Below the pieces are notes generated by a model, which saw only the letters and a program-made list of their open reading frames with translations, was not told the DNA's origin and did no database searches. A DNA stretch of 63,991 bases, counting the filler, from Malassezia furfur (lineage: Eukaryota): assembly GCA_052055015.1 (NCBI GenBank). It is 4 parts of 4 records of this genome, joined end to end, with 100 filler letters (N's around TTAATTAATTAA, not from the genome) between each part and the next. Parts side by side here need not be neighbours in the genome. Positions count along the whole stretch, not along the records: positions 1 to 17,140 come from JBQJIT010000233.1; positions 17,241 to 34,371 come from JBQJIT010000234.1; positions 34,472 to 51,561 come from JBQJIT010000235.1; positions 51,662 to 63,991 come from JBQJIT010000337.1. One strand, 5' to 3'. This document shows positions 1-63,991 of the stretch, piece after piece. A program made the translations under genes and the position numbers. Each line of letters starts with the position of its first letter. The first letter of the stretch is position 1.

Positions 1-2532
1 CGCGGCAGCCGGCACCGGCACCGGCATGGGCGTCGGCGCCGCCGCGGCCGGTGCTGGTACGGGCACCGACTTGGGTACAGGCGACGGCGGCACCGTCGAA
101 ACGGGCAGCGCAACGGCGGTGGGCACCGGCACGGGCGTCGGTGCGGCCGCCGAGGCCTCGGCATGAGCAGCCGGAGCTGCGACTGGTGTCTCGACCGGGA
201 CTGGGACCGGGGCTGGCGCCGTGGTCGGCGGGGGAACCGGCGTCTCGACGGGAGCACGAGGTGGAGCCCGTGTCGGAGCCTGCGCAGGCACCGGAGCAGG
301 AGCCTGGGCAGGAGCCTGGGCAGGAGCCTGAGAAGGCATCGGAGCAGGAACCTGTGCAGGAGCCGTGGCAGGTTCCCGGGCAGGCGCCTGAGCAGGAGCC
401 ATGACCTGAGCCGGAACCGCAGGCGCCTGAACAGGTGCCTGGACAGGTGCCTGGACAGGTGCCTCAGCTGGAGCCTGAACAGGAACCGGACTAGGAGCCT
501 GGGCAGGGGCTTGGGCCGGAGCCTGAACAGGAGCCTGAACAGGAGCCCGAACAGGAGCCTGGGCAGGAGCCTCGGCAGGAGCCTGAGCAGAAGCCTGGGA
601 AGGAGTCTGGGTAGGAGCCTGAACAGGAGCCTGAACAGGAGCCTGGGGAGGAGCCCGAACAGGAGCCTGGACAGGAGCTTGAGCGGGCGCCTGAACAGGA
701 GCCTGAACAGGAGCCTGAGCAGGAGCCTGGGCGGGAGCCTGAGCGGGCGCCGGGGTGGGCGTCTCGACCGCGGCCTCGGCCGGAGCCTCAGCAGGCTCCT
801 CAACAGGCACCTCGGCGGCGCGCACGATCGGTCCCTCGGTGGACGCCGCGGCCGGCTGCGCTGCTGTCTCGGTCGGAACGGACGGCGGCGCACGCTTGGG
901 AACCAGAGGCGCAGCGGCAGGCTCTTCTGCTGCTACCTCGGCGACGCTTGGCGCCGGCGCTTCGTCACGCGCCTCGCGCTTCGTTTCGCTGTCCGGCACG
1001 GGCACAACCGGGCGGGTCGGACCCAAGATGTCACGCTCCTCGGTGCGCGGCGCATCGTCCAAATCAATCAAGGGCGAGGGCTGCGACGACGGAGCCCGCT
1101 CCGTCGCCAACTCCTGTGCCGCTTCCTCGGCGCGCGGTGCGGGGGCGTCGGCGGCACCCGCATCAGCGGTCGACAGCGTACTTTGCCGCGCCTCCGACGC
1201 TGCAGAAGCCGGAAGCGGCGCGTCCGCCTTGGTCTCTGGCCAGGGGTTGGGTGTATCGAGGTCATCGGACAACGCCCCGGCCTCACTCGCTTCCGTATCG
1301 ATGCGCATCCCCGACGCTTCGGGCCGCACAAGTGTCGCGGAGGCGGTGCCAAGTGCAGCACCGATCGCCGCACCGCTCGCCGCACCCACAGCACCCGCGG
1401 CGGCCCCGATCGTTGCCCCGCCCGCGAGACCGCCGACCGGGCCAGCCAGCTCGGCGAGTCCCGATGGTTCCGCGGCACGCTCGGCCTCGGTCGGGACGGC
1501 GGCAGCTGCCGCCGGCTCCACGTCTTCGCGCGGGGGAACTTTCGGAGGACGCGGCATCTTGCGCGGCGGCACAATCACCGACCACGGTCCCTCCATGTGT
1601 GCGGGCGGCTCAAACGCGGCGGGTGGTGCCGGGGCCGCCTCGGCGCTTTCAGAGGCACGCGGCGGCGCCCTGGGTGCATGCACCGCGTCGGCGGTTTTGG
1701 CGCCGTTGGCGGTCGCAGCGGCCGCGGCGGCCGCTGCAAACGCACCGATCCCGACGCCGCTCGGCGCTGGCGGTGCTTCGCGCGTCTCGACGACCGAGAC
1801 GTCGGCATGGCTGGTGTCGTCCTGCGCAGGAGGCGAGCGCGGCATCCTGGGCGGACTCGGCGCCCGCAGGTCCCACTCGCCGGGCAGCGACGTCTCGGCA
1901 AACCACGTGTCGGGTCCGTCCTGGACGTCGTTCGCAAAGAAGCTCGTGTTTGGCGACTTGCGCAGGATCTGCTCCTCGGGTGTCTGCGGCAGAGACGCCG
2001 AGGACGATGGATGCCATGCGCGGGAACTCGATGCCAGCACGTTTGGCGCCGATGCACTCGACGGCAGCTGCGACTGCGCCGAGGCCGGCGGTGTGCCGCG
2101 CGACGTGCGTTGCAGGGCCGCGAGCGAGAAGGTAGGGCGCGGCGGCGTATGCGGCGACTGCACAGGCGTGATTACGGTATCGGGGTGCATCCGCAGCGTC
2201 TGCCGCCGCACCTTCCCTCGCGGCGACCAGGCGCTCGACGAGCTGGGCGAGCGGTACGGCGACTCCTGCTCAGGCGACACGACGTGCTCGATGCTGCGCG
2301 ACAGCACGCGGATTTGCGTCTTGCGCTGTGGTGGCGAGCGCACCGGACGACTAAGCTGCGACTCGAGCGAGGAGCACGACGTTTCTTCCTCTTCATTCTC
2401 GGCGCGTGCGCCGCCAGCGGCGTTCGACGCCGAGTGCTCGACAACCGTTGCATCGGAGACGTCGGCGGCGTGCGCCGACAGGTTCGCCTCGGTTAGGCCG
2501 GCACGCACGGGCACCGGCGCCTCGGCGGGTGA

Positions 2533-2565
<33 letters not shown>

Positions 2566-3471
2566 TTCTGGAGCCGCCTGAGTCGCCGGAGTTGCTGCAG
2601 CCGCCGCAGTCTCCGGCGCATCCGTCGGTGCCGAGGTCGGCGCGAGCGTGGCCGCCGACTTGGACCGCCGCGACCGCCGCCGGGCCGGGACGTATGCATC
2701 GAGCGACGGCACGGTCGGCTCGTAGGAGTCAAATGCGTCAAACGCCGCCGCCCAGTTGTCGCTGTTCCGCTTCGAGAGCCGGACGTTGTGCTCGCTCTGG
2801 GAGCGCGGCATATCGGGCACGTCAGGCACCTCGGGCACCTCTGGCGGCGCACTGCGCTGTGCCGTAGGCAGAATGGTGATTGTCGACGTCGTGCGTCGTA
2901 TCTTGGGGTGGCGTGCGGCGGCCTGCGCCGCGCCGCGCGCCGGGCCGTGGGATTCCGCGGTGGTGTGCAACGACACGGACGAGCCGGCTTTGCGTGGACT
3001 GCGTGTCTTGGGCAGCTGTGCGGGTGCGCCGCCGCCCGCAGAGGCCGCGGCGTACGCCAAGGCCTGCGCCTGCGGTGCGATGGGCGGCACGGGCGGCACA
3101 TGGCTGCTCATGTCGGGTGCAGCGGGCGACGCGCTGCGTGTACGGGGGACGCCACGCCGCGCACTCGTCGGCAAACGCGCCTTTCCAGGCTTGGCTTGGC
3201 GCACGCGCGCAACGGCGTCGAGCGGCAATGGCGGTTTGGTGCGCGCCGAGCGCGGCGACAGGTTGTCCTGCGGGGGTGGCGATCCCGTCATGGATCGCTT
3301 CGGCGCCGCCGTCTTGGGGCGCGTGCGCGGCGGGCTGCGCACCGGCGGCGGCGAGTGCCGATCGTACGACATGGTCATTGCGACGCTGCTCGTTTCCTCC
3401 ATGTCCCACGACGCAGCGCGCGCTACGCCGAGCGAATGCGCATGGCTCGACGATGCGGGTGTGCGCCACAT
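1..3471 (-). CDS. Large Pro/Ala/Ser-rich, probably disordered protein with QAP[AV] repeats; 3' end runs off the window
   Basis: The minus-strand frame opens at ATG 3471 ([10 protein letters not shown]...) and I saw no stop down to position 1. It is absent from the ORF track, probably because it has no stop in the window. The + strand [11 protein letters not shown] (163-2496) is its codon-aligned antisense. Confidence 0.75.
280..790 (-). repeat. Degenerate 12-bp coding minisatellite (caggagcctgaa / caggagcctggg on +) encoding QAPV/QAPA
   Basis: Dozens of tandem caggagcctgRR-type units are directly visible. Confidence 0.9.
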
Positions 3472-3842
3472 GGCACTCTCGTAGCTCAGTAGCATGTCTG
3501 CCTCGCGGTCGCGCTCACGTTCGAGGTCGCGGTCAACTCGCGCCGGCGTCGGTGCACGTTCCCACGTTGGTATTTGTCCATAGGTGTGCACGGGCGACGT
3601 GGCGCTCCGTGTGCCCGACACATATGACGCGTAGGACGTATGGGATGTGGTGCTACCAGGCATCGGCGTGCCGGCATCGGCGCGCAGGCGATCCATCTGC
3701 CGCGCAAATCCTGCACGATGTCGTGGCCCTGGGGAAATCAACAGCGGCCGCGACGCCGCGCTCGTGTAACTTCGACCGCCGCGCATCGCCGGGGCCCTGA
3801 TTGGCACGGTTTATCTCGGCCGAGCCCGATCTATCCACGTGG

Positions 3843-4895
3843 CTATAAGCCCAGGCCCAAGCGCGACACCTTGATCGTCGCGCCGATCGGCTCGGCAATC
3901 CCATGCGTGTGGCCCAGCCCAGTGCCGGACTGCCATCCCATAGACGCGAGTAAACGGTGTCCAATGTTTTCCTCGCCAATGCGCTTCGCATTGCCGCCCA
4001 CACGCGCGCCGTCGCGGTTGCGCGGGGCCATGTCGGGGCCGATGCGCACGTGGCCCTGGGGCGTGCGGCCTTCGCGGTCGAACTGCGCGTCGTCCATCGC
4101 GCCAAACGGCGTGCGCTGCAGCCGCCGGATGCGCGAGCGATCCACGCGCGAGCCGGTCTTGGACGTCTTGAACAGGATCGGGAAACGGTCCTTGCCCTTG
4201 CCCTTGCTCTTCGACTTGAGCGCATACGCATCGGCCATGTTGTGCACCAGCGCACGGTCGCGCTTGAGCATCGGTGGCAGCGTCAGCGTCGTCCGCCCGT
4301 CATCCGCAAGGAACTGGTCAATCATCGCGCTGATTGCGCCGAACGAGGTCGGCGCCGCAATGACGTTGTCGCCCATTACCGGCCCATCGTCGTCCACGAG
4401 GCCTTTGAGCGCCGCACGCCGTGCCTTTTTGTCGAGGCGCTTGGCATCCTTCTTGCTCATGCCGTGCGTGTTGGGGTAGGGGTTGAGCGTCGCCGTCTGC
4501 CGCGCCTCGGCACGCGCACGCTTCTTGGCCGCCTTGCTCGACCGATCCTTTTCCCACTGCAGCTGAAGCTCCTCTGCCCATAGGTCCTCCTGACTAAACT
4601 TGGGCGCGTCACGACGCCGACGGGCCGGTTGGCCAAGCGTGTCGTCGTCCGCAAAGTCGCCCTGCGTCACGCGCTCAAACGTCGTCTTGCCCTTGGCCTT
4701 TTGGGCCTTGCGCGGCGCCTTGTTGTCCCACGTCGGCAGCCCAAGCGAGAGGTTTTCTTGGCTCGAGTCAAGGCCGCTTAGCAGCAGCGCATGGATGTGC
4801 TCATCGAGCCCAATGTCGGTCGAGGAGTCGTCGACTTCGACTTCATCAAATTCGTCCTCTTCGTCTTCGTTCTCTTCGTCCTCTTTGTCGTCTTT

Positions 4896-4931
<36 letters not shown>

Positions 4932-6644
4932 CTCCTCCTCCTCCTCCTCCTCCTCGTCGTCGTCGTCGTAGTCGTCGTCGTCGTCGTCATCCTCTTCATC
5001 ACTCGAGAGCCACGTGTCGTCTTCGCGGTGCTGGGCATCGATCGCAATGTCTTCCAACGTCGTCTCCTCCTGATAAGGGTCAGAGATGCCCGTCGGAACC
5101 TGCCCAAACCCGGCCATGGACGTTTCGTCTTCCTCCTCCTCCTCCTCGTCATCATCGTCGTTGCGCATCGCATTCTCCATCCAATCGGCCAAAATCGCAT
5201 CCTGCTGGCTCAACGGCTTGCGGTCCGTCGTCATGAGCTGCTCCGATAGCTGGAATGACAGGAACGAGTTGTCATTCGATACCGGCGGACCATCACTGCC
5301 CCACTCAATATCCGAATCTTCGCGGGCGAACGGCTTCACCTTGGCGGCACGACGCGACTTGTTCTTTACCCGACGCGACGCATTGGTGGTCGCCGCGTAC
5401 TTGGACGATACGTCCGATTCGCGACGCGCGCGGCGCTTGCCATCTTTTCCAGGGACATCACGATGCGCGTCGGTCAACGCAGGCACACTGGGTACGTCCG
5501 CCTGCGTGCTTTGCGCCCCGTCGGCCATTACCACCTCCACCGACGGCTCAGCGGACATAGCGCGCGGCAACGCGCCATCTTCCTGCGCCTCAGGGACAAG
5601 GGTATCCGTAGAATGTGCCATAGCGCCCTCCGACGAGGACTCCGGCGCAGTTGTCTCCGCAGGCGGCGCCGCCTCCGGCGCAACTGCCTCCAGATCCCCC
5701 GCCGCCTTGTCCGGCTGTGCGGGCGGTGCATTGGCAGGCGTCTCCGCAGATGCATCCCATACAGCGAGCGGTGCCGGCGTTCCAAAGACGCCGCCCGGCG
5801 CAAATGGCGTGCTGGCAGGCTTTTCCAGCTCGCCCGAGAGCGCCAAGGCTTCGGCGGCCATGCGGTCTACCTCGGCCATTTCGTCGTCATCGAGGTCGAG
5901 TGCAGCCGCCTCTTCCTGCTTCTCTTCCCACTCTTCAGCCTGGCGCTGGTCGGCACCCGACGATGGGACAAACAAGATAGGCCGGCGCAGCGGATTGACG
6001 TGTCGCATCGCCCGATCAAAGTCGTAGCGCCTCTGCACAGTAACAATATTCAGCTCGTTCAGCACAAGACCCTCCAGCTTGCGCCTGTGGTCAATGTGCT
6101 TGCTGGTATAGCGCTTGTGCGGCTCGATAGGCACATCCTCATCGCTCTCCTCGTCCTCGTCCTCATCCTCGTCCTCCGTATCAATTTCATCCGAATCGTC
6201 GCTCTCTTGTGCCGGCACACGGGGCGCGTACTGCATGCGTTCCTCCTCGCGCACCTCAGGCACCTCTGCACGCGCAGGTGGTACGCTCGGGTCCGTCGGA
6301 TCGGTCGCGGATGGTAACTTGCTGGTCTTGCGCAGCTTGGAATAATCAAAAGGAACGTGCGTTTGGTTCGTCACGGCCAGTGTCGAGCCGCGCCCGCGTC
6401 CGCGGCCGCCGCGGCCACCACGGCCGCCGCGCGCCGCATTCCCACGCGGCGCCGTATCGGCACCGAGCCCAGCACGTCCGATGTGTTTCGTCGAGGGAAA
6501 CGGCAGATCCGCCACTGGCGCTGTACCTCCCCTTCCGCCCCCACGTCCACGGCCACGACCGCGTCCGCGCGACTGTCCCCGTGGGGCACCGCGACCGTGG
6601 CCGCGTCCACGTCGACGGGATCCTCCACGACCGTTCTTCCCCAT
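3843..6644 (-). CDS. SQS1: Sqs1/Pfa1-like R3H + G-patch protein (Prp43 cofactor)
   Basis: RGG-rich N-terminus (MGKNGRGG), acidic tracts, R3H domain (LPPMLKRDRALVHNMADAYALKSKSKGKG) and C-terminal G-patch (NIGHRLLASMGWQSGTGLG...RLGLG). Confidence 0.85.
4885..4990 (-). repeat. Coding trinucleotide microsatellite (TCG)n/(TCC)n encoding poly-Asp/poly-Glu in SQS1
   Basis: Long tcg and tcc runs are visible. Confidence 0.9.
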
Positions 6645-6747
6645 TCGCTCCGTGGCGATGGTAGTGCTACTAGGGCCTTGGCCACCCGCACGGACTCCAC
6701 ATGGCACCGCCGCTGACAAATCCAACCACCAAGTGGACGTGCCCTGC

Positions 6748-8443
6748 ATGGCCACGACGGAGGCGGAGGCGCTCGCGCAGCTCACGAGCTTGGACGACGA
6801 TCTCGACTCGGAGGATCTGGACAGACTCGAAGATGAGGCAGAAGAGGAGATGATGCAAGAAATTGCGCGGGAGGATGCGGCCGAAGAGCCTGCCGGCTCG
6901 CCTTCCCCGGCCGCGTCGGATGACGCAAGCGAGCCCGAATTTGGGCCCCTGTCGCGTGAGGAGATCGCGACGGTGCTCGACGATCTTCGGGAGCATGGGA
7001 TGCTCGAGTGCTTACGGCGGCACGTTGTATATACGCCCAGCAAGGTGCGTAGAACTGCTAACTGGTAGATCGTGCCCCTCTTGCTGTCGTTTGGCGTGAT
7101 GCTGGTGCGTCTTGTCGCTAACGCAGCCGCGCTCCATGCTTGCACAAGCAGATGAAAACCCATACGCAGCCCTGCCGCTGCTCAAAATGGTCCTCACGCG
7201 CATGTACGTGCGTTCCTCACGCAGTCTCCGACAGCGGCGCAAGCTCGAAGAATACAACACGCTCGAAGATGTCCTCGAGCTGCTGCAAAAGTCGAAGCGG
7301 ATCATTGTGTTGTGTGGTGCAGGCATATCTGTGTCGTGCGGCATCCCGGATTTTCGGTCCAAAGATGGCATCTACTCGATCCTTGCCAATGAGAACCAGT
7401 ACCAACTTGACGATCCCTCGGATATGTAAGTGGACTGTACTGACCCAGGTTTGACAAGGAAGTGTTTCTGCGTGACCCCTCCATGTTCTTCTCGTTTGCG
7501 TATGTTGCAGCATACACTAACCACCAGGCACTCGATTTACCCATCGCACTACCGCCCCTCACCTTCGCACGAGTTTGTGCGTGAGCTCGAGAAGCGTGGC
7601 AAGCTACTGCGCATGTACTCGCAAAATATCGACACGCTCGAACAGAAGGCGGGAATCCAGAACGTACTGCAGTGCCATGGCTCGTTTGCCTCCGCGACGT
7701 GTACGGATCCATCGTGCGGCTACAAGGTAGACGGCAGTGCGATCCGCGACGATATTCTTGCGCGGCGCATCCCTCAGTGCCCGCGGTGTGCCGAACGTCG
7801 TGCGGCGCGCGATGCTGCGCGGAATGCCAAGCGGCGCAAGACCGCTTCGCAGTGGGACGAGGACGAAGCGTCCGATGAGGACGACATGGAGCTCGCATAC
7901 GGGATCCTCAAGCCGGACATTACCTTTTTTGGCGAGAAGCTCCCGGACGACTTTGACCGGTGTGTGTTTGCCGACCGTGATGAGGTGGACCTGGTGCTAG
8001 TGATGGGCACGTCCCTCAAAGTCGCGCCCGTGTCGGACCTCCTGTCGCATCTACCGCCGCGCGTGCCGGTGGTGCTGATCAATCGGACGCCCATCACCCA
8101 CATGGCAATGGACGTGATGCTACTCGGCGACTCGGACGGGATCGTCCAATACCTGCGCCGCAAGCTTGGCTGGGACGATACGCCTTCGGACGACACGCTG
8201 CCTAAGCGCGTGGACGAGAGTCATGTATACCAGTTCCCAGGCGCCGACGGCGGGTGGTATGTCGACGAGCTGCTCGGTGTGGATGCTGCATCGGACGAGG
8301 CAAGTCCCAGCACGCCTGACGTGACGCCCGGCGCCGAGATGCCCGGCGACGGCCGTGCGTCGCCGGTCCTTTCGGCCTCGATCCCGGTTGCAGAGGTCGC
8401 GTCGCCGCCCGGCACGCTGTCTCCGAGTACGGGTCTTGCGTAG
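6748..8443 (+). CDS. SIR2: NAD-dependent deacetylase, Sir2/Hst1 class; 5 introns (7045-7068, 7105-7126, 7204-7224, 7426-7448, 7500-7527)
   Basis: GAGISVSCGIPDFRS, YSQNIDTLE, CHGSF, KPDITFFGE and GTSLKVAP motifs. The frame is restored by five 21-28 nt GT-AG introns. Confidence 0.92.
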
Positions 8444-8513
8444 CATAAACAGCTGCCGGACTCACGTATATACTGTCTATGCTATGCAGCTTCGGCCATG
8501 TTGGCGTTATGTT

Positions 8514-10142
8514 CTAGTCATCCACGAGCTGGAAGGAAATGGCACAGAACACGATTTCCTCGTTGTGCTTTGCACGGAGCGAGTACCGGATCGGCATCTC
8601 CTTGAAGTACGGCGAGACATTGATGCGGACCGGGCCGATGGCCAGGTCAAATGTATTGAAGTCCATGAGGTTGGAAAAGAACGAGGCTCCGTACACCACG
8701 TTCGGGTCGTACTTGAAGTCCTTCCTGTTTTTGGTGTTGGCAAAGTACTTGCGGCGCTCGGGAACCGACACACTCTTATCCACGAAGACAAACGCATTGT
8801 CTTCGATCATGTCCGAGCTCGGGTCTGAGAAGCGCCAAGGGCCCAGCTGCTGCTCAACGGAGCGCTCCATGCCCGACAGGCTCACGTTGTTCATCGACTG
8901 TACCAGGCTCGTCTGTGCGGTCATCGATGCCGGTGAATCCGTGCGGTACGATGGGTCCGACCAGTCTGCGTCGTGCTGCAGCGTGCTCGAGGTGAACTCG
9001 GGCAGGCGCGGCGTCTCAGGCCGGTCGATGTGCTTGCGGCCGATCGTCGCACCGGACGACTTGTTGCTCGAGCCGAGCGACACCAGCATGTTCTTGTCGA
9101 TACCGTGCCACAGGCGGTGCGATTTGCTGGCAATGCGCGAGCCAACCGACGGCGTACCGGTGCGCTGGGGCGCCGTAGGCGTGATGGGCGACGGCGACGA
9201 GGTGGTCGTCGGTGGCGCCGCGACAGTGTGTGCCTGCGAGACTGCCGCATTCGGAGCGGCCACAGGCGTCATGCCTGAGATCGACACGGGGGTCGTCGCC
9301 TTCGGAGCCGCGATGGGCCTAGGTGCGGCCACGGGCGTCGGTGCCGTCAGCGACGGTGCGGGCGCGGACGCCTGTACCCCGCGCGGCACAGCCGGCATCG
9401 TCGCCGCAGCCGGCTTTGCTGTACGTTCCGAGGGAGGCATCGACTGCAGGTAGCGTGCGAGCTTAGGGTCCGTCCGGAAGCCAACAAAGCGCCAGTAGTT
9501 GTCCACGACGCGGTCGTCGTGCGACGAGTGGATCAGGTTGGAGAACCATCCGTGCTTCTTCTCCGTCGTGGGCGAGTCCGTGTGGTCAATCCGCTCGATG
9601 GGCACAACGTCTCCCTCGCTCTTGTGGGCCTCGGTGCAGGGGTTGGTGGTGTATGTCGTCTTGTCTTCGTTGTGCGTGTCGTGGTACACAATGACCGCGT
9701 CCTCGATATGGTCGGGTGCGGGCCACGCACAGAACACGTTCATACACGCCAGGTAGGGTGACATGATATACGGCCGGCCCGAAGGCGGGTGTTCTTCGTA
9801 GAAAGTACAAGGATCAATCAAACGAGCGACGTGCATGCCAGCGTTGAAGGGCGCGCGGGGGAACGGCACATACTTGTCAAAGTCAGTACCGAACAGGATG
9901 TCATCGCCCGACCATTCCTGGCGGAAGCGGCCTTCAATCTGGATGCAGAATTTTCGCGTGCGGTCGGTGAAGTATTCGCGGCCCGGCTCGCCCTGCTCCG
10001 CACCCGACGCATTGATGATGCGCACGAGCACACGCCCACAAAAGTTCGGCGAATTAATCTCGTTTGGATGCTCGTAGTCGTTCAGGTGCGCCGGCTCCAT
10101 ATGGAACCGGTCCGGGCCTACTTTCACTTCTAGCCGCGGCAT
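8514..10142 (-). CDS. DUF1769-family fungal protein with a central low-complexity insertion
   Basis: Motifs MPRLEVKVGP...FCGRVLVRI...YFTDRTRKFCIQIEGRF...ILFGTDFD and C-terminal RRKYF...FFSNLMDFNTF...PIRYSLR. Confidence 0.7.
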   Translation of the reverse strand: MPRLEVKVGPDRFHMEPAHLNDYEHPNEINSPNFCGRVLVRIINASGAEQGEPGREYFTDRTRKFCIQIEGRFRQEWSGDDILFGTDFDKYVPFPRAPFNAGMHVARLIDPCTFYEEHPPSGRPYIMSPYLACMNVFCAWPAPDHIEDAVIVYHDTHNEDKTTYTTNPCTEAHKSEGDVVPIERIDHTDSPTTEKKHGWFSNLIHSSHDDRVVDNYWRFVGFRTDPKLARYLQSMPPSERTAKPAAATMPAVPRGVQASAPAPSLTAPTPVAAPRPIAAPKATTPVSISGMTPVAAPNAAVSQAHTVAAPPTTTSSPSPITPTAPQRTGTPSVGSRIASKSHRLWHGIDKNMLVSLGSSNKSSGATIGRKHIDRPETPRLPEFTSSTLQHDADWSDPSYRTDSPASMTAQTSLVQSMNNVSLSGMERSVEQQLGPWRFSDPSSDMIEDNAFVFVDKSVSVPERRKYFANTKNRKDFKYDPNVVYGASFFSNLMDFNTFDLAIGPVRINVSPYFKEMPIRYSLRAKHNEEIVFCAISFQLVDD

Positions 10143-10316
10143 CGTAGCTTGGCGCAGCACTGGGCGTGCGTTGGAAGGTACAACCCTGGTACAGCCACGT
10201 GGCGTGTGCGTCACCGCCTGTTGGGGCGACGCAACGCGTCGGCAGCGGCGCCGTGCACCGCACGAACAGCCCAGGACACACATACAAATACACAGACTAC
10301 GTCACGCGCCTACTCA

Positions 10317-10701
10317 TCACTCGAGCGGTTCGTCCTCTTCAGGGATGGCCATGTGAGCGTACTGTTCGCCCAGCTCTTCCCACTCGGCTTCGTCTTGGTC
10401 GTCCGACTGCTGTACCACAATGGCCCACACGCTCGCCTTGAACAGCGTCAGCACAAGGCCCATCTTGCGCTCAACCACACGCAAGTCATTCAGCACGTTG
10501 GCATGCGTCGTGCTTGCGCTCAGCTGCGTGCTTAGTGCGGCAACCTGCGTCAGTGCATGCCGATCTTACTCTGCGTAGTACCTGTGCAAGCCGCGCATAC
10601 TCACCCAACAGCGCCTGCTCGTTGGATGACAAACTCCGGTTGCCCTCGTACGGGTTCACAAAGTCGGCGCCTGGCGCGCCGTCGCCCGCCGTCGCGCTCA
10701 T
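10317..10701 (-). CDS. DAD3: DASH/Dam1 complex subunit Dad3; intron 10545-10569
   Basis: NPYEGNRSLSSNEQALLGEYARLA|...LNDLRVVERKMGLVLTLFKASVWAIV, joined by a 25-nt intron. Confidence 0.85.
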
Positions 10702-10747
10702 CAACAACGCGGTGGGGGTCAAGGTGTGTGCATCTATCTCGGCCGAA

Positions 10748-12211
10748 CTACCGTTTCGCCGGGCGCGCGCCGCCTTTGCGGCTCGGCGCGCTGCCAAAGG
10801 AGCGGCTGTTGCCCTCAAAGCCAGGGCGGGCTTTGGCTGATTTCGTAGACTTGGTCGTAGACTTGCCGGGCGAGCGCTTGTTTTCCTTCCGTGCGGCGAT
10901 GTTCTCCATGCGCTTCTTTTGCTTGGCGGCTTGCGCTTCTTGCTCAGCGCGGCGCCGGTCGTTCCTGAGTTGTAAGTCAGTGCCACGTACCATGCTTTGG
11001 TGCTCTTAGCCTTGGACTTTTCACGGCGTTTGAGCGTCTGCTTTAACAGGTGCTCATTGTCGCGGATGCGCACACCTTCCGCCGCGGCGATCGCCTTGTT
11101 CCAGCGCTCAGCCTCCTCGGCGGCCTCGCGCACCTGGTCCTCGTCCTGGCCACGCTCCACCTGCTTCTGCACGCGGCTTTCCTCCTTGCGTTTCCGTGCC
11201 TCGAGCATCGCAAGGGCGGCCTTCGGGTCGTTGGGCAATGCGTACTTGTTCTTGCGCTGCGTGTCCAGTCCAAAGTCGACGTGGCTGAAGCTCATACGCG
11301 ATTCAACCTCGGGCTTCTTGGGCGCAGCACGCTCAGGGTTTGCGGCATCGTTCACCAGCAAGCCCGCCTGGCGACTTGAGCCAGACACGTCTGCCTTGGC
11401 ACGCCCGGTGTCTTTGGACGCGGACTGGTCCTTGGCCTGCCGACGCGCCTCTTTCCGCTCACGGCGACGGCGGTCGCGCATCTCACCACGCTGCCGCCTG
11501 CGCTCCTCCATGAGCTCTTGCTTGGTGCTCGGTGGCCCATCGCCCGTCGGCGCATCGCTCGGATTCCGTTTCCGGTGGAGCATCTCGATCTTGTTGTGCA
11601 GGCGCTCGCGCAACTCGGCCACAGTTGCACGGCGGTTACCCGCACTGGGTGCCATGGGCTGGCCGTTCGGTTGTGACTTGATGCTTTTGTCGTTGTCGTC
11701 ATCTGTCTCGTCGTTGTCGTCATCGTCACCGTGATGGGCACCGGCCATGGCGTTTCCGGTCGACTCCGCATCATCATCTTCCTCATCATCTTCATCCATA
11801 TCGTCATCCTCGGTACCTTCGGTATCTTCAGCATCGTCCTCTGCATCGAATTCGAGCTCGATGCCGTCTTCCAATCGCCGACGACGGTCCTGCTGGATTT
11901 CCTTTACACTCTTCACATTGTCGGGGTCGAGCTGGGTAAGAAGAAAAAAGAACGCACCTTGGCACGCTTGGCTGCCTGCGACTTGCTCTTGCGTTCCTCG
12001 GCCTCCTGTTGTTTTTGGCTCTTGGTGTGCTTGTTCTTCTGGTATTTGGTATCCATATGCTCCTCGTCCACCGGGACGTAGAACTTCGCGGGGATCAGCG
12101 ACAGTAGCCGCTCAAACGCATCATCGTGCGACAGGAGAGAACTCTGCGGTGAGAAGGCACACCTACCCTGTACACAGCACGGCGGCCTGCATCTTGGGCC
12201 GCTGCACTCAT
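10748..12211 (-). CDS. RRP14: Rrp14/SURF6 ribosome biogenesis protein; introns 12144-12166, 11932-11957, 10965-10990
   Basis: N-terminal HDDAFERLLSLIPAKFY and a SURF6 C-terminus (AEGVRIRDNEHLLKQTLKR...W|NDRR...KRMENIAAR...RPGFEG). Confidence 0.88.
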
Positions 12212-12237
12212 GGTCCCAAGGCACGTTTGCGGCGCCC

Positions 12238-12257
12238 AAAATTTCTTCCGTCACGTG
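12238..12257. promoter_or_regulatory. AAAATTT + CACGTG module in the 80-nt RRP14/RSA4 divergent promoter
   Basis: aaaatttcttccgtcacgtg; resembles an RRPE-like element next to an E-box. Confidence 0.5.
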
Positions 12258-12291
12258 GGCTCTCCACACAAAAAAAGTTGGCTTGGCTTCC

Positions 12292-14097
12292 ATGGCGACG
12301 CAGGTGCCGGTCCCCTCGGCGAAGCGCCAGCGGCTTGCCGCGCAGGCGGCCGCGCACGAAGATGAAGCACTCGCAAACAAAGGCCAGCTGAATGCGACCA
12401 TGTCGTCTGTGCTTGTGCAGTTCCAGTCAGGCCAGGATGACACGCCGCTCGGCACGACGTTGAGTCTTCCTGCGAGCGCTGGGCAGGCCGAAATGGGTAA
12501 ACTGGTCAACGAGCTGCACCGTCAGCTGCGGAAACGAGATACAGACGAGGATGAAGATGAGGAAATCCCCTATACCTTCCATGTTCTCCTTGCACCGTCT
12601 CCTGAAGCGCCGACGCAGCCGACACGCATCAACATCACCGACAGCCTGCACGACAGCGTGCTGCAGTCGGCAGTTGCAAAGCGGCTTGGCATCAGCAGCG
12701 AAGACAGTCTAACGGTGGTATTTGAGCCACAGGCAGTGTTCCGTGTGCGCGCCGTTAGCCGATGCTCTAGCACGTTGTCGGGCCACGCGTCACCGATCCT
12801 GTGCTGTGCATTTAGCCCCACCGGCCAACTGCTCGCGACCGGTGCAGGCGACAAGACGTGCCGGCTGTGGGATATGGATACAGAGACGCCGCTACACACA
12901 CTCCAGGGCCACACGGGCTGGGTGCTGTGCGCCGAGTGGGAGCCGCGCGAGCGGCGTCTGGCGACGGGCGGCATGGATGGCCAGGTGTATATCTGGGAGG
13001 CACTTGACATGCGTGCAACGGGCCGGAAGGCGTGGGGCTCCCGCTCCGGCAAGCAGGTCGACGAGGCGCGTGCTGAGCGTGGCGAGACGGGTCGTATGTC
13101 GGTTGCCGAGCGCCGCGCGGCGCGGCATGCGTCGCCGCCAGGGCATTTGCTGCGTGGGCACACCAAATGGATCACGAGCCTGGCATGGGAGCCCGTGCAC
13201 CGCAACGCACGGAACCCGCGCCTCGCCAGCTCGTCCAAGGACGGCACCGTGCGGATTTGGAACGTGGAACGACGGCAGGTCGACTTTGTCCTGGGCGGCC
13301 ACACCGCGAGTGTCAACATGGTACGCTGGGGCGGCGAAGGCGCAATTTATACGGCGTCGTCGGACCGCACGATCAAGGTGTGGAACGACCAGGACGGGCG
13401 GCTGATTCGCTCGCTGAACGACCATGCGCACTGGGTGAATACGCTGGCGATCTCGACCGACTATGTGCTGCGTACGGGTGCATTTGACATGCAAGGCACG
13501 TACCTTGCGGCGATGCGCAAGCGGTACCAGGCGCTTGGCGAGGATGCGTCGGCTGAGACGCTGCGTGCTGCCGACGATGCCGAAGATGTGGCGTGCCAAG
13601 CGGCGGCGCTGGAGCGTCACCGGGAAGCGACCGGCAATGGCGCGCGCCCTGAGCTGGTCGTGAGTGGTTCGGACGACCAGACGCTTTTCCTGTGGCCTGC
13701 GCAGATCGGTGCATCGGCTGCCTCGCCCAAGAAGCCGCTGGCGCGGCTGACGGGCCACCAAAAAACGGTGAACCACGTGTGCTTTTCGCCGGACGGTCGG
13801 CTGATTGCCTCGGCGTCGTTTGATAACAGCGTGAAGCTATGGGATGCGCGGACGGGCAAATTTATTGCGAACCTGCGCGGGCATGTCGCGAGTGTATACC
13901 GCGTGGCGTGGAGCAGCGACAGCCGTATGCTGGCGACCGCGTCGAAGGACTCCACGATTAAGCTATGGAGCCTGAAGACGTACAAGATCAAGCAGGATCT
14001 GCCCGGTCACGACGACGAGGTGTACTGTGTCGACTTCATCGCGGACAAGGTCGCGAGCGGCGGGCGCGACCGCACCGTCAAGATCTGGCGGCATTGA
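12292..14097 (+). CDS. RSA4: Rsa4/Notchless WD40 60S assembly factor
   Basis: NLE domain ending [30 protein letters not shown]40 repeats, and C-terminal [14 protein letters not shown]...[16 protein letters not shown]. Confidence 0.95.
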
Positions 14098-14167
14098 GAG
14101 GCGTAGCAGCAGAAGAGGCCTATGGCATATTTGGCAAAGGCGGCGTAGGGATATGCGCGCCGGATCA

Positions 14168-14785
14168 TTACAGCCCCAGCTGCTGCTGCACCATGTCGCG
14201 GATGTGCTTTTCGTAAGCCGCGTAGTTATCGCGGTAGAGTTTCTGGGTGAGCGTGGGCGCAGACGTACGCAGGCGTCGATGTTCGCGCCGCTTTCGACGT
14301 TGGGCTCGGCGAGCATGCTGAGCACCGACAGGAGGATCTTTTCGATGGACTGCACCGGGGACCAGCGCTCAGCAGACGACTCATACACTGGGTCAGCGTG
14401 GTGCCACGTACTGTTGGGGTCGTCGCCGGCGGCGTGCAGGATGGAGATGCACACGAGGCCGTCGGGGTACACTGGGTGAGCGCGGGGTGTGCGTACCGTT
14501 CGGGTGGAAGATGGGCGGGTCGAAGCGCATCGTCGGGGGCTCGAGCGGGTACGTCGGAGCTGGGTGAGCGCGCTAGAGCAACGTACGGAACGAGAGCCGT
14601 GCGCTAAATACGCCGCCCTCGAACGGGGTATCGTCGGGCCCCGGGAGGAGCGCCTCCCACTCGAGATAGTTGTCCTCCGAGATCGGCCCGACCGCCGGGA
14701 AGAGCGTGTTGGGGTCGCTCGTAAGCTGCTTGTACTCGATCATGAGCCGCCGCACAGCCGCCGAGGCGTTGCGTGCACCTGCCAT
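14168..14785 (-). CDS. UBC7: Ubiquitin-conjugating enzyme Ubc7/UBE2G; introns 14560-14586, 14472-14496, 14388-14411, 14243-14268
   Basis: [63 protein letters not shown]. Confidence 0.95.
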
Positions 14786-14833
14786 GGTGGAAGAAACCAA
14801 CACCTGCGCTTCACGTGACGGGTTCGCTTCCGT

Positions 14834-17140
14834 ATGCGCTGCCGCCCCGCCGAGGCGTGGGTCGAGGCGCTCGCGGCGGGCGCCGCGAGCGAAGGGTACG
14901 TGTGAAGCTGACGCAGCCCGATCGCCTGGTCGCGACACAACCTCGTCGCGCATGCCGAAGTCGATGCACAGGGCGCGTGCGTGTGCCTCCGCCGCGCCGC
15001 GCACCTGTCCCATGCGCCCGTTGCGAAGCTGTATGCGCCCGCCCATCCGGCGGGCGGCTCGCTCGCACGCCCCACATACGTCTCGTTCAGCCCGTGCGGA
15101 TATACCCTGCTTGCCTACTTCCCGCCGGGCGCGCCGCCACTGCGCAGCGCGACGCTCTTTGCGCCGTACACGGGCCTCTCCACGGCTCTTGCGACGCCGA
15201 TCGGACTCGAAGCGGGCACGTCGCCGATGCCGTATGCGGGGACTCCCGCGGGCGCTGCCGCCGGCGCCGCATGGCAGAGCGATCAGGGCATGGTGTGCAT
15301 CTGGACACGCACCGGCGGCGACGCCTGGACGCTGCGACAGACGGTGCCGGTGTGCGACGCGGCAAGTGCGCCGACGACGCACGCCTTCCACGGCCACATT
15401 GTGGACGTGTGCTGGCTCGGTGCGCCGCGGGCTTGGTCGCTAAATGCACCGCTCGATGCGGCGCACGCACAGCCCGTACGCATGCCCGCGTGTGGCCCTG
15501 CAGCGCTGCTCGCCTTGCCGAGTCTGCCACTCGACCAGGCGCAGGAAGAACTGGCGCTTGTGGCGTGCACGAGCACCGCGCAGGTGAGCGTGCTGCACCG
15601 CCTGCCTGGCCGCGCGGCCGCCAGTGCGCCGTTCCGTGTGCACCACGGCTGGCTCACGCAGCCGAGTGTGTTGCCGCCGCCGCCGACGCTCGAGCACAGC
15701 AGCACAGAGCGCTGCGACGCATGGATGCGGCGCGTGACGCATCTGCGCGCATGTGCGGTGCCCGAGTCGGCTACCGTGCTCGTTGCGTATGCGACCGACG
15801 GCGCGTCGGGCGCGCCGGCCATCGTGCATCTCACCGAGCTCCAGCTTGAGCTCGACGGCGAGATGTCGTTCCTTACCGTGCAACCGCTGGCGGGCGTCCC
15901 TACATCCACTGCGGAACTGTGTGTAGGTGCTCCGCAGCCCAGCGACGGCCGCCTCACGCACCTCGCGTGGGTGCAGCGCGCCGCGTCGCTCGAGCTGTGG
16001 CTCGCGCTGGACGGCGCAGCGCACGACGACGCATCCAGCGGGACACAGCTTGTGGCGTGGGCCGTGCATCGCCCCGCGGATGCGGCCGACGACGACGTGC
16101 ATGCGCCGCGCACCCCGTCGCTCGTCCCGCGCGCGCAGGCATGGCTTGTGGCGTACCGCGTCACGTCTCTTGTCCCGCACGTGCTCGGCGTCTACGCAGC
16201 GGCGGCGCACGGTGACGAGGAGGTGTGGGCGACCATTGCGCCCGAAAACTTGGCGCTCATGCCCCTGGGCACGTATCTTCCGCGCACGGCGCTCCGGCGC
16301 TCGCCGTTCGCCGTGTCGCCGAGCGGCGCCGTCGCGTGTGCGATGCTGGAGCCGAGCGGCGCGGTGGCCTGCCTGCCGCTGCCGCTGCCGCACACGCCGT
16401 TCGAGACGTGCGCGGGGCGTCTCGTGGCGCTCGCCGCGCTGCGCCACGCGAGCTGCACGGACGTCGCCGTGTGGGCGCGGCCGTTCGGCGCGCTCCCCGA
16501 CGCGCTGCCGCGCATCCTCCACGTAGCCGCCGACACGCTGCAGCTCGGCGACGCGCCCACGCTGTCGCAGCTGCTCGTGCTGTGCACGTGCACCGTGGCG
16601 CTCGACCTGCCGCGCGATGCGCCCGTCCGCCGCCGCGCGTCGCTGCTCCTGGAGCTCGCGGCGCTGCACCGCCAGCTTGTGCGGGCACGCATGGATGCAA
16701 GTACGGCGCCGTTTGCGGCGCGCCTCGCGAGCGGCGCACAGGTCGCGTTCGCGCCGGCACACGCATGGGTGCTCGTCGAGGGCCTGCGGCAGATGCTCGG
16801 CCTGCTCGCCGGCGCTGCGCGGCACGCGGCGGCCGACGCGGACGCCGGTGCGCCGTGCGACGCGCTGCTTGAGCTGCTCGCGTTCCGTGCGCCGGTGCGG
16901 CTCGTAGCCGACGTGCTGGCGGGGTATGCGCTGTTTGCCGAGCACATGGAGCGTGTGCCGCTGCGCACCTTTGCGCCGCCGCTCCTCGACACACAGCAGC
17001 TGCCCGCGAGCGCCGCACGCGCCGCCGACAGCTGGCGCGCCGTGCAGAGCACCGTACAGGCCGCGGTCACGCACGCGCCGCTCGACGTGCGCGCGGCCGC
17101 GGCGGCACTGGGGGCGCACACCCCGCCGCCTGCGCCATGG
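14834..17140 (+). CDS. MED16: Probable Mediator subunit Med16/Sin4, truncated by the gap; intron 14896-14916
   Basis: After removing a 21-nt stop-containing intron, the N-terminus reads PIAWSRHNLVA, with VSFSPCG and FAVSPSG propeller-like motifs. Highly divergent, so the assignment is tentative. Confidence 0.55.
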
Positions 17141-17240
17141 NNNNNNNNNNNNNNNNNNNNNNNNNNNNNNNNNNNNNNNNNNNNTTAATTAATTAANNNN
17201 NNNNNNNNNNNNNNNNNNNNNNNNNNNNNNNNNNNNNNNN
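17141..17240. other. Assembly gap with artificial six-frame stop linker
   Basis: 44 N + TTAATTAATTAA + 44 N. Confidence 0.95.
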
Positions 17241-17242
17241 AC

Positions 17243-18679
17243 TTTGACCTGGTCGAGTGGGAGAACCAGGACAGCTTTTATGACGCAGGCGAGCAACAGT
17301 CAGCGATCGACCGCTTTGCTGCGTTCCTGCATCACGCCCAGCGCTACCCCGCGCTGCAGCTCGCACCGCGGCATGCGCCGCGCCTCCCACCCAAGCGCCG
17401 CAAGATTGTGCTCGTCGAGGATCTGCCCAACCTTACGCACGAGGCGACGCGCGCCCAATTCCACCAGGTGCTCGAACACGCCCTTGCCACCCCCTCGACG
17501 CACGTTCCCATCGTGCTCATCGTGTCTGACAGCGTACCGCGCGCTGAAGATGACGCAGCGGCCGTGGTCGGTGCGGCGTCTTCCTGGCGCGCCCGGCGCG
17601 AAGCGCAGATGGACGTGCGCGCCGTGGTACCAGAGAGCGTGCGCACGCATGCCGCGTTTGCCGAGATCCGCTTCAATCCCCTTACGCCGCGCATGATCCA
17701 GTCGGCGCTCCATACGCGCGCGGCCCAGCTCGATGTGCCGCGCGGATTGCTCACCGAGATCAGCCAGGCTTCGGCGGGCGACCTGCGCGGCGCCGAGACA
17801 ACCTTGGCGCTGCTAGCGGCGGGCCGCTTGCGTGCGGGCACGAAACGTAAGGCGCCCACGACCGCGGACCTGGCGGTCACACCACGAGCGTCGGCCATGG
17901 TGCTATTCCATGCGCTCGGGCGCATTCTGTACAATAAACGCGCGGGCGATCCAGGACTCGATGCCGACGCCGGCCGCGCCCAAGCGGCTCCGCCGGCAGC
18001 GGCGTGGCATGTGTCGCGCCGCGCGAGTCTTGTGGACGTTGAAGAGCTGTGGCGTGATCTGCCCGTGGATCCGTCGACATTCCAGCTCTACCTGTGCCAC
18101 AACTTCCCCTCTTTTACGAACGAAATTGACGAGGCGATGCACGTCGCCGATGCGCTCAGCGCTGCCGAAGCCTTCCCCGTGCGGAGCGAGGATGCACGTA
18201 CGAGTGCGGCGGCGGCACTCTACGGATTCCAGGTGGCGACGCGGGGTACGCTGCTGTCGCTTCCTTCGCCCGTACCGCGTCGGGGGCAGAGCATGTCGAA
18301 GCCCGCATTCTACGATATGGCGCAGCGGGCACAGCAGTGCTCGGACACGCTGGCAGAAATGCGCACAATACTCCTGCAATCTTCGGCGCTACACGAGCTA
18401 GAGGACCGAGCCGCCGACGTGCCGCTCACCGCAATGGCGACCGAATTTGTGCCGCTGTTCGCCCGTATCGACCCTGCGTGGCAGCGCTGGCTACCGCCTT
18501 TGGTCGAGCAGCCTGTGCTCTCTGAATCGCACGCGGATGACCTCGACGTCGCCTCCGAGGCGAATCCATCTTATGCTGCGCGCCCCAGCGCCGCAGCACC
18601 GTCGCCGCGCACGGCCATCAGCGCACCCCGGTCTTCCCCGCCGCCCGATCTGTCCGATAGTGAATTGGAGGAATTGTAG
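17243..18679 (+). CDS. RAD24: Checkpoint clamp loader Rad24/Rad17, 5' partial
   Basis: LVEWEN, KIVLVEDLPN, PIVLIVSD, IRFNP, GDLR and LFHALGRILYNKR motifs. Confidence 0.88.
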   Translation, partial: FDLVEWENQDSFYDAGEQQSAIDRFAAFLHHAQRYPALQLAPRHAPRLPPKRRKIVLVEDLPNLTHEATRAQFHQVLEHALATPSTHVPIVLIVSDSVPRAEDDAAAVVGAASSWRARREAQMDVRAVVPESVRTHAAFAEIRFNPLTPRMIQSALHTRAAQLDVPRGLLTEISQASAGDLRGAETTLALLAAGRLRAGTKRKAPTTADLAVTPRASAMVLFHALGRILYNKRAGDPGLDADAGRAQAAPPAAAWHVSRRASLVDVEELWRDLPVDPSTFQLYLCHNFPSFTNEIDEAMHVADALSAAEAFPVRSEDARTSAAAALYGFQVATRGTLLSLPSPVPRRGQSMSKPAFYDMAQRAQQCSDTLAEMRTILLQSSALHELEDRAADVPLTAMATEFVPLFARIDPAWQRWLPPLVEQPVLSESHADDLDVASEANPSYAARPSAAAPSPRTAISAPRSSPPPDLSDSELEEL

Positions 18680-18893
18680 CGCGCGTTGCGCGTGTCTCCA
18701 CACGATTGAAACAGCCAAGCGCACCCTGGTTTTGGTTTCGGCCAATGCAGCACGTGTTTTTTTGCGGCAGAGGGTCGGACCGATTGGTTGCCGGGTGCAT
18801 GGCCGGCGCTTCGGAAGGTGCGTGCGGAGCAGAGCAACCTCCGCAAAAGCGACCCTATCTTCTTCTCTCCAGACCTTCCCTCCCTTGCACAGG

Positions 18894-21014
18894 ATGTTCC
18901 GTCCCACCCTCCGGACCCTGTCGCAGGCGCAATCACATGCGTCTGCGGCCTCCAGCTATGCCCCGCGTGGATCGCGCGGGCGCGTTGCTGTGCTGGTTGC
19001 TGCTGCCTTCGCCGGCGCTGCCGGTACGCTGGCGCTGCTGCGTCGCGAGGAAGAGGACCCTGTGTCGCACGATGTGCGCCCGAGCATGCATTGGTCGCCG
19101 CCCACGCGTGCGCAGATGATCGAGGCGCTGAAGGCGTCTACGCCTGCGGGCCTGCGTCACGACGGCAGTTTGGAGCAGACGCGCTCGCTGCTCGTTCCGG
19201 AGCACCAGGCGGTGGGCAGCAGCCCGATCCCCGAGGTGGAGCACGCGTACAGCGACCCGCCCAAGGAGGATGAGGGCTATGACCTGCTTATTATCGGTGG
19301 CGGTGCGACGGGCGCTGGCTGCGCCGTCGATGCCGTCACGCGTGGCCTCAAGGTCGCGGTGGTGGAGCGCGACGATTTCGGCGCGGGCACCTCGTCCAAG
19401 TCGACCAAGCTCGTGCACGGTGGTGTGCGCTACCTGCAGAAAGCAATCATGCAGCTGGACTGGGAACAGTACAAGATGGTGCGCGAGGCGCTGCACGAGC
19501 GCAAGACGTTCCTGCACATCGCGCCCTACCTGTCGCACCCGCTGCCGATTATGATCCCCGTGTACTCCTGGTGGAAGCTGCCCTACTACTTTGCGGGCAC
19601 CAAGATGTACGATCTGATTGCCGGTGGTGAGAACATGAGCGGCTCCTACATTGTTGGCCGCGAAAAGGCGCTCGAGCTGTTCCCCATGCTGCGCACCCAC
19701 AAGCTCGCGGGCGGTGTGGTCTACTACGACGGCCAGCAGAATGACACGCGCATGAACATTGCGCTGATCCTCAGCGCCGTCCAGCACGGTGCCGCGGCCG
19801 CGAACCACTGCGAGGTGGTGCAGCTGAACAAGGCCCCCGACGCACAAGGCAAGGAAAAGGTCGTCGGTGCGCGCGTCCGCGACCTGTTCACCAACGAGGA
19901 GTTTGATGTGAAGGCCAAGGGTGTCATCAACGCGACGGGCCCCTTCTGCGACAGCGTCCGCAAGATGGACGAGCCGACAGCGCAGGAGATTGTCGCACCC
20001 TCGTCGGGTGTGCACATCACCTTCCCTGGCTTCTTTAGCCCGCGCAACATGGGGCTGCTGGACCCCGCGACGAGCGATGGCCGCGTCATCTTCTTCCTTC
20101 CGTGGGAAGGCGCAACGATTGCCGGCACCACCGACACCGCCGCCAAGGTGGAGGCCAACCCGGTGCCGGGCGAGCAGGAGATCGAGTGGATTTTGGACGA
20201 GGTGCGCAACTACCTCAACACGGACGTTACCGTGAAGCGCTCCGATGTGCTGAGTGCGTGGAGCGGTCTGCGCCCGCTCGTCAAGGACCCCAAGGCAAAG
20301 GACACGCAGAGCTTGGTGCGCAACCACCTGATCGACGTTTCCGAGAGCGGCCTGTTGACCATCTCGGGCGGCAAGTGGACCACGTACCGCGAAATGGCCG
20401 AAGAGACAATCGACCGTGCCATTAAGGAGTATGGTCTCTCCCCCCTGCGTGGGTGTGTGACGAGGCAGGTGCGCCTGATCGGCGCCCACGACTGGTCGCC
20501 GACCATGTACGTGCGTCTGCTCCAAGAGTTCGGCCTGGAAATGGAAGTCGCGCAGCACCTCTCGAACTCGTACGGCGACCGCGCGTGGAGCGTGTGCTCG
20601 GTGGCGAACCCGACGGGCAAGCGCTTCCCGCTGAACGGCATCCGCCTCAACGCCCAGCTCCCGTACATCGAGGCCGAGGTGCGCTACGCTGCGCGCATGG
20701 AGTACGCGGCCAAGGCCGTCGACTTTATCGCGCGCCGCGCACGCATGGCATTCCTCGACACTGAGGCCACGATCGAGTCGCTCCCCCGCGTGATCGACAT
20801 CATGGGCGAGGAGCTCGACTGGTCCGAGACGCGCCGCCAGGCCGAGTTTGAGGAGAGCATCACCTTCCTTGCCAGCATGGGCGTCGATCCGCTGCGTGTG
20901 ACGCAGCTGGCCAAGACCCCGCTCGTCGAGGCCCGCCGCTGGAACGAGACCAACTCGCCGCGCCAGATCACCGTCTCGCCGGTGCCGCTCCAGCCGGGTC
21001 CGCTCCGCACATAG
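18894..21014 (+). CDS. GUT2: Mitochondrial FAD-dependent glycerol-3-phosphate dehydrogenase
   Basis: Presequence plus TM segment, DLLIIGGGATGAG, GTSSKSTKLVHGGVRYL and GGKWTTYREMAE. Confidence 0.96.
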   Translation: MFRPTLRTLSQAQSHASAASSYAPRGSRGRVAVLVAAAFAGAAGTLALLRREEEDPVSHDVRPSMHWSPPTRAQMIEALKASTPAGLRHDGSLEQTRSLLVPEHQAVGSSPIPEVEHAYSDPPKEDEGYDLLIIGGGATGAGCAVDAVTRGLKVAVVERDDFGAGTSSKSTKLVHGGVRYLQKAIMQLDWEQYKMVREALHERKTFLHIAPYLSHPLPIMIPVYSWWKLPYYFAGTKMYDLIAGGENMSGSYIVGREKALELFPMLRTHKLAGGVVYYDGQQNDTRMNIALILSAVQHGAAAANHCEVVQLNKAPDAQGKEKVVGARVRDLFTNEEFDVKAKGVINATGPFCDSVRKMDEPTAQEIVAPSSGVHITFPGFFSPRNMGLLDPATSDGRVIFFLPWEGATIAGTTDTAAKVEANPVPGEQEIEWILDEVRNYLNTDVTVKRSDVLSAWSGLRPLVKDPKAKDTQSLVRNHLIDVSESGLLTISGGKWTTYREMAEETIDRAIKEYGLSPLRGCVTRQVRLIGAHDWSPTMYVRLLQEFGLEMEVAQHLSNSYGDRAWSVCSVANPTGKRFPLNGIRLNAQLPYIEAEVRYAARMEYAAKAVDFIARRARMAFLDTEATIESLPRVIDIMGEELDWSETRRQAEFEESITFLASMGVDPLRVTQLAKTPLVEARRWNETNSPRQITVSPVPLQPGPLRT

Positions 21015-21029
21015 TATGTACAGGTTGCA

Positions 21030-21705
21030 TTATGCACTACGGTTAGGGGGAGACGAGGTGCGGCGCGACATGGGCGACACGCTTCGATATCGCGACGGGC
21101 GCGGCGAGCGCGACGCGTGTGGCGGGCGTCCGCCACCGTCCGCGCGGCCGTGCCGCGTGCACGTACGTAGCTTGACCGCGCACGCAGCGCACAAGACGAG
21201 CTGGAGACGTAAGTGGGCAACGCGTACCTTGACAAGTGCCTGTTTCCGCACGGGCGCGCCCTCCTGCCCGGGCTCCTCGTATGCAAACGGCACCTCGTAT
21301 GTCTCGAGCTTGGTGCGGATCGTCGGCTCAGCGTGCCATTCACACCGCTGGTTTGCACACGTGAACTGACCGATCCCGTCGACTACCTCGTCCTCGGTCC
21401 GCCAGCGGAGCGCAATGCCGCGCGTGCGGTAATGCTTGAGGTTGGCAATGGCAAACTGCGTGAGACATGAGACGCACCTCTTTGTACAGCGAATCGTAGT
21501 ACTTGCGCGCGACCTGCGCCTCGTACGAAGCGTCAGGCCGTTCGCGATCGTCGCGCAGAAACCGGTGGTGTCGACGCAGTACATCCATCTCAGTCGCCTT
21601 GTTTCCCCCACTGTGAGGAGCCTGCGTAGTGCCCAGCGCCGCTCGGTGCGCGAGGTGCGTCGCGTACGCCGCGTCGGTCGCCGCGGCGCGCCGCTCGGAC
21701 GACAT
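21030..21705 (-). CDS. FRA10AC1-family spliceosome-associated protein; introns 21456-21477, 21201-21227
   Basis: DVLRRHHRFLR...ARKYYDSLYKE|FAIANLKHYR...IALRWRTEDEV..GIGQFTCAN...YEVPFAYEE...ALVK|LVLC. Confidence 0.88.
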
Positions 21706-21738
21706 GGGCTAGGAGGGACCTCCACATACTATGCTACA

Positions 21739-22667
21739 CTACGGCGCCGACAGCTGGCTGCGCTTCTTGGCCGTGTTCATGTACGGGCGCAGTACCCATT
21801 CGACGTCGGCCTCGGCCTGCTCGAGCGTCCCGAGACGGATCTCGTAGGGACGCATGTCGAAGCGCGGGCCGACCTCGGCGAGGTGCACGTCGCGGTGTGT
21901 CGCCACAAAGACGTGATGCCTGGGCGGTTAGCGAAATGCAACGTACCGAAACGAGATAAAGTCATTCTGGTTCGCAAAGGTCATGACACGCTTCGAGTCT
22001 TCCTTGGGCACGGGGAACAGGAAACGCAGCACATTCTTCACGCGCTCGCCCAGCCGCCCGCCGAAGCCCTCAAAGATTAGGTGCGGGTATTGCTCGCTCA
22101 CCGTGCTGTTACTGTGGCTCGCCACCTCGTGACGCAGTGTGACGTTGTGCAGCGTAAACAGCACTGTCGGGCCGTGCGGGAAGTGCGACACAATCAGCGC
22201 GTCTGGTACACCGCGGTGCTCGTGCACGACCACCATATCGGTCATGCCGTTCGCCCGCGCCGCCTTGGCGAGCTCGGGCATGGTATATCCACCGCGATTA
22301 ACGCGCGTCGAGTTGGGGATGAGCAGACGCATCTCCTTGGCGAACTGCGACAGGCGCGACGAGGGGCTGCGTGACGTCGTAATGAGCACGCGTGGGTCGT
22401 ACTGTCCAGCACGCGCATACTCGTCATCGATCGACGTCGAGGGCTCTGCCTGCGCCTCGTCGAGAGTCAGATTCTTGGCGAGCTCCTGCGCCTCGGGGCC
22501 GCGGAGTTCGGGGGGGAGCGGCTTGCCGCTCGCGAGCGCCTCGCGGATTTTCTGTTTCCGGTCATATATCTGGCGCTGCTTGGACTCGAGCGCCTTCTTG
22601 TACACATACTCGCGGCGTTCGCGCGCCTGACGACGGAGCTGCGTTAGCCAAACGGGGCACGCACCAT
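21739..22667 (-). CDS. IMP4: U3 snoRNP Brix-domain protein Imp4; introns 22639-22664, 21920-21946
   Basis: M|LRRQARERREY, DDEYA, VLITTSRSPS, HEHRGVPD, ISFR|HHVF and LAEVGPRF motifs. Confidence 0.95.
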
Positions 22668-22723
22668 GCTGGCAAGGCGTTGAGCCGCAAAATTTCGTGG
22701 CACGTGACCTCACCCCTTCCTCC

Positions 22724-23176
22724 ATGTTTGCTTCGGTGGTGCGTTGGTCGCGCACGACGTACCGCGGCGCGCGCGGTTCCGGCCCGGGTCGGTCGGGCAA
22801 GACAGACGCGCGGTCGTCGCCGGCGTCGAGGCCCACGGAAGTCGTCGCAGCGCACGCCGGCCGCACGTTCAAGCGTGCGCAGCGCGGGCTGTACGACGGC
22901 AAGATTCTCCAGTTCGGCAACAGCATCCCCAACTCGCGCCACAAGACCGCGCGGCGGTGGGCACCGAATGTTCAGGCCAAGTCGCTATGGAGCGAGACGA
23001 TGCAGACCTGGATCCGGTCACGCATCGCAACGTCGGCCCTGCGCTCCATCAAGAAGCACGGCGGACTCGACCAGTACCTCGCGAATACCAAAGACACGCA
23101 CCTCGGCGAGTTTGGCCGGAATTTGCGCGACCGGCTCGCGCGCACGCTGCGGGAGCGGCGACTGAATGAGTCCTAG
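22724..23176 (+). CDS. MRPL24: Mitochondrial ribosomal protein bL28m
   Basis: FKRAQRGLYDGKILQFGNSIP..RHKTARRWAPNVQAKSLWSE...LRSIKKHGGLDQYL. Confidence 0.85.
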   Translation: MFASVVRWSRTTYRGARGSGPGRSGKTDARSSPASRPTEVVAAHAGRTFKRAQRGLYDGKILQFGNSIPNSRHKTARRWAPNVQAKSLWSETMQTWIRSRIATSALRSIKKHGGLDQYLANTKDTHLGEFGRNLRDRLARTLRERRLNES

Positions 23177-23184
23177 ATGGCTCA

Positions 23185-23844
23185 CTATGGCTTCGCACGG
23201 CGCCCGCTTTTCGTGAGGCTCCGCATCTGCTTCTCCTTTTTGACGCGCTCGCGATGCTGCTTGTCCAAGCGAGCGACGCGCTGCTTCTGTTCGGGCGAGG
23301 TTTCGCCGCGAAGCCCTTCGGAGGCGACGCGCAGGATCTCGGCATGGAGCTGAGGTGAGCGGAGCCGGACGTACCTTGCCGAGGGCATCTTGGACGTTGT
23401 GCGACTGCGAGCGGTGCCGCTCACTCGCAACATGGAGTGCGTGCGCAGACTGGATATAGAGCGGCTGTATGAGCCATATATGCGAGCCAACGTACCGAGC
23501 GCTTGGCGAGGTCGCGCACGAGCGGCTGTGGGAGCGCGCGGTTTTGTAGATCGTAGCGCGCGTGCACCTTGGTGTTGACTGGAAGTGAGCGTGATGGGGT
23601 ACGAACGCTTGTTCACATTCTGTCCGCCAGGCCCCGAGCTGCGCGCAAACGAGATGTGGACGTCGCGCGCGGTGAGCGGCTGGGCGCGGAACGCGTCGAC
23701 CCACGAGCGGCGCTCAGCGTCGTCCCAAGTGTGGGTGGCGCGTACCAGCGGCCCGAGTGCGTGCACTGGTTTGCGCTGCGCCGCGAACGGCGCGCTAAAC
23801 ACCGCGAGCACCGCGCGGGGGAGCGCCGAGCGTGCGGCGAGCAT
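23185..23844 (-). CDS. PTH4: Mitochondrial peptidyl-tRNA hydrolase Pth4/ICT1; introns 23579-23606, 23465-23495, 23350-23374
   Basis: ISFARSSGPGGQNVNK|LNTK, SERHRSQSHNVQDALGK|L, and a basic tail KKEKQMRSLTKSGRR. Confidence 0.85.
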   Translation of the reverse strand: MLAARSALPRAVLAVFSAPFAAQRKPVHALGPLVRATHTWDDAERRSWVDAFRAQPLTARDVHISFARSSGPGGQNVNKRSYPITLTSSQHQGARALRSTKPRAPTAARARPRQALGTLARIYGSYSRSISSLRTHSMLRVSGTARSRTTSKMPSARYVRLRSPQLHAEILRVASEGLRGETSPEQKQRVARLDKQHRERVKKEKQMRSLTKSGRRAKP

Positions 23845-23931
23845 GGGCGATTTGAGCAAATATTTCTGACCAAGCAGCACGCTGGGACCACGGAACGGGC
23901 CGCACCGTCTCTCTGTTCCGACGTTGCGAGG

Positions 23932-25514
23932 ATGTCGGCCCGCTTGTCGGAGAAGGAGCTCTTTGAGCTGAATGCCAAGGCTGCGTACGTCGTGTGGCTA
24001 ACGCAGTGTGAAGGACTACAACGTCGAGCCGCGCCTGGACTACCGGACCGTCTCGGCGATCAATGGGTGCGTGTGCGCAGCTGACCGATAGGCCGCTGGT
24101 GGTGCTCGATAATGTCAAGTTCCCCTCGTACAACGAGATTGTGTCGCTGACGCTGCCTGACGGCTCGAAGCGTGGTGGCCAGATCCTCGAGGTGTCGGGC
24201 AACAAGGCGATTGTGCAGGTGTTCGAGGGCACGTCCGGCGTCGACGTCAAGGAGACGCACATTGAGCTGACGCGCTCGTCGATGAAGCTGCCCGTGTCCG
24301 AGGACATGCTGGGCCGTGTGTTCAACGGTTCGGGCCAGCCGATCGACAACGGCCCGCGTGTGTTCGCCGAGGACTACCTCGACATCAACGGCTCGCCGAT
24401 CAACCCCTACTCGCGTGCCTACCCCGAGGAGATGATCCAGACGGGTATCTCGACGATCGACACGATGAACTCGATTGCGCGTGGCCAAAAGATCCCCATC
24501 TTCTCTGCGTCCGGTCTGCCGCACAACGACATTGCCGCGCAGATCTGTCGCCAGGCCGGTCTGGTCAAGCGCCCCGGCAAGGGCGTCCACGACGACCACG
24601 AGGACAACTTCAGCATTGTGTTCGCCGCGATGGGTGTCAACATGGAGACGGCGCGCTTCTTCAAGCAGGACTTCGAGGAGAACGGCTCGCTGGATCGCGT
24701 GACGCTCTTCCTGAACCTGGCCAACGACCCGACGATCGAGCGTATCATCACGCCGCGTCTGGCGCTTACGACCGCCGAGTACTTTGCCTACCAGCTCGAG
24801 AAGCACGTCCTGGTCGTGCTCACCGACATGACCTCGTACGCCGATGCGCTGCGTGAGGTCAGTGCCGCTCGTGAAGAGGTGCCCGGTCGCCGTGGGTACC
24901 CCGGTTACATGTACACGGACTTGGCCAGCATCTACGAGCGTGCCGGCCGTGTCGCAGGCCGCAACGGGTCGATCACGCAGATCCCCATTCTGACCATGCC
25001 CAACGACGACATGACGCACCCGATTCCCGACCTGACGGGCTACATCACTGAGGGCCAGATCTACGTCGACCGCCACCTATACAACCGGCAGGTGTACCCG
25101 CCGATCAACGTCCTGCCGTCGCTCTCGCGTCTGATGAAGAGCGCCATCGGCGCCAAGCACACGCGTGCCGACCACGCCGACGTGTCGAACCAGATGTACG
25201 CGGCGTATGCCACGGGCCGTGACGCGGCGTCGATGAAGGCGGTCGTCGGTGAGGACGCTCTGAGCCAGGAGGACAAGCTCACGCTCGAGTTCATGGAGCG
25301 CTTTGACCGCGAGTTTGTCACCCAGGGCGCGTACGAGACCCGCACGATCTTTGACTCGCTTGACCTCGGCTGGTCGCTGCTGCGCATTATGCCCAAGGAG
25401 ATGCTCAACCGTATCAGCCCCAAGATCATCAAGGAGTACTATTCGCGCAAGGCGCCCAAGTCGGAGGACAATGCGCAGGAGAACAAGCCCAGCGTCACCG
25501 ACGACACCAAGTAG
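23932..25514 (+). CDS. VMA2: V-ATPase subunit B; introns 23985-24006, 24067-24091
   Basis: [40 protein letters not shown] and [20 protein letters not shown]. Confidence 0.98.
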
Positions 25515-25604
25515 CGTGGCGTACCCACCAACCGTTTGTAGGAACCAGCATGTCGAAACGCGAGTCGCACTACGCGCAGCTATGCGAAGGACGACGTACG
25601 CTGC

Positions 25605-26735
25605 TCACAGCTTCGCCGTGGGAGCACTGCCCTCGTCGTCGCCGTCGTCGTCGAGCGCCCCAGGTGCCGCACGCAGTACACACTGCTGCGAGCACGAGGC
25701 AACCAGCTCGCCGTCCTGGTCAAACACCTGCGCCTCCGAAAAGGTGCGTTGCCAACCGGCCGTGACCGACTGGATCTCGCGCAGCATCCACTTGTTTGCG
25801 TCGATTACATCCGTGTGGTAGCGCTGCGCAAAGTCGAGCGTCGATGCGGCACTCGCCTTGAACATCATCTCGTTGCTCAGAGAGATGGGGGCAAACGCCA
25901 AGCCACCATCCAATGCAAACGCCACGGCACACAGGTGCGCCATGACCGTCGTCTGGGGCAGCTGACCGTCCGAACCCCCCGCAGTGAGCTGGTTGCCTTC
26001 GCATGCAGGCGGCAGGCTCTGGAACAGGCGGAACCAGTCAAACACCCGGCGGTCGGGGATGGATAGGTCGTCCTGCGACGTCTCGCATTCCTTCAAGCCA
26101 AATAGGTTCTGCGTCATGATGCTCTCGGGCACAATGCGCGTATCAAACACCTTGTTCCACAAGCCCAGGAACTCGTGGTACGCCTCGACCTGAAATTCGT
26201 CCAGGTCTCCCGTATCCAAGCGCCGCCGCAGATGCTCGTCACTCGACTCGAGCTTCACGATGTTGTCGAGCTGCGCCTTGGCATTCGGCTGGTAACGGAG
26301 CAGCGATTGCGCCTTGGCCGCCTCCTTGCCCGTCGCCTGTGCATGGTCCAGTGCTTCACGAGTAGACAGCTTCGAAATAATCATGTCCAGCGTCAACGCC
26401 AGCACCGAACGCATCTCGCCTTTGATCTTTTGCTTCACGGTGACGTAGCGCGTCGCAAAAGAACGCGTGTCACGTACCGCTTGAACCTCACAAATGTAGC
26501 GCTCGTCCAGCGATGCAGGGCCTAGGAAGTGGCCAGTGACCGAATACGGCACAAACCGCGGCTCTGCCTTGATTGTCTGGCCCGCCGCGTTTAGCGCGGT
26601 CGCAATCGCACATCCACCATAAGCAATCGGCTGCTGGTTGCCCGCGCGGCCCGGCAGCGACACGGCTTCAAATACCCATGGATTGTCAGTCTTACGCACA
26701 GCAATCAGGCGCAAAAAGTCGGATTCAGCAGACAT
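25605..26735 (-). CDS. Acyl-CoA thioesterase II (TesB/Tes1-like), copy 1; PTS1 AKL
   Basis: IAYGGCAIA, SVTGHFLGP, VRDTRSFATR, AFALD, STLDF and LVASCSQQ motifs; ends in AKL. Confidence 0.85.
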   Translation of the reverse strand: MSAESDFLRLIAVRKTDNPWVFEAVSLPGRAGNQQPIAYGGCAIATALNAAGQTIKAEPRFVPYSVTGHFLGPASLDERYICEVQAVRDTRSFATRYVTVKQKIKGEMRSVLALTLDMIISKLSTREALDHAQATGKEAAKAQSLLRYQPNAKAQLDNIVKLESSDEHLRRRLDTGDLDEFQVEAYHEFLGLWNKVFDTRIVPESIMTQNLFGLKECETSQDDLSIPDRRVFDWFRLFQSLPPACEGNQLTAGGSDGQLPQTTVMAHLCAVAFALDGGLAFAPISLSNEMMFKASAASTLDFAQRYHTDVIDANKWMLREIQSVTAGWQRTFSEAQVFDQDGELVASCSQQCVLRAAPGALDDDGDDEGSAPTAKL

Positions 26736-26946
26736 CACACCGGTACGCTGAGACCAAGCGCGGAGTTAACCCCGCACTACATAGACCATCATTCAAAAAT
26801 TTGGACTCACGTGAATTCCAGGCGACCGCACCGTGGCCACATATCCGGAAGCCGGAGATGGTCCGTGCCCAGACTGACTAAGTCGGCCTCACGTCCGCCG
26901 GGACGGACGGCGATGTGCGTTGCGCTCGGCAAGATACATAGCAACT

Positions 26947-28071
26947 CTATAGCTTTGCTTTTCCTTGCCCCGTATCTTCTTCATCCAACACTCCCGGGGC
27001 CGCCCGGAGTACACACTGCTGCGAGCACGACGCGATCAATTCGCCATCCTGGTCAAATGCTTGTGCCTCGGAAAAGGTGCGCTGCCAACCGGCCGTGACC
27101 GACCGCATCTCGCGCAGCATCCACTTGTTTGCGTCAATTACGTCCGTATGGTAGCGCTGCGCAAAGTCGAGCGTCGATGCGGCACCGGCCTTAAGCAGCT
27201 GCTCGTTGCTCAGAGAGATCGGCACGAAAGCCAGGGCGCCGTCCATGGCAAAGGCCATGGCACAAAGGTGTGCCATGACCGTGGTTTGAGGCAGTTGGCC
27301 GTCGGGGCCGCCCTCTGTCAAATGATTTCCCTGATCTGCGGGGGGCAGCTTCTGGAAGAGTTTGAACCAGTCAAAGATGCAGCGTTCAGGGATCGACAGA
27401 TGGTCCTGCGACGTGGGGCCGTCCTTCAACCCTAGCAAGTTTTGTGTCATGATGCTCTCGGGCACAATGCGGGTGTCAAACAGGTCGTTCCACAAGCCCA
27501 AGAACTCGTTGTACATTGCAACATGTGACTCATCAATGTCACCGGACTCGAGCCGACGTCGCAGGTGCTCATCGGTGTGCTCGAGCTTGAGTACGTTATC
27601 GAGCTGCGTCTTGGCGTTCGGCTGGTAGCGCAGTAGCGACTGCACCTTGGCCGCTTCCTTCCCGGTCGCCTTTGCTCGATCGAGAGCCTCACGCGTCGAC
27701 AGCTTGGATGCGATCATGTCGAGGGTCAAGGCGAGCACGGGGCGCATCTCACCCTTGATCTTTTGCTTGACTGTGACATAGCGCGTGGCGAACGAGCGCG
27801 TATCGCGCACGGCCCTCACTTCGCATATGTAGCGCTCATCGAGCGTTGCTGGCCCGAGAAAGTGGCCAGTGACCGAATACGGCACGAATCGCGGCTCGGC
27901 TTTGATCGTTTGGCCGGCGGCGTTGAGGGCGGTGGCCAGGGCGCAGCCGCCGTAGGCAATCGGCTGCTGGTTTCCAGCGCGCCCCGGGAGCGAGACAGCC
28001 TCGAATACCCAAGGATCCTGGGTCTTTCGCACGCCGATCAGGCGCAAGAAGTCTGTGTTCGAGTGGGACAT
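26947..28071 (-). CDS. Acyl-CoA thioesterase II (TesB/Tes1-like), copy 2; PTS1 AKL
   Basis: Collinear paralogue of copy 1 with the same motifs; ends in AKL. Confidence 0.85.
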   Translation of the reverse strand: MSHSNTDFLRLIGVRKTQDPWVFEAVSLPGRAGNQQPIAYGGCALATALNAAGQTIKAEPRFVPYSVTGHFLGPATLDERYICEVRAVRDTRSFATRYVTVKQKIKGEMRPVLALTLDMIASKLSTREALDRAKATGKEAAKVQSLLRYQPNAKTQLDNVLKLEHTDEHLRRRLESGDIDESHVAMYNEFLGLWNDLFDTRIVPESIMTQNLLGLKDGPTSQDHLSIPERCIFDWFKLFQKLPPADQGNHLTEGGPDGQLPQTTVMAHLCAMAFAMDGALAFVPISLSNEQLLKAGAASTLDFAQRYHTDVIDANKWMLREMRSVTAGWQRTFSEAQAFDQDGELIASCSQQCVLRAAPGVLDEEDTGQGKAKL

Positions 28072-28405
28072 GGTGTGGTCACGAGCGAGGTACCCCGCAT
28101 CTATGCGGCCGTGGCGTCGCCCTGATGCTCCACATGCATGAAATTCGTCGCTGGTCGCCGTGCAAGGGCGATCGGCCGAATTGGCCACGAGCCGAAAGCC
28201 GGACAGCCGCTGGTTGCACCACGCGACCTAAGAGATCGGCGTGCGGCCAATCATGCACGTTCAAGGAGAATCTCCCCCCACAAGCCACATGCATGCCGCA
28301 CGGCGGTCCCCCAGCGCTCGACGGCGCGCGCGCCCGGCCGAGAGATGTGTAGGCTCGCGGGGAGGCACCGCGCATTTCATCCCTTCTGCTCTGCGTCGTT
28401 CGGTG

Positions 28406-29428
28406 ATGTCTGTTGAGTAGGTTGCGAGCATATGGGGGTAAACTAACACGGCAGAATTAGCCCCCACGCACAGCTTGGCTTCCCGCGTAAGTTGGGTAGA
28501 GCAAGAGCTGACGATTCCAGGTCCTTTGACGCAGGTGGTCAAGCGCTCGCTGACTGTGACCAACTCGAACTCGCAGCCGGTCGCCTTCAAGGTGAAGACG
28601 ACGGCGCCGAAGCAGTACTGTGTGCGCCCCAACTCGGGCCGCATCGAGGCCGGTGAGCGCATCGAGGTGCAGGTCTTGCTCCAGCCCTTCAAGGAGGAGC
28701 CGCCGACGAGCGCCAAGTGCCGCGATAAGTTCCTCGTGCAGAGCGCCGTGATCACGGCTGACAAGGAGACGCTGCCCATGACCGAGTTCTGGGCGATGCA
28801 GGAGCGCGACAAGGAGCATATCTCGGAGCACAAGATCCGCTGTGTCTTCCTGCCCCCCTCGAGCGCCACGGTGCCTGAGGAGAACGAGGAGAGCATCACG
28901 AACACGAACGAGGAGCAGAGCACGCTCGACCGCGCCAAAGCGACCGCTGTTGCCGCGGGCTCGGCCACGGCCGCAGGTGCGGGCGCCGCCTACGCCGCGG
29001 TGCGTGACCAGGGCGCCAAGATGCTCGGCACCGAGACGACTTCGTCGCCTTCGTACGCAACCGGCACGACGCGCACGGTCGGTGCCGAGCCGCCGATCAC
29101 CATGGCGAGCCTGAACGGTACCACCTCGTCGCCTCAGACGGTCACGACGAGCTACGTGTCGCCCGGCTACGCCCCGAACCCCAGCGGTGCGGTGCCTGTC
29201 TCGTCGGTGCCCGCCACCAGCGGCTCGTCGGCGCCGGTCGGTTCGCAGGCGCGTTCGACTGCTGAGCTCGAAGCCGAGATTGTGCGTCTGCGCTCGCAGC
29301 TGGCGGCCACGCAGGGTGGCGCGGCGACGCGCAGCAGTGCGGTGATGCAAAAGAGCAGCGGCGTGCCGGTGCACATTGTCGCTGCGATTGCGGTGGGCGT
29401 GTTTGCTGTGACGTACCTGTTTTTTTGA
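28406..29428 (+). CDS. SCS2: VAP/Scs2 ER protein (MSP domain + C-terminal TM); introns 28417-28454, 28487-28520
   Basis: MSVE|ISPHAQLGFPR|PLT..., VAFKVKTTAPKQYCVRPNSG, CRDKFLVQS, and a TM tail VAAIAVGVFAVTYLFF. Confidence 0.93.
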
Positions 29429-29728
29429 GTAGGGGAGGGACTGGTCGGTTGCGTCTTTTTGCCTCGTCGCAGGCAGACGACAACCTGGTCAAGTGGGCAC
29501 GACGCACCCTGTCGGACAAGCTGCAGCGTTCGCGCACCGACGCGTCGCTCTGGCAGCGGCTTCACGCATGGTGGGCGCGCCACTAATTGCTCGTGCGCCG
29601 CCGGCCGTGCGGCCGGCAGCGTGCGCTAGGCACCCCGGTCACCTCCCATGTCCGAGTTCAGTCTCTCCCCCTGATCCCCTCCTTCCCTATTCCTTCGAAT
29701 GCCATAGCCTGTGCATACGACTGTCGGC

Positions 29729-31342
29729 TTACGTGTCTACTTGTGCCAGCACCTCCTCGAGCATGGGGGGCGCCAGGGGTATGAGCAGCTCATCGCCCGC
29801 CGCGATCGCGTGGCTGCTGGTGATCGGCGCAGGACCGCGGAAGACGAGGACGAGGCCGTGATCGACCATCTCGCTGAGCAGCTGCTTGACGCCCTCGTCA
29901 CTCGATGCAGTAAACTCGCGCGTCGCCTCGCGCACTAGCGCTGCGTATGCCGTACGCGGGATCGACGCTTCCTCTTCGCCGCCCGCCTGGTCCGCGGACG
30001 ACAGCTGCAGAAGCGCCAGCTGCGTAAACAGCGTCCGCGCACGCGCTGTGATGGTATTGAGCACCTGCAGCGCCGCCTTTTGTGAGATCGGCGCCGAGGA
30101 CACCGCGCCGGGTGCCGTCGGCATCTTCGCGCCGCGGCCGGCCAAGTCGAGCGCGGCCGGCAGCTTGAGCGTCGCAAGTCCCGAAAACTGCGCCGACGCC
30201 GACGTCGACGAGGTCATCGTCGCACCTCGCGAGTGCAGCATCTCAATCACGGGCGGCACGTACGTGGTGCAGTGGTGCCACAGCCACGCGGCGCGCACAT
30301 CGCGCATGGGCAATGTGCCGTCGCGCTCGACTTCCTCAGCATGGGACGAGAGCCCCTGGCCAAACTGGCCCGACGCGCCATCGAGCACGAGGCCCGCTTG
30401 GACGTGCGTCACCGAGGCACAGATGTGTACGTAGGGGCACCGCGCTAGGGCATGGAACAACGTATGCAGCCGCGACGTGTGGATGAGCGGGTGGTCGAAC
30501 GCAACGACGCCAAGAAACAGATGGCGCGGGTGCGTGTGACCACCGTGTACGTTGGCATGGTGCAAGACGCGCACAACGCGCGCGATGCGCTGCGTTAGGC
30601 GGGACATACGCGCCGAGCCGTGCGTGGGCTGCATCTCGAGCGGTGGGTTGGTGGGCTGCTGGGCGTGGATGGCCGATTCGATGGCATCCAGTACGCGGTC
30701 GACGTTGAGCGCACGGCCAGCTGCCCCCTGTATGAGCACCGCAGCACCTTCGTGCTCCTCGGCAGCCTTCTCGATTAGATGTCGCACCACGGGGAAGCGG
30801 TCGCCGACGCCGTAAAGGATCAGATGGAAGCCGCCCAGCAGCTGCGCAATGTACATCGCCATCCGCTCTGGCCGCAACTGCAGTGCGAGGGCCAGACGGG
30901 AGTGCACCGTACGGGCAGGCGGGTCCGGTGGCCCGTCGTCGAGCGCGTCGAGAGCGATGCGCGGCAGCTGGGTGATGTCGAGCGGCCCCAGCAGTTCCGA
31001 GATGCGCTTGCCGGACGTGCCGCGCAACAGGTCGCGTCCGAGTTTTCGGCTCGCAAAGTTCCTGCGGTGCGAGTTGGACAAAAAGAAGGCGTCGGATGAC
31101 GTCGCGCGCACGAACGACATCGCTTCGAACGCGCGCGCCGGGCGTTTCGCAGGGGTATCTTCGTCGGCGCTCACGTCGTTTTCTGCATCGGACGCCGCGC
31201 GTTCGCGCTTGGACAGCACGGTTGAGGTGTCGCCATGAGAGACTGAATCCGTCGCGGCAGGCGCCCCTTCAGTATCGGGTGAAGGGGGTCGGTCCATACG
31301 GACGTCGTCGGCCTCGGCCTCCGACCCCGCAGTCGTGGCCAT
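29729..31342 (-). CDS. ORC2: Origin recognition complex subunit 2 (divergent)
   Basis: GFHLILYGVG, VHICASVTH, WLWHHCTTYVP, VLNTITARARTLF and EFTASSDEGVKQLLSEMVDHGLV match the ORC2 motif order. Confidence 0.8.
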   Translation of the reverse strand: MATTAGSEAEADDVRMDRPPSPDTEGAPAATDSVSHGDTSTVLSKRERAASDAENDVSADEDTPAKRPARAFEAMSFVRATSSDAFFLSNSHRRNFASRKLGRDLLRGTSGKRISELLGPLDITQLPRIALDALDDGPPDPPARTVHSRLALALQLRPERMAMYIAQLLGGFHLILYGVGDRFPVVRHLIEKAAEEHEGAAVLIQGAAGRALNVDRVLDAIESAIHAQQPTNPPLEMQPTHGSARMSRLTQRIARVVRVLHHANVHGGHTHPRHLFLGVVAFDHPLIHTSRLHTLFHALARCPYVHICASVTHVQAGLVLDGASGQFGQGLSSHAEEVERDGTLPMRDVRAAWLWHHCTTYVPPVIEMLHSRGATMTSSTSASAQFSGLATLKLPAALDLAGRGAKMPTAPGAVSSAPISQKAALQVLNTITARARTLFTQLALLQLSSADQAGGEEEASIPRTAYAALVREATREFTASSDEGVKQLLSEMVDHGLVLVFRGPAPITSSHAIAAGDELLIPLAPPMLEEVLAQVDT

Positions 31343-31400
31343 GGCGCCGGAAAAGGCTGACTAAGGAAATTCCGCCGATTTGTTCTACCTCGTCTGTGCG

Positions 31401-32456
31401 ATGCTCGTGCGCCGTGCCGTGCCCGTGGCGGCGGTACCGGCCCAACTTGCACGCTGTGCGAGCACCCAGGCAAATGCGCCCGTGTCAGTTGAGCAATCGC
31501 TCAAGGACACGGTGCGTTCGCGCGACTACCCTGCCTTTTTGACGCACTTTGCCTACCCGCGAGCGCTGCAGCCACACTTCTTCGCGCTGCGTGCCTTCCA
31601 CGTTGAACTTGCATCAATCAAGGACGTGGTCAGCAACGAGCTGGTCGGACGTGTGCGCATGCAGTGGTGGCGCGATGCCATCCGCGGCATCTACCAGGAC
31701 CGCCCACCGAAGCACCCTGTTGCCCTTGGGCTGCGCGATGCCGTGTTTGACCCGCGCGTCGCTGCGACCGGGGGTCTGGTCGAGGACCACTTTCTCGCGA
31801 TTATTGATGCGCGCGAAGCAGACCTGGGCGACCCCCTTGCACCGCCGTCGCTGGCGGAGCTGGAGCAATACGCCGAGTCCACCTCGTCACGCATGCTCTA
31901 TCTCTTGCTCAACTTACAAGGCATTTCGGAGCGGCCTGTGGACGAGATCTTCTCGCACCTCGGCAAGGCGATGGGCCTGAGCATCCTGGTGGGCTCGCTG
32001 CCTTTCCACACGCACCCCCCCGCCCGTCCGCGCACGGGCGGCGGCAATATACCCGGCATGGCCGGCGGCTCGCGCTATGCCCCGCAAGGCAATGTGGTGC
32101 CACGCACGCCGACGCTGCCGCTTCCTCTGGAGTATTTGCTGGAATGTAACGTGACGCAGGAAGACGTCTTCCGCAACGGCATCCATGCGCATGGCCTGCG
32201 CGACGCGATTTTCTACACGGCGACGCGCGCCAACGACTACCTAATTACGGCGCAGACGCAGCTGCGGGACGCGTACGGGAGTCGCATGCCCGCAGCGGCA
32301 GTGCCGCCCATGCTGATGGTGGTCCACACGCGCGAATTCCTCAAGCGGCTCGAGAAGTACGACTTCAACCCGTACGACGCACGCTGTCAGCAGCGTTCCT
32401 GGCTCCTACCCTGGTACGTCTGGCGCGCAGAACGCCGGCGTACCTTATGGCCGTAG
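31401..32456 (+). CDS. NDUFAF6-like complex I assembly factor (squalene/phytoene synthase fold)
   Basis: FALRAFHVELASIKDVVSN..VGRVRMQWWRDAI, HPVA, IIDAREADL, LEQYAESTSS and HLGKAMGL. Confidence 0.85.
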   Translation: MLVRRAVPVAAVPAQLARCASTQANAPVSVEQSLKDTVRSRDYPAFLTHFAYPRALQPHFFALRAFHVELASIKDVVSNELVGRVRMQWWRDAIRGIYQDRPPKHPVALGLRDAVFDPRVAATGGLVEDHFLAIIDAREADLGDPLAPPSLAELEQYAESTSSRMLYLLLNLQGISERPVDEIFSHLGKAMGLSILVGSLPFHTHPPARPRTGGGNIPGMAGGSRYAPQGNVVPRTPTLPLPLEYLLECNVTQEDVFRNGIHAHGLRDAIFYTATRANDYLITAQTQLRDAYGSRMPAAAVPPMLMVVHTREFLKRLEKYDFNPYDARCQQRSWLLPWYVWRAERRRTLWP

Positions 32457-32573
32457 CTATTTTTAGCACACATCCACGTGCGCACACCTGCCAGGGCAGG
32501 CGGCGTGTGCGTGGGGTTCGGCGAAACGCAGATCGGACAGCTTTTCGACACAAAGACCGAGCGGTGTGACACC

Positions 32574-34026
32574 ATGCTCGGGTCGACGGCCCCGAAGCGC
32601 AAGACGCGCAACTTTAAAGGCCTCCTTCTGAAAGATACCTCGGTGTCCCACGCGGAACACGTTTCGCCACTCGATGAGTCCGGGCGTAGCTTCACACGAC
32701 TCATGCGCCCGCTCGAGGAGCCGCAGGACGGCGCCGCGTATGACAACCTGGCCGGCATCGCGCTGGGCCCGCGTGCGGCAACGCGACTGGAGCTACCTGA
32801 CTGGTTCTCTCCGACGCTGCGGCACCCGACCTCGTCGGCTCACGCCGGGTCGGACGCGGGGCCGGAGACGGTGGCCAAGACGGCGAATGGGTCGGGGTCC
32901 AGCGCACCGCGCTCGTCAGGTCACAGCTCGGCAACGAGCAGTCAGGGATCGAACGATTTGTCGCAACGCTTCAACGGCCTGCATCTGCCGTCGGAAGAGG
33001 ACTCCGCGCAGCGCCTCGAGCTGAAGAACAGCAACCTGCGCACGCTGTGTGAGCTGGGCGCCGGCAATGGGGGCACGGTGAGCAAGGTGGTACACATCCC
33101 GACGGGTATCGTGATGGCGAAAAAAGTGCGTGTGCGCTACTCATACAGGTTGTGTTCATCGACGCCAAGCCCGAAGTGCGCAAGCAGATCCTCCGTGAAC
33201 TGCAGATCCTGCACGAGTGTCAGTCGCAGTACATTGTCGGCTTTTACGGGGCGTGTCTGAGCGACATCCACATTTACATGTGTATGGAGTACATGGACGC
33301 TGGCTCGCTCGATTCCATCTACTCGAAGCACGGCGCGATTGACGTTGATGTATGCGGCAAGATTGTGGTGACGGTGGTGCAGGGCCTGTCCTATCTGTAC
33401 GAGGTGCACCGCATCATCCATCGCGACGTCAAGCCGAGCAACATCCTCGTGAATTTGCGTGGTGAGATCAAATTGTGCGACTTTGGCGTGTCGGGCGAGT
33501 TGATTAATTCGATTGCCGACACGTTCGTGGGGACGAGCACGTACATGAGTGTACGTGGGCGCGAACAGAGAGAGACTAACGGCAGCCGGAGCGGATTCAG
33601 GGCGACCAGTACAGCATCAAGTCTGACGTGTGGTCGCTTGGAATCACCATGATTGAGCTGGCGCACGGATGCTTCCCCTTTGCGCTGGATGAGGAAGAGG
33701 ATACCCTGCATGCGCCCATGCAGAGCACCACGACTGCCGCAAGTGCTGGCAAGGGCGCACGGGATGTGCGGGCGCCGCGCCAGGCGCAGCCGATGAGCAT
33801 CCTGGAACTGCTACAGCACATTGTCTATGAGCCGCCGCCGCGGCTGAACCCCGAGATGCACTTCCCGCCACTGATGGTCGAGTTTGTCAACTTGTGCCTG
33901 AGTAAGGACCCGGCGGTGCGTCCGACGCCCATGGCGCTGCGCCAGCACGCGTATGTGCGCCAGTCGGACGCACGTCCTGTGGACCTCGCCGCGTGGGTGC
34001 ACCGTCTGGGCTACCGCGCGACGTGA
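32574..34026 (+). CDS. STE7: MAP kinase kinase Ste7/Fuz7; introns 33126-33148, 33551-33585
   Basis: Docking motif [41 protein letters not shown] and [30 protein letters not shown]. Confidence 0.93.
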
Positions 34027-34371
34027 GTGCCCCTGCGGAGCCTGCTGCCAGGGAGAAGGGTGGGGAAGAGCCCGATCTCCCGATTGTACACATAGCTCAT
34101 TGGCCAATGCCGAACGCGCGTGATGTTTGTATGACGTTATTTGCGCGTAATTCCTCTCTGCATCAGCCCGATCGTTCTCAGTAGCGCCCGCACCTTAAAT
34201 TATGGACAGGAAGATGCATGCGGTGGTTGGCTGGTGCCCCTTGCCGCATGCATATCTGCACCGAACAGGGGGGGTCGCGCGCATTGCCGCAGGCTGCGTG
34301 CCGCAGCCCCGTGACAGGCCAGCGGGGCAGGTGACCGAAGTAGCAGGGTGTTGGGGGGCGGGCACCGCGTG

Positions 34372-34471
34372 NNNNNNNNNNNNNNNNNNNNNNNNNNNNN
34401 NNNNNNNNNNNNNNNTTAATTAATTAANNNNNNNNNNNNNNNNNNNNNNNNNNNNNNNNNNNNNNNNNNNN
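34372..34471. other. Assembly gap with artificial six-frame stop linker
   Basis: 44 N + TTAATTAATTAA + 44 N. Confidence 0.95.
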
Positions 34472-36398
34472 GCTGCAGCGGTGTATCGCGCACCCACACG
34501 TACGACGCGTCGCGCGACTCGCCGTGGGCGGGGCGCGCGCCCGCGGCGCTCTGCTGCCGCACGCCTTGCAGCAGCGCAAGCTGCGCCTCGTCCTCGAAGC
34601 CGAGCGTCGCGAGCGCCTCGCGCAGCTTGGCGAGGCGCGCAGCCCCCGGGTCGGTCGGCGTCGGCGCCGGGCCGCCCATCCACGGCGTGCGGTGCGTCAG
34701 CTGCCGCACGAGCTGCTGCATCTCGCCGTAGTGGCCCGCGACGGAGGCAAGCAGCATACGCGCAAGCGCGCGGCGGATGCGCCCGTTGGGTTTAAGGCGT
34801 ACGTGCGCTGCATCCTCGAGGACGGCGCGGGCGTACGCTGCGTCCTGCAGCGCGCCGGCACACGCGAGCAGTGCCGCGGTGATGATCGAGCCGCGCTCGA
34901 CGGCTGCCGCCGGCAGCGCGGCGATGGACGCCGTCAGGTCCGATGCATCGGCGGCCGCCTCGGTCGGAAGCGGCGTGCCGACGACACGCGCGGCAAACGC
35001 GGCGCCGGCCTGCGGCGTACCGGCCGCGACGCATGCACGCACCACGCCCGCAGCCGCGTGCTGCAGCGCTGCATGGTCTGCGCTGCGCCCCGCGACCGGC
35101 TGCCGTTCTTCGACGACGGCGCGCGGCGTCGCATCGGGCGCGGCACGCAGCGCCGCGGAAAACAGTGCGAGTGCCCACGCAGGCATCGCCCTGTGTCCGC
35201 ACCACGTCGCGGCGCGCGCGAGCGTCGCGGCAGACGCGGGTACGGCGCGTGCGGCGAGTGCGGCGCACACGTTGGGCGGCAGATGCACCGGTGCGCCGTG
35301 CGCCGGCGTACCGGGCGGCACGACCCCAAACAGCGCGAGGAGCGAGGGTATGTGGTCGCTGTGGGTGTCGTGGGCGCGCCGGACGAGCGCGTCAAAGAGT
35401 GCGCGGGGGGACGACTGGGCGTCGCTGGGGAGTTGCGCAAGGAGCGGTCGTAGTGGTGGATAGGCGTACGCCAGGCTCAGGTACGTCGTGCACGCGAGCG
35501 GGTACGTTTCAGGGAGCGCCTGCAGCGCGCGCACGAGCTGGGATGCGTCGCGGCGCACCGCCGCGTGGTATGCGTGCAGCTCGTGCGTGTAGGCCGGCAC
35601 CTGGGACTGCGCCTGCGCTGCTGCGTCGTAGTCGGCGTCGCGTCCGAGCGCGTCGAGCGCCAGGAGACGTGCGTGGTGCAGGGCCTCGTCGTGTGCGGCT
35701 GCATGGTGCTGTGCCGCGATGTGCAGCACCTGCAGCACGCGCTCCGGCTCGCCAGCCTGCCCGAGACGCTGTGCCATGCGTCGAAAGTGGACATGGTCGA
35801 CGGCGCCGACGTGCAGGTGGGCATAGGTGAGCAGCTTGCATGCGAGCGCAAACGCGGTGTCGGTATGTACGGCAACGAGGGCCTCGGCAGCGATACCAAG
35901 GATCGCTGCAGCGTCGGCGTTCGCGGTGGGGGTGCGAAGGAAGGAGGTATACGCGAGCGCCAGCGCGGCTTGCACGGCAGCAAGAGCGGTGTCGGGTGGG
36001 GGGTCGTGCTCCAGCACGTCACGCAGCATCGCGAGTACGCGTGCAGCATCTTTTGTACAGGCGGACGACGTCGCGAGCGCCGCGGCATGCGCCGCGACGG
36101 ACGGGTCGTCGCTCACATACGCCCAGCTGTGTTGCATCGCCTGCCGCTCGCTCGGTGGCAGGCGCCAGACAGGCTCAGCAGCTGGCGCAGCGTGCGGTGC
36201 ACATGTGCTGTGTATGGACGCCACGAGCCATGCAGGCGGGCGCGGCACAAAGCATGTAGCGGGCCGCGTACTCGGGCGCGCCGCCGGCACTACGCACCGC
36301 GGCGCCGACGGCCGCGACGGGCCGGCATAGGAACGCGGAAGGGCGCGCCAGGACGCGTGCAGGCCCGCGTACCGCGGGACCTGCCGCGGATGTGGCAT
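34472..36398 (-). CDS. Ala-rich helical-repeat protein with a mitochondrial presequence-like N-terminus (possibly PPR-like); 3' partial
   Basis: Long ORF with an Arg/Ser/Ala-rich leader and degenerate PPR-like segments (IITAALLACAGALQDAAYARAVLEDAAHVRLKPN). Confidence 0.5.
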
Positions 36399-36545
36399 GA
36401 AACGTATCTAGGCGCGCCAGCAGCCAAGCCGCATCGATTGCGGACGCTGCACACACTCGTCCGCGTCCGCAAGAAGGCGGCTGAGAAACCGGCGCGCGCT
36501 GGTGCATCGGCTGACTAAGCGATTGCAGAAGCTGGCAAAGGGGGG

Positions 36546-37500
36546 CTATGGGAGGGAGCGTGCCGGCACTGCGCGCGTCTTGCGCTCGTAGCGCTTGGCA
36601 AACACGCCCTTGCTCAAGCGCACGACACTCGGCTTGGTCGCAGTCACGATGCGCGACGGCGACACCTGCCCGTGCCGCGTGCGGATCGGCTGCGCGACCT
36701 CGGCGCGCTCGCCGACACGTGCCGCCTGCTCCGGCGAGAGCTGGCCAGCGTACAGACGCTGGCCCGCCTTGGGCCGCGTGAGGATGCGCCCACGGCTCGG
36801 GCGCGAGAGCTCCATGGAGTCCCAGCGCTTGGCGTCGTCGCGCCAGCGGCCCTCGACGTTCTCAGTAGCATGCAGCTGCTCGAGGTACTGCGCGGCCTTT
36901 TGGGCCAGCTCGGTACGCGCGGTTTCGCCACGGTAGCGCACCAGCTTGGAAATGTTGCGGCGCGTCAGCGGCGCGAACCGCTCGTCGCGCTCCAGCGGCA
37001 CGTTCGGCTGCGCGGCCAGCAGTGTGTGCAGCTCTGCAAGGCTCACGTTGCGCTGTGCGCGGCGCAGCATGATATCCGTCTCGCGTGCCATCGCGCGCGC
37101 CGTCATGTCGAGCTTGACGTCCGTCGGGTTGTCGACGAGCTCGAGGATCGCGCGCGGCGCATGGTCACCCTTGCGGTGGCCCATGAGGTGGATGCGCGTG
37201 TAACCGCCAGGGCGCTCTGCATACCGCTGCGCCATCGCAGCGAGGCGCGGCATCGACTCGCCTGTCGCAAACAGGTATGACTGTGCGCTCGACAGCGCCG
37301 TCGGCGTGCCCCGCTTGCCAAGCGTGATGATTTTTTCCGCCTGGCGCGCGGCTTCCTTCGCCTTGGCGACGGTCGTGACGATGCGCTCGTGCGCGAGCAG
37401 CGACGTCACAAGGTTTCGGAGTAGATGGTTCCGATGCGACGCTGCCGTTAGTCGTCCACGTACACGAGCGATTCAGCTTGCGGAACGCGAGGCCCTTCAT
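36546..37500 (-). CDS. MRPL8: Mitochondrial ribosomal protein bL17m; intron 37442-37463
   Basis: FRKLNRS|SSHRNHLLRNLVTSLLAHERIVTTVAKAKE...RYAERPGGYTRI...DHAPRAILELVD. Confidence 0.92.
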
Positions 37501-37608
37501 CACGTCGTCGTGCCAACCGCCGTGCGCGCACTTCTTCGCAACTCGGCCGAAAATTGTCGGCGGCCCGGCCGCAGTGCGGCGGGCGTCTCTCTTACCCAAC
37601 CCACCGAG

Positions 37609-38074
37609 ATGCTCTCGACGTCGCTCAAGATGATTCCCCGCACGCTGCGTGCCGCCCCTGCGATCGCCCGCGCGGCGCCGACGATGCGTATGCAGGTCGC
37701 GCGTGCCCCTTCCGCGTTCCCCGGCCTGGCGCGCACCTACGCGTCTGGCGGCGGTCTGTCCACGGACGAGATCAAGACGCGCATTGTGGACGTCCTCAAG
37801 AGCTTCGAGAAGGTCGACCCTGCGCAGGTGACCGACAGTGCGTCGTTCACCGGTGACCTCGGCCTGGACAGCCTGGACGCCGTTGAGGTGGTCATGGCGA
37901 TCGAGGAGGAGTTCAACATCGTACGTCCCAACCACCGCCGTTTTTGGCTAACCGCAGGAAATCCCCGACGCCGAGGCGGACAACATCACCACCGTCCAGC
38001 AGGCGATCGACTACATCCAGCACACTCCGGACGGTACGTTGGCCTCGCATACTCACACCGGTGCAGCGGTATAA
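37609..38074 (+). CDS. ACP1: Mitochondrial acyl carrier protein; introns 37921-37957, 38034-38066
   Basis: Presequence, DLGLDSLDAVEVVMAIEEEFNI|EIPDAEADNITTVQQAIDYI; the last coding exon is 8 nt. Confidence 0.93.
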
Positions 38075-38228
38075 AGCATTCGCCATTCGCGCATGCATAT
38101 GAGATAGCTTCGCTAGGTGCAAGGTCGAATCTCTATGTACGGCAGCCGCGCCGTGGTGCGCACGGACGACCATGATTAGGGGAGGGAGGTGTCGGCCCGT
38201 GCGTGTGCGTGTAGGCAGTGCACGCGCC

Positions 38229-40303
38229 TCACCAGGGCTCGCCCTTGGCGGCCGCATCCAACTTGAGCGCGGCCATCGCTGCCGGTGCATCGTCGTCGAT
38301 GTCCACATTGTTTTGCTCGTTTCCCCAATCCACGGCACCGAACCGACTCTCGAGACTGCTGCCTGAGCCCTCGTAGGTGCCGCTGTAGCTGAATCCCCGG
38401 AACTTCTCCTGGACACTCCGGGACAGAGGCTCGTCGGCGTCGTCGGGCGTGCGGTCCGCATTCGGCTTTTTGATCGCAACGCTCTTGGGGTTCGAATCCG
38501 GCGAGATCTGCTTGGTCGAAGACGAGTTGGTCGAGCCGCTGCCCGAGCTTGACGCAGCGGCCCCGTCAAGGTCCACGTCATCGACAAAGTCGGCGACCTG
38601 CGCGAGGCTCGTGTTGGTAAACTCGGGATCAAAGTTGGCCACACTCTCGTCCGACTCGACCAGCGGCTTGAACACAGGCGGGATCTGCTTGCGGAGCAGT
38701 GCGTCCCAGTCAATGTCCTTGAAGAAGGGATGCTCCTTGAGGTCCTGCGCGTCATTCTGCGCGCCGAGTCGGTGCTTGGGGTTCCGGTTGAGCAGCCCCT
38801 TGACAAACTGCTTGCCGTCATCGCCGATCGCGCCTCGTGGGAACTTGATCTTGCCAAAGCAAATGTTGCGGTACATTTGCTGCGTGTCTTCCGCATAGAA
38901 CGGCGACCACCCACAGCACATCTCGAACAGCAGCACACCCAAGCTCCAAAAGTCGACCAGCTTACTGTATCCCGTCTCGTCGAGCAGGATCTCGGGCGCG
39001 AGGTACTCGGTCGTGCCACAGAACGTGTTGGTCAGCTGCCCTGCACCGAGGTCCGCCTTGCTCAACCCAAAGTCGCACAGTGCCACGTGGCCCGTCGCGT
39101 CGAGCAAAATGTTTTCCGGCTTGAGGTCGCGGTAGACGATGTTGTACTTGTGCAGGTGCTCGAGCGCAAGGATCAGCTCGGCAATGTAGAAGCGTGCGCG
39201 CGCCTCGGTGAAGCGGCCCTCGCGCTGCAGGTGCCAGAACAGTTCGCCACCCGACTTGTAGTCGGTCACGAAAAACAGCTCCGTCTCCGACTGGAAGCTG
39301 AACTTGAGGCCCACCAGGAAGGGGCAGTCGAGGCTCTTTTCCAGAATCTTGCGCTCGCCCATAGTGTGGTTGACCTCTTTTTTGAGCGCGATCTCGCGCT
39401 TGGACAGGACCTTCATCGCATAGATACGCTTCGTGTCGCGCTTGCGCACCTGAAACACGCGCCCAAACGTCCCGCGACCGATCAGCTTGAGGAACTCAAA
39501 GTCGCGCGCGGTCAGCTTGCGCGGCGCGAGTCGCTCATACGAGATCTGTAGTCGGATCTCGCCACGCGCCTGACGATCGCCGTTTGCACCGTCGTCGTCG
39601 TCGCGTGCATAGAGCGTATACCACTGGTTCGTCGAGGAGCGGTGCACGAGGCGCGGCGTGAGCTCGCGCGTGCCGATCAGCTCCTCTTTGCTGCCCACCC
39701 GGTCGTATACAGAGATGTAGAGCAGCTGGTTGCTCGACGTCACGTCGAACGTCACCTCGTGCTGCCACACAGGATTAGCGCACTTGCCCGCACCATCCAC
39801 GGTGCTGTCCTCGGCATCGTATTCCTCGCCGATAAACTCGTTCTTGTCAAACTGCACCACGACGTAGGGACGCGAGTGCTCCTTGGATGCAACGTCCAGG
39901 TGCCGCCCCTCGATGACACGCACCCGCAGACACCCGACAGGCGCGCCGCCGGCTGTGCGGCTGTCCTGCGAGTCGGAGCGCACTTTGGTTTTGGGTGGCG
40001 GAAGCTTCATCGTGAAATCGGGCGCCGTACGCGTCACCGAGGTGGTGGGGACGCCGACCAAGGACGCCGGCATATGGTTGGGGTTGTAGCCGGGCGTGAG
40101 TAGCCCACTCGACGTCGAGGCACTCCGCTCGCCCGCTGTCCCTGGATCTCTGTGCTGTGTTGTATGATCGTGCAGCGAGTCAAATGGGTTGCGCTCCATG
40201 CCGGCCGGCTGCGCCTTAGGCGTCGCCTGAGGTTAGCGGGGCACAGCCTCACGGCGCGACGTACCTGGTCGTAGGGACCGCTGAAAAACCCCTGCACCGC
40301 CAT
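38229..40303 (-). CDS. SCH9: AGC kinase Sch9 (C2 + kinase); intron 40227-40264
   Basis: C2 domain, LIGRGTFGRV, KSGGELFWHLQREGRF, TNTFCGTTEYLAPE and hydrophobic motif FRGFSY. Confidence 0.93.
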
Positions 40304-40550
40304 GATATATGCTGTACGCTCCGTACACAACTACCCACGGGTACACGAGCAATACACTCTCGCAACGAACCACACTCGTGGCGTCACTCTTTCCACCCGC
40401 GGACGCAAAGCGGTGTATGCGGACGTATCCCCGAAATTTGCCCACGTGAGGGTAATTCAGTCCATGTGGAGGTGCATATCGGCGGGCGCCGCCCCGCAGC
40501 TGGGGAACGCAGTGGGTGGACGCCCGCGGCATTTTGCACGTGGCTACGTT

Positions 40551-43149
40551 CTATGATTGCGCCCGTGCAGGCGGCATCCATACAGCACGCGCCTTGGCGC
40601 GCTCGGCGGCGTGGGCGTCGAGCGTCGCACGCTCGGCAAACGCGTCCGCACGCGGCCACTTTGTGCGCGCCGCCTCGATCAACGCTGCGGCGCTGCATGC
40701 GGCCGGCAGCGAAGTATGCTTCTCGAGGTGCTGCAGGAATGCGAGTGCTTCTTCAAGCGCGCTGAGCGGCGCGGCGTCGGTGCCGCGCACCAGCGCATAC
40801 GCCTGCTCGGCCGCCTCAGGCGCACGTTCCGCGCCGTACGCCTCCCACAGGCCCCGTGCGGCACCCAGGCGGTGCTGCGCAGAGAGCGATCCATAGCGCT
40901 GTACGTACTCGGTCTGGATCGCATCGATCGGTGCGGTGAGCTGCGGCAGGTCGCGAGACAGTTCCTCGACGGCCTTTGCAGCAGCGTCAGGCAGCGTGGC
41001 CACCTCCGTGGCGCGGCGGAAACGCAGCAGCGCCACGTGCAGCCGCGGGTCCGCTGGGTCGATGTCGTGCGCCTGCACGAGTGCACGCAGTGCCAGCAGC
41101 CACTTTTGCTCGCGCACGGCCACCTCGAGTGCGCCGAGCCACGTCTCGATTGCATGCGGCGCCGACTCCTGAAGCTTGCGCACAAAGCGGTGCGCGTCAG
41201 CCAGCGGCTGGCTCGTCGCGAGCAGCGCTGCGCCGTAGGGGTCGGCGTCCTTGGCGGGCGGCATTTCGTCCTCGTTTGCCTTTTCGAGCGCCTTGGCGGC
41301 GGCAGCCTGCAGCTCGGCACGGGCCGCCGCCTTGCTGGCCACCAGCTCGGCGCGGCGCTGCGCGGTCTTGGCCGCTGCGTCGTCCTGCGCCTGCTGCTCG
41401 TCGTGCAGCTGGCTATAGAGGCGGATGGCGCTGTACGCCGCGCGCACATACGTCGGGCGTGCGTACAGGTTGTCCTCAAAGTGCACCGTCGACACATAAG
41501 CACGCAGGGTCATCTTGCGCAGGCAGTACGAATGGAAGTCAAGCTGGTCGTCGTAGATCTCGGCGAGGATCTTGTCGATCTGGTGGTAGCGCTTGAGCGC
41601 GAGCGCATCGTCGCCGACGCGCTGCTGTGCTGCAGCATCCTCCAGCAGAAAGCCGACCGCCTGCATGTCGACCAAGTCCGACATCGGGTCCGGCACGTCC
41701 GGCTTGGTGAACAGCTTCAGCACGGCGGCCGTCTCGTCCACGCGGTTGGCACGCAAGAGGTATTTGGCCGCCTTGGTGTTCAGGTAGCGGTCCTGCCCAT
41801 CGAGCAGCCGCGCGTCCTCCATGGCGTCGCTCGCGGCCTGGTAGGCACCCGCGCGCTTCAGCACGCGAGCGCGCGTCATGTGCAGCTCGGGCATAGTGGG
41901 CGTGTGCACAAGAATGGAGTCGATGTACGCCAGCGCCCGCTCGTGCTCACCAATGTACGAGTAGTGGTGCGCGAGGAAGTACATGGCCCACAGGTACGAC
42001 GACGGCGGCTCGGCCACGGGCGTCTCCTGCGTCGGGTCCCACGCGGCACGTAGTTCCTCGACAATGTCTTCGATGGCCGCCTTCTTGGCCTCGTCGGTGT
42101 AGAGCGACTTGACGTCGGAAAAGAGCGACGGGACACCCTTGACGAGGGCGCGCTCGAGGTAGTTGCGAGCGTGCTCCGCAAACACACTGGGCGTCTGTGC
42201 AACCTCGAGCGCGACGCGGCGCACCGCCGTCGACCGAGGGTAGCGCTCGGCGAGCTCAGAGAGCTTGGCAAGCACCGTTGCCTCGCGCTCCGTATCGGCA
42301 GCGTTGGCCGAGAGCAGCGCAAGCAGCGAGCGCAGCGTCTTGGTATTGTCCGGGTTGCGCTCGAACAGCTTGTACAGCAGCTCCTCGGCGTCCTTCGTAC
42401 GCTTCAACTGCGTGAACGCGTCGATGCGCAGCTCGTCGATGGCTGGCAGGTCGAACAGGCAGGCACGCTTCGCGTCGAGCAGGTCAAGTACGCCCTGGGC
42501 GTCGCCGAGCTGGCTCAGGAGGCTCGCATGGTACAGCACCACCTCGGAGAACTCGTAGTTGTGCTTGGGGACGTCATGCGTCACGTCCTCGTACGCGGCC
42601 AACACACGCGCGGCCTGGGCCTTGTTGTCGGCCAAGTCGTGAGCGATCGCGAGGGCGACCCAGTTGACGCGCAGGTGCGGCTGCGCGCGCAGCAGGATGA
42701 GGCGCGCCTCGATGAGCGGCGCATAGTTACGTAGCTGCAGCTGCATGTACGCCGACTCGCGCACGAGGTTGATGTTGCCCTGCGGTCAGCACAAGCCAAG
42801 GGAGGCTGCGACGTACACTTTCAATGCGCAGCGCTTGGGCGTAGCACTTGAGCGACTCTTCGTAGTTACGGTCCATGCGGTGGATGATACCGAGTGCGTG
42901 CCAGCAAATGAAGCTCATAAGGTTGAGGCGCAGGCCCTGCTTGGCGAGACGCAGGCCCTCCTCGCGCTGGTGGATCGAGGCGAGGACTAGGCCCTTGAGA
43001 GCGAGCGTCTCGCCATGGTCCGGGCGGGTCTTGAGGATCGCATCTGCGGTCTTGATTCCCGACTTGTACTGCCGTGTTTCGTACTCCTGGATGAGCTTGG
43101 CGAACAGAGCGCGCTCCTTGGTCGAGAGCTGCACCACCTTGGGCGGCAT
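40551..43149 (-). CDS. NAT1: NatA auxiliary subunit Nat1/NAA15; intron 42780-42816
   Basis: YETRQYKSGIKTADAIL..PDHGETLALKGL, SFICWHALGI, KGVPSLF, HTPT and DQLDFHSYCLRKMTLRAY. Confidence 0.95.
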
Positions 43150-43578
43150 GGTCGCGAGACGCGAAGATCGGTCATCACGTGATGCTACCCTCAAGGAGCG
43201 GGGGGTTCGTGCGGGTCGGGGTAAGGTTGGGAACGATCCTCTACGAGACTATGGTTGCTCGGCGCGGAGCACGCACCGCGGTGCGCGCGGGTGTGCAGTG
43301 CGCTGGGATGCGGCGGTAGCGGAGTGGTTTAGTCAGCGTCTGACACGTGGTCCAGAGAGAGGGCTGCGTGGCCTGCGCGGTTTGCGTAGCCTGCGTGACG
43401 TACCGGCCGAGAGGGGGAGTGAGGCAGGAAAAAAAAGAAGGATGGAATTTGCCGCCCCGTTTTCCTCTGCACCAAACCACCGTTGGACTGGCGTTGCGCG
43501 TACTAGCGCACCCTTGCCACACGACCTACCCATTTCCCATTTCCCTCAGGTTTTGCTCGTGTGAGATAATTATCCAAT

Positions 43579-46107
43579 ATGGTGAACTTCACCGTTGATG
43601 AGATTCGCGGTCTTATGGACAAGCCGACCAACATCCGTAACATGTCGGTCATTGCCCACGTCGACCACGGCAAGTCGACGCTGACCGACTCGCTGGTGTC
43701 CAAGGCTGGTATCATTGCGCACGCCAAGGCCGGTGACATGCGCTTCATGGACACCCGTGATGACGAGAAGGAGCGTGGTATCACGATCAAGTCGACTGCC
43801 ATCTCGATGTACTTCCCCATGGCCAAGGAGGAGCTGGCGGCGATCAAGCAGCCGACGAACGGCAACGAGTTCCTGATCAACCTGATCGACTCGCCCGGTC
43901 ACGTCGACTTCTCGTCGGAGGTCACTGCTGCGCTGCGTGTGACCGACGGTGCGCTGGTCGTTGTCGACTGTATCGAGGGTGTGTGTGTGCAGACCGAGAC
44001 GGTGCTCCGCCAGTCGCTCGGTGAGCGCATCAAGCCCGTGGTCTGCCTGAACAAGGTCGACCGTGCTCTGCTTGAGCTGCAGGTCGACAAGGAGGACCTG
44101 TACCAGTCGTTCCAGCGCACGATCGAGTCGGTGAACGTGGTGATCGCCACCTACAACGACCCGGTCCTCGGTGAGTCGCAGGTGTACCCCGAGAAGGGTA
44201 CCGTTGCCTTCGCCTCGGGTCTGCACGGCTGGGCGTTCACGCTGCGCCAGTTCGCTGCCCGCTACGCCAAGAAGTTCGGTGTGGACAAGGAGAAGATGAT
44301 GGTCAAGCTGTGGGGTGACAACTTCTTCAACCCCAAGACCAAGAAGTGGACGAACAAGGAGACGGACGCTGACGGCAACCGCCTCGAGCGCGCCTTCAAC
44401 ATGTTCGTGCTCGACCCCATCTACCGCATCTTCGACTCGATCATGAACTTCAAGAAGGAGGAGACCAAGAAGCTCCTCGAGAAGCTCGAGATCGCCCTCA
44501 CCCAGGACGAGCAGGACCTCGAGGGCAAGCCGCTGCTCAAGGTGGTCATGCGCAAGTTCCTGCCCGCCGGTGACGCGCTCCTGGAGATGGTTGTGATCAA
44601 CCTCCCCTCGCCGGTGACTGCCCAGCGCTACCGTGTCGAGACGCTCTACGAGGGTCCTCTCGACGACGAGAACGCCATTGGTATCCGTGACTGTGACCCC
44701 AACGGTCCGCTCATGCTCTACGTGTCGAAGATGGTGCCCACTTCGGACAAGGGCCGCTTCTACGCCTTCGGCCGTATCTTCTCGGGTACGATCCGCTCGG
44801 GCCCCAAGATCCGCATCCAGGGCCCCAACTACACGCCCGGCAAGAAGGAGGACCTGTTCGTCAAGTCGATCCAGCGCACGGTGCTCATGATGGGCCGCTA
44901 CATCGAGCCGATCGAGGACTGCCCGGCGGGCAACATCCTGGGTCTGGTCGGTGTCGACCAGTTCCTGCTCAAGAGCGGTACGCTGACCTCGTCCGAGACG
45001 GCGCACAACATGCGCGTCATGAAGTTCAGCGTGTCGCCCGTCGTGCAGGTCGCCGTCGAGGTGAAGAACGCCAACGACCTGCCCAAGCTGGTCGAGGGTC
45101 TCAAGCGTCTGTCCAAGTCGGACCCGTGTGTGCAGTCGTGGATTGCCGAGTCGGGTGAGCACATTGTCGCCGGTGCCGGTGAGCTCCACCTCGAGATCTG
45201 CCTGAACGACCTGCAGAACGACCACGCCGGTGTGCCGCTCAAGATCTCGGACCCCGTCGTGGGTTACCGCGAGACGGTCCAGGCCGAGTCGAGCATGACT
45301 GCGCTCTCCAAGTCGCAGAACAAGCACAACCGTCTCTACGTCACTGCGCAGCCCATCGACGAGGAGCTCAGCAAGGAGATCGAGGCCGGCAAGGTCAACC
45401 CGCGCGACGACTTCAAGATCCGTGCGCGCTACCTCGCCGACAACTACGGCTGGGACGTTACCGACGCGCGCAAGATTTGGTGCTTCGGTCCCGAGACGAC
45501 CGGCCCCAACCTGCTCGTCGATGTCACCAAGGGTGTGCAGTACCTCAACGAAATCAAGGACTCGTGTGTCGCTGCCTTCCAGTGGGCCACGAAGGAGGGT
45601 GTCTGCGCCGAGGAGCCGGTGCGTGGTGTGCGCTACAACATTCTCGATGTGACGCTCCACACCGACGCCATCCACCGTGGTGGTGGCCAGATCATCCCGA
45701 CGTGCCGCCGCGTCTGCAACGCCGCTGCGCTGCTCGCCTCGCCCGGTCTGCAGGAGCCCATGTACCAGGTCGAGATCCAGTGCCCCGACTCGGGTCTCGG
45801 TGGTATCTACTCGACGCTCAACAAGCGTCGTGGTCAGGTGTTCTCGGAGGAGCCCCGTATCGGTACTCCGATGGTCACCGTCAAGGCGTACCTGCCCGTT
45901 AGCGAGTCGTTCGGCTTCAACGGTGACCTGCGTCAGGCCACCGGTGGCCAGGCCTTCCCCCAGAGTGTGTTCGACCACTGGGCGCTCATGAACGGTATCG
46001 CGAGCGACAAGACCAGCAAGCTCTACGAGCTGGTCAAGTCGATCCGTATCCGCAAGGGTCTCAAGGAGGACGTGCCGGACCTGAGTGTGTACTACGACAA
46101 GCTCTAA
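43579..46107 (+). CDS. EFT2: Translation elongation factor 2
   Basis: [25 protein letters not shown], diphthamide loop [16 protein letters not shown], ends YYDKL; intronless CDS. Confidence 0.99.
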
Positions 46108-46132
46108 GTAGCTCGGACGATAGGAAAATTCG

Positions 46133-46331
46133 CGTGCTTCAGGAAAGAGTGTGTGGTGAGGTGCGCCGTACAGGTCGTGCAGGCGAATCCCTTGCCCGTA
46201 TGGTTCGTAGGCCAGAGTGGGCGCCGCTATGCGTGGGCGGAAACCAGCGCGCGAAGCTAAGCACTCTGCCGTGCCAGGAACATCGACGCATCCTTCGCAC
46301 CAAGCCGCCCCCCTTCGTCGTCATACACACG
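46133..46331 (-). ncRNA. Candidate snoRNA-like structured RNA (unassigned)
   Basis: Minus strand has C-like ATGACGA (46318-46324), D box CTGA (46139-46142), a 5-bp terminal stem and an internal CAGAGTG/CACTCTG stem, all inside an unusually long convergent spacer. Confidence 0.3.
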
Positions 46332-46431
46332 GCACACCTATCGTACGGCCGGCCGGCACCATCGCCGGCCCACACTCTATCCCTCTATGACATCGCGCGG
46401 TGCTGCGCAGCTCGTGGCGCCTGGTCTCCAC

Positions 46432-46891
46432 TCAGCGCTCCAAATCTGCGTGAGTGCCCCACCACGTACTGATATTCGAACCAAACTTGGCATACAGCTT
46501 GACTTTCAGCTCCTTCATCCCCGTCTCGCACTCGTCCATGACGCGTTGCAGCCGCTCGAGCTCGTCATCCGCTTCCTTGGTGTCCTGCTCGAGCTGCGCG
46601 AGCGCCTCTTCCTGTAGCATCGAGATGTATGCCTCGCCCACTTTGTATCTGCATTAGCCATCATCACGCACAGCACACGCTCGCCGTCGAGCAGCTCGAG
46701 CTCCATGCCGAGGTCCTCGAGCTCCTCGCGCTCTGTCCGCCGTGCCTTGAGCTCTTCCTCGACGTCACTGAACGTCGCATGCAGCCGACTAAACCGGTTG
46801 ATCTGCTGTTGATCCTCCCACGACACCTCGACGTCGTTATCGCTCTTCTCGTCCAGCTGGGTGAGCGGCGTCGGCGACCTACCATCTGCAT
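46432..46891 (-). CDS. GIM3: Prefoldin subunit 4; introns 46857-46882, 46649-46671, 46446-46469
   Basis: EVSWEDQQQINRFSRL, YKVGEAY and MKELKVKLYAKFGSNI|NLER. Confidence 0.93.
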
Positions 46892-46951
46892 GGTCGTGCG
46901 AAGGTGTGGCTTAGTCAGCGCAACGCGCCGCGCCCTTTCGCTGTGGCCGGC

Positions 46952-49900
46952 ATGTCGAACGTCGACAAGCAGCTGCTGCGCGAGTGTCGCACGCTGCTCC
47001 AAAAGGGCGAGTGGGACGGCGCAGCAAGTAAGGCGTACGTGTGGTGCAACTGACTCCAGTGCGGCGGTCCTCGAATTCTCGCCAGAAAATTACAATGCGT
47101 ACGTTGTGCGACTCACCCAGCCTGGTCTTCCAAGGGCTTGCCCAGCTGCATCTCGGAAACGAGGCGGCATCGGAGGCTTCCTACATCAAGGCGACTCAAG
47201 TCGACGGGTCCCAGATCCTTGCATGGCAGGGCCTCGAAAAACTCTACACAAAAAACGCCCAGTGGCCAGCGTTGGTCAATGTCTACACCCACCTCGCCGA
47301 CCTCGCGCTCGCGGCGGACGACGCGGCCAAGTGCGGTAATGCACTGACCAAGATCGTCTCGATCGAGCGCGAGCACGGGTCGCGCGAAACCCTCGCAGAC
47401 GCGCTCATGGCGTTCGTGCCCGGGTCGCGCTACTTTGGCCTGCTCGAGACGCTGCCCGTGCCGGACCAGACGGCGCCCGCGTCGAACCCGGCATTCAACG
47501 CACAGATGCTTATGCACGCTGCCGCGCTCGACAATGCGCAGGAGCTGGCCGAGCTGTACGAGCAACTCGACCAGGCAGCGATCGACGACGCGATCAAGAA
47601 GCAAAAATCGACGCTCGAGGGCGCCAAGCTCGGTGTGTCGCTCATGCGCGACCAGGTTGTGACCGACGTGCTGAAAAAGTCGCGCGTGCCGCACCTGCTG
47701 GAGCTGATCCGCAACCATCCCCGCACGGACGACAAGCTGCGTCGCGACGTCGAGGCCAAGCTGCTGCGGCACTTTGCCGAGCTCGCTAAGGCAGTGCCGA
47801 CCGAAGGCCCCTCGGCGAACGTCGGGCTGAAGCAGGCCGTGCGCCAGCAGACACTCGAGTTTGCGCGCGGGTTTGTCGTGCTGCAGGTGCCCGACGAGCT
47901 CGCGTGGACGATCTACCTGGACTGGAACGACTTTGTGCTGCGTGAGCTGCCGTACGCGCAGCTGGTCGACTATGTGCGCCTGTTCCCCGATGCGCCGCGC
48001 ACCTACTCGATCCGCGCATTGCTGTGCCTCGTGGACGACGAGGCGTACAAGAACACCGACAGCGGCGCAGCGACGCGCGAGCGCGTCCACCAAGAGACCG
48101 AGCTGCTCCAACTGGCGCTCGACGGCATGGAAAAGAGCAAGGACTCGTTGTTCGCGCAGCGCGTTGTCTCGCTCTTCTATCTGCTCGACAAGGACTATGC
48201 GTCCGCGCACGAGGTGCTCGAGGGCGCGCAGAAGCGCCTTGCCAAGCTTGCGGCGACGACCGGCGCGCCGTTCCGTGCGGTGGAGATCGAGCTGCAGACG
48301 CAGCTCGCCACGGCGCTGACGCATTTGCACCCACCGAAGCACCACAAAGAGGCGCGCAAGCTCGTGGATGCGGTGCTGGCGCACCAGGGCATGAATTCAG
48401 ATGCACGCCTTGCGCTCGCCTATCTCGATGCTGCGCACGCGCAGTGGGCGGCGGCGAAGCACAACTTTGCGCTGGTGATGCGCCTCGCCGACGAGGATGC
48501 CGAGGCCATGCGCGACGCGCCGCAGAACGTCGGGCGCAACCTCGCGGCGCTCTCCTTGTCGCCTGACGCGCGCCTCGAGGCGCATGCAGAGCTGGCGTGG
48601 TGCCTGGTGCAGCTCGGCGAGCTGGACGGGGCGCGCGGCATGCTGGACGAGCTGATTGCGCACAACGACGGCGACGACAACGTGTTTGGCGCCGACTTCC
48701 GTGCGCGGCTCTGGTGGCAGCTCGGCCGGTGCTACTGGGCGATGGGCGGCGAGTGGCGCCACGATGCACAGTATGCGTACCACTGCTACATTGTTGCGAT
48801 CCAGCTCAGCGGCTCGTTTGCACCCGCTTTCACGGCGCTCGGCGAGTACTACGAGACGGAGGTGAGCCCACCGGATCTGGTGCGTGCATCCAAGTGCTTC
48901 CAGAAAGCGTTCGAGATGGACGCGCGCGAGTACGGCGCGGCGCGGCGGCTCGTGGAGCACTTTGCGAACCAGCGCGAGTGGGACTTGGTCGATGCGATCG
49001 CGCGGCGCATCGTCGAGGCCGAGGGCGGCGTCGATGCCCTCGCCGGACGGCCGCAGGCAGGTGTGCACGTCTCGGCGAACGCGTGGGTGTGGAAGGCGAT
49101 CGGGATCGTCGAGGCGCTGCGCCACCGCCCCGAGCGTGCGATCGTCGCGCTGCAGGTGACGCTGCGCTCGGACCCCGACGACGTGGACGCGTGGGTGCGC
49201 ATGGGCGAGGCGTACCTCGCGTTCGGCCGGCCGATCCCCGCGCTCAAGACGTTCGCGCGCGCGCTCCAGCTGCTCCGCACACAGCCCACGAGCGGCGTCG
49301 CGGCGTGGCACGTGCTGTTTCACGTCGCGGACGCGCAGCGCCGCCTCGGGCGCTTTGCGCTCGCGACGCGCATCCTCACGCGCATCGTGCACGGCCACGA
49401 CGCACAGCCTGCGGTGCAGGCCGTGCTCGCCGAGACGCGCCTCGACGAGGCGCGCAGTCTGCTGGCCGCCGGCTACGTGCATCGCGCGCATGCGGCGCTC
49501 GTCGCGAGCATGTACGACGCGTCGGACGCGCTGCACGCCGACAAGCTGCTGACCACTGCGTGGAAGGTCGCGGGCGACGCGTGCTTCCTCCTGTCGAAGC
49601 TCGATGCGCTGCGTGCGGCCGAGACCGAGGTGGTGCCGCCCGCGGGCGCGTCCGAGGGCCTGCGCAGCGTGCTGTACTCGCTCGTGCTGCTCCTCGGGCA
49701 GCTCGACGTGGACGCGCGGCTCGCGGCGATCGACGCCGCGAGCGCCGCCGACCTCGCGAACGACGTGCCCGCGGCGTCGGACCGCACCGCACTCGATGCG
49801 GCGGGGTATGCAACGCACGCGGTGCTGTGCTACAAGTACGTCGCGCTCGCGCACACCACCGAGTCCAAGACGGCCGTGTTTGCGTGGGCGGACCTGGCGA

Positions 49901-51561
49901 TGGGCCTCGCGCGCCTCGCGACGGCGCTGCGCACGGCCGACGCGGAGCGCAGCGCGCTGGCGCACGAGCAGGCGGTGCAGTGCGTGCGCCTGGCACTCGC
50001 GCGCAAGTCGCAGGCGCGGCTGTGGATGCTGCTCGGCAACCTGTTCTTTGAGGAGGACGTCGGCACGGCGCAACACGCGTACATCATGGCGATCGAGACG
50101 GGCGCCAAGAGCCCCGCGCCGTGGACCAACCTGGGCTTTTTGTATCTGCGCCAGAACGACGCCGAGCTCGCCGAGCAGGCGTTTGTGCGCGCGCAGACCA
50201 TGGCGCCCGACTGGCCCGCGAGCTGGCTGGGCCGCGCGCTGCTCCTGGCGCAGCACAGCCCCGACTTGCGTGCGCGCCTGTCGCTGTTTGAGCACGCTTA
50301 CATGCTGTCGGAAGGCGCCTCGCTCGAGGCCGACTACGGCTTTGCGCTCGCGGCGTTTGCGCGCCTTGCGCATGCGGCACGCGCGGCGCCGTCGCGCGTG
50401 CTCGCGCCTCTGCTTGCGGCGAACCACTACGTGGCGCGCGAGCCGCTCGACGACGCGGCGCTGCACCTCTCGGCGCTGCTCGCCGAGCAGCTGGGCGCGT
50501 CGCGGCTCGCGATCGAGCGCATCGAGCGCGCCACGGCGCAGCTCGAGGCCGAGTTCGAGGCGACCGAGAGCGCGGCGCTCGCGCTCAAGTACGGCCTTGC
50601 GTCGATGAACCTAGGCCGCATCCGCCTCGCGCGCCGCGACGCGTCGGGCGCCATCGAGGCGTTTGAGGGCGCACTGGCGCTGCTCGACGACGACGAGACG
50701 CCCGCGGACGACGACGCGCTGCCTGCGCGGCACACGCAGCTCGTGCACGCGCGCGTCACGGCGACGATCGGCATCGCGCACGCGCACTGCCTCTCCGACG
50801 ACCCGGCGGGCGGCGCACAGCAGCTCGCCGACGTGCAGCAGACGCTCGCGACGAGCGGATTGCCGGCCGACACCGCCGCGCAGGTGCGTGCGCAGATTGC
50901 AGTGCTGCTCGCGCGCGTGCTGTGGCGCGACGGCGACCGTGCGTCGATCGCGGCGCACCTCGACGCGGCGCTCGCCGAGGCGCCCACCGACACGCTGCTC
51001 ATCACCACGCGCGCGGCGGTCGCAGCGGCCGCGGGCGACACGGCGCAGTACAACGCGGTGCTTGCGCAGTACGCCGCGGCGCTGCCGGACGCGCTGCGTG
51101 TGCAGCTGCGCAACTACGAACCTACGGCGAAGCTGAGCATCTGGCAGCTAGCCGCAGCGGTACGTCTCCTGCCTACTCACCCAGTTCCCGCTCGATGCCC
51201 TGCTGCAGCACCTCGGCAACACGCTCGCCAACCCCGATACCACGCCGGCCGTGCGCGTGCTGGCCGCCGACACGCTCGTGCGCCTCGCGGCGGAGCATGC
51301 CATGCGCGAAGCGCCGCTCCTGCGCGTTGCGCTGCCGCACGGCGACGGGTCCGTGCTGGGCGTCGCGCGCGCCACGCTGCGTGCCGTCGAGACGCACCCC
51401 GACGACCTCGCGCACTGGAGTACGGCGCTCAACGTGCTCGCGCTTGCCGAGCTCGTCACGCTGCGCGAGCAGACGTATGCGCCGCCGCCGCCCGCCGAGG
51501 CCGCCCCGCCTGCCGAGAACGAGGCGCCGGCCAGTGGCGATGCGCCTGCGGATGCGCCTGC
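46952..51561 (+). CDS. SKI3: Superkiller TPR protein Ski3, 3' partial; introns 47035-47059, 47099-47120, 51160-51184
   Basis: NYNA|LVFQGLA, LAWQGL, FAPAFTALGEYY, RASKCFQKAFEMDA, QHAYI, WTNLGFLYL and PDWPASWLG. Confidence 0.88.
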
Positions 51562-51661
51562 NNNNNNNNNNNNNNNNNNNNNNNNNNNNNNNNNNNNNNN
51601 NNNNNTTAATTAATTAANNNNNNNNNNNNNNNNNNNNNNNNNNNNNNNNNNNNNNNNNNNN
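51562..51661. other. Assembly gap with artificial six-frame stop linker
   Basis: 44 N + TTAATTAATTAA + 44 N. Confidence 0.95.
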
Positions 51662-52429
51662 CGGTCCGCCGCGCCGCGCCGCGTCCGCCCCGCGCGCGGG
51701 AGCCGATGGACGATTTGGATGCGCAGCTGCAGAGTGCGAGTCTTGCTGGGAACCGCGGAGACGACGATGCTGCGTCGTACACGTCGCGGTCGTCGTATGT
51801 GCCGCGTGCGGCGCCTGCACGGAGCCGGGTCGCCGAGCGCTCTGCGGCGTATGCGCCGGGCAACGTCCTTGAGCGGCGCACGAGCTCCGCTGGGGGCAGC
51901 GCATACAAGCCGTATCGCAGCCGGCGTGCGCACTCGCCAATCGACGACGTACCGAACGAGCCGAGGGTGGCCGACGACGATCCGTTCGCGGACCCTCAGC
52001 CGTCACGGGGCACAGGACGGGACACGCTGTCCTCCGCATCGCTGGCCTACAAGCCGCGAGAGTCACGCGCGCGTGCGTCACTGCTGGATCTGGACGACGA
52101 CGAGTACGAGGCAGAGGCGCCTGCCCCTATCCGCACGAAAGCGTCCGCAGCAGCAGCAGCGCCTGCGGCCGCGACGCCTACGTTCATCCCTCCGGAGCTG
52201 CTCGAGGGCGACCTGGTCGTGGCGCTGCACGATTTCGATGCGCAGGAGCCGACAGACCTGTCGTTTAAGCGCGGTGATATTATCCGTGTCACACGGCGCA
52301 CCGACAACGAGACCGACTGGTGGACCGGCGAGCTGGCGGCGGCGTTTGGGGACGAGAAACCCGCTTCGGGGATGTACGTACACACTACACTCACGCAGGT
52401 TCCCCTCGAACTATACGGAGCCGCTCTAG
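51662..52429 (+). CDS. C-terminal part of an Lsb3/Ysc84-like SH3 protein; intron 52374-52398
   Basis: VALHDFDAQEPTDLSFKRGDII...DWWTG...GM|FPSNY SH3 domain at the extreme C-terminus; the 5' part is lost in the gap. Confidence 0.72.
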   Translation, partial: RSAAPRRVRPARGSRWTIWMRSCRVRVLLGTAETTMLRRTRRGRRMCRVRRLHGAGSPSALRRMRRATSLSGARAPLGAAHTSRIAAGVRTRQSTTYRTSRGWPTTIRSRTLSRHGAQDGTRCPPHRWPTSRESHARVRHCWIWTTTSTRQRRLPLSARKRPQQQQRLRPRRLRSSLRSCSRATWSWRCTISMRRSRQTCRLSAVILSVSHGAPTTRPTGGPASWRRRLGTRNPLRGCTYTLHSRRFPSNYTEPL

Positions 52430-53383
52430 AGGACGGTGCCGCCCGTTTCGTGTACCACCTGCTGTGCGTACCGGTCGATCACACTCACATCGTAGCCAAT
52501 TAACGAGATATGCACACCCGCATTCCACTTGGGGTACGAGCCGACGCGGATGCCGTCCTGCTTGCCGTCGCGTGTCAGGCGCGTGAGGAGCTGGGTCAGT
52601 TGTGTGGCGTACCGGGCTCAATGCGCTCTCGGGCTGGTGCACCTCGATCAGGCACCGAATCGGCTTGGGCGCCGCCGGGTCCAGGCGCAGGTACGGCACG
52701 AAGGCGTGCAGCAGTCCCTCAAAGATGCGCGGCACACCCGGCAGAATGCACACGTTGCCGTTGACGCGCACGACGGGCACCCAGAACTCGCGCGCGGGGA
52801 AGATGATCTCGGCATTCGCGGGGAAGAGTGCCATACGGTGCCGCGCCTGCGTCACCTCGTCGGGGACCTCGGCCATGTTTATACGGTGCGCGAGGCTGGT
52901 CTGCATGCGCTTGATCGTCTCTTGGTCGTGCTCGAGCGCGACATCGCCAAAGGCCTTGGCGAGCGACGCGTACGTGATGTCGTCCGGAGTCGGCCCGATC
53001 CCGCCGCTCGTCACGACCCAGTCGTACGTGCGCGAGAGGCGCTGGGCCGACTCGGCGATGGTCTCTTCGTCGTCCGGGATGACCTCGATGCGCTTCAAGT
53101 CAATGCCCAGCTCAAAGCACAGCTTTGCAAGCTTGTTGCTGTTGGTATCGAGGGTCTTGCCGTTCAGCACCTCATCGCCGATGATCAGGCAAGCGGCCGT
53201 GCGGATGTACGGACCGCGCTCGCGGAACGGCTCCGGCGGCGTCGGGGTAAAAAGTGGCGGCGTGTCGTTCGACGACATGCGGCGTGGGGTCGTGTGTATG
53301 CGAGACACACCAAGTGCCGTGGGTGTGTGCGGTGGAAGCGCGCCTCGAGCCGCAGACAGGAGACGCCGTCCAAGGAATGGCAT
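52426..53383 (-). CDS. Molybdopterin-binding/CinA-like protein (Fpy1/YMR178W-like); intron 52591-52612
   Basis: AACLIIGDEVLNGKTLDTNS, VIPDDE, TSGGIGPTPDDITY, ILPGVPRIF and after splicing IRVGSYPKW. Confidence 0.85.
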
Positions 53384-53495
53384 ACGGCGCACAAATCGCG
53401 CGCGCCCGGCCGAAGACGGACGCGCACAGGCCACGAGTGGAGGCAGCCGTGGGACAAGAGGGAAGTTTTAGCATTGCGGTGTAGGAATGTCATGT

Positions 53496-55223
53496 CTACT
53501 TAGCATTGGCCTGGTCACGCAGGAAACGGCGCAGGATCTTGCCCGAGGGGCTCTTGGGCACCTCTTTGATCAGCACCACGCCGCCACGCAGCTTCTTGTG
53601 GTTCGCGACGCGGCTCCCGAGCCAGTCCTGGATGCGCTTGCTGAGGGCGGCCTGTTCCTCGGGCGTGCTCTTTTCGAGGTTGAGTGCCGAGGGCGACGGC
53701 ACAACGTACGCACGCGGCAGCTCGGTGGCCTGCTCCTTGTCCTGCACGCCAACGACAGCGACGTCGGCGACGTCCGGGTTGTCCAGGAGAATCGCCTCGA
53801 GCTCAGCGGGCGGCACCTGGAAGCCCTTGTACTTGATGAGCTCCTTCTTGCGATCAACAATGTACAGGTAGCCATTCTTGCAAATGGCAATATCTCCCGT
53901 CTTGAACCAGCCGTCCTTCGTGAGGCATTCCTCGTTCGCGGTCGGGTTGTTCAGGTAGCCCTTCATCACAATGTCGCTCCTGACCCACATCTCGCCCGGC
54001 TTGCCGTCGGTGCCCTGCTTGTCCGCGACATCGTTGCCGTCATCGTCAACGAGACGCACAAAGACACCAGGTAGAACACTGCCGCACGTCCCCTTGTTGT
54101 CGCGGTACTCGCCGTGGCGAGTGAAGGTAATGACGGGCGTCGTCTCACTAAGGCCGTAGCCCTGGGTGACGCGAGCGTTAGGCAAGCGACGCTCGACTTG
54201 GTCGCCAAGTTCGACGCCGAGAGGCGCAGCGCCGCTCAGAACGATCTTCAGCGAACTCAGATCGTACTTGTCGACGACGGGACTCTTGGCGAGGCCAAGC
54301 GCCATAGGCGGCACAATCATTGCGAGCGTCACCTTGAATTTCTGGATCGTCGCACAAAATACCTCCAAGTCGAAGCGGGGCACCACCACTACCTTCATGC
54401 CCAGCAGGAACGAGGAAAAGACGAGCACGTTCAGGCCAAAGATGTGGAACATGGGCAGGACGGCGATGGCGGTTTGAGTCGGTCCAACGTCGCCCTGAGC
54501 GTGAATCATCAGTGTCTCGGTGCCCGCCTTCATGTTGGTGTGCGTAAGCTGCACGCCCTTGGGCTTGCCGCTGGTGCCGCTCGAGTAGACAATCACAGCG
54601 ACCTTATCCCTGGGGTACGTCACTTTTTGCGTCGGCAGCCAGTCGGTAAGCACCGTGCGGAAGTCGCGCTCGCCCGTCTTGGCCTGAGAGACCTTGTCGG
54701 CCTCATCCATGAACCAGATCGCCAGCTCACCGTTAGGTGTCGTCTTTGGGCGCCCGGTGCGCTCCAACACGGCATGAACATTGCCCACAATCGGGGGGAA
54801 TACAAAAAATGCGGCAATGTCCGAGTCAACCACGGGATGTTCGAGCTCGTCCACCGAATAGGTGGGGTTGAGAGGCACAGCAGTCAGACCAGCTTTGACG
54901 ATGCCGAGGATCACTGGGAGATAGACCGTAGAATTGGGAGCGATCACTGCGACGCGCGCATCCTCTGGGATCTCGAGTTTTTTCCGCAGAAAGTAGGCGA
55001 TTTTGCCTGCCATGTCCTCGATCTCGCCGCGGCTGGGTGAGTGCATGCAACGTACGTTATCTCCTTGCCGTCCAGGCGCCAAAGCGCAAGATCCGAAGGC
55101 TTGAGCTTGGACGGGTTCGATGCGATCCAGTCATACAGGCTGCGTCAGCTACGCCACGTACTTTCCCGACGGCACCCGCGTGGGGTGGTACGGCACCGGG
55201 CTGGTCAATTCAGGCGGCGCCAT
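53496..55223 (-). CDS. 4-coumarate-CoA-ligase-like acyl-CoA synthetase; introns 55140-55161, 55033-55055
   Basis: YSSGTSGKPKGV, LPMFHIFG, SGAAPL, QGYGLSET, GWFKTGD, DRKKELIKYKGFQVPPAELE and PKSPSGKILRR. Confidence 0.9.
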
Positions 55224-55296
55224 CTGAAAAAGAATGAAGCGATGAGAAGTTTCCCCACAGATAGGCTCAGATAAAGAGCACGTGCTATCTCGGCAA

Positions 55297-58080
55297 CTAT
55301 GTGTGGGGCGGGAAAACACTTAAGTCCGCGGTATCGTCGTCCGCGAACGATGCCTGGCTGCGCAGCTCGAGTTCGTCGTCCTCTGTGAGACGGTCACTCT
55401 TGGAGAGCGAGAGGAGCGGAGTGCCGCTCATACCGCTGGCCCACGGCGTGTGCGTATCCGATGGGGTCGAGTACTGTGCGCGGAATGGCGCGCGCACTGG
55501 GTCGACAGCGAGGCCCTCGGCCTGGCGGCGCTCCTGCGCGCGCACACCCGGGGGCACGCGTGGGAACTGGATCATAGATGGTTGCAGATTTGACAGGGGC
55601 CCCTCGACCAGGAGCTGCTGCGCCTTGAAGTGCTGCAGCAGATAGTACCACAGCGGGTCGCGGCTGAGCACCTTGGGGTTCCCGACGATGATCAGGCCGA
55701 ACCGCGCACGGGTGAGCGCGACGTTCAGCCGGCGCGGATCGCTCAGGAAGCCGATACCCTGACGCTCGCTGCTGCGTACGCAGCTCACGAGGATATAGTC
55801 CTTCTCGCGCCCCTGGAACGCGTCGACGCTCGCGACTTCGATCTCGCGGTACAGTTCCTTCCGCAGGCTGCCGTGCAGCTGCATGTGCGTGATGAGGTAG
55901 TGGCGCTGCCCCTCGTAAGGCGTCACAATCCCGATCTGGCTCGGAAGGACGTGCGCCTTGAGCAGGCTCGTGACCATTTTCTCCACACTGGACGCCTCGG
56001 TGCGGTTGAGGAACGAGGTGCCGCTCCCTGAGATCTCCTCCTGCCCGAGGTTCTGCCGGAAAAACATGGGCGCGCCCGGGTTCGGCCACGGGAAGTCGAT
56101 GTTGCGTTGCTGGCGTTCCTGTGCCGTGACGCCGTTCTGCAGCGCGCCGTCGTAGAACATGTTGCTGGGAAACTCGGAGAGGCAGGGGTGCATGCGGTAC
56201 TGCACCTCGAGGCGCAGCGGGCGGTGTCCGAGCTGGATCATGCGCTCGAACAGGCTGCTCTTCATGCCCGCCTGTGCCGCCTTGCGGTTCATGATGACCG
56301 GGCCGAGCTGTTTGTGGTCGCCGACCAGCACAAGCTGCTTGCACCCGTGCACGAGCGGGATGAGCGACTCGGGCTCTGTGGCCTGCGTCGCCTCGTCCAT
56401 GAGCACGGAGCGGATCGTGAGGCCCTGCACACGCACGTCGCCCATGCCCGAGCACGTGGTGCAGATCACGTCGGCGGCCTTGAGGATCTCGCGCTCGCAC
56501 GCCTTCATCATCGAGCGGTAGCGGCGCTCGTCGCTGGTGCTCAGCTCGCCGTGCTCGCTCTTGAGTCGCGTGAGGCGGGCGAGCTCGGGGCTCATGCTCG
56601 CCTTCGCGAGCTGCTCGTGCAGCGACAAAAAGTTGACCGTGTTGCTGAGGCTCTCGCGCGTGCGCGCGAGCACACGCACCACCTTGAGTCCGGTCTGGTG
56701 CAGCTTCTCGGTGAGTTGGTCCACCGCGACGTTGGAAGGCGCACACACAAGCACTGGGCCGGGGTACATCTGGCACAGGTGGTACACGATCGATGCGCTC
56801 GTCACCGTCTTGCCCGTGCCCGGCGGCCCCTGGATGAGCGCGAGGGGGCGCGAGAGCACCGCCTTCACCGCGCACACCTGGCTGTGGTTCAGCTCGGGCA
56901 GGCCGGGCACGGTGAAGCGCGTCGGCAGCGGCGTCGCGAGCGTGCTGGGCGGCATGGCATGGCCGAGCAGCGAGCGCATCAGGTAGCCACTCATGCACCC
57001 GTGCTCGTTGGCAAAGCGACGGAGCGCGCTGTGCATGCGGTCGAACGTCGTGCCCTTCCAGATGAACTCGGCGGTGAAGTTATGTGTGCACTGCGTCGGG
57101 ACGTAGGTGCCGTGGCGCAGCTCGACGCCCACCTCGGTCACGGCATTCTGTGGCACAGACACCACTTGCACAATGGTCTCCCACGGCGCGTGCAGCTCGC
57201 CCTGGTATTTGAGCTTGATTTCGTCGCCGACGGCCATGCGCAGTTCTCCGCTCTCTAGCTGAGGCATCTCGAGCCACGCGCGCGGCTTACGCACCTGCGT
57301 CGTGTCCCATCGTACCACGACCGCATTCTGCACCTGGCTCTCGCGCAGCTTGCGGTCATACTCGGCCTCGATCGCGACGAGCGGCGCGAAAATGCGCTGG
57401 TACTCGTATGCATCCTTGTACACGGCCTGCGTCTTGGCGACCTCCTCCTCAACCTGCGTCGCCTGCAGGTCGCGGAAAGTCGCCTGCTCGTTGCTGCGCC
57501 ACAGGTCCTCGAGCATGCTAATTTCCTGTGCGTTCACCTTGCGAGTATGCCGCGCCTCTTCGGCGGTCGGCGCTGCGACGAACCACGGCAAGAACGCGCG
57601 GTCTTGGATGAGCGGCGACCACTGCGACGTGTCCCACGTCACGTCTTTGGACGTCGATGTGTGCGCGCATGGACTGCGGCATAGCAGCACCACGACGGCG
57701 TTGCCCTTGGCAGGGATGAAGCCCAGCACAAAGGGGTTTTTGGAGCCGCACGCATAGCACTCGGGCACCGTGTCGCCGAGCGGCGACTCGGGGTGCAGTT
57801 GGATGCCCTTATGCCGTGACCGCACGAGGTGCATCACAATGTGTGAGCCGGGCGTCTTGCCACGTCCGTTGCAGAACCACTTAGAACAATGTAGGCACTG
57901 CACGCAGCTGCGCACGTCGGCGAGACCGCAGTAGGCACACGCATACGGCGCAGACGGCACATCCTCTTCCTCCTCTTCCTCGTCATCGGACGCTGCATAG
58001 GTGCCCGCATCGACCGACAGGCGCTCGAGCGCGGTCGCCAGTGCGCCACGCTCCTCTTCTTCGCGCGCCGCGACCGCCAT
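55297..58080 (-). CDS. UPF1: Upf1/Nam7 NMD RNA helicase
   Basis: CH domain (CAYCG, KWFCNGRG..GSHIVMHLVRSRHK), LIQGPPGTGKT, DEATQATEPE, QYRMHP, SVDAFQGREKD and RRLNVALTRA. Confidence 0.97.
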   Translation of the reverse strand: MAVAAREEEERGALATALERLSVDAGTYAASDDEEEEEEDVPSAPYACAYCGLADVRSCVQCLHCSKWFCNGRGKTPGSHIVMHLVRSRHKGIQLHPESPLGDTVPECYACGSKNPFVLGFIPAKGNAVVVLLCRSPCAHTSTSKDVTWDTSQWSPLIQDRAFLPWFVAAPTAEEARHTRKVNAQEISMLEDLWRSNEQATFRDLQATQVEEEVAKTQAVYKDAYEYQRIFAPLVAIEAEYDRKLRESQVQNAVVVRWDTTQVRKPRAWLEMPQLESGELRMAVGDEIKLKYQGELHAPWETIVQVVSVPQNAVTEVGVELRHGTYVPTQCTHNFTAEFIWKGTTFDRMHSALRRFANEHGCMSGYLMRSLLGHAMPPSTLATPLPTRFTVPGLPELNHSQVCAVKAVLSRPLALIQGPPGTGKTVTSASIVYHLCQMYPGPVLVCAPSNVAVDQLTEKLHQTGLKVVRVLARTRESLSNTVNFLSLHEQLAKASMSPELARLTRLKSEHGELSTSDERRYRSMMKACEREILKAADVICTTCSGMGDVRVQGLTIRSVLMDEATQATEPESLIPLVHGCKQLVLVGDHKQLGPVIMNRKAAQAGMKSSLFERMIQLGHRPLRLEVQYRMHPCLSEFPSNMFYDGALQNGVTAQERQQRNIDFPWPNPGAPMFFRQNLGQEEISGSGTSFLNRTEASSVEKMVTSLLKAHVLPSQIGIVTPYEGQRHYLITHMQLHGSLRKELYREIEVASVDAFQGREKDYILVSCVRSSERQGIGFLSDPRRLNVALTRARFGLIIVGNPKVLSRDPLWYYLLQHFKAQQLLVEGPLSNLQPSMIQFPRVPPGVRAQERRQAEGLAVDPVRAPFRAQYSTPSDTHTPWASGMSGTPLLSLSKSDRLTEDDELELRSQASFADDDTADLSVFPPHT

Positions 58081-58155
58081 AAAGGAAGCCACGTGGGTGG
58101 AGGCGCTGGGGTGGAGGCAGCTTAATCCCTGACCCCCTCACGCCCCACCTTGCTT

Positions 58156-60174
58156 ATGCGGCGTTCCGCGTCGGAGTCGCGAGCATCGCTCGGCGGGTCG
58201 CTTGCATCCAGCGGGCACCTGCCGCCGCACGGAACAGGTGCATTCTCGCTCGTGGATCCCCCGGAGGTGCAGGATCCGCTGGTCCAGGAGGCCATCGAGC
58301 AGGAGGAGGATGCGCATGCACCCGTGCCGGGCACCGACGAGGACCTTGCGTGGCTCGCATCGCTGCCGTGGTGGCGCCGTCCGCACACGACATGGCTGTA
58401 CCCCATTTGCCTGCTTTTCTCGCTCGCGGGCGGGATTTTGCTCGCGCCGCGTATGGAGATGTACTTATCGCTTCTGTGCGACGAGATGGGACTGCCGCCC
58501 GGCGTGTCGTCGAGTGGGCGCCCGCACATCCCGTCGCAAATGTGCCGACAGTCCCCCGAAGCCCAGCGCCGTCTGTCGTCGCTCCAGCTCGCGCTGCTGT
58601 TGACGAACGGCATCGGGTGTGCCTTCTCCGCCGGGTTCTGGTCGCGGCTGTCCGACCGTAAAGGGCGCAATCGGATCATGATGATCAACGTGCTCGGCAT
58701 CTTTATTATGGACGTGGTGGTGCTGGTGGTGTCGCGTGTGTCGCTGCGCGACCTGCCCATGGGCGCCAACTTCCTCGCGATCGGCTCGTCCATCGAGGGG
58801 GCACTCGGCGGGTACAGCGCAGTGACCGCGATGAGCCAGTGCTACATCTCGGACGTGACGCCCAGCGGCACCCGTGCGCGTCTGTTTGCGTTCATGACCG
58901 GTGTGACGTTTGCGGGCGTCGCGATTGGACCGACCATCGGCGGCTTCCTCACGGTCGCGACGGGCGATGTGACGCTTACGCTGTGGATCGCCACGGGGCT
59001 GCACCTCGCGATCATTGTGCTGCTTCCGTTTGTGCCAGAGAGCCTGACGGCCGCGCGCCGCGCCAAGGCTGAGGCTGCGTGGCGCGATGCACAGCGCGAT
59101 GCACCGGTCACGAGCGTGTGGCAGCGCATCAGCGCCGCGGCATTCGCACCGCTGCACTCGCTGCGTATCCTGCTGCCCGAGCGCGTGCACACGGGCTACT
59201 CGCCGCTCGCGACCGATCCCGACGCGCCCGCAGCTGTGCCCGATTCTGATGCGCCCACAGACGCGTCCGATGCGCCCGTCCATCTCTCGGTGCCGCACAC
59301 GCACCGCTCCGGGTCGTGGGACATCAACATGCTCCTCGTCGCCATCGCCTACTTCCTCGAGAGCGCGACGATCGCCATTGTCCCGATCAAGATCCAGTAT
59401 GTGCAGCTCGTGTTCAACTGGGGCTCCGAGATGCTCGGCTTCTTTGTGAGCTTCACGGCGCTGACGCGCATGGTGATGCTGGTGCTGGTGCTGCCGGTGC
59501 TGATCCGCTACGTGCACCGCCCGCTGCGCACGATTGCGCTGCCCCAGGATGCGCAGGTCGAGACGCACGTCAACGAGCCGACTGCGCTCGACGCGGAAGG
59601 GCGCCGCGCGACGAGCGCGTCGTCGAGTGCATCGTCTGCCGAGGCGCCGGCGTGGAGCGCCGCGGACCACCGCCTCGAGAAGCAGTGGGTGCAGCGCGCC
59701 AAGCTCATGCGGCTCATCCACGACTCGCGCATGGATGTATGTTACGAAACTGACCCAGGTGCGTCTCGCGGTTGGCTCGGCGCTGCTCACGGGCCTTGCG
59801 TGCATCATCACGGGCCTGGCCCGCACGACGTGGCTCTTTTTGTTTGCGGTGCTGCTCACGTCGCTCGGTGGCGGTGTTGGCTCGGCCGTTACCTCGTTGT
59901 CGCTCGCGCTGATCCGCGATCCGAACGATGCCGGGCGCCTGTTTGGCGCGTTTGCGGTGCTGAGCACCGTGTCGAGTTCGATTGTCGGTCCCTATCTGTT
60001 TACCTCGGTGTTCCGCGCGAGTGCGGCGACCGCGCCGTCGCTCGTGTTCTTTGTCATTACGGGTACGTGGGCATGTCTGACGCAGCGATGCAGGTGATGG
60101 CCGCGACGGCGGTGCTGGCCGTGCGCCTGCGCTCCCCCAAGAGCCTCGCGGGGCTGCCGCCGCGCCCTGGATAG
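58156..60174 (+). CDS. MFS transporter (YJL163C/SLC46-like); introns 59737-59758, 60063-60085
   Basis: [33 protein letters not shown]; the C-terminal TM helices ([24 protein letters not shown]) are in frame only after splicing. Confidence 0.85.
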
Positions 60175-60218
60175 TCACGTGCATAGCCCCCCCGCCGCGC
60201 ACCTTGCGCTCCGACGCT

Positions 60219-62795
60219 ATGGCGGCCTTTTTCCAGAAGCAGCAGCAGGTCGCTGCGCTGGACCCGCGCCTCGGCGGGCTGATGGCGAGCGCAGGACTGT
60301 ACAACCTGCGCTCGCTGATTAAGGGTGTGCGTGCGTGCAAGACGCTCGCGGACGAGCGCTCGCTCCTGCAGAAGGAGTCGGCGGCGATCCGCACGTCGTT
60401 CAAGGATGACGACCCGTTTATGCGGTACAACAACCTGTCGAAGCTGCTGTACATCCACATGCTCGGCTACCCCGCGCACTTCGGGCAGATGGAGTGCCTG
60501 AAGCTCGTGGCGTCGCCGCGTTTCACGGACAAGCGCCTCGGCTACCTCGGCATCATGCTCCTCCTCGACGAGAACGCCCAGGTGCTCATGCTCGTCACCA
60601 ACGGGCTGAAAAAGTACGTGAGCAGCGGCTAACGCAGTGACATGAACCACTCGAGCATGTATGTGGTGGGCCTCGCGCTGTGCACGTTTGCCAACATCGC
60701 GTCCGAGGAAATGTCGCGCGATCTGTGCAACGAGATCGAGAAACTCATGGGCAGCGGCAACTCGTACATCCGCAAAAAGGCTGCGCTGTGCGCCAAGCGC
60801 ATCGTGCGCAAGGTGCCGGACCTCGTCGACCACTTCCGTGAGCGCACGCTCCAGTTGCTGGGCGACAAGAGCCACGGCGTACAGATCTGTGCGCTGAGCC
60901 TGGCCATCCAAATCTGCGAGACGGACCCGAGTGCCATCCCCGAGTACCGCCGTGCGACGTCGGCGCTCGTCGCGACGCTCAAGAACCTGCTCTCTACCTC
61001 CTTCTCGCCGGAGCACGACGTGGCGGGCATCACCGACCCCTTCCTGCAGGCCAAGATCCTGCGCTTCCTGCGCGTGCTCGGCAAGGACAGTGCGCAGGTG
61101 TCGGAGCTGATCAACGACATCCTCGCGCAGGTCGCGACGAACACCGAGGCGAGCAAGAGCGTCGGGAACGCGATCCTCTACGAGTGTGTGTTGACCATCC
61201 TCGAGATCCAGGCAGACTCGGCGCTGCGGGTCATGGCGATCAACATCCTCGGCAAGTTTTTGGGGAACCGCGACAACAACATCCGCTATGTCGCGCTCAA
61301 CACGCTCAACAAGGTGGTTACCATCGATACCAACGCCGTCCAGCGGCACCGCGCGACGATCCTCGAGTGCCTGCGCGACGCCGACATCTCGATCCGGCGG
61401 CGTGCGCTTGAGCTGACTTACACGCTGATCAACGCGTCGAATGTGACGGCACTGATGCGCGAGCTGCTCTCCTTTCTCGAGGTCGCCGATACCGAGTTCA
61501 AGCTGTCGCTCACCACGCAGATGTGTGTCGCCGCCGAGCGCTTTGCGCCCAACAAGCGCTGGCACATTGACACGATGCTCCACGTCCTGCGCACGGCGGG
61601 CAACTACATCCGCGACGAGGTGCTGGGCTCGTTCATCCGGCTCGTGTGCCACACGCCCGAGCTCCAAGCGTATACCACCCAGCGCCTCTACTCGGCGCTG
61701 CACAGCGACCTGTCGCAGCACAGCCAGACGCTCGCGGCGGTGTGGGTGCTCGGCGAGTTTGGCGAGACGCTCCTCGAGATGGGCACCTTTGCCGACGACA
61801 CCGGCGAGCATCACGTGACGCCGCAGCGCATCGTCGAACTGCTCGCGTCGCTGCTCGAGTCGGTGTATGCGGACGAGGTTACGCGCGAGTACGTGCTGAC
61901 GGCGCTCGCGAAGCTGTACGTGCGCATCAGCGACCGCAAGCAGCAGGAGCGCATCCTGGGCATCTTTGCGCAGTACAGCGACGCGGTCGACGTCGAGACG
62001 CAGAAGCGTGCGATCGAATACCGCGCGCTGTTGCAGCGCGGCGACATTGGCTTCGGAGTGCTCGAGACCATGCCGCTGCCCGAGATCCGCCAGACGATGC
62101 TCGGGGCCGTCAGCGAGACGAAGCCTGTGGGCTCGACGCGCAACGACCAGGACGCGCTGCTCGACCTTACGGGCGAGGCTGCCGCGCTGTCGCAGCCGAC
62201 GCAGGCCGCCGCTACGACGCAGAGCGATCTGCTCGCCGACATTTTCGGCGATGCGCCGGTCGCCCCCGCTGCAGCGCCTGCCGCAGCGCCCGCGCCCGCA
62301 GCTGCGGCGCCGAAATCGTCCACGGCCGACATCCTGGGCCTGTTTGACGCGCCGGCACCGAGTGCGGCGCCTGCGGCGGCGCCGGCGTCGGTCGCCAGCG
62401 CGACGCACGCGATGGACGCACTCGACCTGCTGGGCGGCGATGCGCCTGCGCCGCGTGCGCCCGCGGCGGAGCCCGCACAGGAGGCGTACGCGAAGCACGG
62501 TGTGCGCATCGCCTTCCGTGTGCAGCGCACCGACACGCAGGTGCAGCTGCAGGCGCACTTCACGGCCGACGCGCCCGTCAGTGCGCTCGCGTTCCAGGCG
62601 GCGGTGCCCAAGAGCCAGAAGCTGCAAATGTCCCCGATCTCCTCCACCTCGATCGCGCCGGGCGCGGAGGCGACGCAGACGATGAACGTCACGGGCGCGA
62701 TCCAGGGCCCCGTGCGGCTGCGTGTGCGTGTAAGCTTCACAACGGCGTCGGGCGAGGCGATCAAGGACCAGTTCGACTGGGCTCAGCGCTCGTAG
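60219..62795 (+). CDS. APL4: AP-1 complex gamma adaptin; intron 60614-60637
   Basis: [54 protein letters not shown] and a GAE ear ([13 protein letters not shown]). Confidence 0.96.
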
Positions 62796-62808
62796 GTCTA
62801 TCGTACAG

Positions 62809-63977
62809 CTATGCACCTTTGGACGACGCGGGAAGCGCACTGGGTCAGTGGGTGGATGCGACGTACGCAATGATCTGCATCACGTATTGGCGTTCGTCGA
62901 TGAACGACTCGTCTGCGTGAGTGTCTCGAGACGTGCCTGTGCGGTCGCGGAGGAAGTCGGACAGGAACGCGAGCAGCCGGCTGCGGTTGCGCTGCAGGAT
63001 GGCCTCGACGGCCGGCGTCTTTTTCGGGTTCGCCACAAACACCTTGAACACGTGGAACGTTTCGAGCTGAATGTTCTTGCTGCGGTCGCGGAACAGGTTC
63101 ATGATGCGCTTCAGGTTGTTCTCGTCTGCGACGTAGCGCAGCATCGTGTTGTAATTCGCACGGTCCACCAGCAGGCCGCCGAGCAGCTTGAGCGACTGCC
63201 GCTTGGTCACGTAGTTCGACGAGTCGAGCAGCTGGTTGTACATCGCAAAGAACTGGGTCAGCGTGTGACGTACGCGCTCGTAGTTCTGCTCGAGGTACTC
63301 GGCGGTCATCGCACGGTGCCGCACGAGCGTTTCCTGGGGTCAGCGGCACACGTACGCGGAAGTTGGCAAACGCATCGCATGATATCCCAAACGAGGTCGT
63401 GTCAATGTACTCGGGGAAGCGGTAGAAGCTGTGTTAATCCGTGCACGCACTCGTCCGAATAGAGCAGGATCTTGGCAAGCGCCTCGTGCTGCACGAGCTC
63501 GTGGAGCATCATGCCGGTGTTGAGCGCAATGTCCGCGTCGCCGTAGCCGCGCACAGTGAGCAGCACAATCACGGGGTTCGCGGCAATGTACTCCACGGTC
63601 GGCAGGCGCGTGCCGATGTTGCGCTGCAGCAGCGCCGCGAAGATCTGGACGACGTCCTTGCGTGCCTCGAACTCAAGCCGCGGCAGGTACACGAGCAGGT
63701 ACTGGATAAGGTGCGTCTGGTATACGTCCTGGGCGAGCTGTGCGACCTGCTCCGGCACGGGATCCTGCCCGCCCTCGCCGTACAGGATGTGCTTGGCCTG
63801 CTGGATGCCCGCGAGGAGCTCCTCGCCCTGCTTGCGCCGCACTTCGCTGCTGGACGCGTCGCTGAGCACGAGCGTGTTGGGTGCGGTCTCGACGACGCCA
63901 AGACGCGACATGGCGTCGCGCATGCCGCGCACGAGGTCGTGCGGCGAGCGCTGCTTCGTCTTGAACAGGAAGTTCAT
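62809..63977 (-). CDS. HYM1: Mo25/Hym1 protein; introns 63429-63450, 63334-63355, 63253-63273, 62913-62936 (GC-AG), 62840-62866
   Basis: LEFEARKDVVQIF, SNYVTKRQSLKLLG, NLKRIMNL and FHVFKVFVANPKK. Confidence 0.95.
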
Positions 63978-63991
63978 CGCGGCGGACGCAC

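Follow-up and report, generated by a model that had tools for sequence, protein, structure and literature searches.

Ultra-short introns of 21-38 nt in a 64-kb window of Malassezia furfur, probably canonical spliceosomal introns close to a minimum length

Introduction

The question raised by this locus is whether the segments of only 21-38 nt that interrupt the reading frames of Malassezia furfur genes are genuine spliceosomal introns, and what sets the shortest length among them. Typical fungal introns, for example those of Cryptococcus, are of about 50-70 nt, two to three times longer than the introns described here, while the chlorarachniophyte nucleomorphs represent another lineage with ultra-short introns. 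The window, i.e., the whole stretch of DNA analysed, comprises 63,991 nucleotides (64 kb). The segments are best read as canonical U2-type spliceosomal introns of M. furfur, probably reduced near the physical minimum, with a probability of about 0.9.

Materials and Methods

The genes were called by a Viterbi gene finder that combined a 3-periodic Markov model of coding sequence with a state for antisense coding and placed a flat prior of 15-300 nt on intron length. Short motif matches within the same window served to train the splice-site matrices, because of which the motif scores are partly circular. Open reading frames of more than 100 codons are present in all six frames of this GC-rich window.

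The raw Viterbi output comprised 57 introns in 35 gene models, from which eight calls were removed by curation (seven of 86-282 nt and one of 22 nt at 32372-32393); most of them fused adjacent genes, and the motif scores ranged over 3.1-12.0 in the removed calls versus 10.0-16.6 in the retained introns. Three 3' splice sites were reset to the first AG past the branch point, replacing the frame-equivalent Viterbi choices. Among the rejected Viterbi alternatives were a 38-nt form of IMP4 intron 1, replaced by the 26-nt site behind which the exon aligns from residue 2; a frame-equivalent 44-nt form of the VAP/MSP-domain gene intron 1, replaced under the first-AG rule; and a frame-equivalent 58-nt form of the DAD3 intron (10524-10581), in place of which the chosen site extends the Dad3 profile match (27-75, 55.8 bits, versus 35-75, 54.1 bits). 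The GC-AG intron of HYM1 lies outside the GT-only gene model and was added separately.

Results

After curation, 49 GT-AG introns and one GC-AG intron were retained, 50 across 23 genes (Table 1), with 42 of them within 21-28 nt and a mode of 22 nt (n = 10), which reproduces the initial annotation almost figure for figure, its range of 21-38 nt included. The GT-AG introns have a median of 25 nt (n = 49) and are distributed as 21 nt (3), 22 (10), 23 (6), 24 (4), 25 (7), 26 (5), 27 (4) and 28 (2), followed by 31, 33, 34 and 35 nt (one each), 37 (2) and 38 (2). The three 21-nt introns are found at the positions first reported for them, and none shorter was called in the window by a prior permitting down to 15 nt. 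The G+C content of the introns is 59%. Their GT-AG length classes modulo 3 (12 : 23 : 14) show no excess of multiples of 3, unlike the pattern that miscalled coding sequence would show. In Paramecium, introns that have a length divisible by 3 and contain no stop are under-represented; this deficit is not evident in the window, where 13 of the 50 introns are multiples of 3 and seven of these 13 lack an internal stop.

Table 1. The 50 introns of the window, with the evidence for each
Intron	Length (nt)	Position	Strand	Evidence
SIR2 intron 1	24	7045..7068	+	17-ortholog alignment gapless; in-frame stop on retention
SIR2 intron 2	22	7105..7126	+	ortholog alignment; frame test passed
SIR2 intron 3 (floor case)	21	7204..7224	+	ortholog alignment; multiple of 3, no stop
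SIR2 intron 4	23	7426..7448	+	Pfam SIR2 continuity; ortholog alignment
SIR2 intron 5	28	7500..7527	+	Pfam SIR2 continuity; ortholog alignment
DAD3	25	10545..10569	-	Dad3 profile; frame test passed
RRP14/SURF6 gene intron 3	26	10965..10990	-	SURF6 profile 159/162 over junction; frame test passed
RRP14/SURF6 gene intron 2	26	11932..11957	-	frame test; motif score 12.1
RRP14/SURF6 gene intron 1	23	12144..12166	-	frame test; motif score 12.6
UBC7 intron 4	26	14243..14268	-	frame test; motif score 15.7
UBC7 intron 3	24	14388..14411	-	solved-structure alignment
UBC7 intron 2	25	14472..14496	-	UQ_con 74 (exon before)/76 (exon after); frame test passed
UBC7 intron 1	27	14560..14586	-	UQ_con 53/56 over junction; in-frame stop on retention
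Malassezia-specific gene at 14834 (floor case)	21	14896..14916	+	in-frame TGA on retention; relatives' N-terminus
FRA10AC1-like gene intron 2	27	21201..21227	-	motif only, score 10.4; multiple of 3, no stop
FRA10AC1-like gene intron 1	22	21456..21477	-	Fra10Ac1 profile 40/41 over junction
IMP4 intron 2	27	21920..21946	-	human IMP4: 229 ends exon before, 231 starts exon after; in-frame stop on retention
IMP4 intron 1, right behind ATG	26	22639..22664	-	alignment of following exon to yeast and human IMP4 begins at residue 2
RF-1-domain gene intron 3	25	23350..23374	-	frame test; motif score 15.0
RF-1-domain gene intron 2	31	23465..23495	-	frame test; motif score 13.0
RF-1-domain gene intron 1	28	23579..23606	-	frame test; RF-1 profile reaches end of preceding exon
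V-ATPase B subunit intron 1	22	23985..24006	+	frame test; motif score 16.3
V-ATPase B subunit intron 2	25	24067..24091	+	frame test; following exon starts at ATP-synt_ab_N position 7
VAP/MSP-domain gene intron 1	38	28417..28454	+	motif and first-AG rule; flanking exons too short for frame test
VAP/MSP-domain gene intron 2	34	28487..28520	+	Motile_Sperm position 18 at residue 4 of following exon; motif score 13.3
Protein kinase gene intron 1	23	33126..33148	+	frame test
Protein kinase gene intron 2	35	33551..33585	+	Pkinase profile 165/166 over junction
Mitochondrial L17 gene	22	37442..37463	-	frame test; motif score 16.6
Acyl carrier protein gene intron 1	37	37921..37957	+	PP-binding reaches 47 at exon end; frame test passed
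Acyl carrier protein gene intron 2	33	38034..38066	+	multiple of 3; motif score 15.7
C2/AGC kinase gene	38	40227..40264	-	frame test; motif score 15.4
NatA auxiliary subunit gene	37	42780..42816	-	frame test; motif score 15.6
Prefoldin subunit 4 intron 3	24	46446..46469	-	multiple of 3; solved PFDN4 alignment ends at junction; motif score 16.1
Prefoldin subunit 4 intron 2	23	46649..46671	-	Prefoldin_2 profile 45/49 over junction
Prefoldin subunit 4 intron 1	26	46857..46882	-	frame test
TPR protein gene intron 1	25	47035..47059	+	frame test
TPR protein gene intron 2	22	47099..47120	+	frame test
TPR protein gene intron 3	25	51160..51184	+	frame test
SH3 protein gene	25	52374..52398	+	SH3_1 profile ends at 38 of 48 in preceding exon
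MoCF/FAD-synthase-like gene	22	52591..52612	-	frame test
AMP-binding enzyme gene intron 2	23	55033..55055	-	frame test
AMP-binding enzyme gene intron 1	22	55140..55161	-	frame test
MFS transporter gene intron 1	22	59737..59758	+	frame test
MFS transporter gene intron 2	23	60063..60085	+	frame test
Adaptin gene	24	60614..60637	+	Adaptin_N profile 85/87 over junction; in-frame stop on retention
HYM1 last intron	27	62840..62866	-	in-frame stop on retention; spliced C-terminus as in M. furfur and M. brasiliensis records
HYM1 GC-AG intron	24	62913..62936	-	GCACGT donor; CTCAC branch 5 nt from end
HYM1 (floor case)	21	63253..63273	-	Mo25 profile 188-207/208-328; ortholog alignment
HYM1	22	63334..63355	-	Mo25 profile 164-187/188-207; ortholog alignment
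HYM1	22	63429..63450	-	Mo25 profile 1-162/164-187; ortholog alignment

The introns follow one order, with a 6-nt 5' splice site GTRCGT (C at +4 in 41/49), a spacer, the branch motif CTNAC and the first AG past the branch A, which is the 3' site in 49/49 and is usually a CAG. Measured from the 5' end, 41/49 introns have the branch A at 16-22 nt; one intron was assigned an A at 14, where an alternative CTTAC gives an A at 18. From the branch A to the intron end there are 5 nt in 30/49, 6 nt in nine and 7-12 nt in ten; in typical fungal introns this distance is usually longer and more variable. The introns have no room for a polypyrimidine tract. The typical fungal introns share the same kinds of signal, i.e., the GT-start 5' site, the CTRAY-type branch and the YAG 3' site. 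Length variation is almost confined to the spacer. In all three 21-nt introns the branch A stands at position 16 and is followed by 5 nt, and the minimum of 16 nt before the A together with the minimum of 5 nt after it gives a floor of 21 nt, estimated from three introns and one decoy within 64 kb.

Judged by these signals, the assigned A would be the branch point, and lariat loops of 16-22 nt would form in the 21-28 nt class, in keeping with the loops of about 16 nt proposed at the outset. Recognition may proceed by intron definition, using a composite 3' element CTNAC-S-CAG, and the 21-nt floor may extend beyond this window. The hypothesis of a streamlined or modified U1/U2/U6/SF3b/U2AF machinery was also put forward in the initial annotation; within the 64 kb, no snRNA or other Rfam family was detected.

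Homology resolved at the level of the junction (Pfam continuity, solved structures, orthologs) is available for about 24 of the 50 introns, including all three of 21 nt, and frame and motif support for the remaining 26 or so. Pfam positions run continuously over the junctions of SIR2, Pkinase, Adaptin_N, Mo25, UQ_con, Prefoldin_2, Fra10Ac1 and SURF6, and the solved structures add three more, one in UBC7 and two in IMP4. Thus the Pfam SIR2 profile covers 1-31 before intron 4, then follows a 17-aa exon, then 55-180, and the orthologs align without gaps at all five SIR2 intron sites, as they do at those of HYM1. The motif directly past the 21-nt intron of the Malassezia-specific gene, which lacks its own start codon, is conserved in four of eight matches, these being the ones whose records extend far enough 5', and the M. 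brasiliensis record has an identical spliced N-terminus. Past intron 1 of the acyl carrier protein gene, the exon aligns from residues 52-58 in most solved ACP chains of 72-88 aa, and the solved mitochondrial ACP chains stop 1-3 residues beyond the junction of intron 2, in agreement with the spliced C-terminus. The C-terminal stretch of the SH3 gene, restored by splicing and lost on retention, is presumably the conserved last SH3 strand. Of all 50, the intron at 21201-21227 has the weakest support.

Independently of the gene finder and the motif model, the best coding frame moves by exactly the intron length modulo 3 in 33 of the 37 introns with a length not divisible by 3 (p = 2.5e-12 against a chance of 1/3), and all four failures adjoin coding exons of only 3-32 nt. 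Canonical signals, restored frames and restored conserved protein sequence thus all point to spliceosomal introns, as had been claimed.

Discussion

The observation is correct rather than new, since very short introns are already documented for the genus Malassezia, and the reservation about novelty made in the initial annotation applies (PMC5389616 Table 2; PMC9241646 Table 1; PMC7426719). The comparisons that follow draw on excerpts of the cited papers. The curated annotation of M. sympodialis contains 5350 introns that average 30 bp and of which 99% are supported by RNA-seq (PMC5389616), and the introns of M. restricta KCTC 27527 average 37.2 bp, with the median at 30 bp (PMC6473144; PMC9241646 Table 1), its annotators having set the minimum intron length at 20 and later at 15 (PMC6473144; PMC9241646); very short introns of Malassezia genes are also noted in a review (PMC7426719), while older annotations gave averages of 65-79 bp (PMC5389616 Table 2; PMC4634964 Table 2). 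Both species belong to the same genus and show the same phenomenon as the window, whose median of 25 and mode of 22 nt lie, however, below the published summary values; a species difference, the small sample (50 introns) or mis-annotated longer introns that raise the published means could account for it. In these excerpts the Malassezia papers report means and medians, and the mode, floor and branch geometry were not found there.

Outside the genus, the ciliate introns of about 25 nt in Paramecium (PMC8997360, PMC5014332) and the ultra-short ones in Stentor (PMC9505925) resemble those of the window in being canonical GT-AG introns of 20-30 nt, narrowly distributed near a hard lower limit, but they belong to another supergroup and are AT-rich, in contrast to the introns of 59% G+C with a strong fungal-type CTNAC branch motif found here. 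Microsporidia, dicyemids and myxobolid myxozoans have ultra-short introns with a median of 22-27 bp (PMC13644364), and the median or modal lengths are as in the window; however, the animal cases are reported to have reduced splice-site motifs (PMC13644364), while the window shows strong signals throughout, at the 5' site, the branch motif and the CAG. The excerpt of that paper does not list Malassezia among its exceptions.

That the set is mostly an artefact, with chance motifs picked up by motif-driven modelling, would be conceivable in DNA so rich in long open frames and G+C, the more so as the matrices come from the same window, a lenient motif threshold also yields 54 non-intron candidates, and an initial single-strand run of the gene finder produced surplus long introns. 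This is nevertheless very improbable, given that profile, structure and ortholog coordinates match the junctions to the residue in about 24 introns and that the frame test owes nothing to the motif model. A simple consensus pattern of 21-28 nt has 36 matches in the window versus a mean of 1.46 and a maximum of 4 in 100 dinucleotide shuffles, with seven on the reversed sequence. The decoys lack the standard geometry: inside sense exons, none was found with a branch score of at least 4, an A at position 16 or later and a tail of at most 7. In ORC2, a 20-nt perfect-consensus motif with its A at 15 is a near-miss decoy, through which the Pfam domain match continues.

Somewhat less remote, though still improbable, is that some stop-free introns with a length divisible by 3 stay in all or part of the transcripts and encode short peptide inserts, the candidates being 7204-7224, 63253-63273, 14388-14411, 21201-21227 and 62913-62936. 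The reading frame does stay open if they are kept, and an insert of seven residues is present where the 21-nt intron lies in four of the 11 aligned HYM1 orthologs, namely the public proteins of M. furfur, M. brasiliensis, M. yamatoensis and M. psittaci. The insert, however, begins with V (GTN) and ends with Q (CAG) in all four, as read-through of splice signals would give, and the other seven orthologs lack these residues. Likewise, the seven residues expected from retention of SIR2 intron 3 are missing in 17/17 aligned orthologs, Agaricomycetes and Mucoromycota included, the eight codons of the HYM1 GC-AG intron in 10/10 other aligned orthologs, and translating through UBC7 intron 3 gives exactly eight residues more than in the three solved E2 chains with alignments shown, all of them at the intron. 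All the candidates bear complete splice signals in the standard geometry, which favours their reading as removed, canonical introns.

The initial annotation had also warned that gene predictors would mis-model such introns, and this holds for one public record, HYM1 of M. furfur. Its first exon is 100% identical to that of the window, which identifies the window as nuclear DNA of M. furfur. Compared with the 350-aa model, the record departs at four ultra-short introns and nowhere else, with the 21-nt intron and the GC-AG intron of 24 nt left as coding sequence and the pair of 22-nt introns garbled.

Gene finding and curation of the intron set

In the gene finder, coding sequence was described by a 3-periodic second-order Markov model, for which 12 long ORFs served as the training set, with an additional state for opposite-strand coding sequence; introns were represented as jumps between GT and AG, each rated with one position matrix per signal (5' site, branch motif, 3' site), under a flat length prior of 15-300 nt. 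The splice matrices were built from 49 motif hits in the same window, and the motif scores are therefore partly circular; the length prior is free of that. The model with the antisense state replaced a first pass with a flat intron penalty, by which introns were merged or missed, and a single-strand model that returned 141 introns, with long introns over-called through antisense genes. The final run gave 57 introns and 35 gene models in the window, and eight calls that fused separate genes or ran a gene beyond its stop were dropped, with motif scores of 3.1-12.0 versus 10.0-16.6 for the introns kept. In three introns, the longer, frame-equivalent 3' site of the finder was shifted to the first AG past the branch motif: in IMP4 support for the shift comes from solved structures, since the exon then matches yeast and human IMP4 from residue 2 onward, in DAD3 the Pfam match lengthens from profile positions 35-75 to 27-75, and in the VAP gene the first-AG rule was the sole basis.

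Features of the window referred to in the text, including rejected intron calls and side observations
Feature	Position (strand)	Length	Observation
SIR2 intron	7204-7224	21 nt	retention adds 7 residues absent from 17/17 orthologs
Intron before a conserved motif	14896-14916	21 nt	retention gives an in-frame TGA
HYM1 intron	63253-63273	21 nt	7 residues absent in 7/11 orthologs
HYM1 GC-AG intron	62913-62936 (-)	24 nt	donor GCACGT; CTCAC branch 5 nt before CAG
HYM1 gene (protein P0121)	62809-63991 (-)	350 aa
IMP4 gene start	22639-22667 (-)		coding part of exon 1 is ATG alone, directly followed by a 26-nt intron
Motif in ORC2	30590-30609 (-)	20 nt	perfect consensus, in sense coding exon
Rejected motif	47938-47955 (-)	18 nt	antisense to a gene
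Rejected match	7208-7224	17 nt	nested within the 21-nt intron
Intron-like motif	52464-52495 (+)		just outside coding sequence
Intron-like motif	38205-38235 (+)		just outside coding sequence
Intron-like motif	43373-43403 (-)		just outside coding sequence
Intron-like motif	21163-21187 (+)		just outside coding sequence
Rejected intron call	21014-21187	174 nt	false merge or extension
Rejected intron call	51734-52015	282 nt	false merge or extension
Rejected intron call	31183-31299	117 nt	false merge or extension
Rejected intron call	26748-27012	265 nt	would fuse two complete acyl-CoA thioesterase genes
Rejected intron call	21037-21192	156 nt	false merge or extension
Rejected intron call	1036-1181	146 nt	false merge or extension
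Rejected intron call	32414-32499	86 nt	false merge or extension
Rejected intron call	32372-32393	22 nt	weak call where the squalene synthase gene ends; rejected because the ORF reaches a stop without it
Tandem genes	25605-26747 and 27013-28071 (-)		each a complete acyl-CoA thioesterase (4HBT_3 + 4HBT_3C)
FRA10AC1-like protein gene	21037-21588 (-)
R3H + G-patch protein gene	3843-6236 (-)
Gene model	1182-3111 (-)		no Pfam match
N runs	17141-17240, 34372-34471, 51562-51661		paired 44-base runs around 12 bases, spaced by ~17.2 kb
G+C-rich segment	1-3800		highest G+C of the window (~71%), long ORFs in several frames

Length distribution

The curated set comprises 49 GT-AG introns in 23 genes of the window and, together with the GC-AG intron of HYM1, which was found through the ortholog alignment, amounts to 50 introns, of which 42 have a length of 21-28 nt. 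The same counts had been proposed in the initial annotation and were reproduced by the gene finder with curation, and a sequence check found its three 21-nt segments at the positions reported there. The lengths of the GT-AG introns were as follows: 21 nt (n=3), 22 nt (n=10), 23 nt (n=6), 24 nt (n=4), 25 nt (n=7), 26 nt (n=5), 27 nt (n=4), 28 nt (n=2), 31, 33, 34 and 35 nt (n=1 each), and 37 and 38 nt (n=2 each). Within the window, the distribution is narrow with a sharp lower bound (mode 22, median 25, minimum 21 nt), and with their mode below 30 nt these introns belong, like those of ciliates, to the ultra-short regime. No intron shorter than 21 nt was called in the window by the gene finder, with its prior open down to 15 nt. 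The length classes modulo 3 stand at 12 : 23 : 14 among the 49 GT-AG introns, which speaks against miscalled coding sequence, because the latter gives multiples of 3 only. Multiples of 3 account for 13 of the 50 introns versus 16.7 expected, and retention brings a stop inside the intron in 6 of these 13, a small sample.

Evidence that the segments are introns

The pattern used to assess chance occurrence, GTRNGT, gap, CTNAY, gap, YAG, has 36 matches of 21-28 nt in the window versus a mean of 1.46 (maximum 4) in 100 dinucleotide shuffles, and seven matches on the reversed sequence. Four lines of evidence, namely Pfam, solved structures, ortholog alignments and a frame test, are independent of the motif model, and homology at the level of the junction was obtained for about 24 of the 50 introns. 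The Pfam search was run on 68 single-exon translations, with the continuation of the profile coordinates over the junctions taken as the test. The profiles proceed in this manner in SIR2 (1-31 and 55-180, on either side of a 17-aa exon), Pkinase (165/166), Adaptin_N (85/87), Mo25 of HYM1 (162/164-187/188-207/208), UQ_con of UBC7 (53/56-74/76), Prefoldin_2 (45/49), Fra10Ac1 (40/41) and SURF6 (159/162). With short exons and E up to 10, Pfam gave no match in the exons of the RF-1 gene, the upstream exons of the AMP-binding gene, and SIR2 exons 1 and 3.

In alignments to three solved E2 chains, the read-through translation of UBC7, i.e., with the intron left in, carries exactly 8 extra residues at its 24-nt intron, and on the solved human IMP4 chain one exon ends at residue 229 and the next starts at 231; the read-through searches of the prefoldin and ACP genes against solved chains are only suggestive. 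The spliced SIR2 protein is gap-free at all five intron sites versus 17 orthologs spanning Malassezia, Agaricomycetes and Mucoromycota, with 87% identity of a SIR2 exon to the M. brasiliensis record, and the spliced HYM1 protein is likewise gap-free at its intron sites. The frame test, for which only the coding model was used, compared the best coding frame in the 75 nt before with that in the 75 nt after each intron: the shift equals the intron length modulo 3 in 33 of the 37 introns with lengths not divisible by 3 (chance 1/3; p = 2.5e-12), and the four failures all adjoin very short coding exons of 3-32 nt. For the introns supported in these ways, excision brings back the reading frame or the conserved protein sequence, as is characteristic of U2-type introns. 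The earlier observation of ultra-short introns is confirmed by this analysis, and the interpretation attached to it is partly supported.

All three 21-nt introns are multiples of 3, so that frame restoration is uninformative and each was tested separately. The evidence for the SIR2 case is the ortholog comparison given in the table. In HYM1, the adjoining 20-aa exon corresponds to Mo25 profile positions 188-207 and the next exon takes up the profile at 208; the four orthologs carrying the 7 residues are all Malassezia records, and these inserts begin with V and end with Q, as the read-through of GTN...CAG must. In the third gene, a conserved motif lies directly after the intron, lacking a start codon of its own, and is present in four of eight hits, these four being the records that extend that far 5'; the spliced N-terminus is the same in the M. 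brasiliensis record.

Splice signals and geometry

The 5' end is GT in 49 and GC in one of the 50 introns. The donors of the 49 GT-AG introns are GTACGT (28), GTGCGT (9), GTAGGT and GTACGC (3 each), GTAAGT and GTATGT (2 each), and GTAAGA and GTTCGT (1 each), with C at position +4 in 41 of 49. The predicted branch motifs are CTGAC (16), CTCAC (15), CTAAC (12) and others (6), and judged by sequence they would serve as the branch points of U2-type introns. The 3' end is CAG in 47 and TAG in two of the GT-AG introns, and CAG also in the GC-AG intron. The 50 introns thus carry the consensus 5' site, branch motif and 3' AG of the U2 type. Introns of the U12 type are marked by an extended, conserved 5' site (RTATCCTT) together with a corresponding branch site; no U12-type donor was found among the 50 introns.

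The 3' site is the first AG past the predicted branch A in all 49 GT-AG introns. The tail, from the predicted branch A to the intron end, is 5 nt in 30 introns, 6 nt in nine and 7-12 nt in ten, and the distance from the 5' end to the predicted branch A is 16-22 nt in 41 of 49; it falls below 16 nt in one ambiguous assignment only, for which a second possible motif lies at 18. The 21-nt introns show the shortest value of each distance (16 + 5), and the 22-nt introns correspond to 17 + 5 (8 cases) or 16 + 6 (2 cases). Since both spacing minima come together in the 21-nt introns, the floor appears to add up from two distinct constraints on spacing.

Candidates below 21 nt and the proposed limit

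The sense-exon candidates at the motif threshold all break this geometry, by a branch A at 11-15, a tail of 8-47 nt, or a weak branch score. The closest to it, the motif in ORC2, has its branch A at 15 and a tail of 5 nt; it was rejected as an intron, its removal shifting the frame and the Pfam domain match continuing through it. This single example, a motif that is evidently left in place, is possibly a natural case lying one base under the spliceable length. The four intron-like motifs just outside coding sequence have near-standard geometry and could represent either UTR introns or matches by chance.

In the proposed mechanism, U1 and later U6 would pair with GTRCGT and U2 with CTNAC, a lariat of 16-22 nt would form, and the first AG a few bases on would be taken. 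Just 4-5 bases separate the branch motif from the AG, so that a polypyrimidine tract is absent, and the branch motif together with CAG probably makes up one composite 3' element. It is tentatively suggested, with a probability of about 0.4, that in M. furfur and its close relatives a canonical spliceosome works at a hard limit, with a minimum of 16 nt from the 5' site to the branch A and the 3' site chosen by a fixed ruler of 5-6 nt (CTNAC-S-CAG) without a polypyrimidine tract, and that a motif shorter by one nucleotide, such as the ORC2 copy, stays unspliced. This geometry is seemingly undescribed in print. The Rfam scan of the window gave 0 matches at the gathering score, so there is no snRNA gene within it. 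If the hard-limit reading is true, a transformable fungus would offer a system for studying how a 21-nt intron accommodates U1, U2 and the 3'-site factors, and public Malassezia proteomes would systematically contain read-through peptides at ultra-short introns that are multiples of 3.

Public protein records and published intron lengths

The search with the first exon of HYM1 found a 354-aa record, HYM1 [Malassezia furfur], at 100% identity, and orthologs in eight other Malassezia species at 59-91%. The sequence is accordingly assigned to the nuclear genome of M. furfur or a strain almost identical to it. The model of this analysis and the public record differ at three places, all of them ultra-short introns: in the record, the sequence is garbled at two 22-nt introns, 7 residues remain from the 21-nt intron, and 8 from the GC-AG intron, whose codons are absent in 10/10 other orthologs aligned. 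The V...Q insert of 7 residues at the 21-nt site is also present in the HYM1 records of M. brasiliensis, M. yamatoensis and M. psittaci, and the SIR2 record of M. brasiliensis agrees with the model of this analysis in lacking all five introns. The expectation that gene predictors would mis-model such introns holds in the one case checked, the public M. furfur HYM1 record. It follows for annotation that introns of 21-27 nt, above all stop-free multiples of 3, are liable to be read through by standard pipelines, with spurious insertions or frameshifts in the deposited proteins as a result; in the window this is seen for HYM1 only.

According to the available parts of the respective publications, the curated annotation of M. 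sympodialis contains 5350 introns with a mean of 30 bp, 99% of them supported by RNA-seq, versus 50-65 bp in earlier versions, with the size distribution given in supplementary Figure S8 (PMC5389616); the introns of M. restricta average 37.2 bp with a median of 30 bp (PMC9241646), and that species was annotated with a minimum intron length of 20, then 15 (PMC6473144). Very short introns in Malassezia genes are noted in a review (PMC7426719), and an older genus-wide study gives 76-79 bp for M. globosa (PMC4634964). The statement that short introns are known in Malassezia is borne out in this way for M. sympodialis and M. restricta (PMC5389616, PMC9241646), and the present result, the genus-level fact being already published, is confirmation and detail rather than discovery. 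In the open-access literature searched, no paper was found on branch-point spacing, lariat, length floor or intron geometry in Malassezia. The details contributed by the sequence of this window, and stated for it, are the mode of 22 nt, the 21-nt floor as 16 + 5, the first-AG rule, the GC-AG example and one concrete case of public mis-annotation. In the available part of a 2026 paper on the shortest animal introns, the exceptions below 30 bp are ciliates, microsporidia and dicyemids and Malassezia is unnamed (PMC13644364); by its intron length the genus ranks with ciliates, microsporidia and some parasites at the lower extreme of eukaryotes and, to that extent, is missing from the recent intron-length literature. 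The rigid architecture of 16 nt + 5 nt would be a concrete, testable limit in a genetically tractable fungus, a scientific point that is modest.

Other features of the window

FRA10AC1-like proteins and R3H + G-patch proteins, the genes of both of which occur in the window, are tied to splicing in other organisms. The window has a G+C content of 64.8% and six N runs, with at least three gene models broken at the positions of the paired runs.
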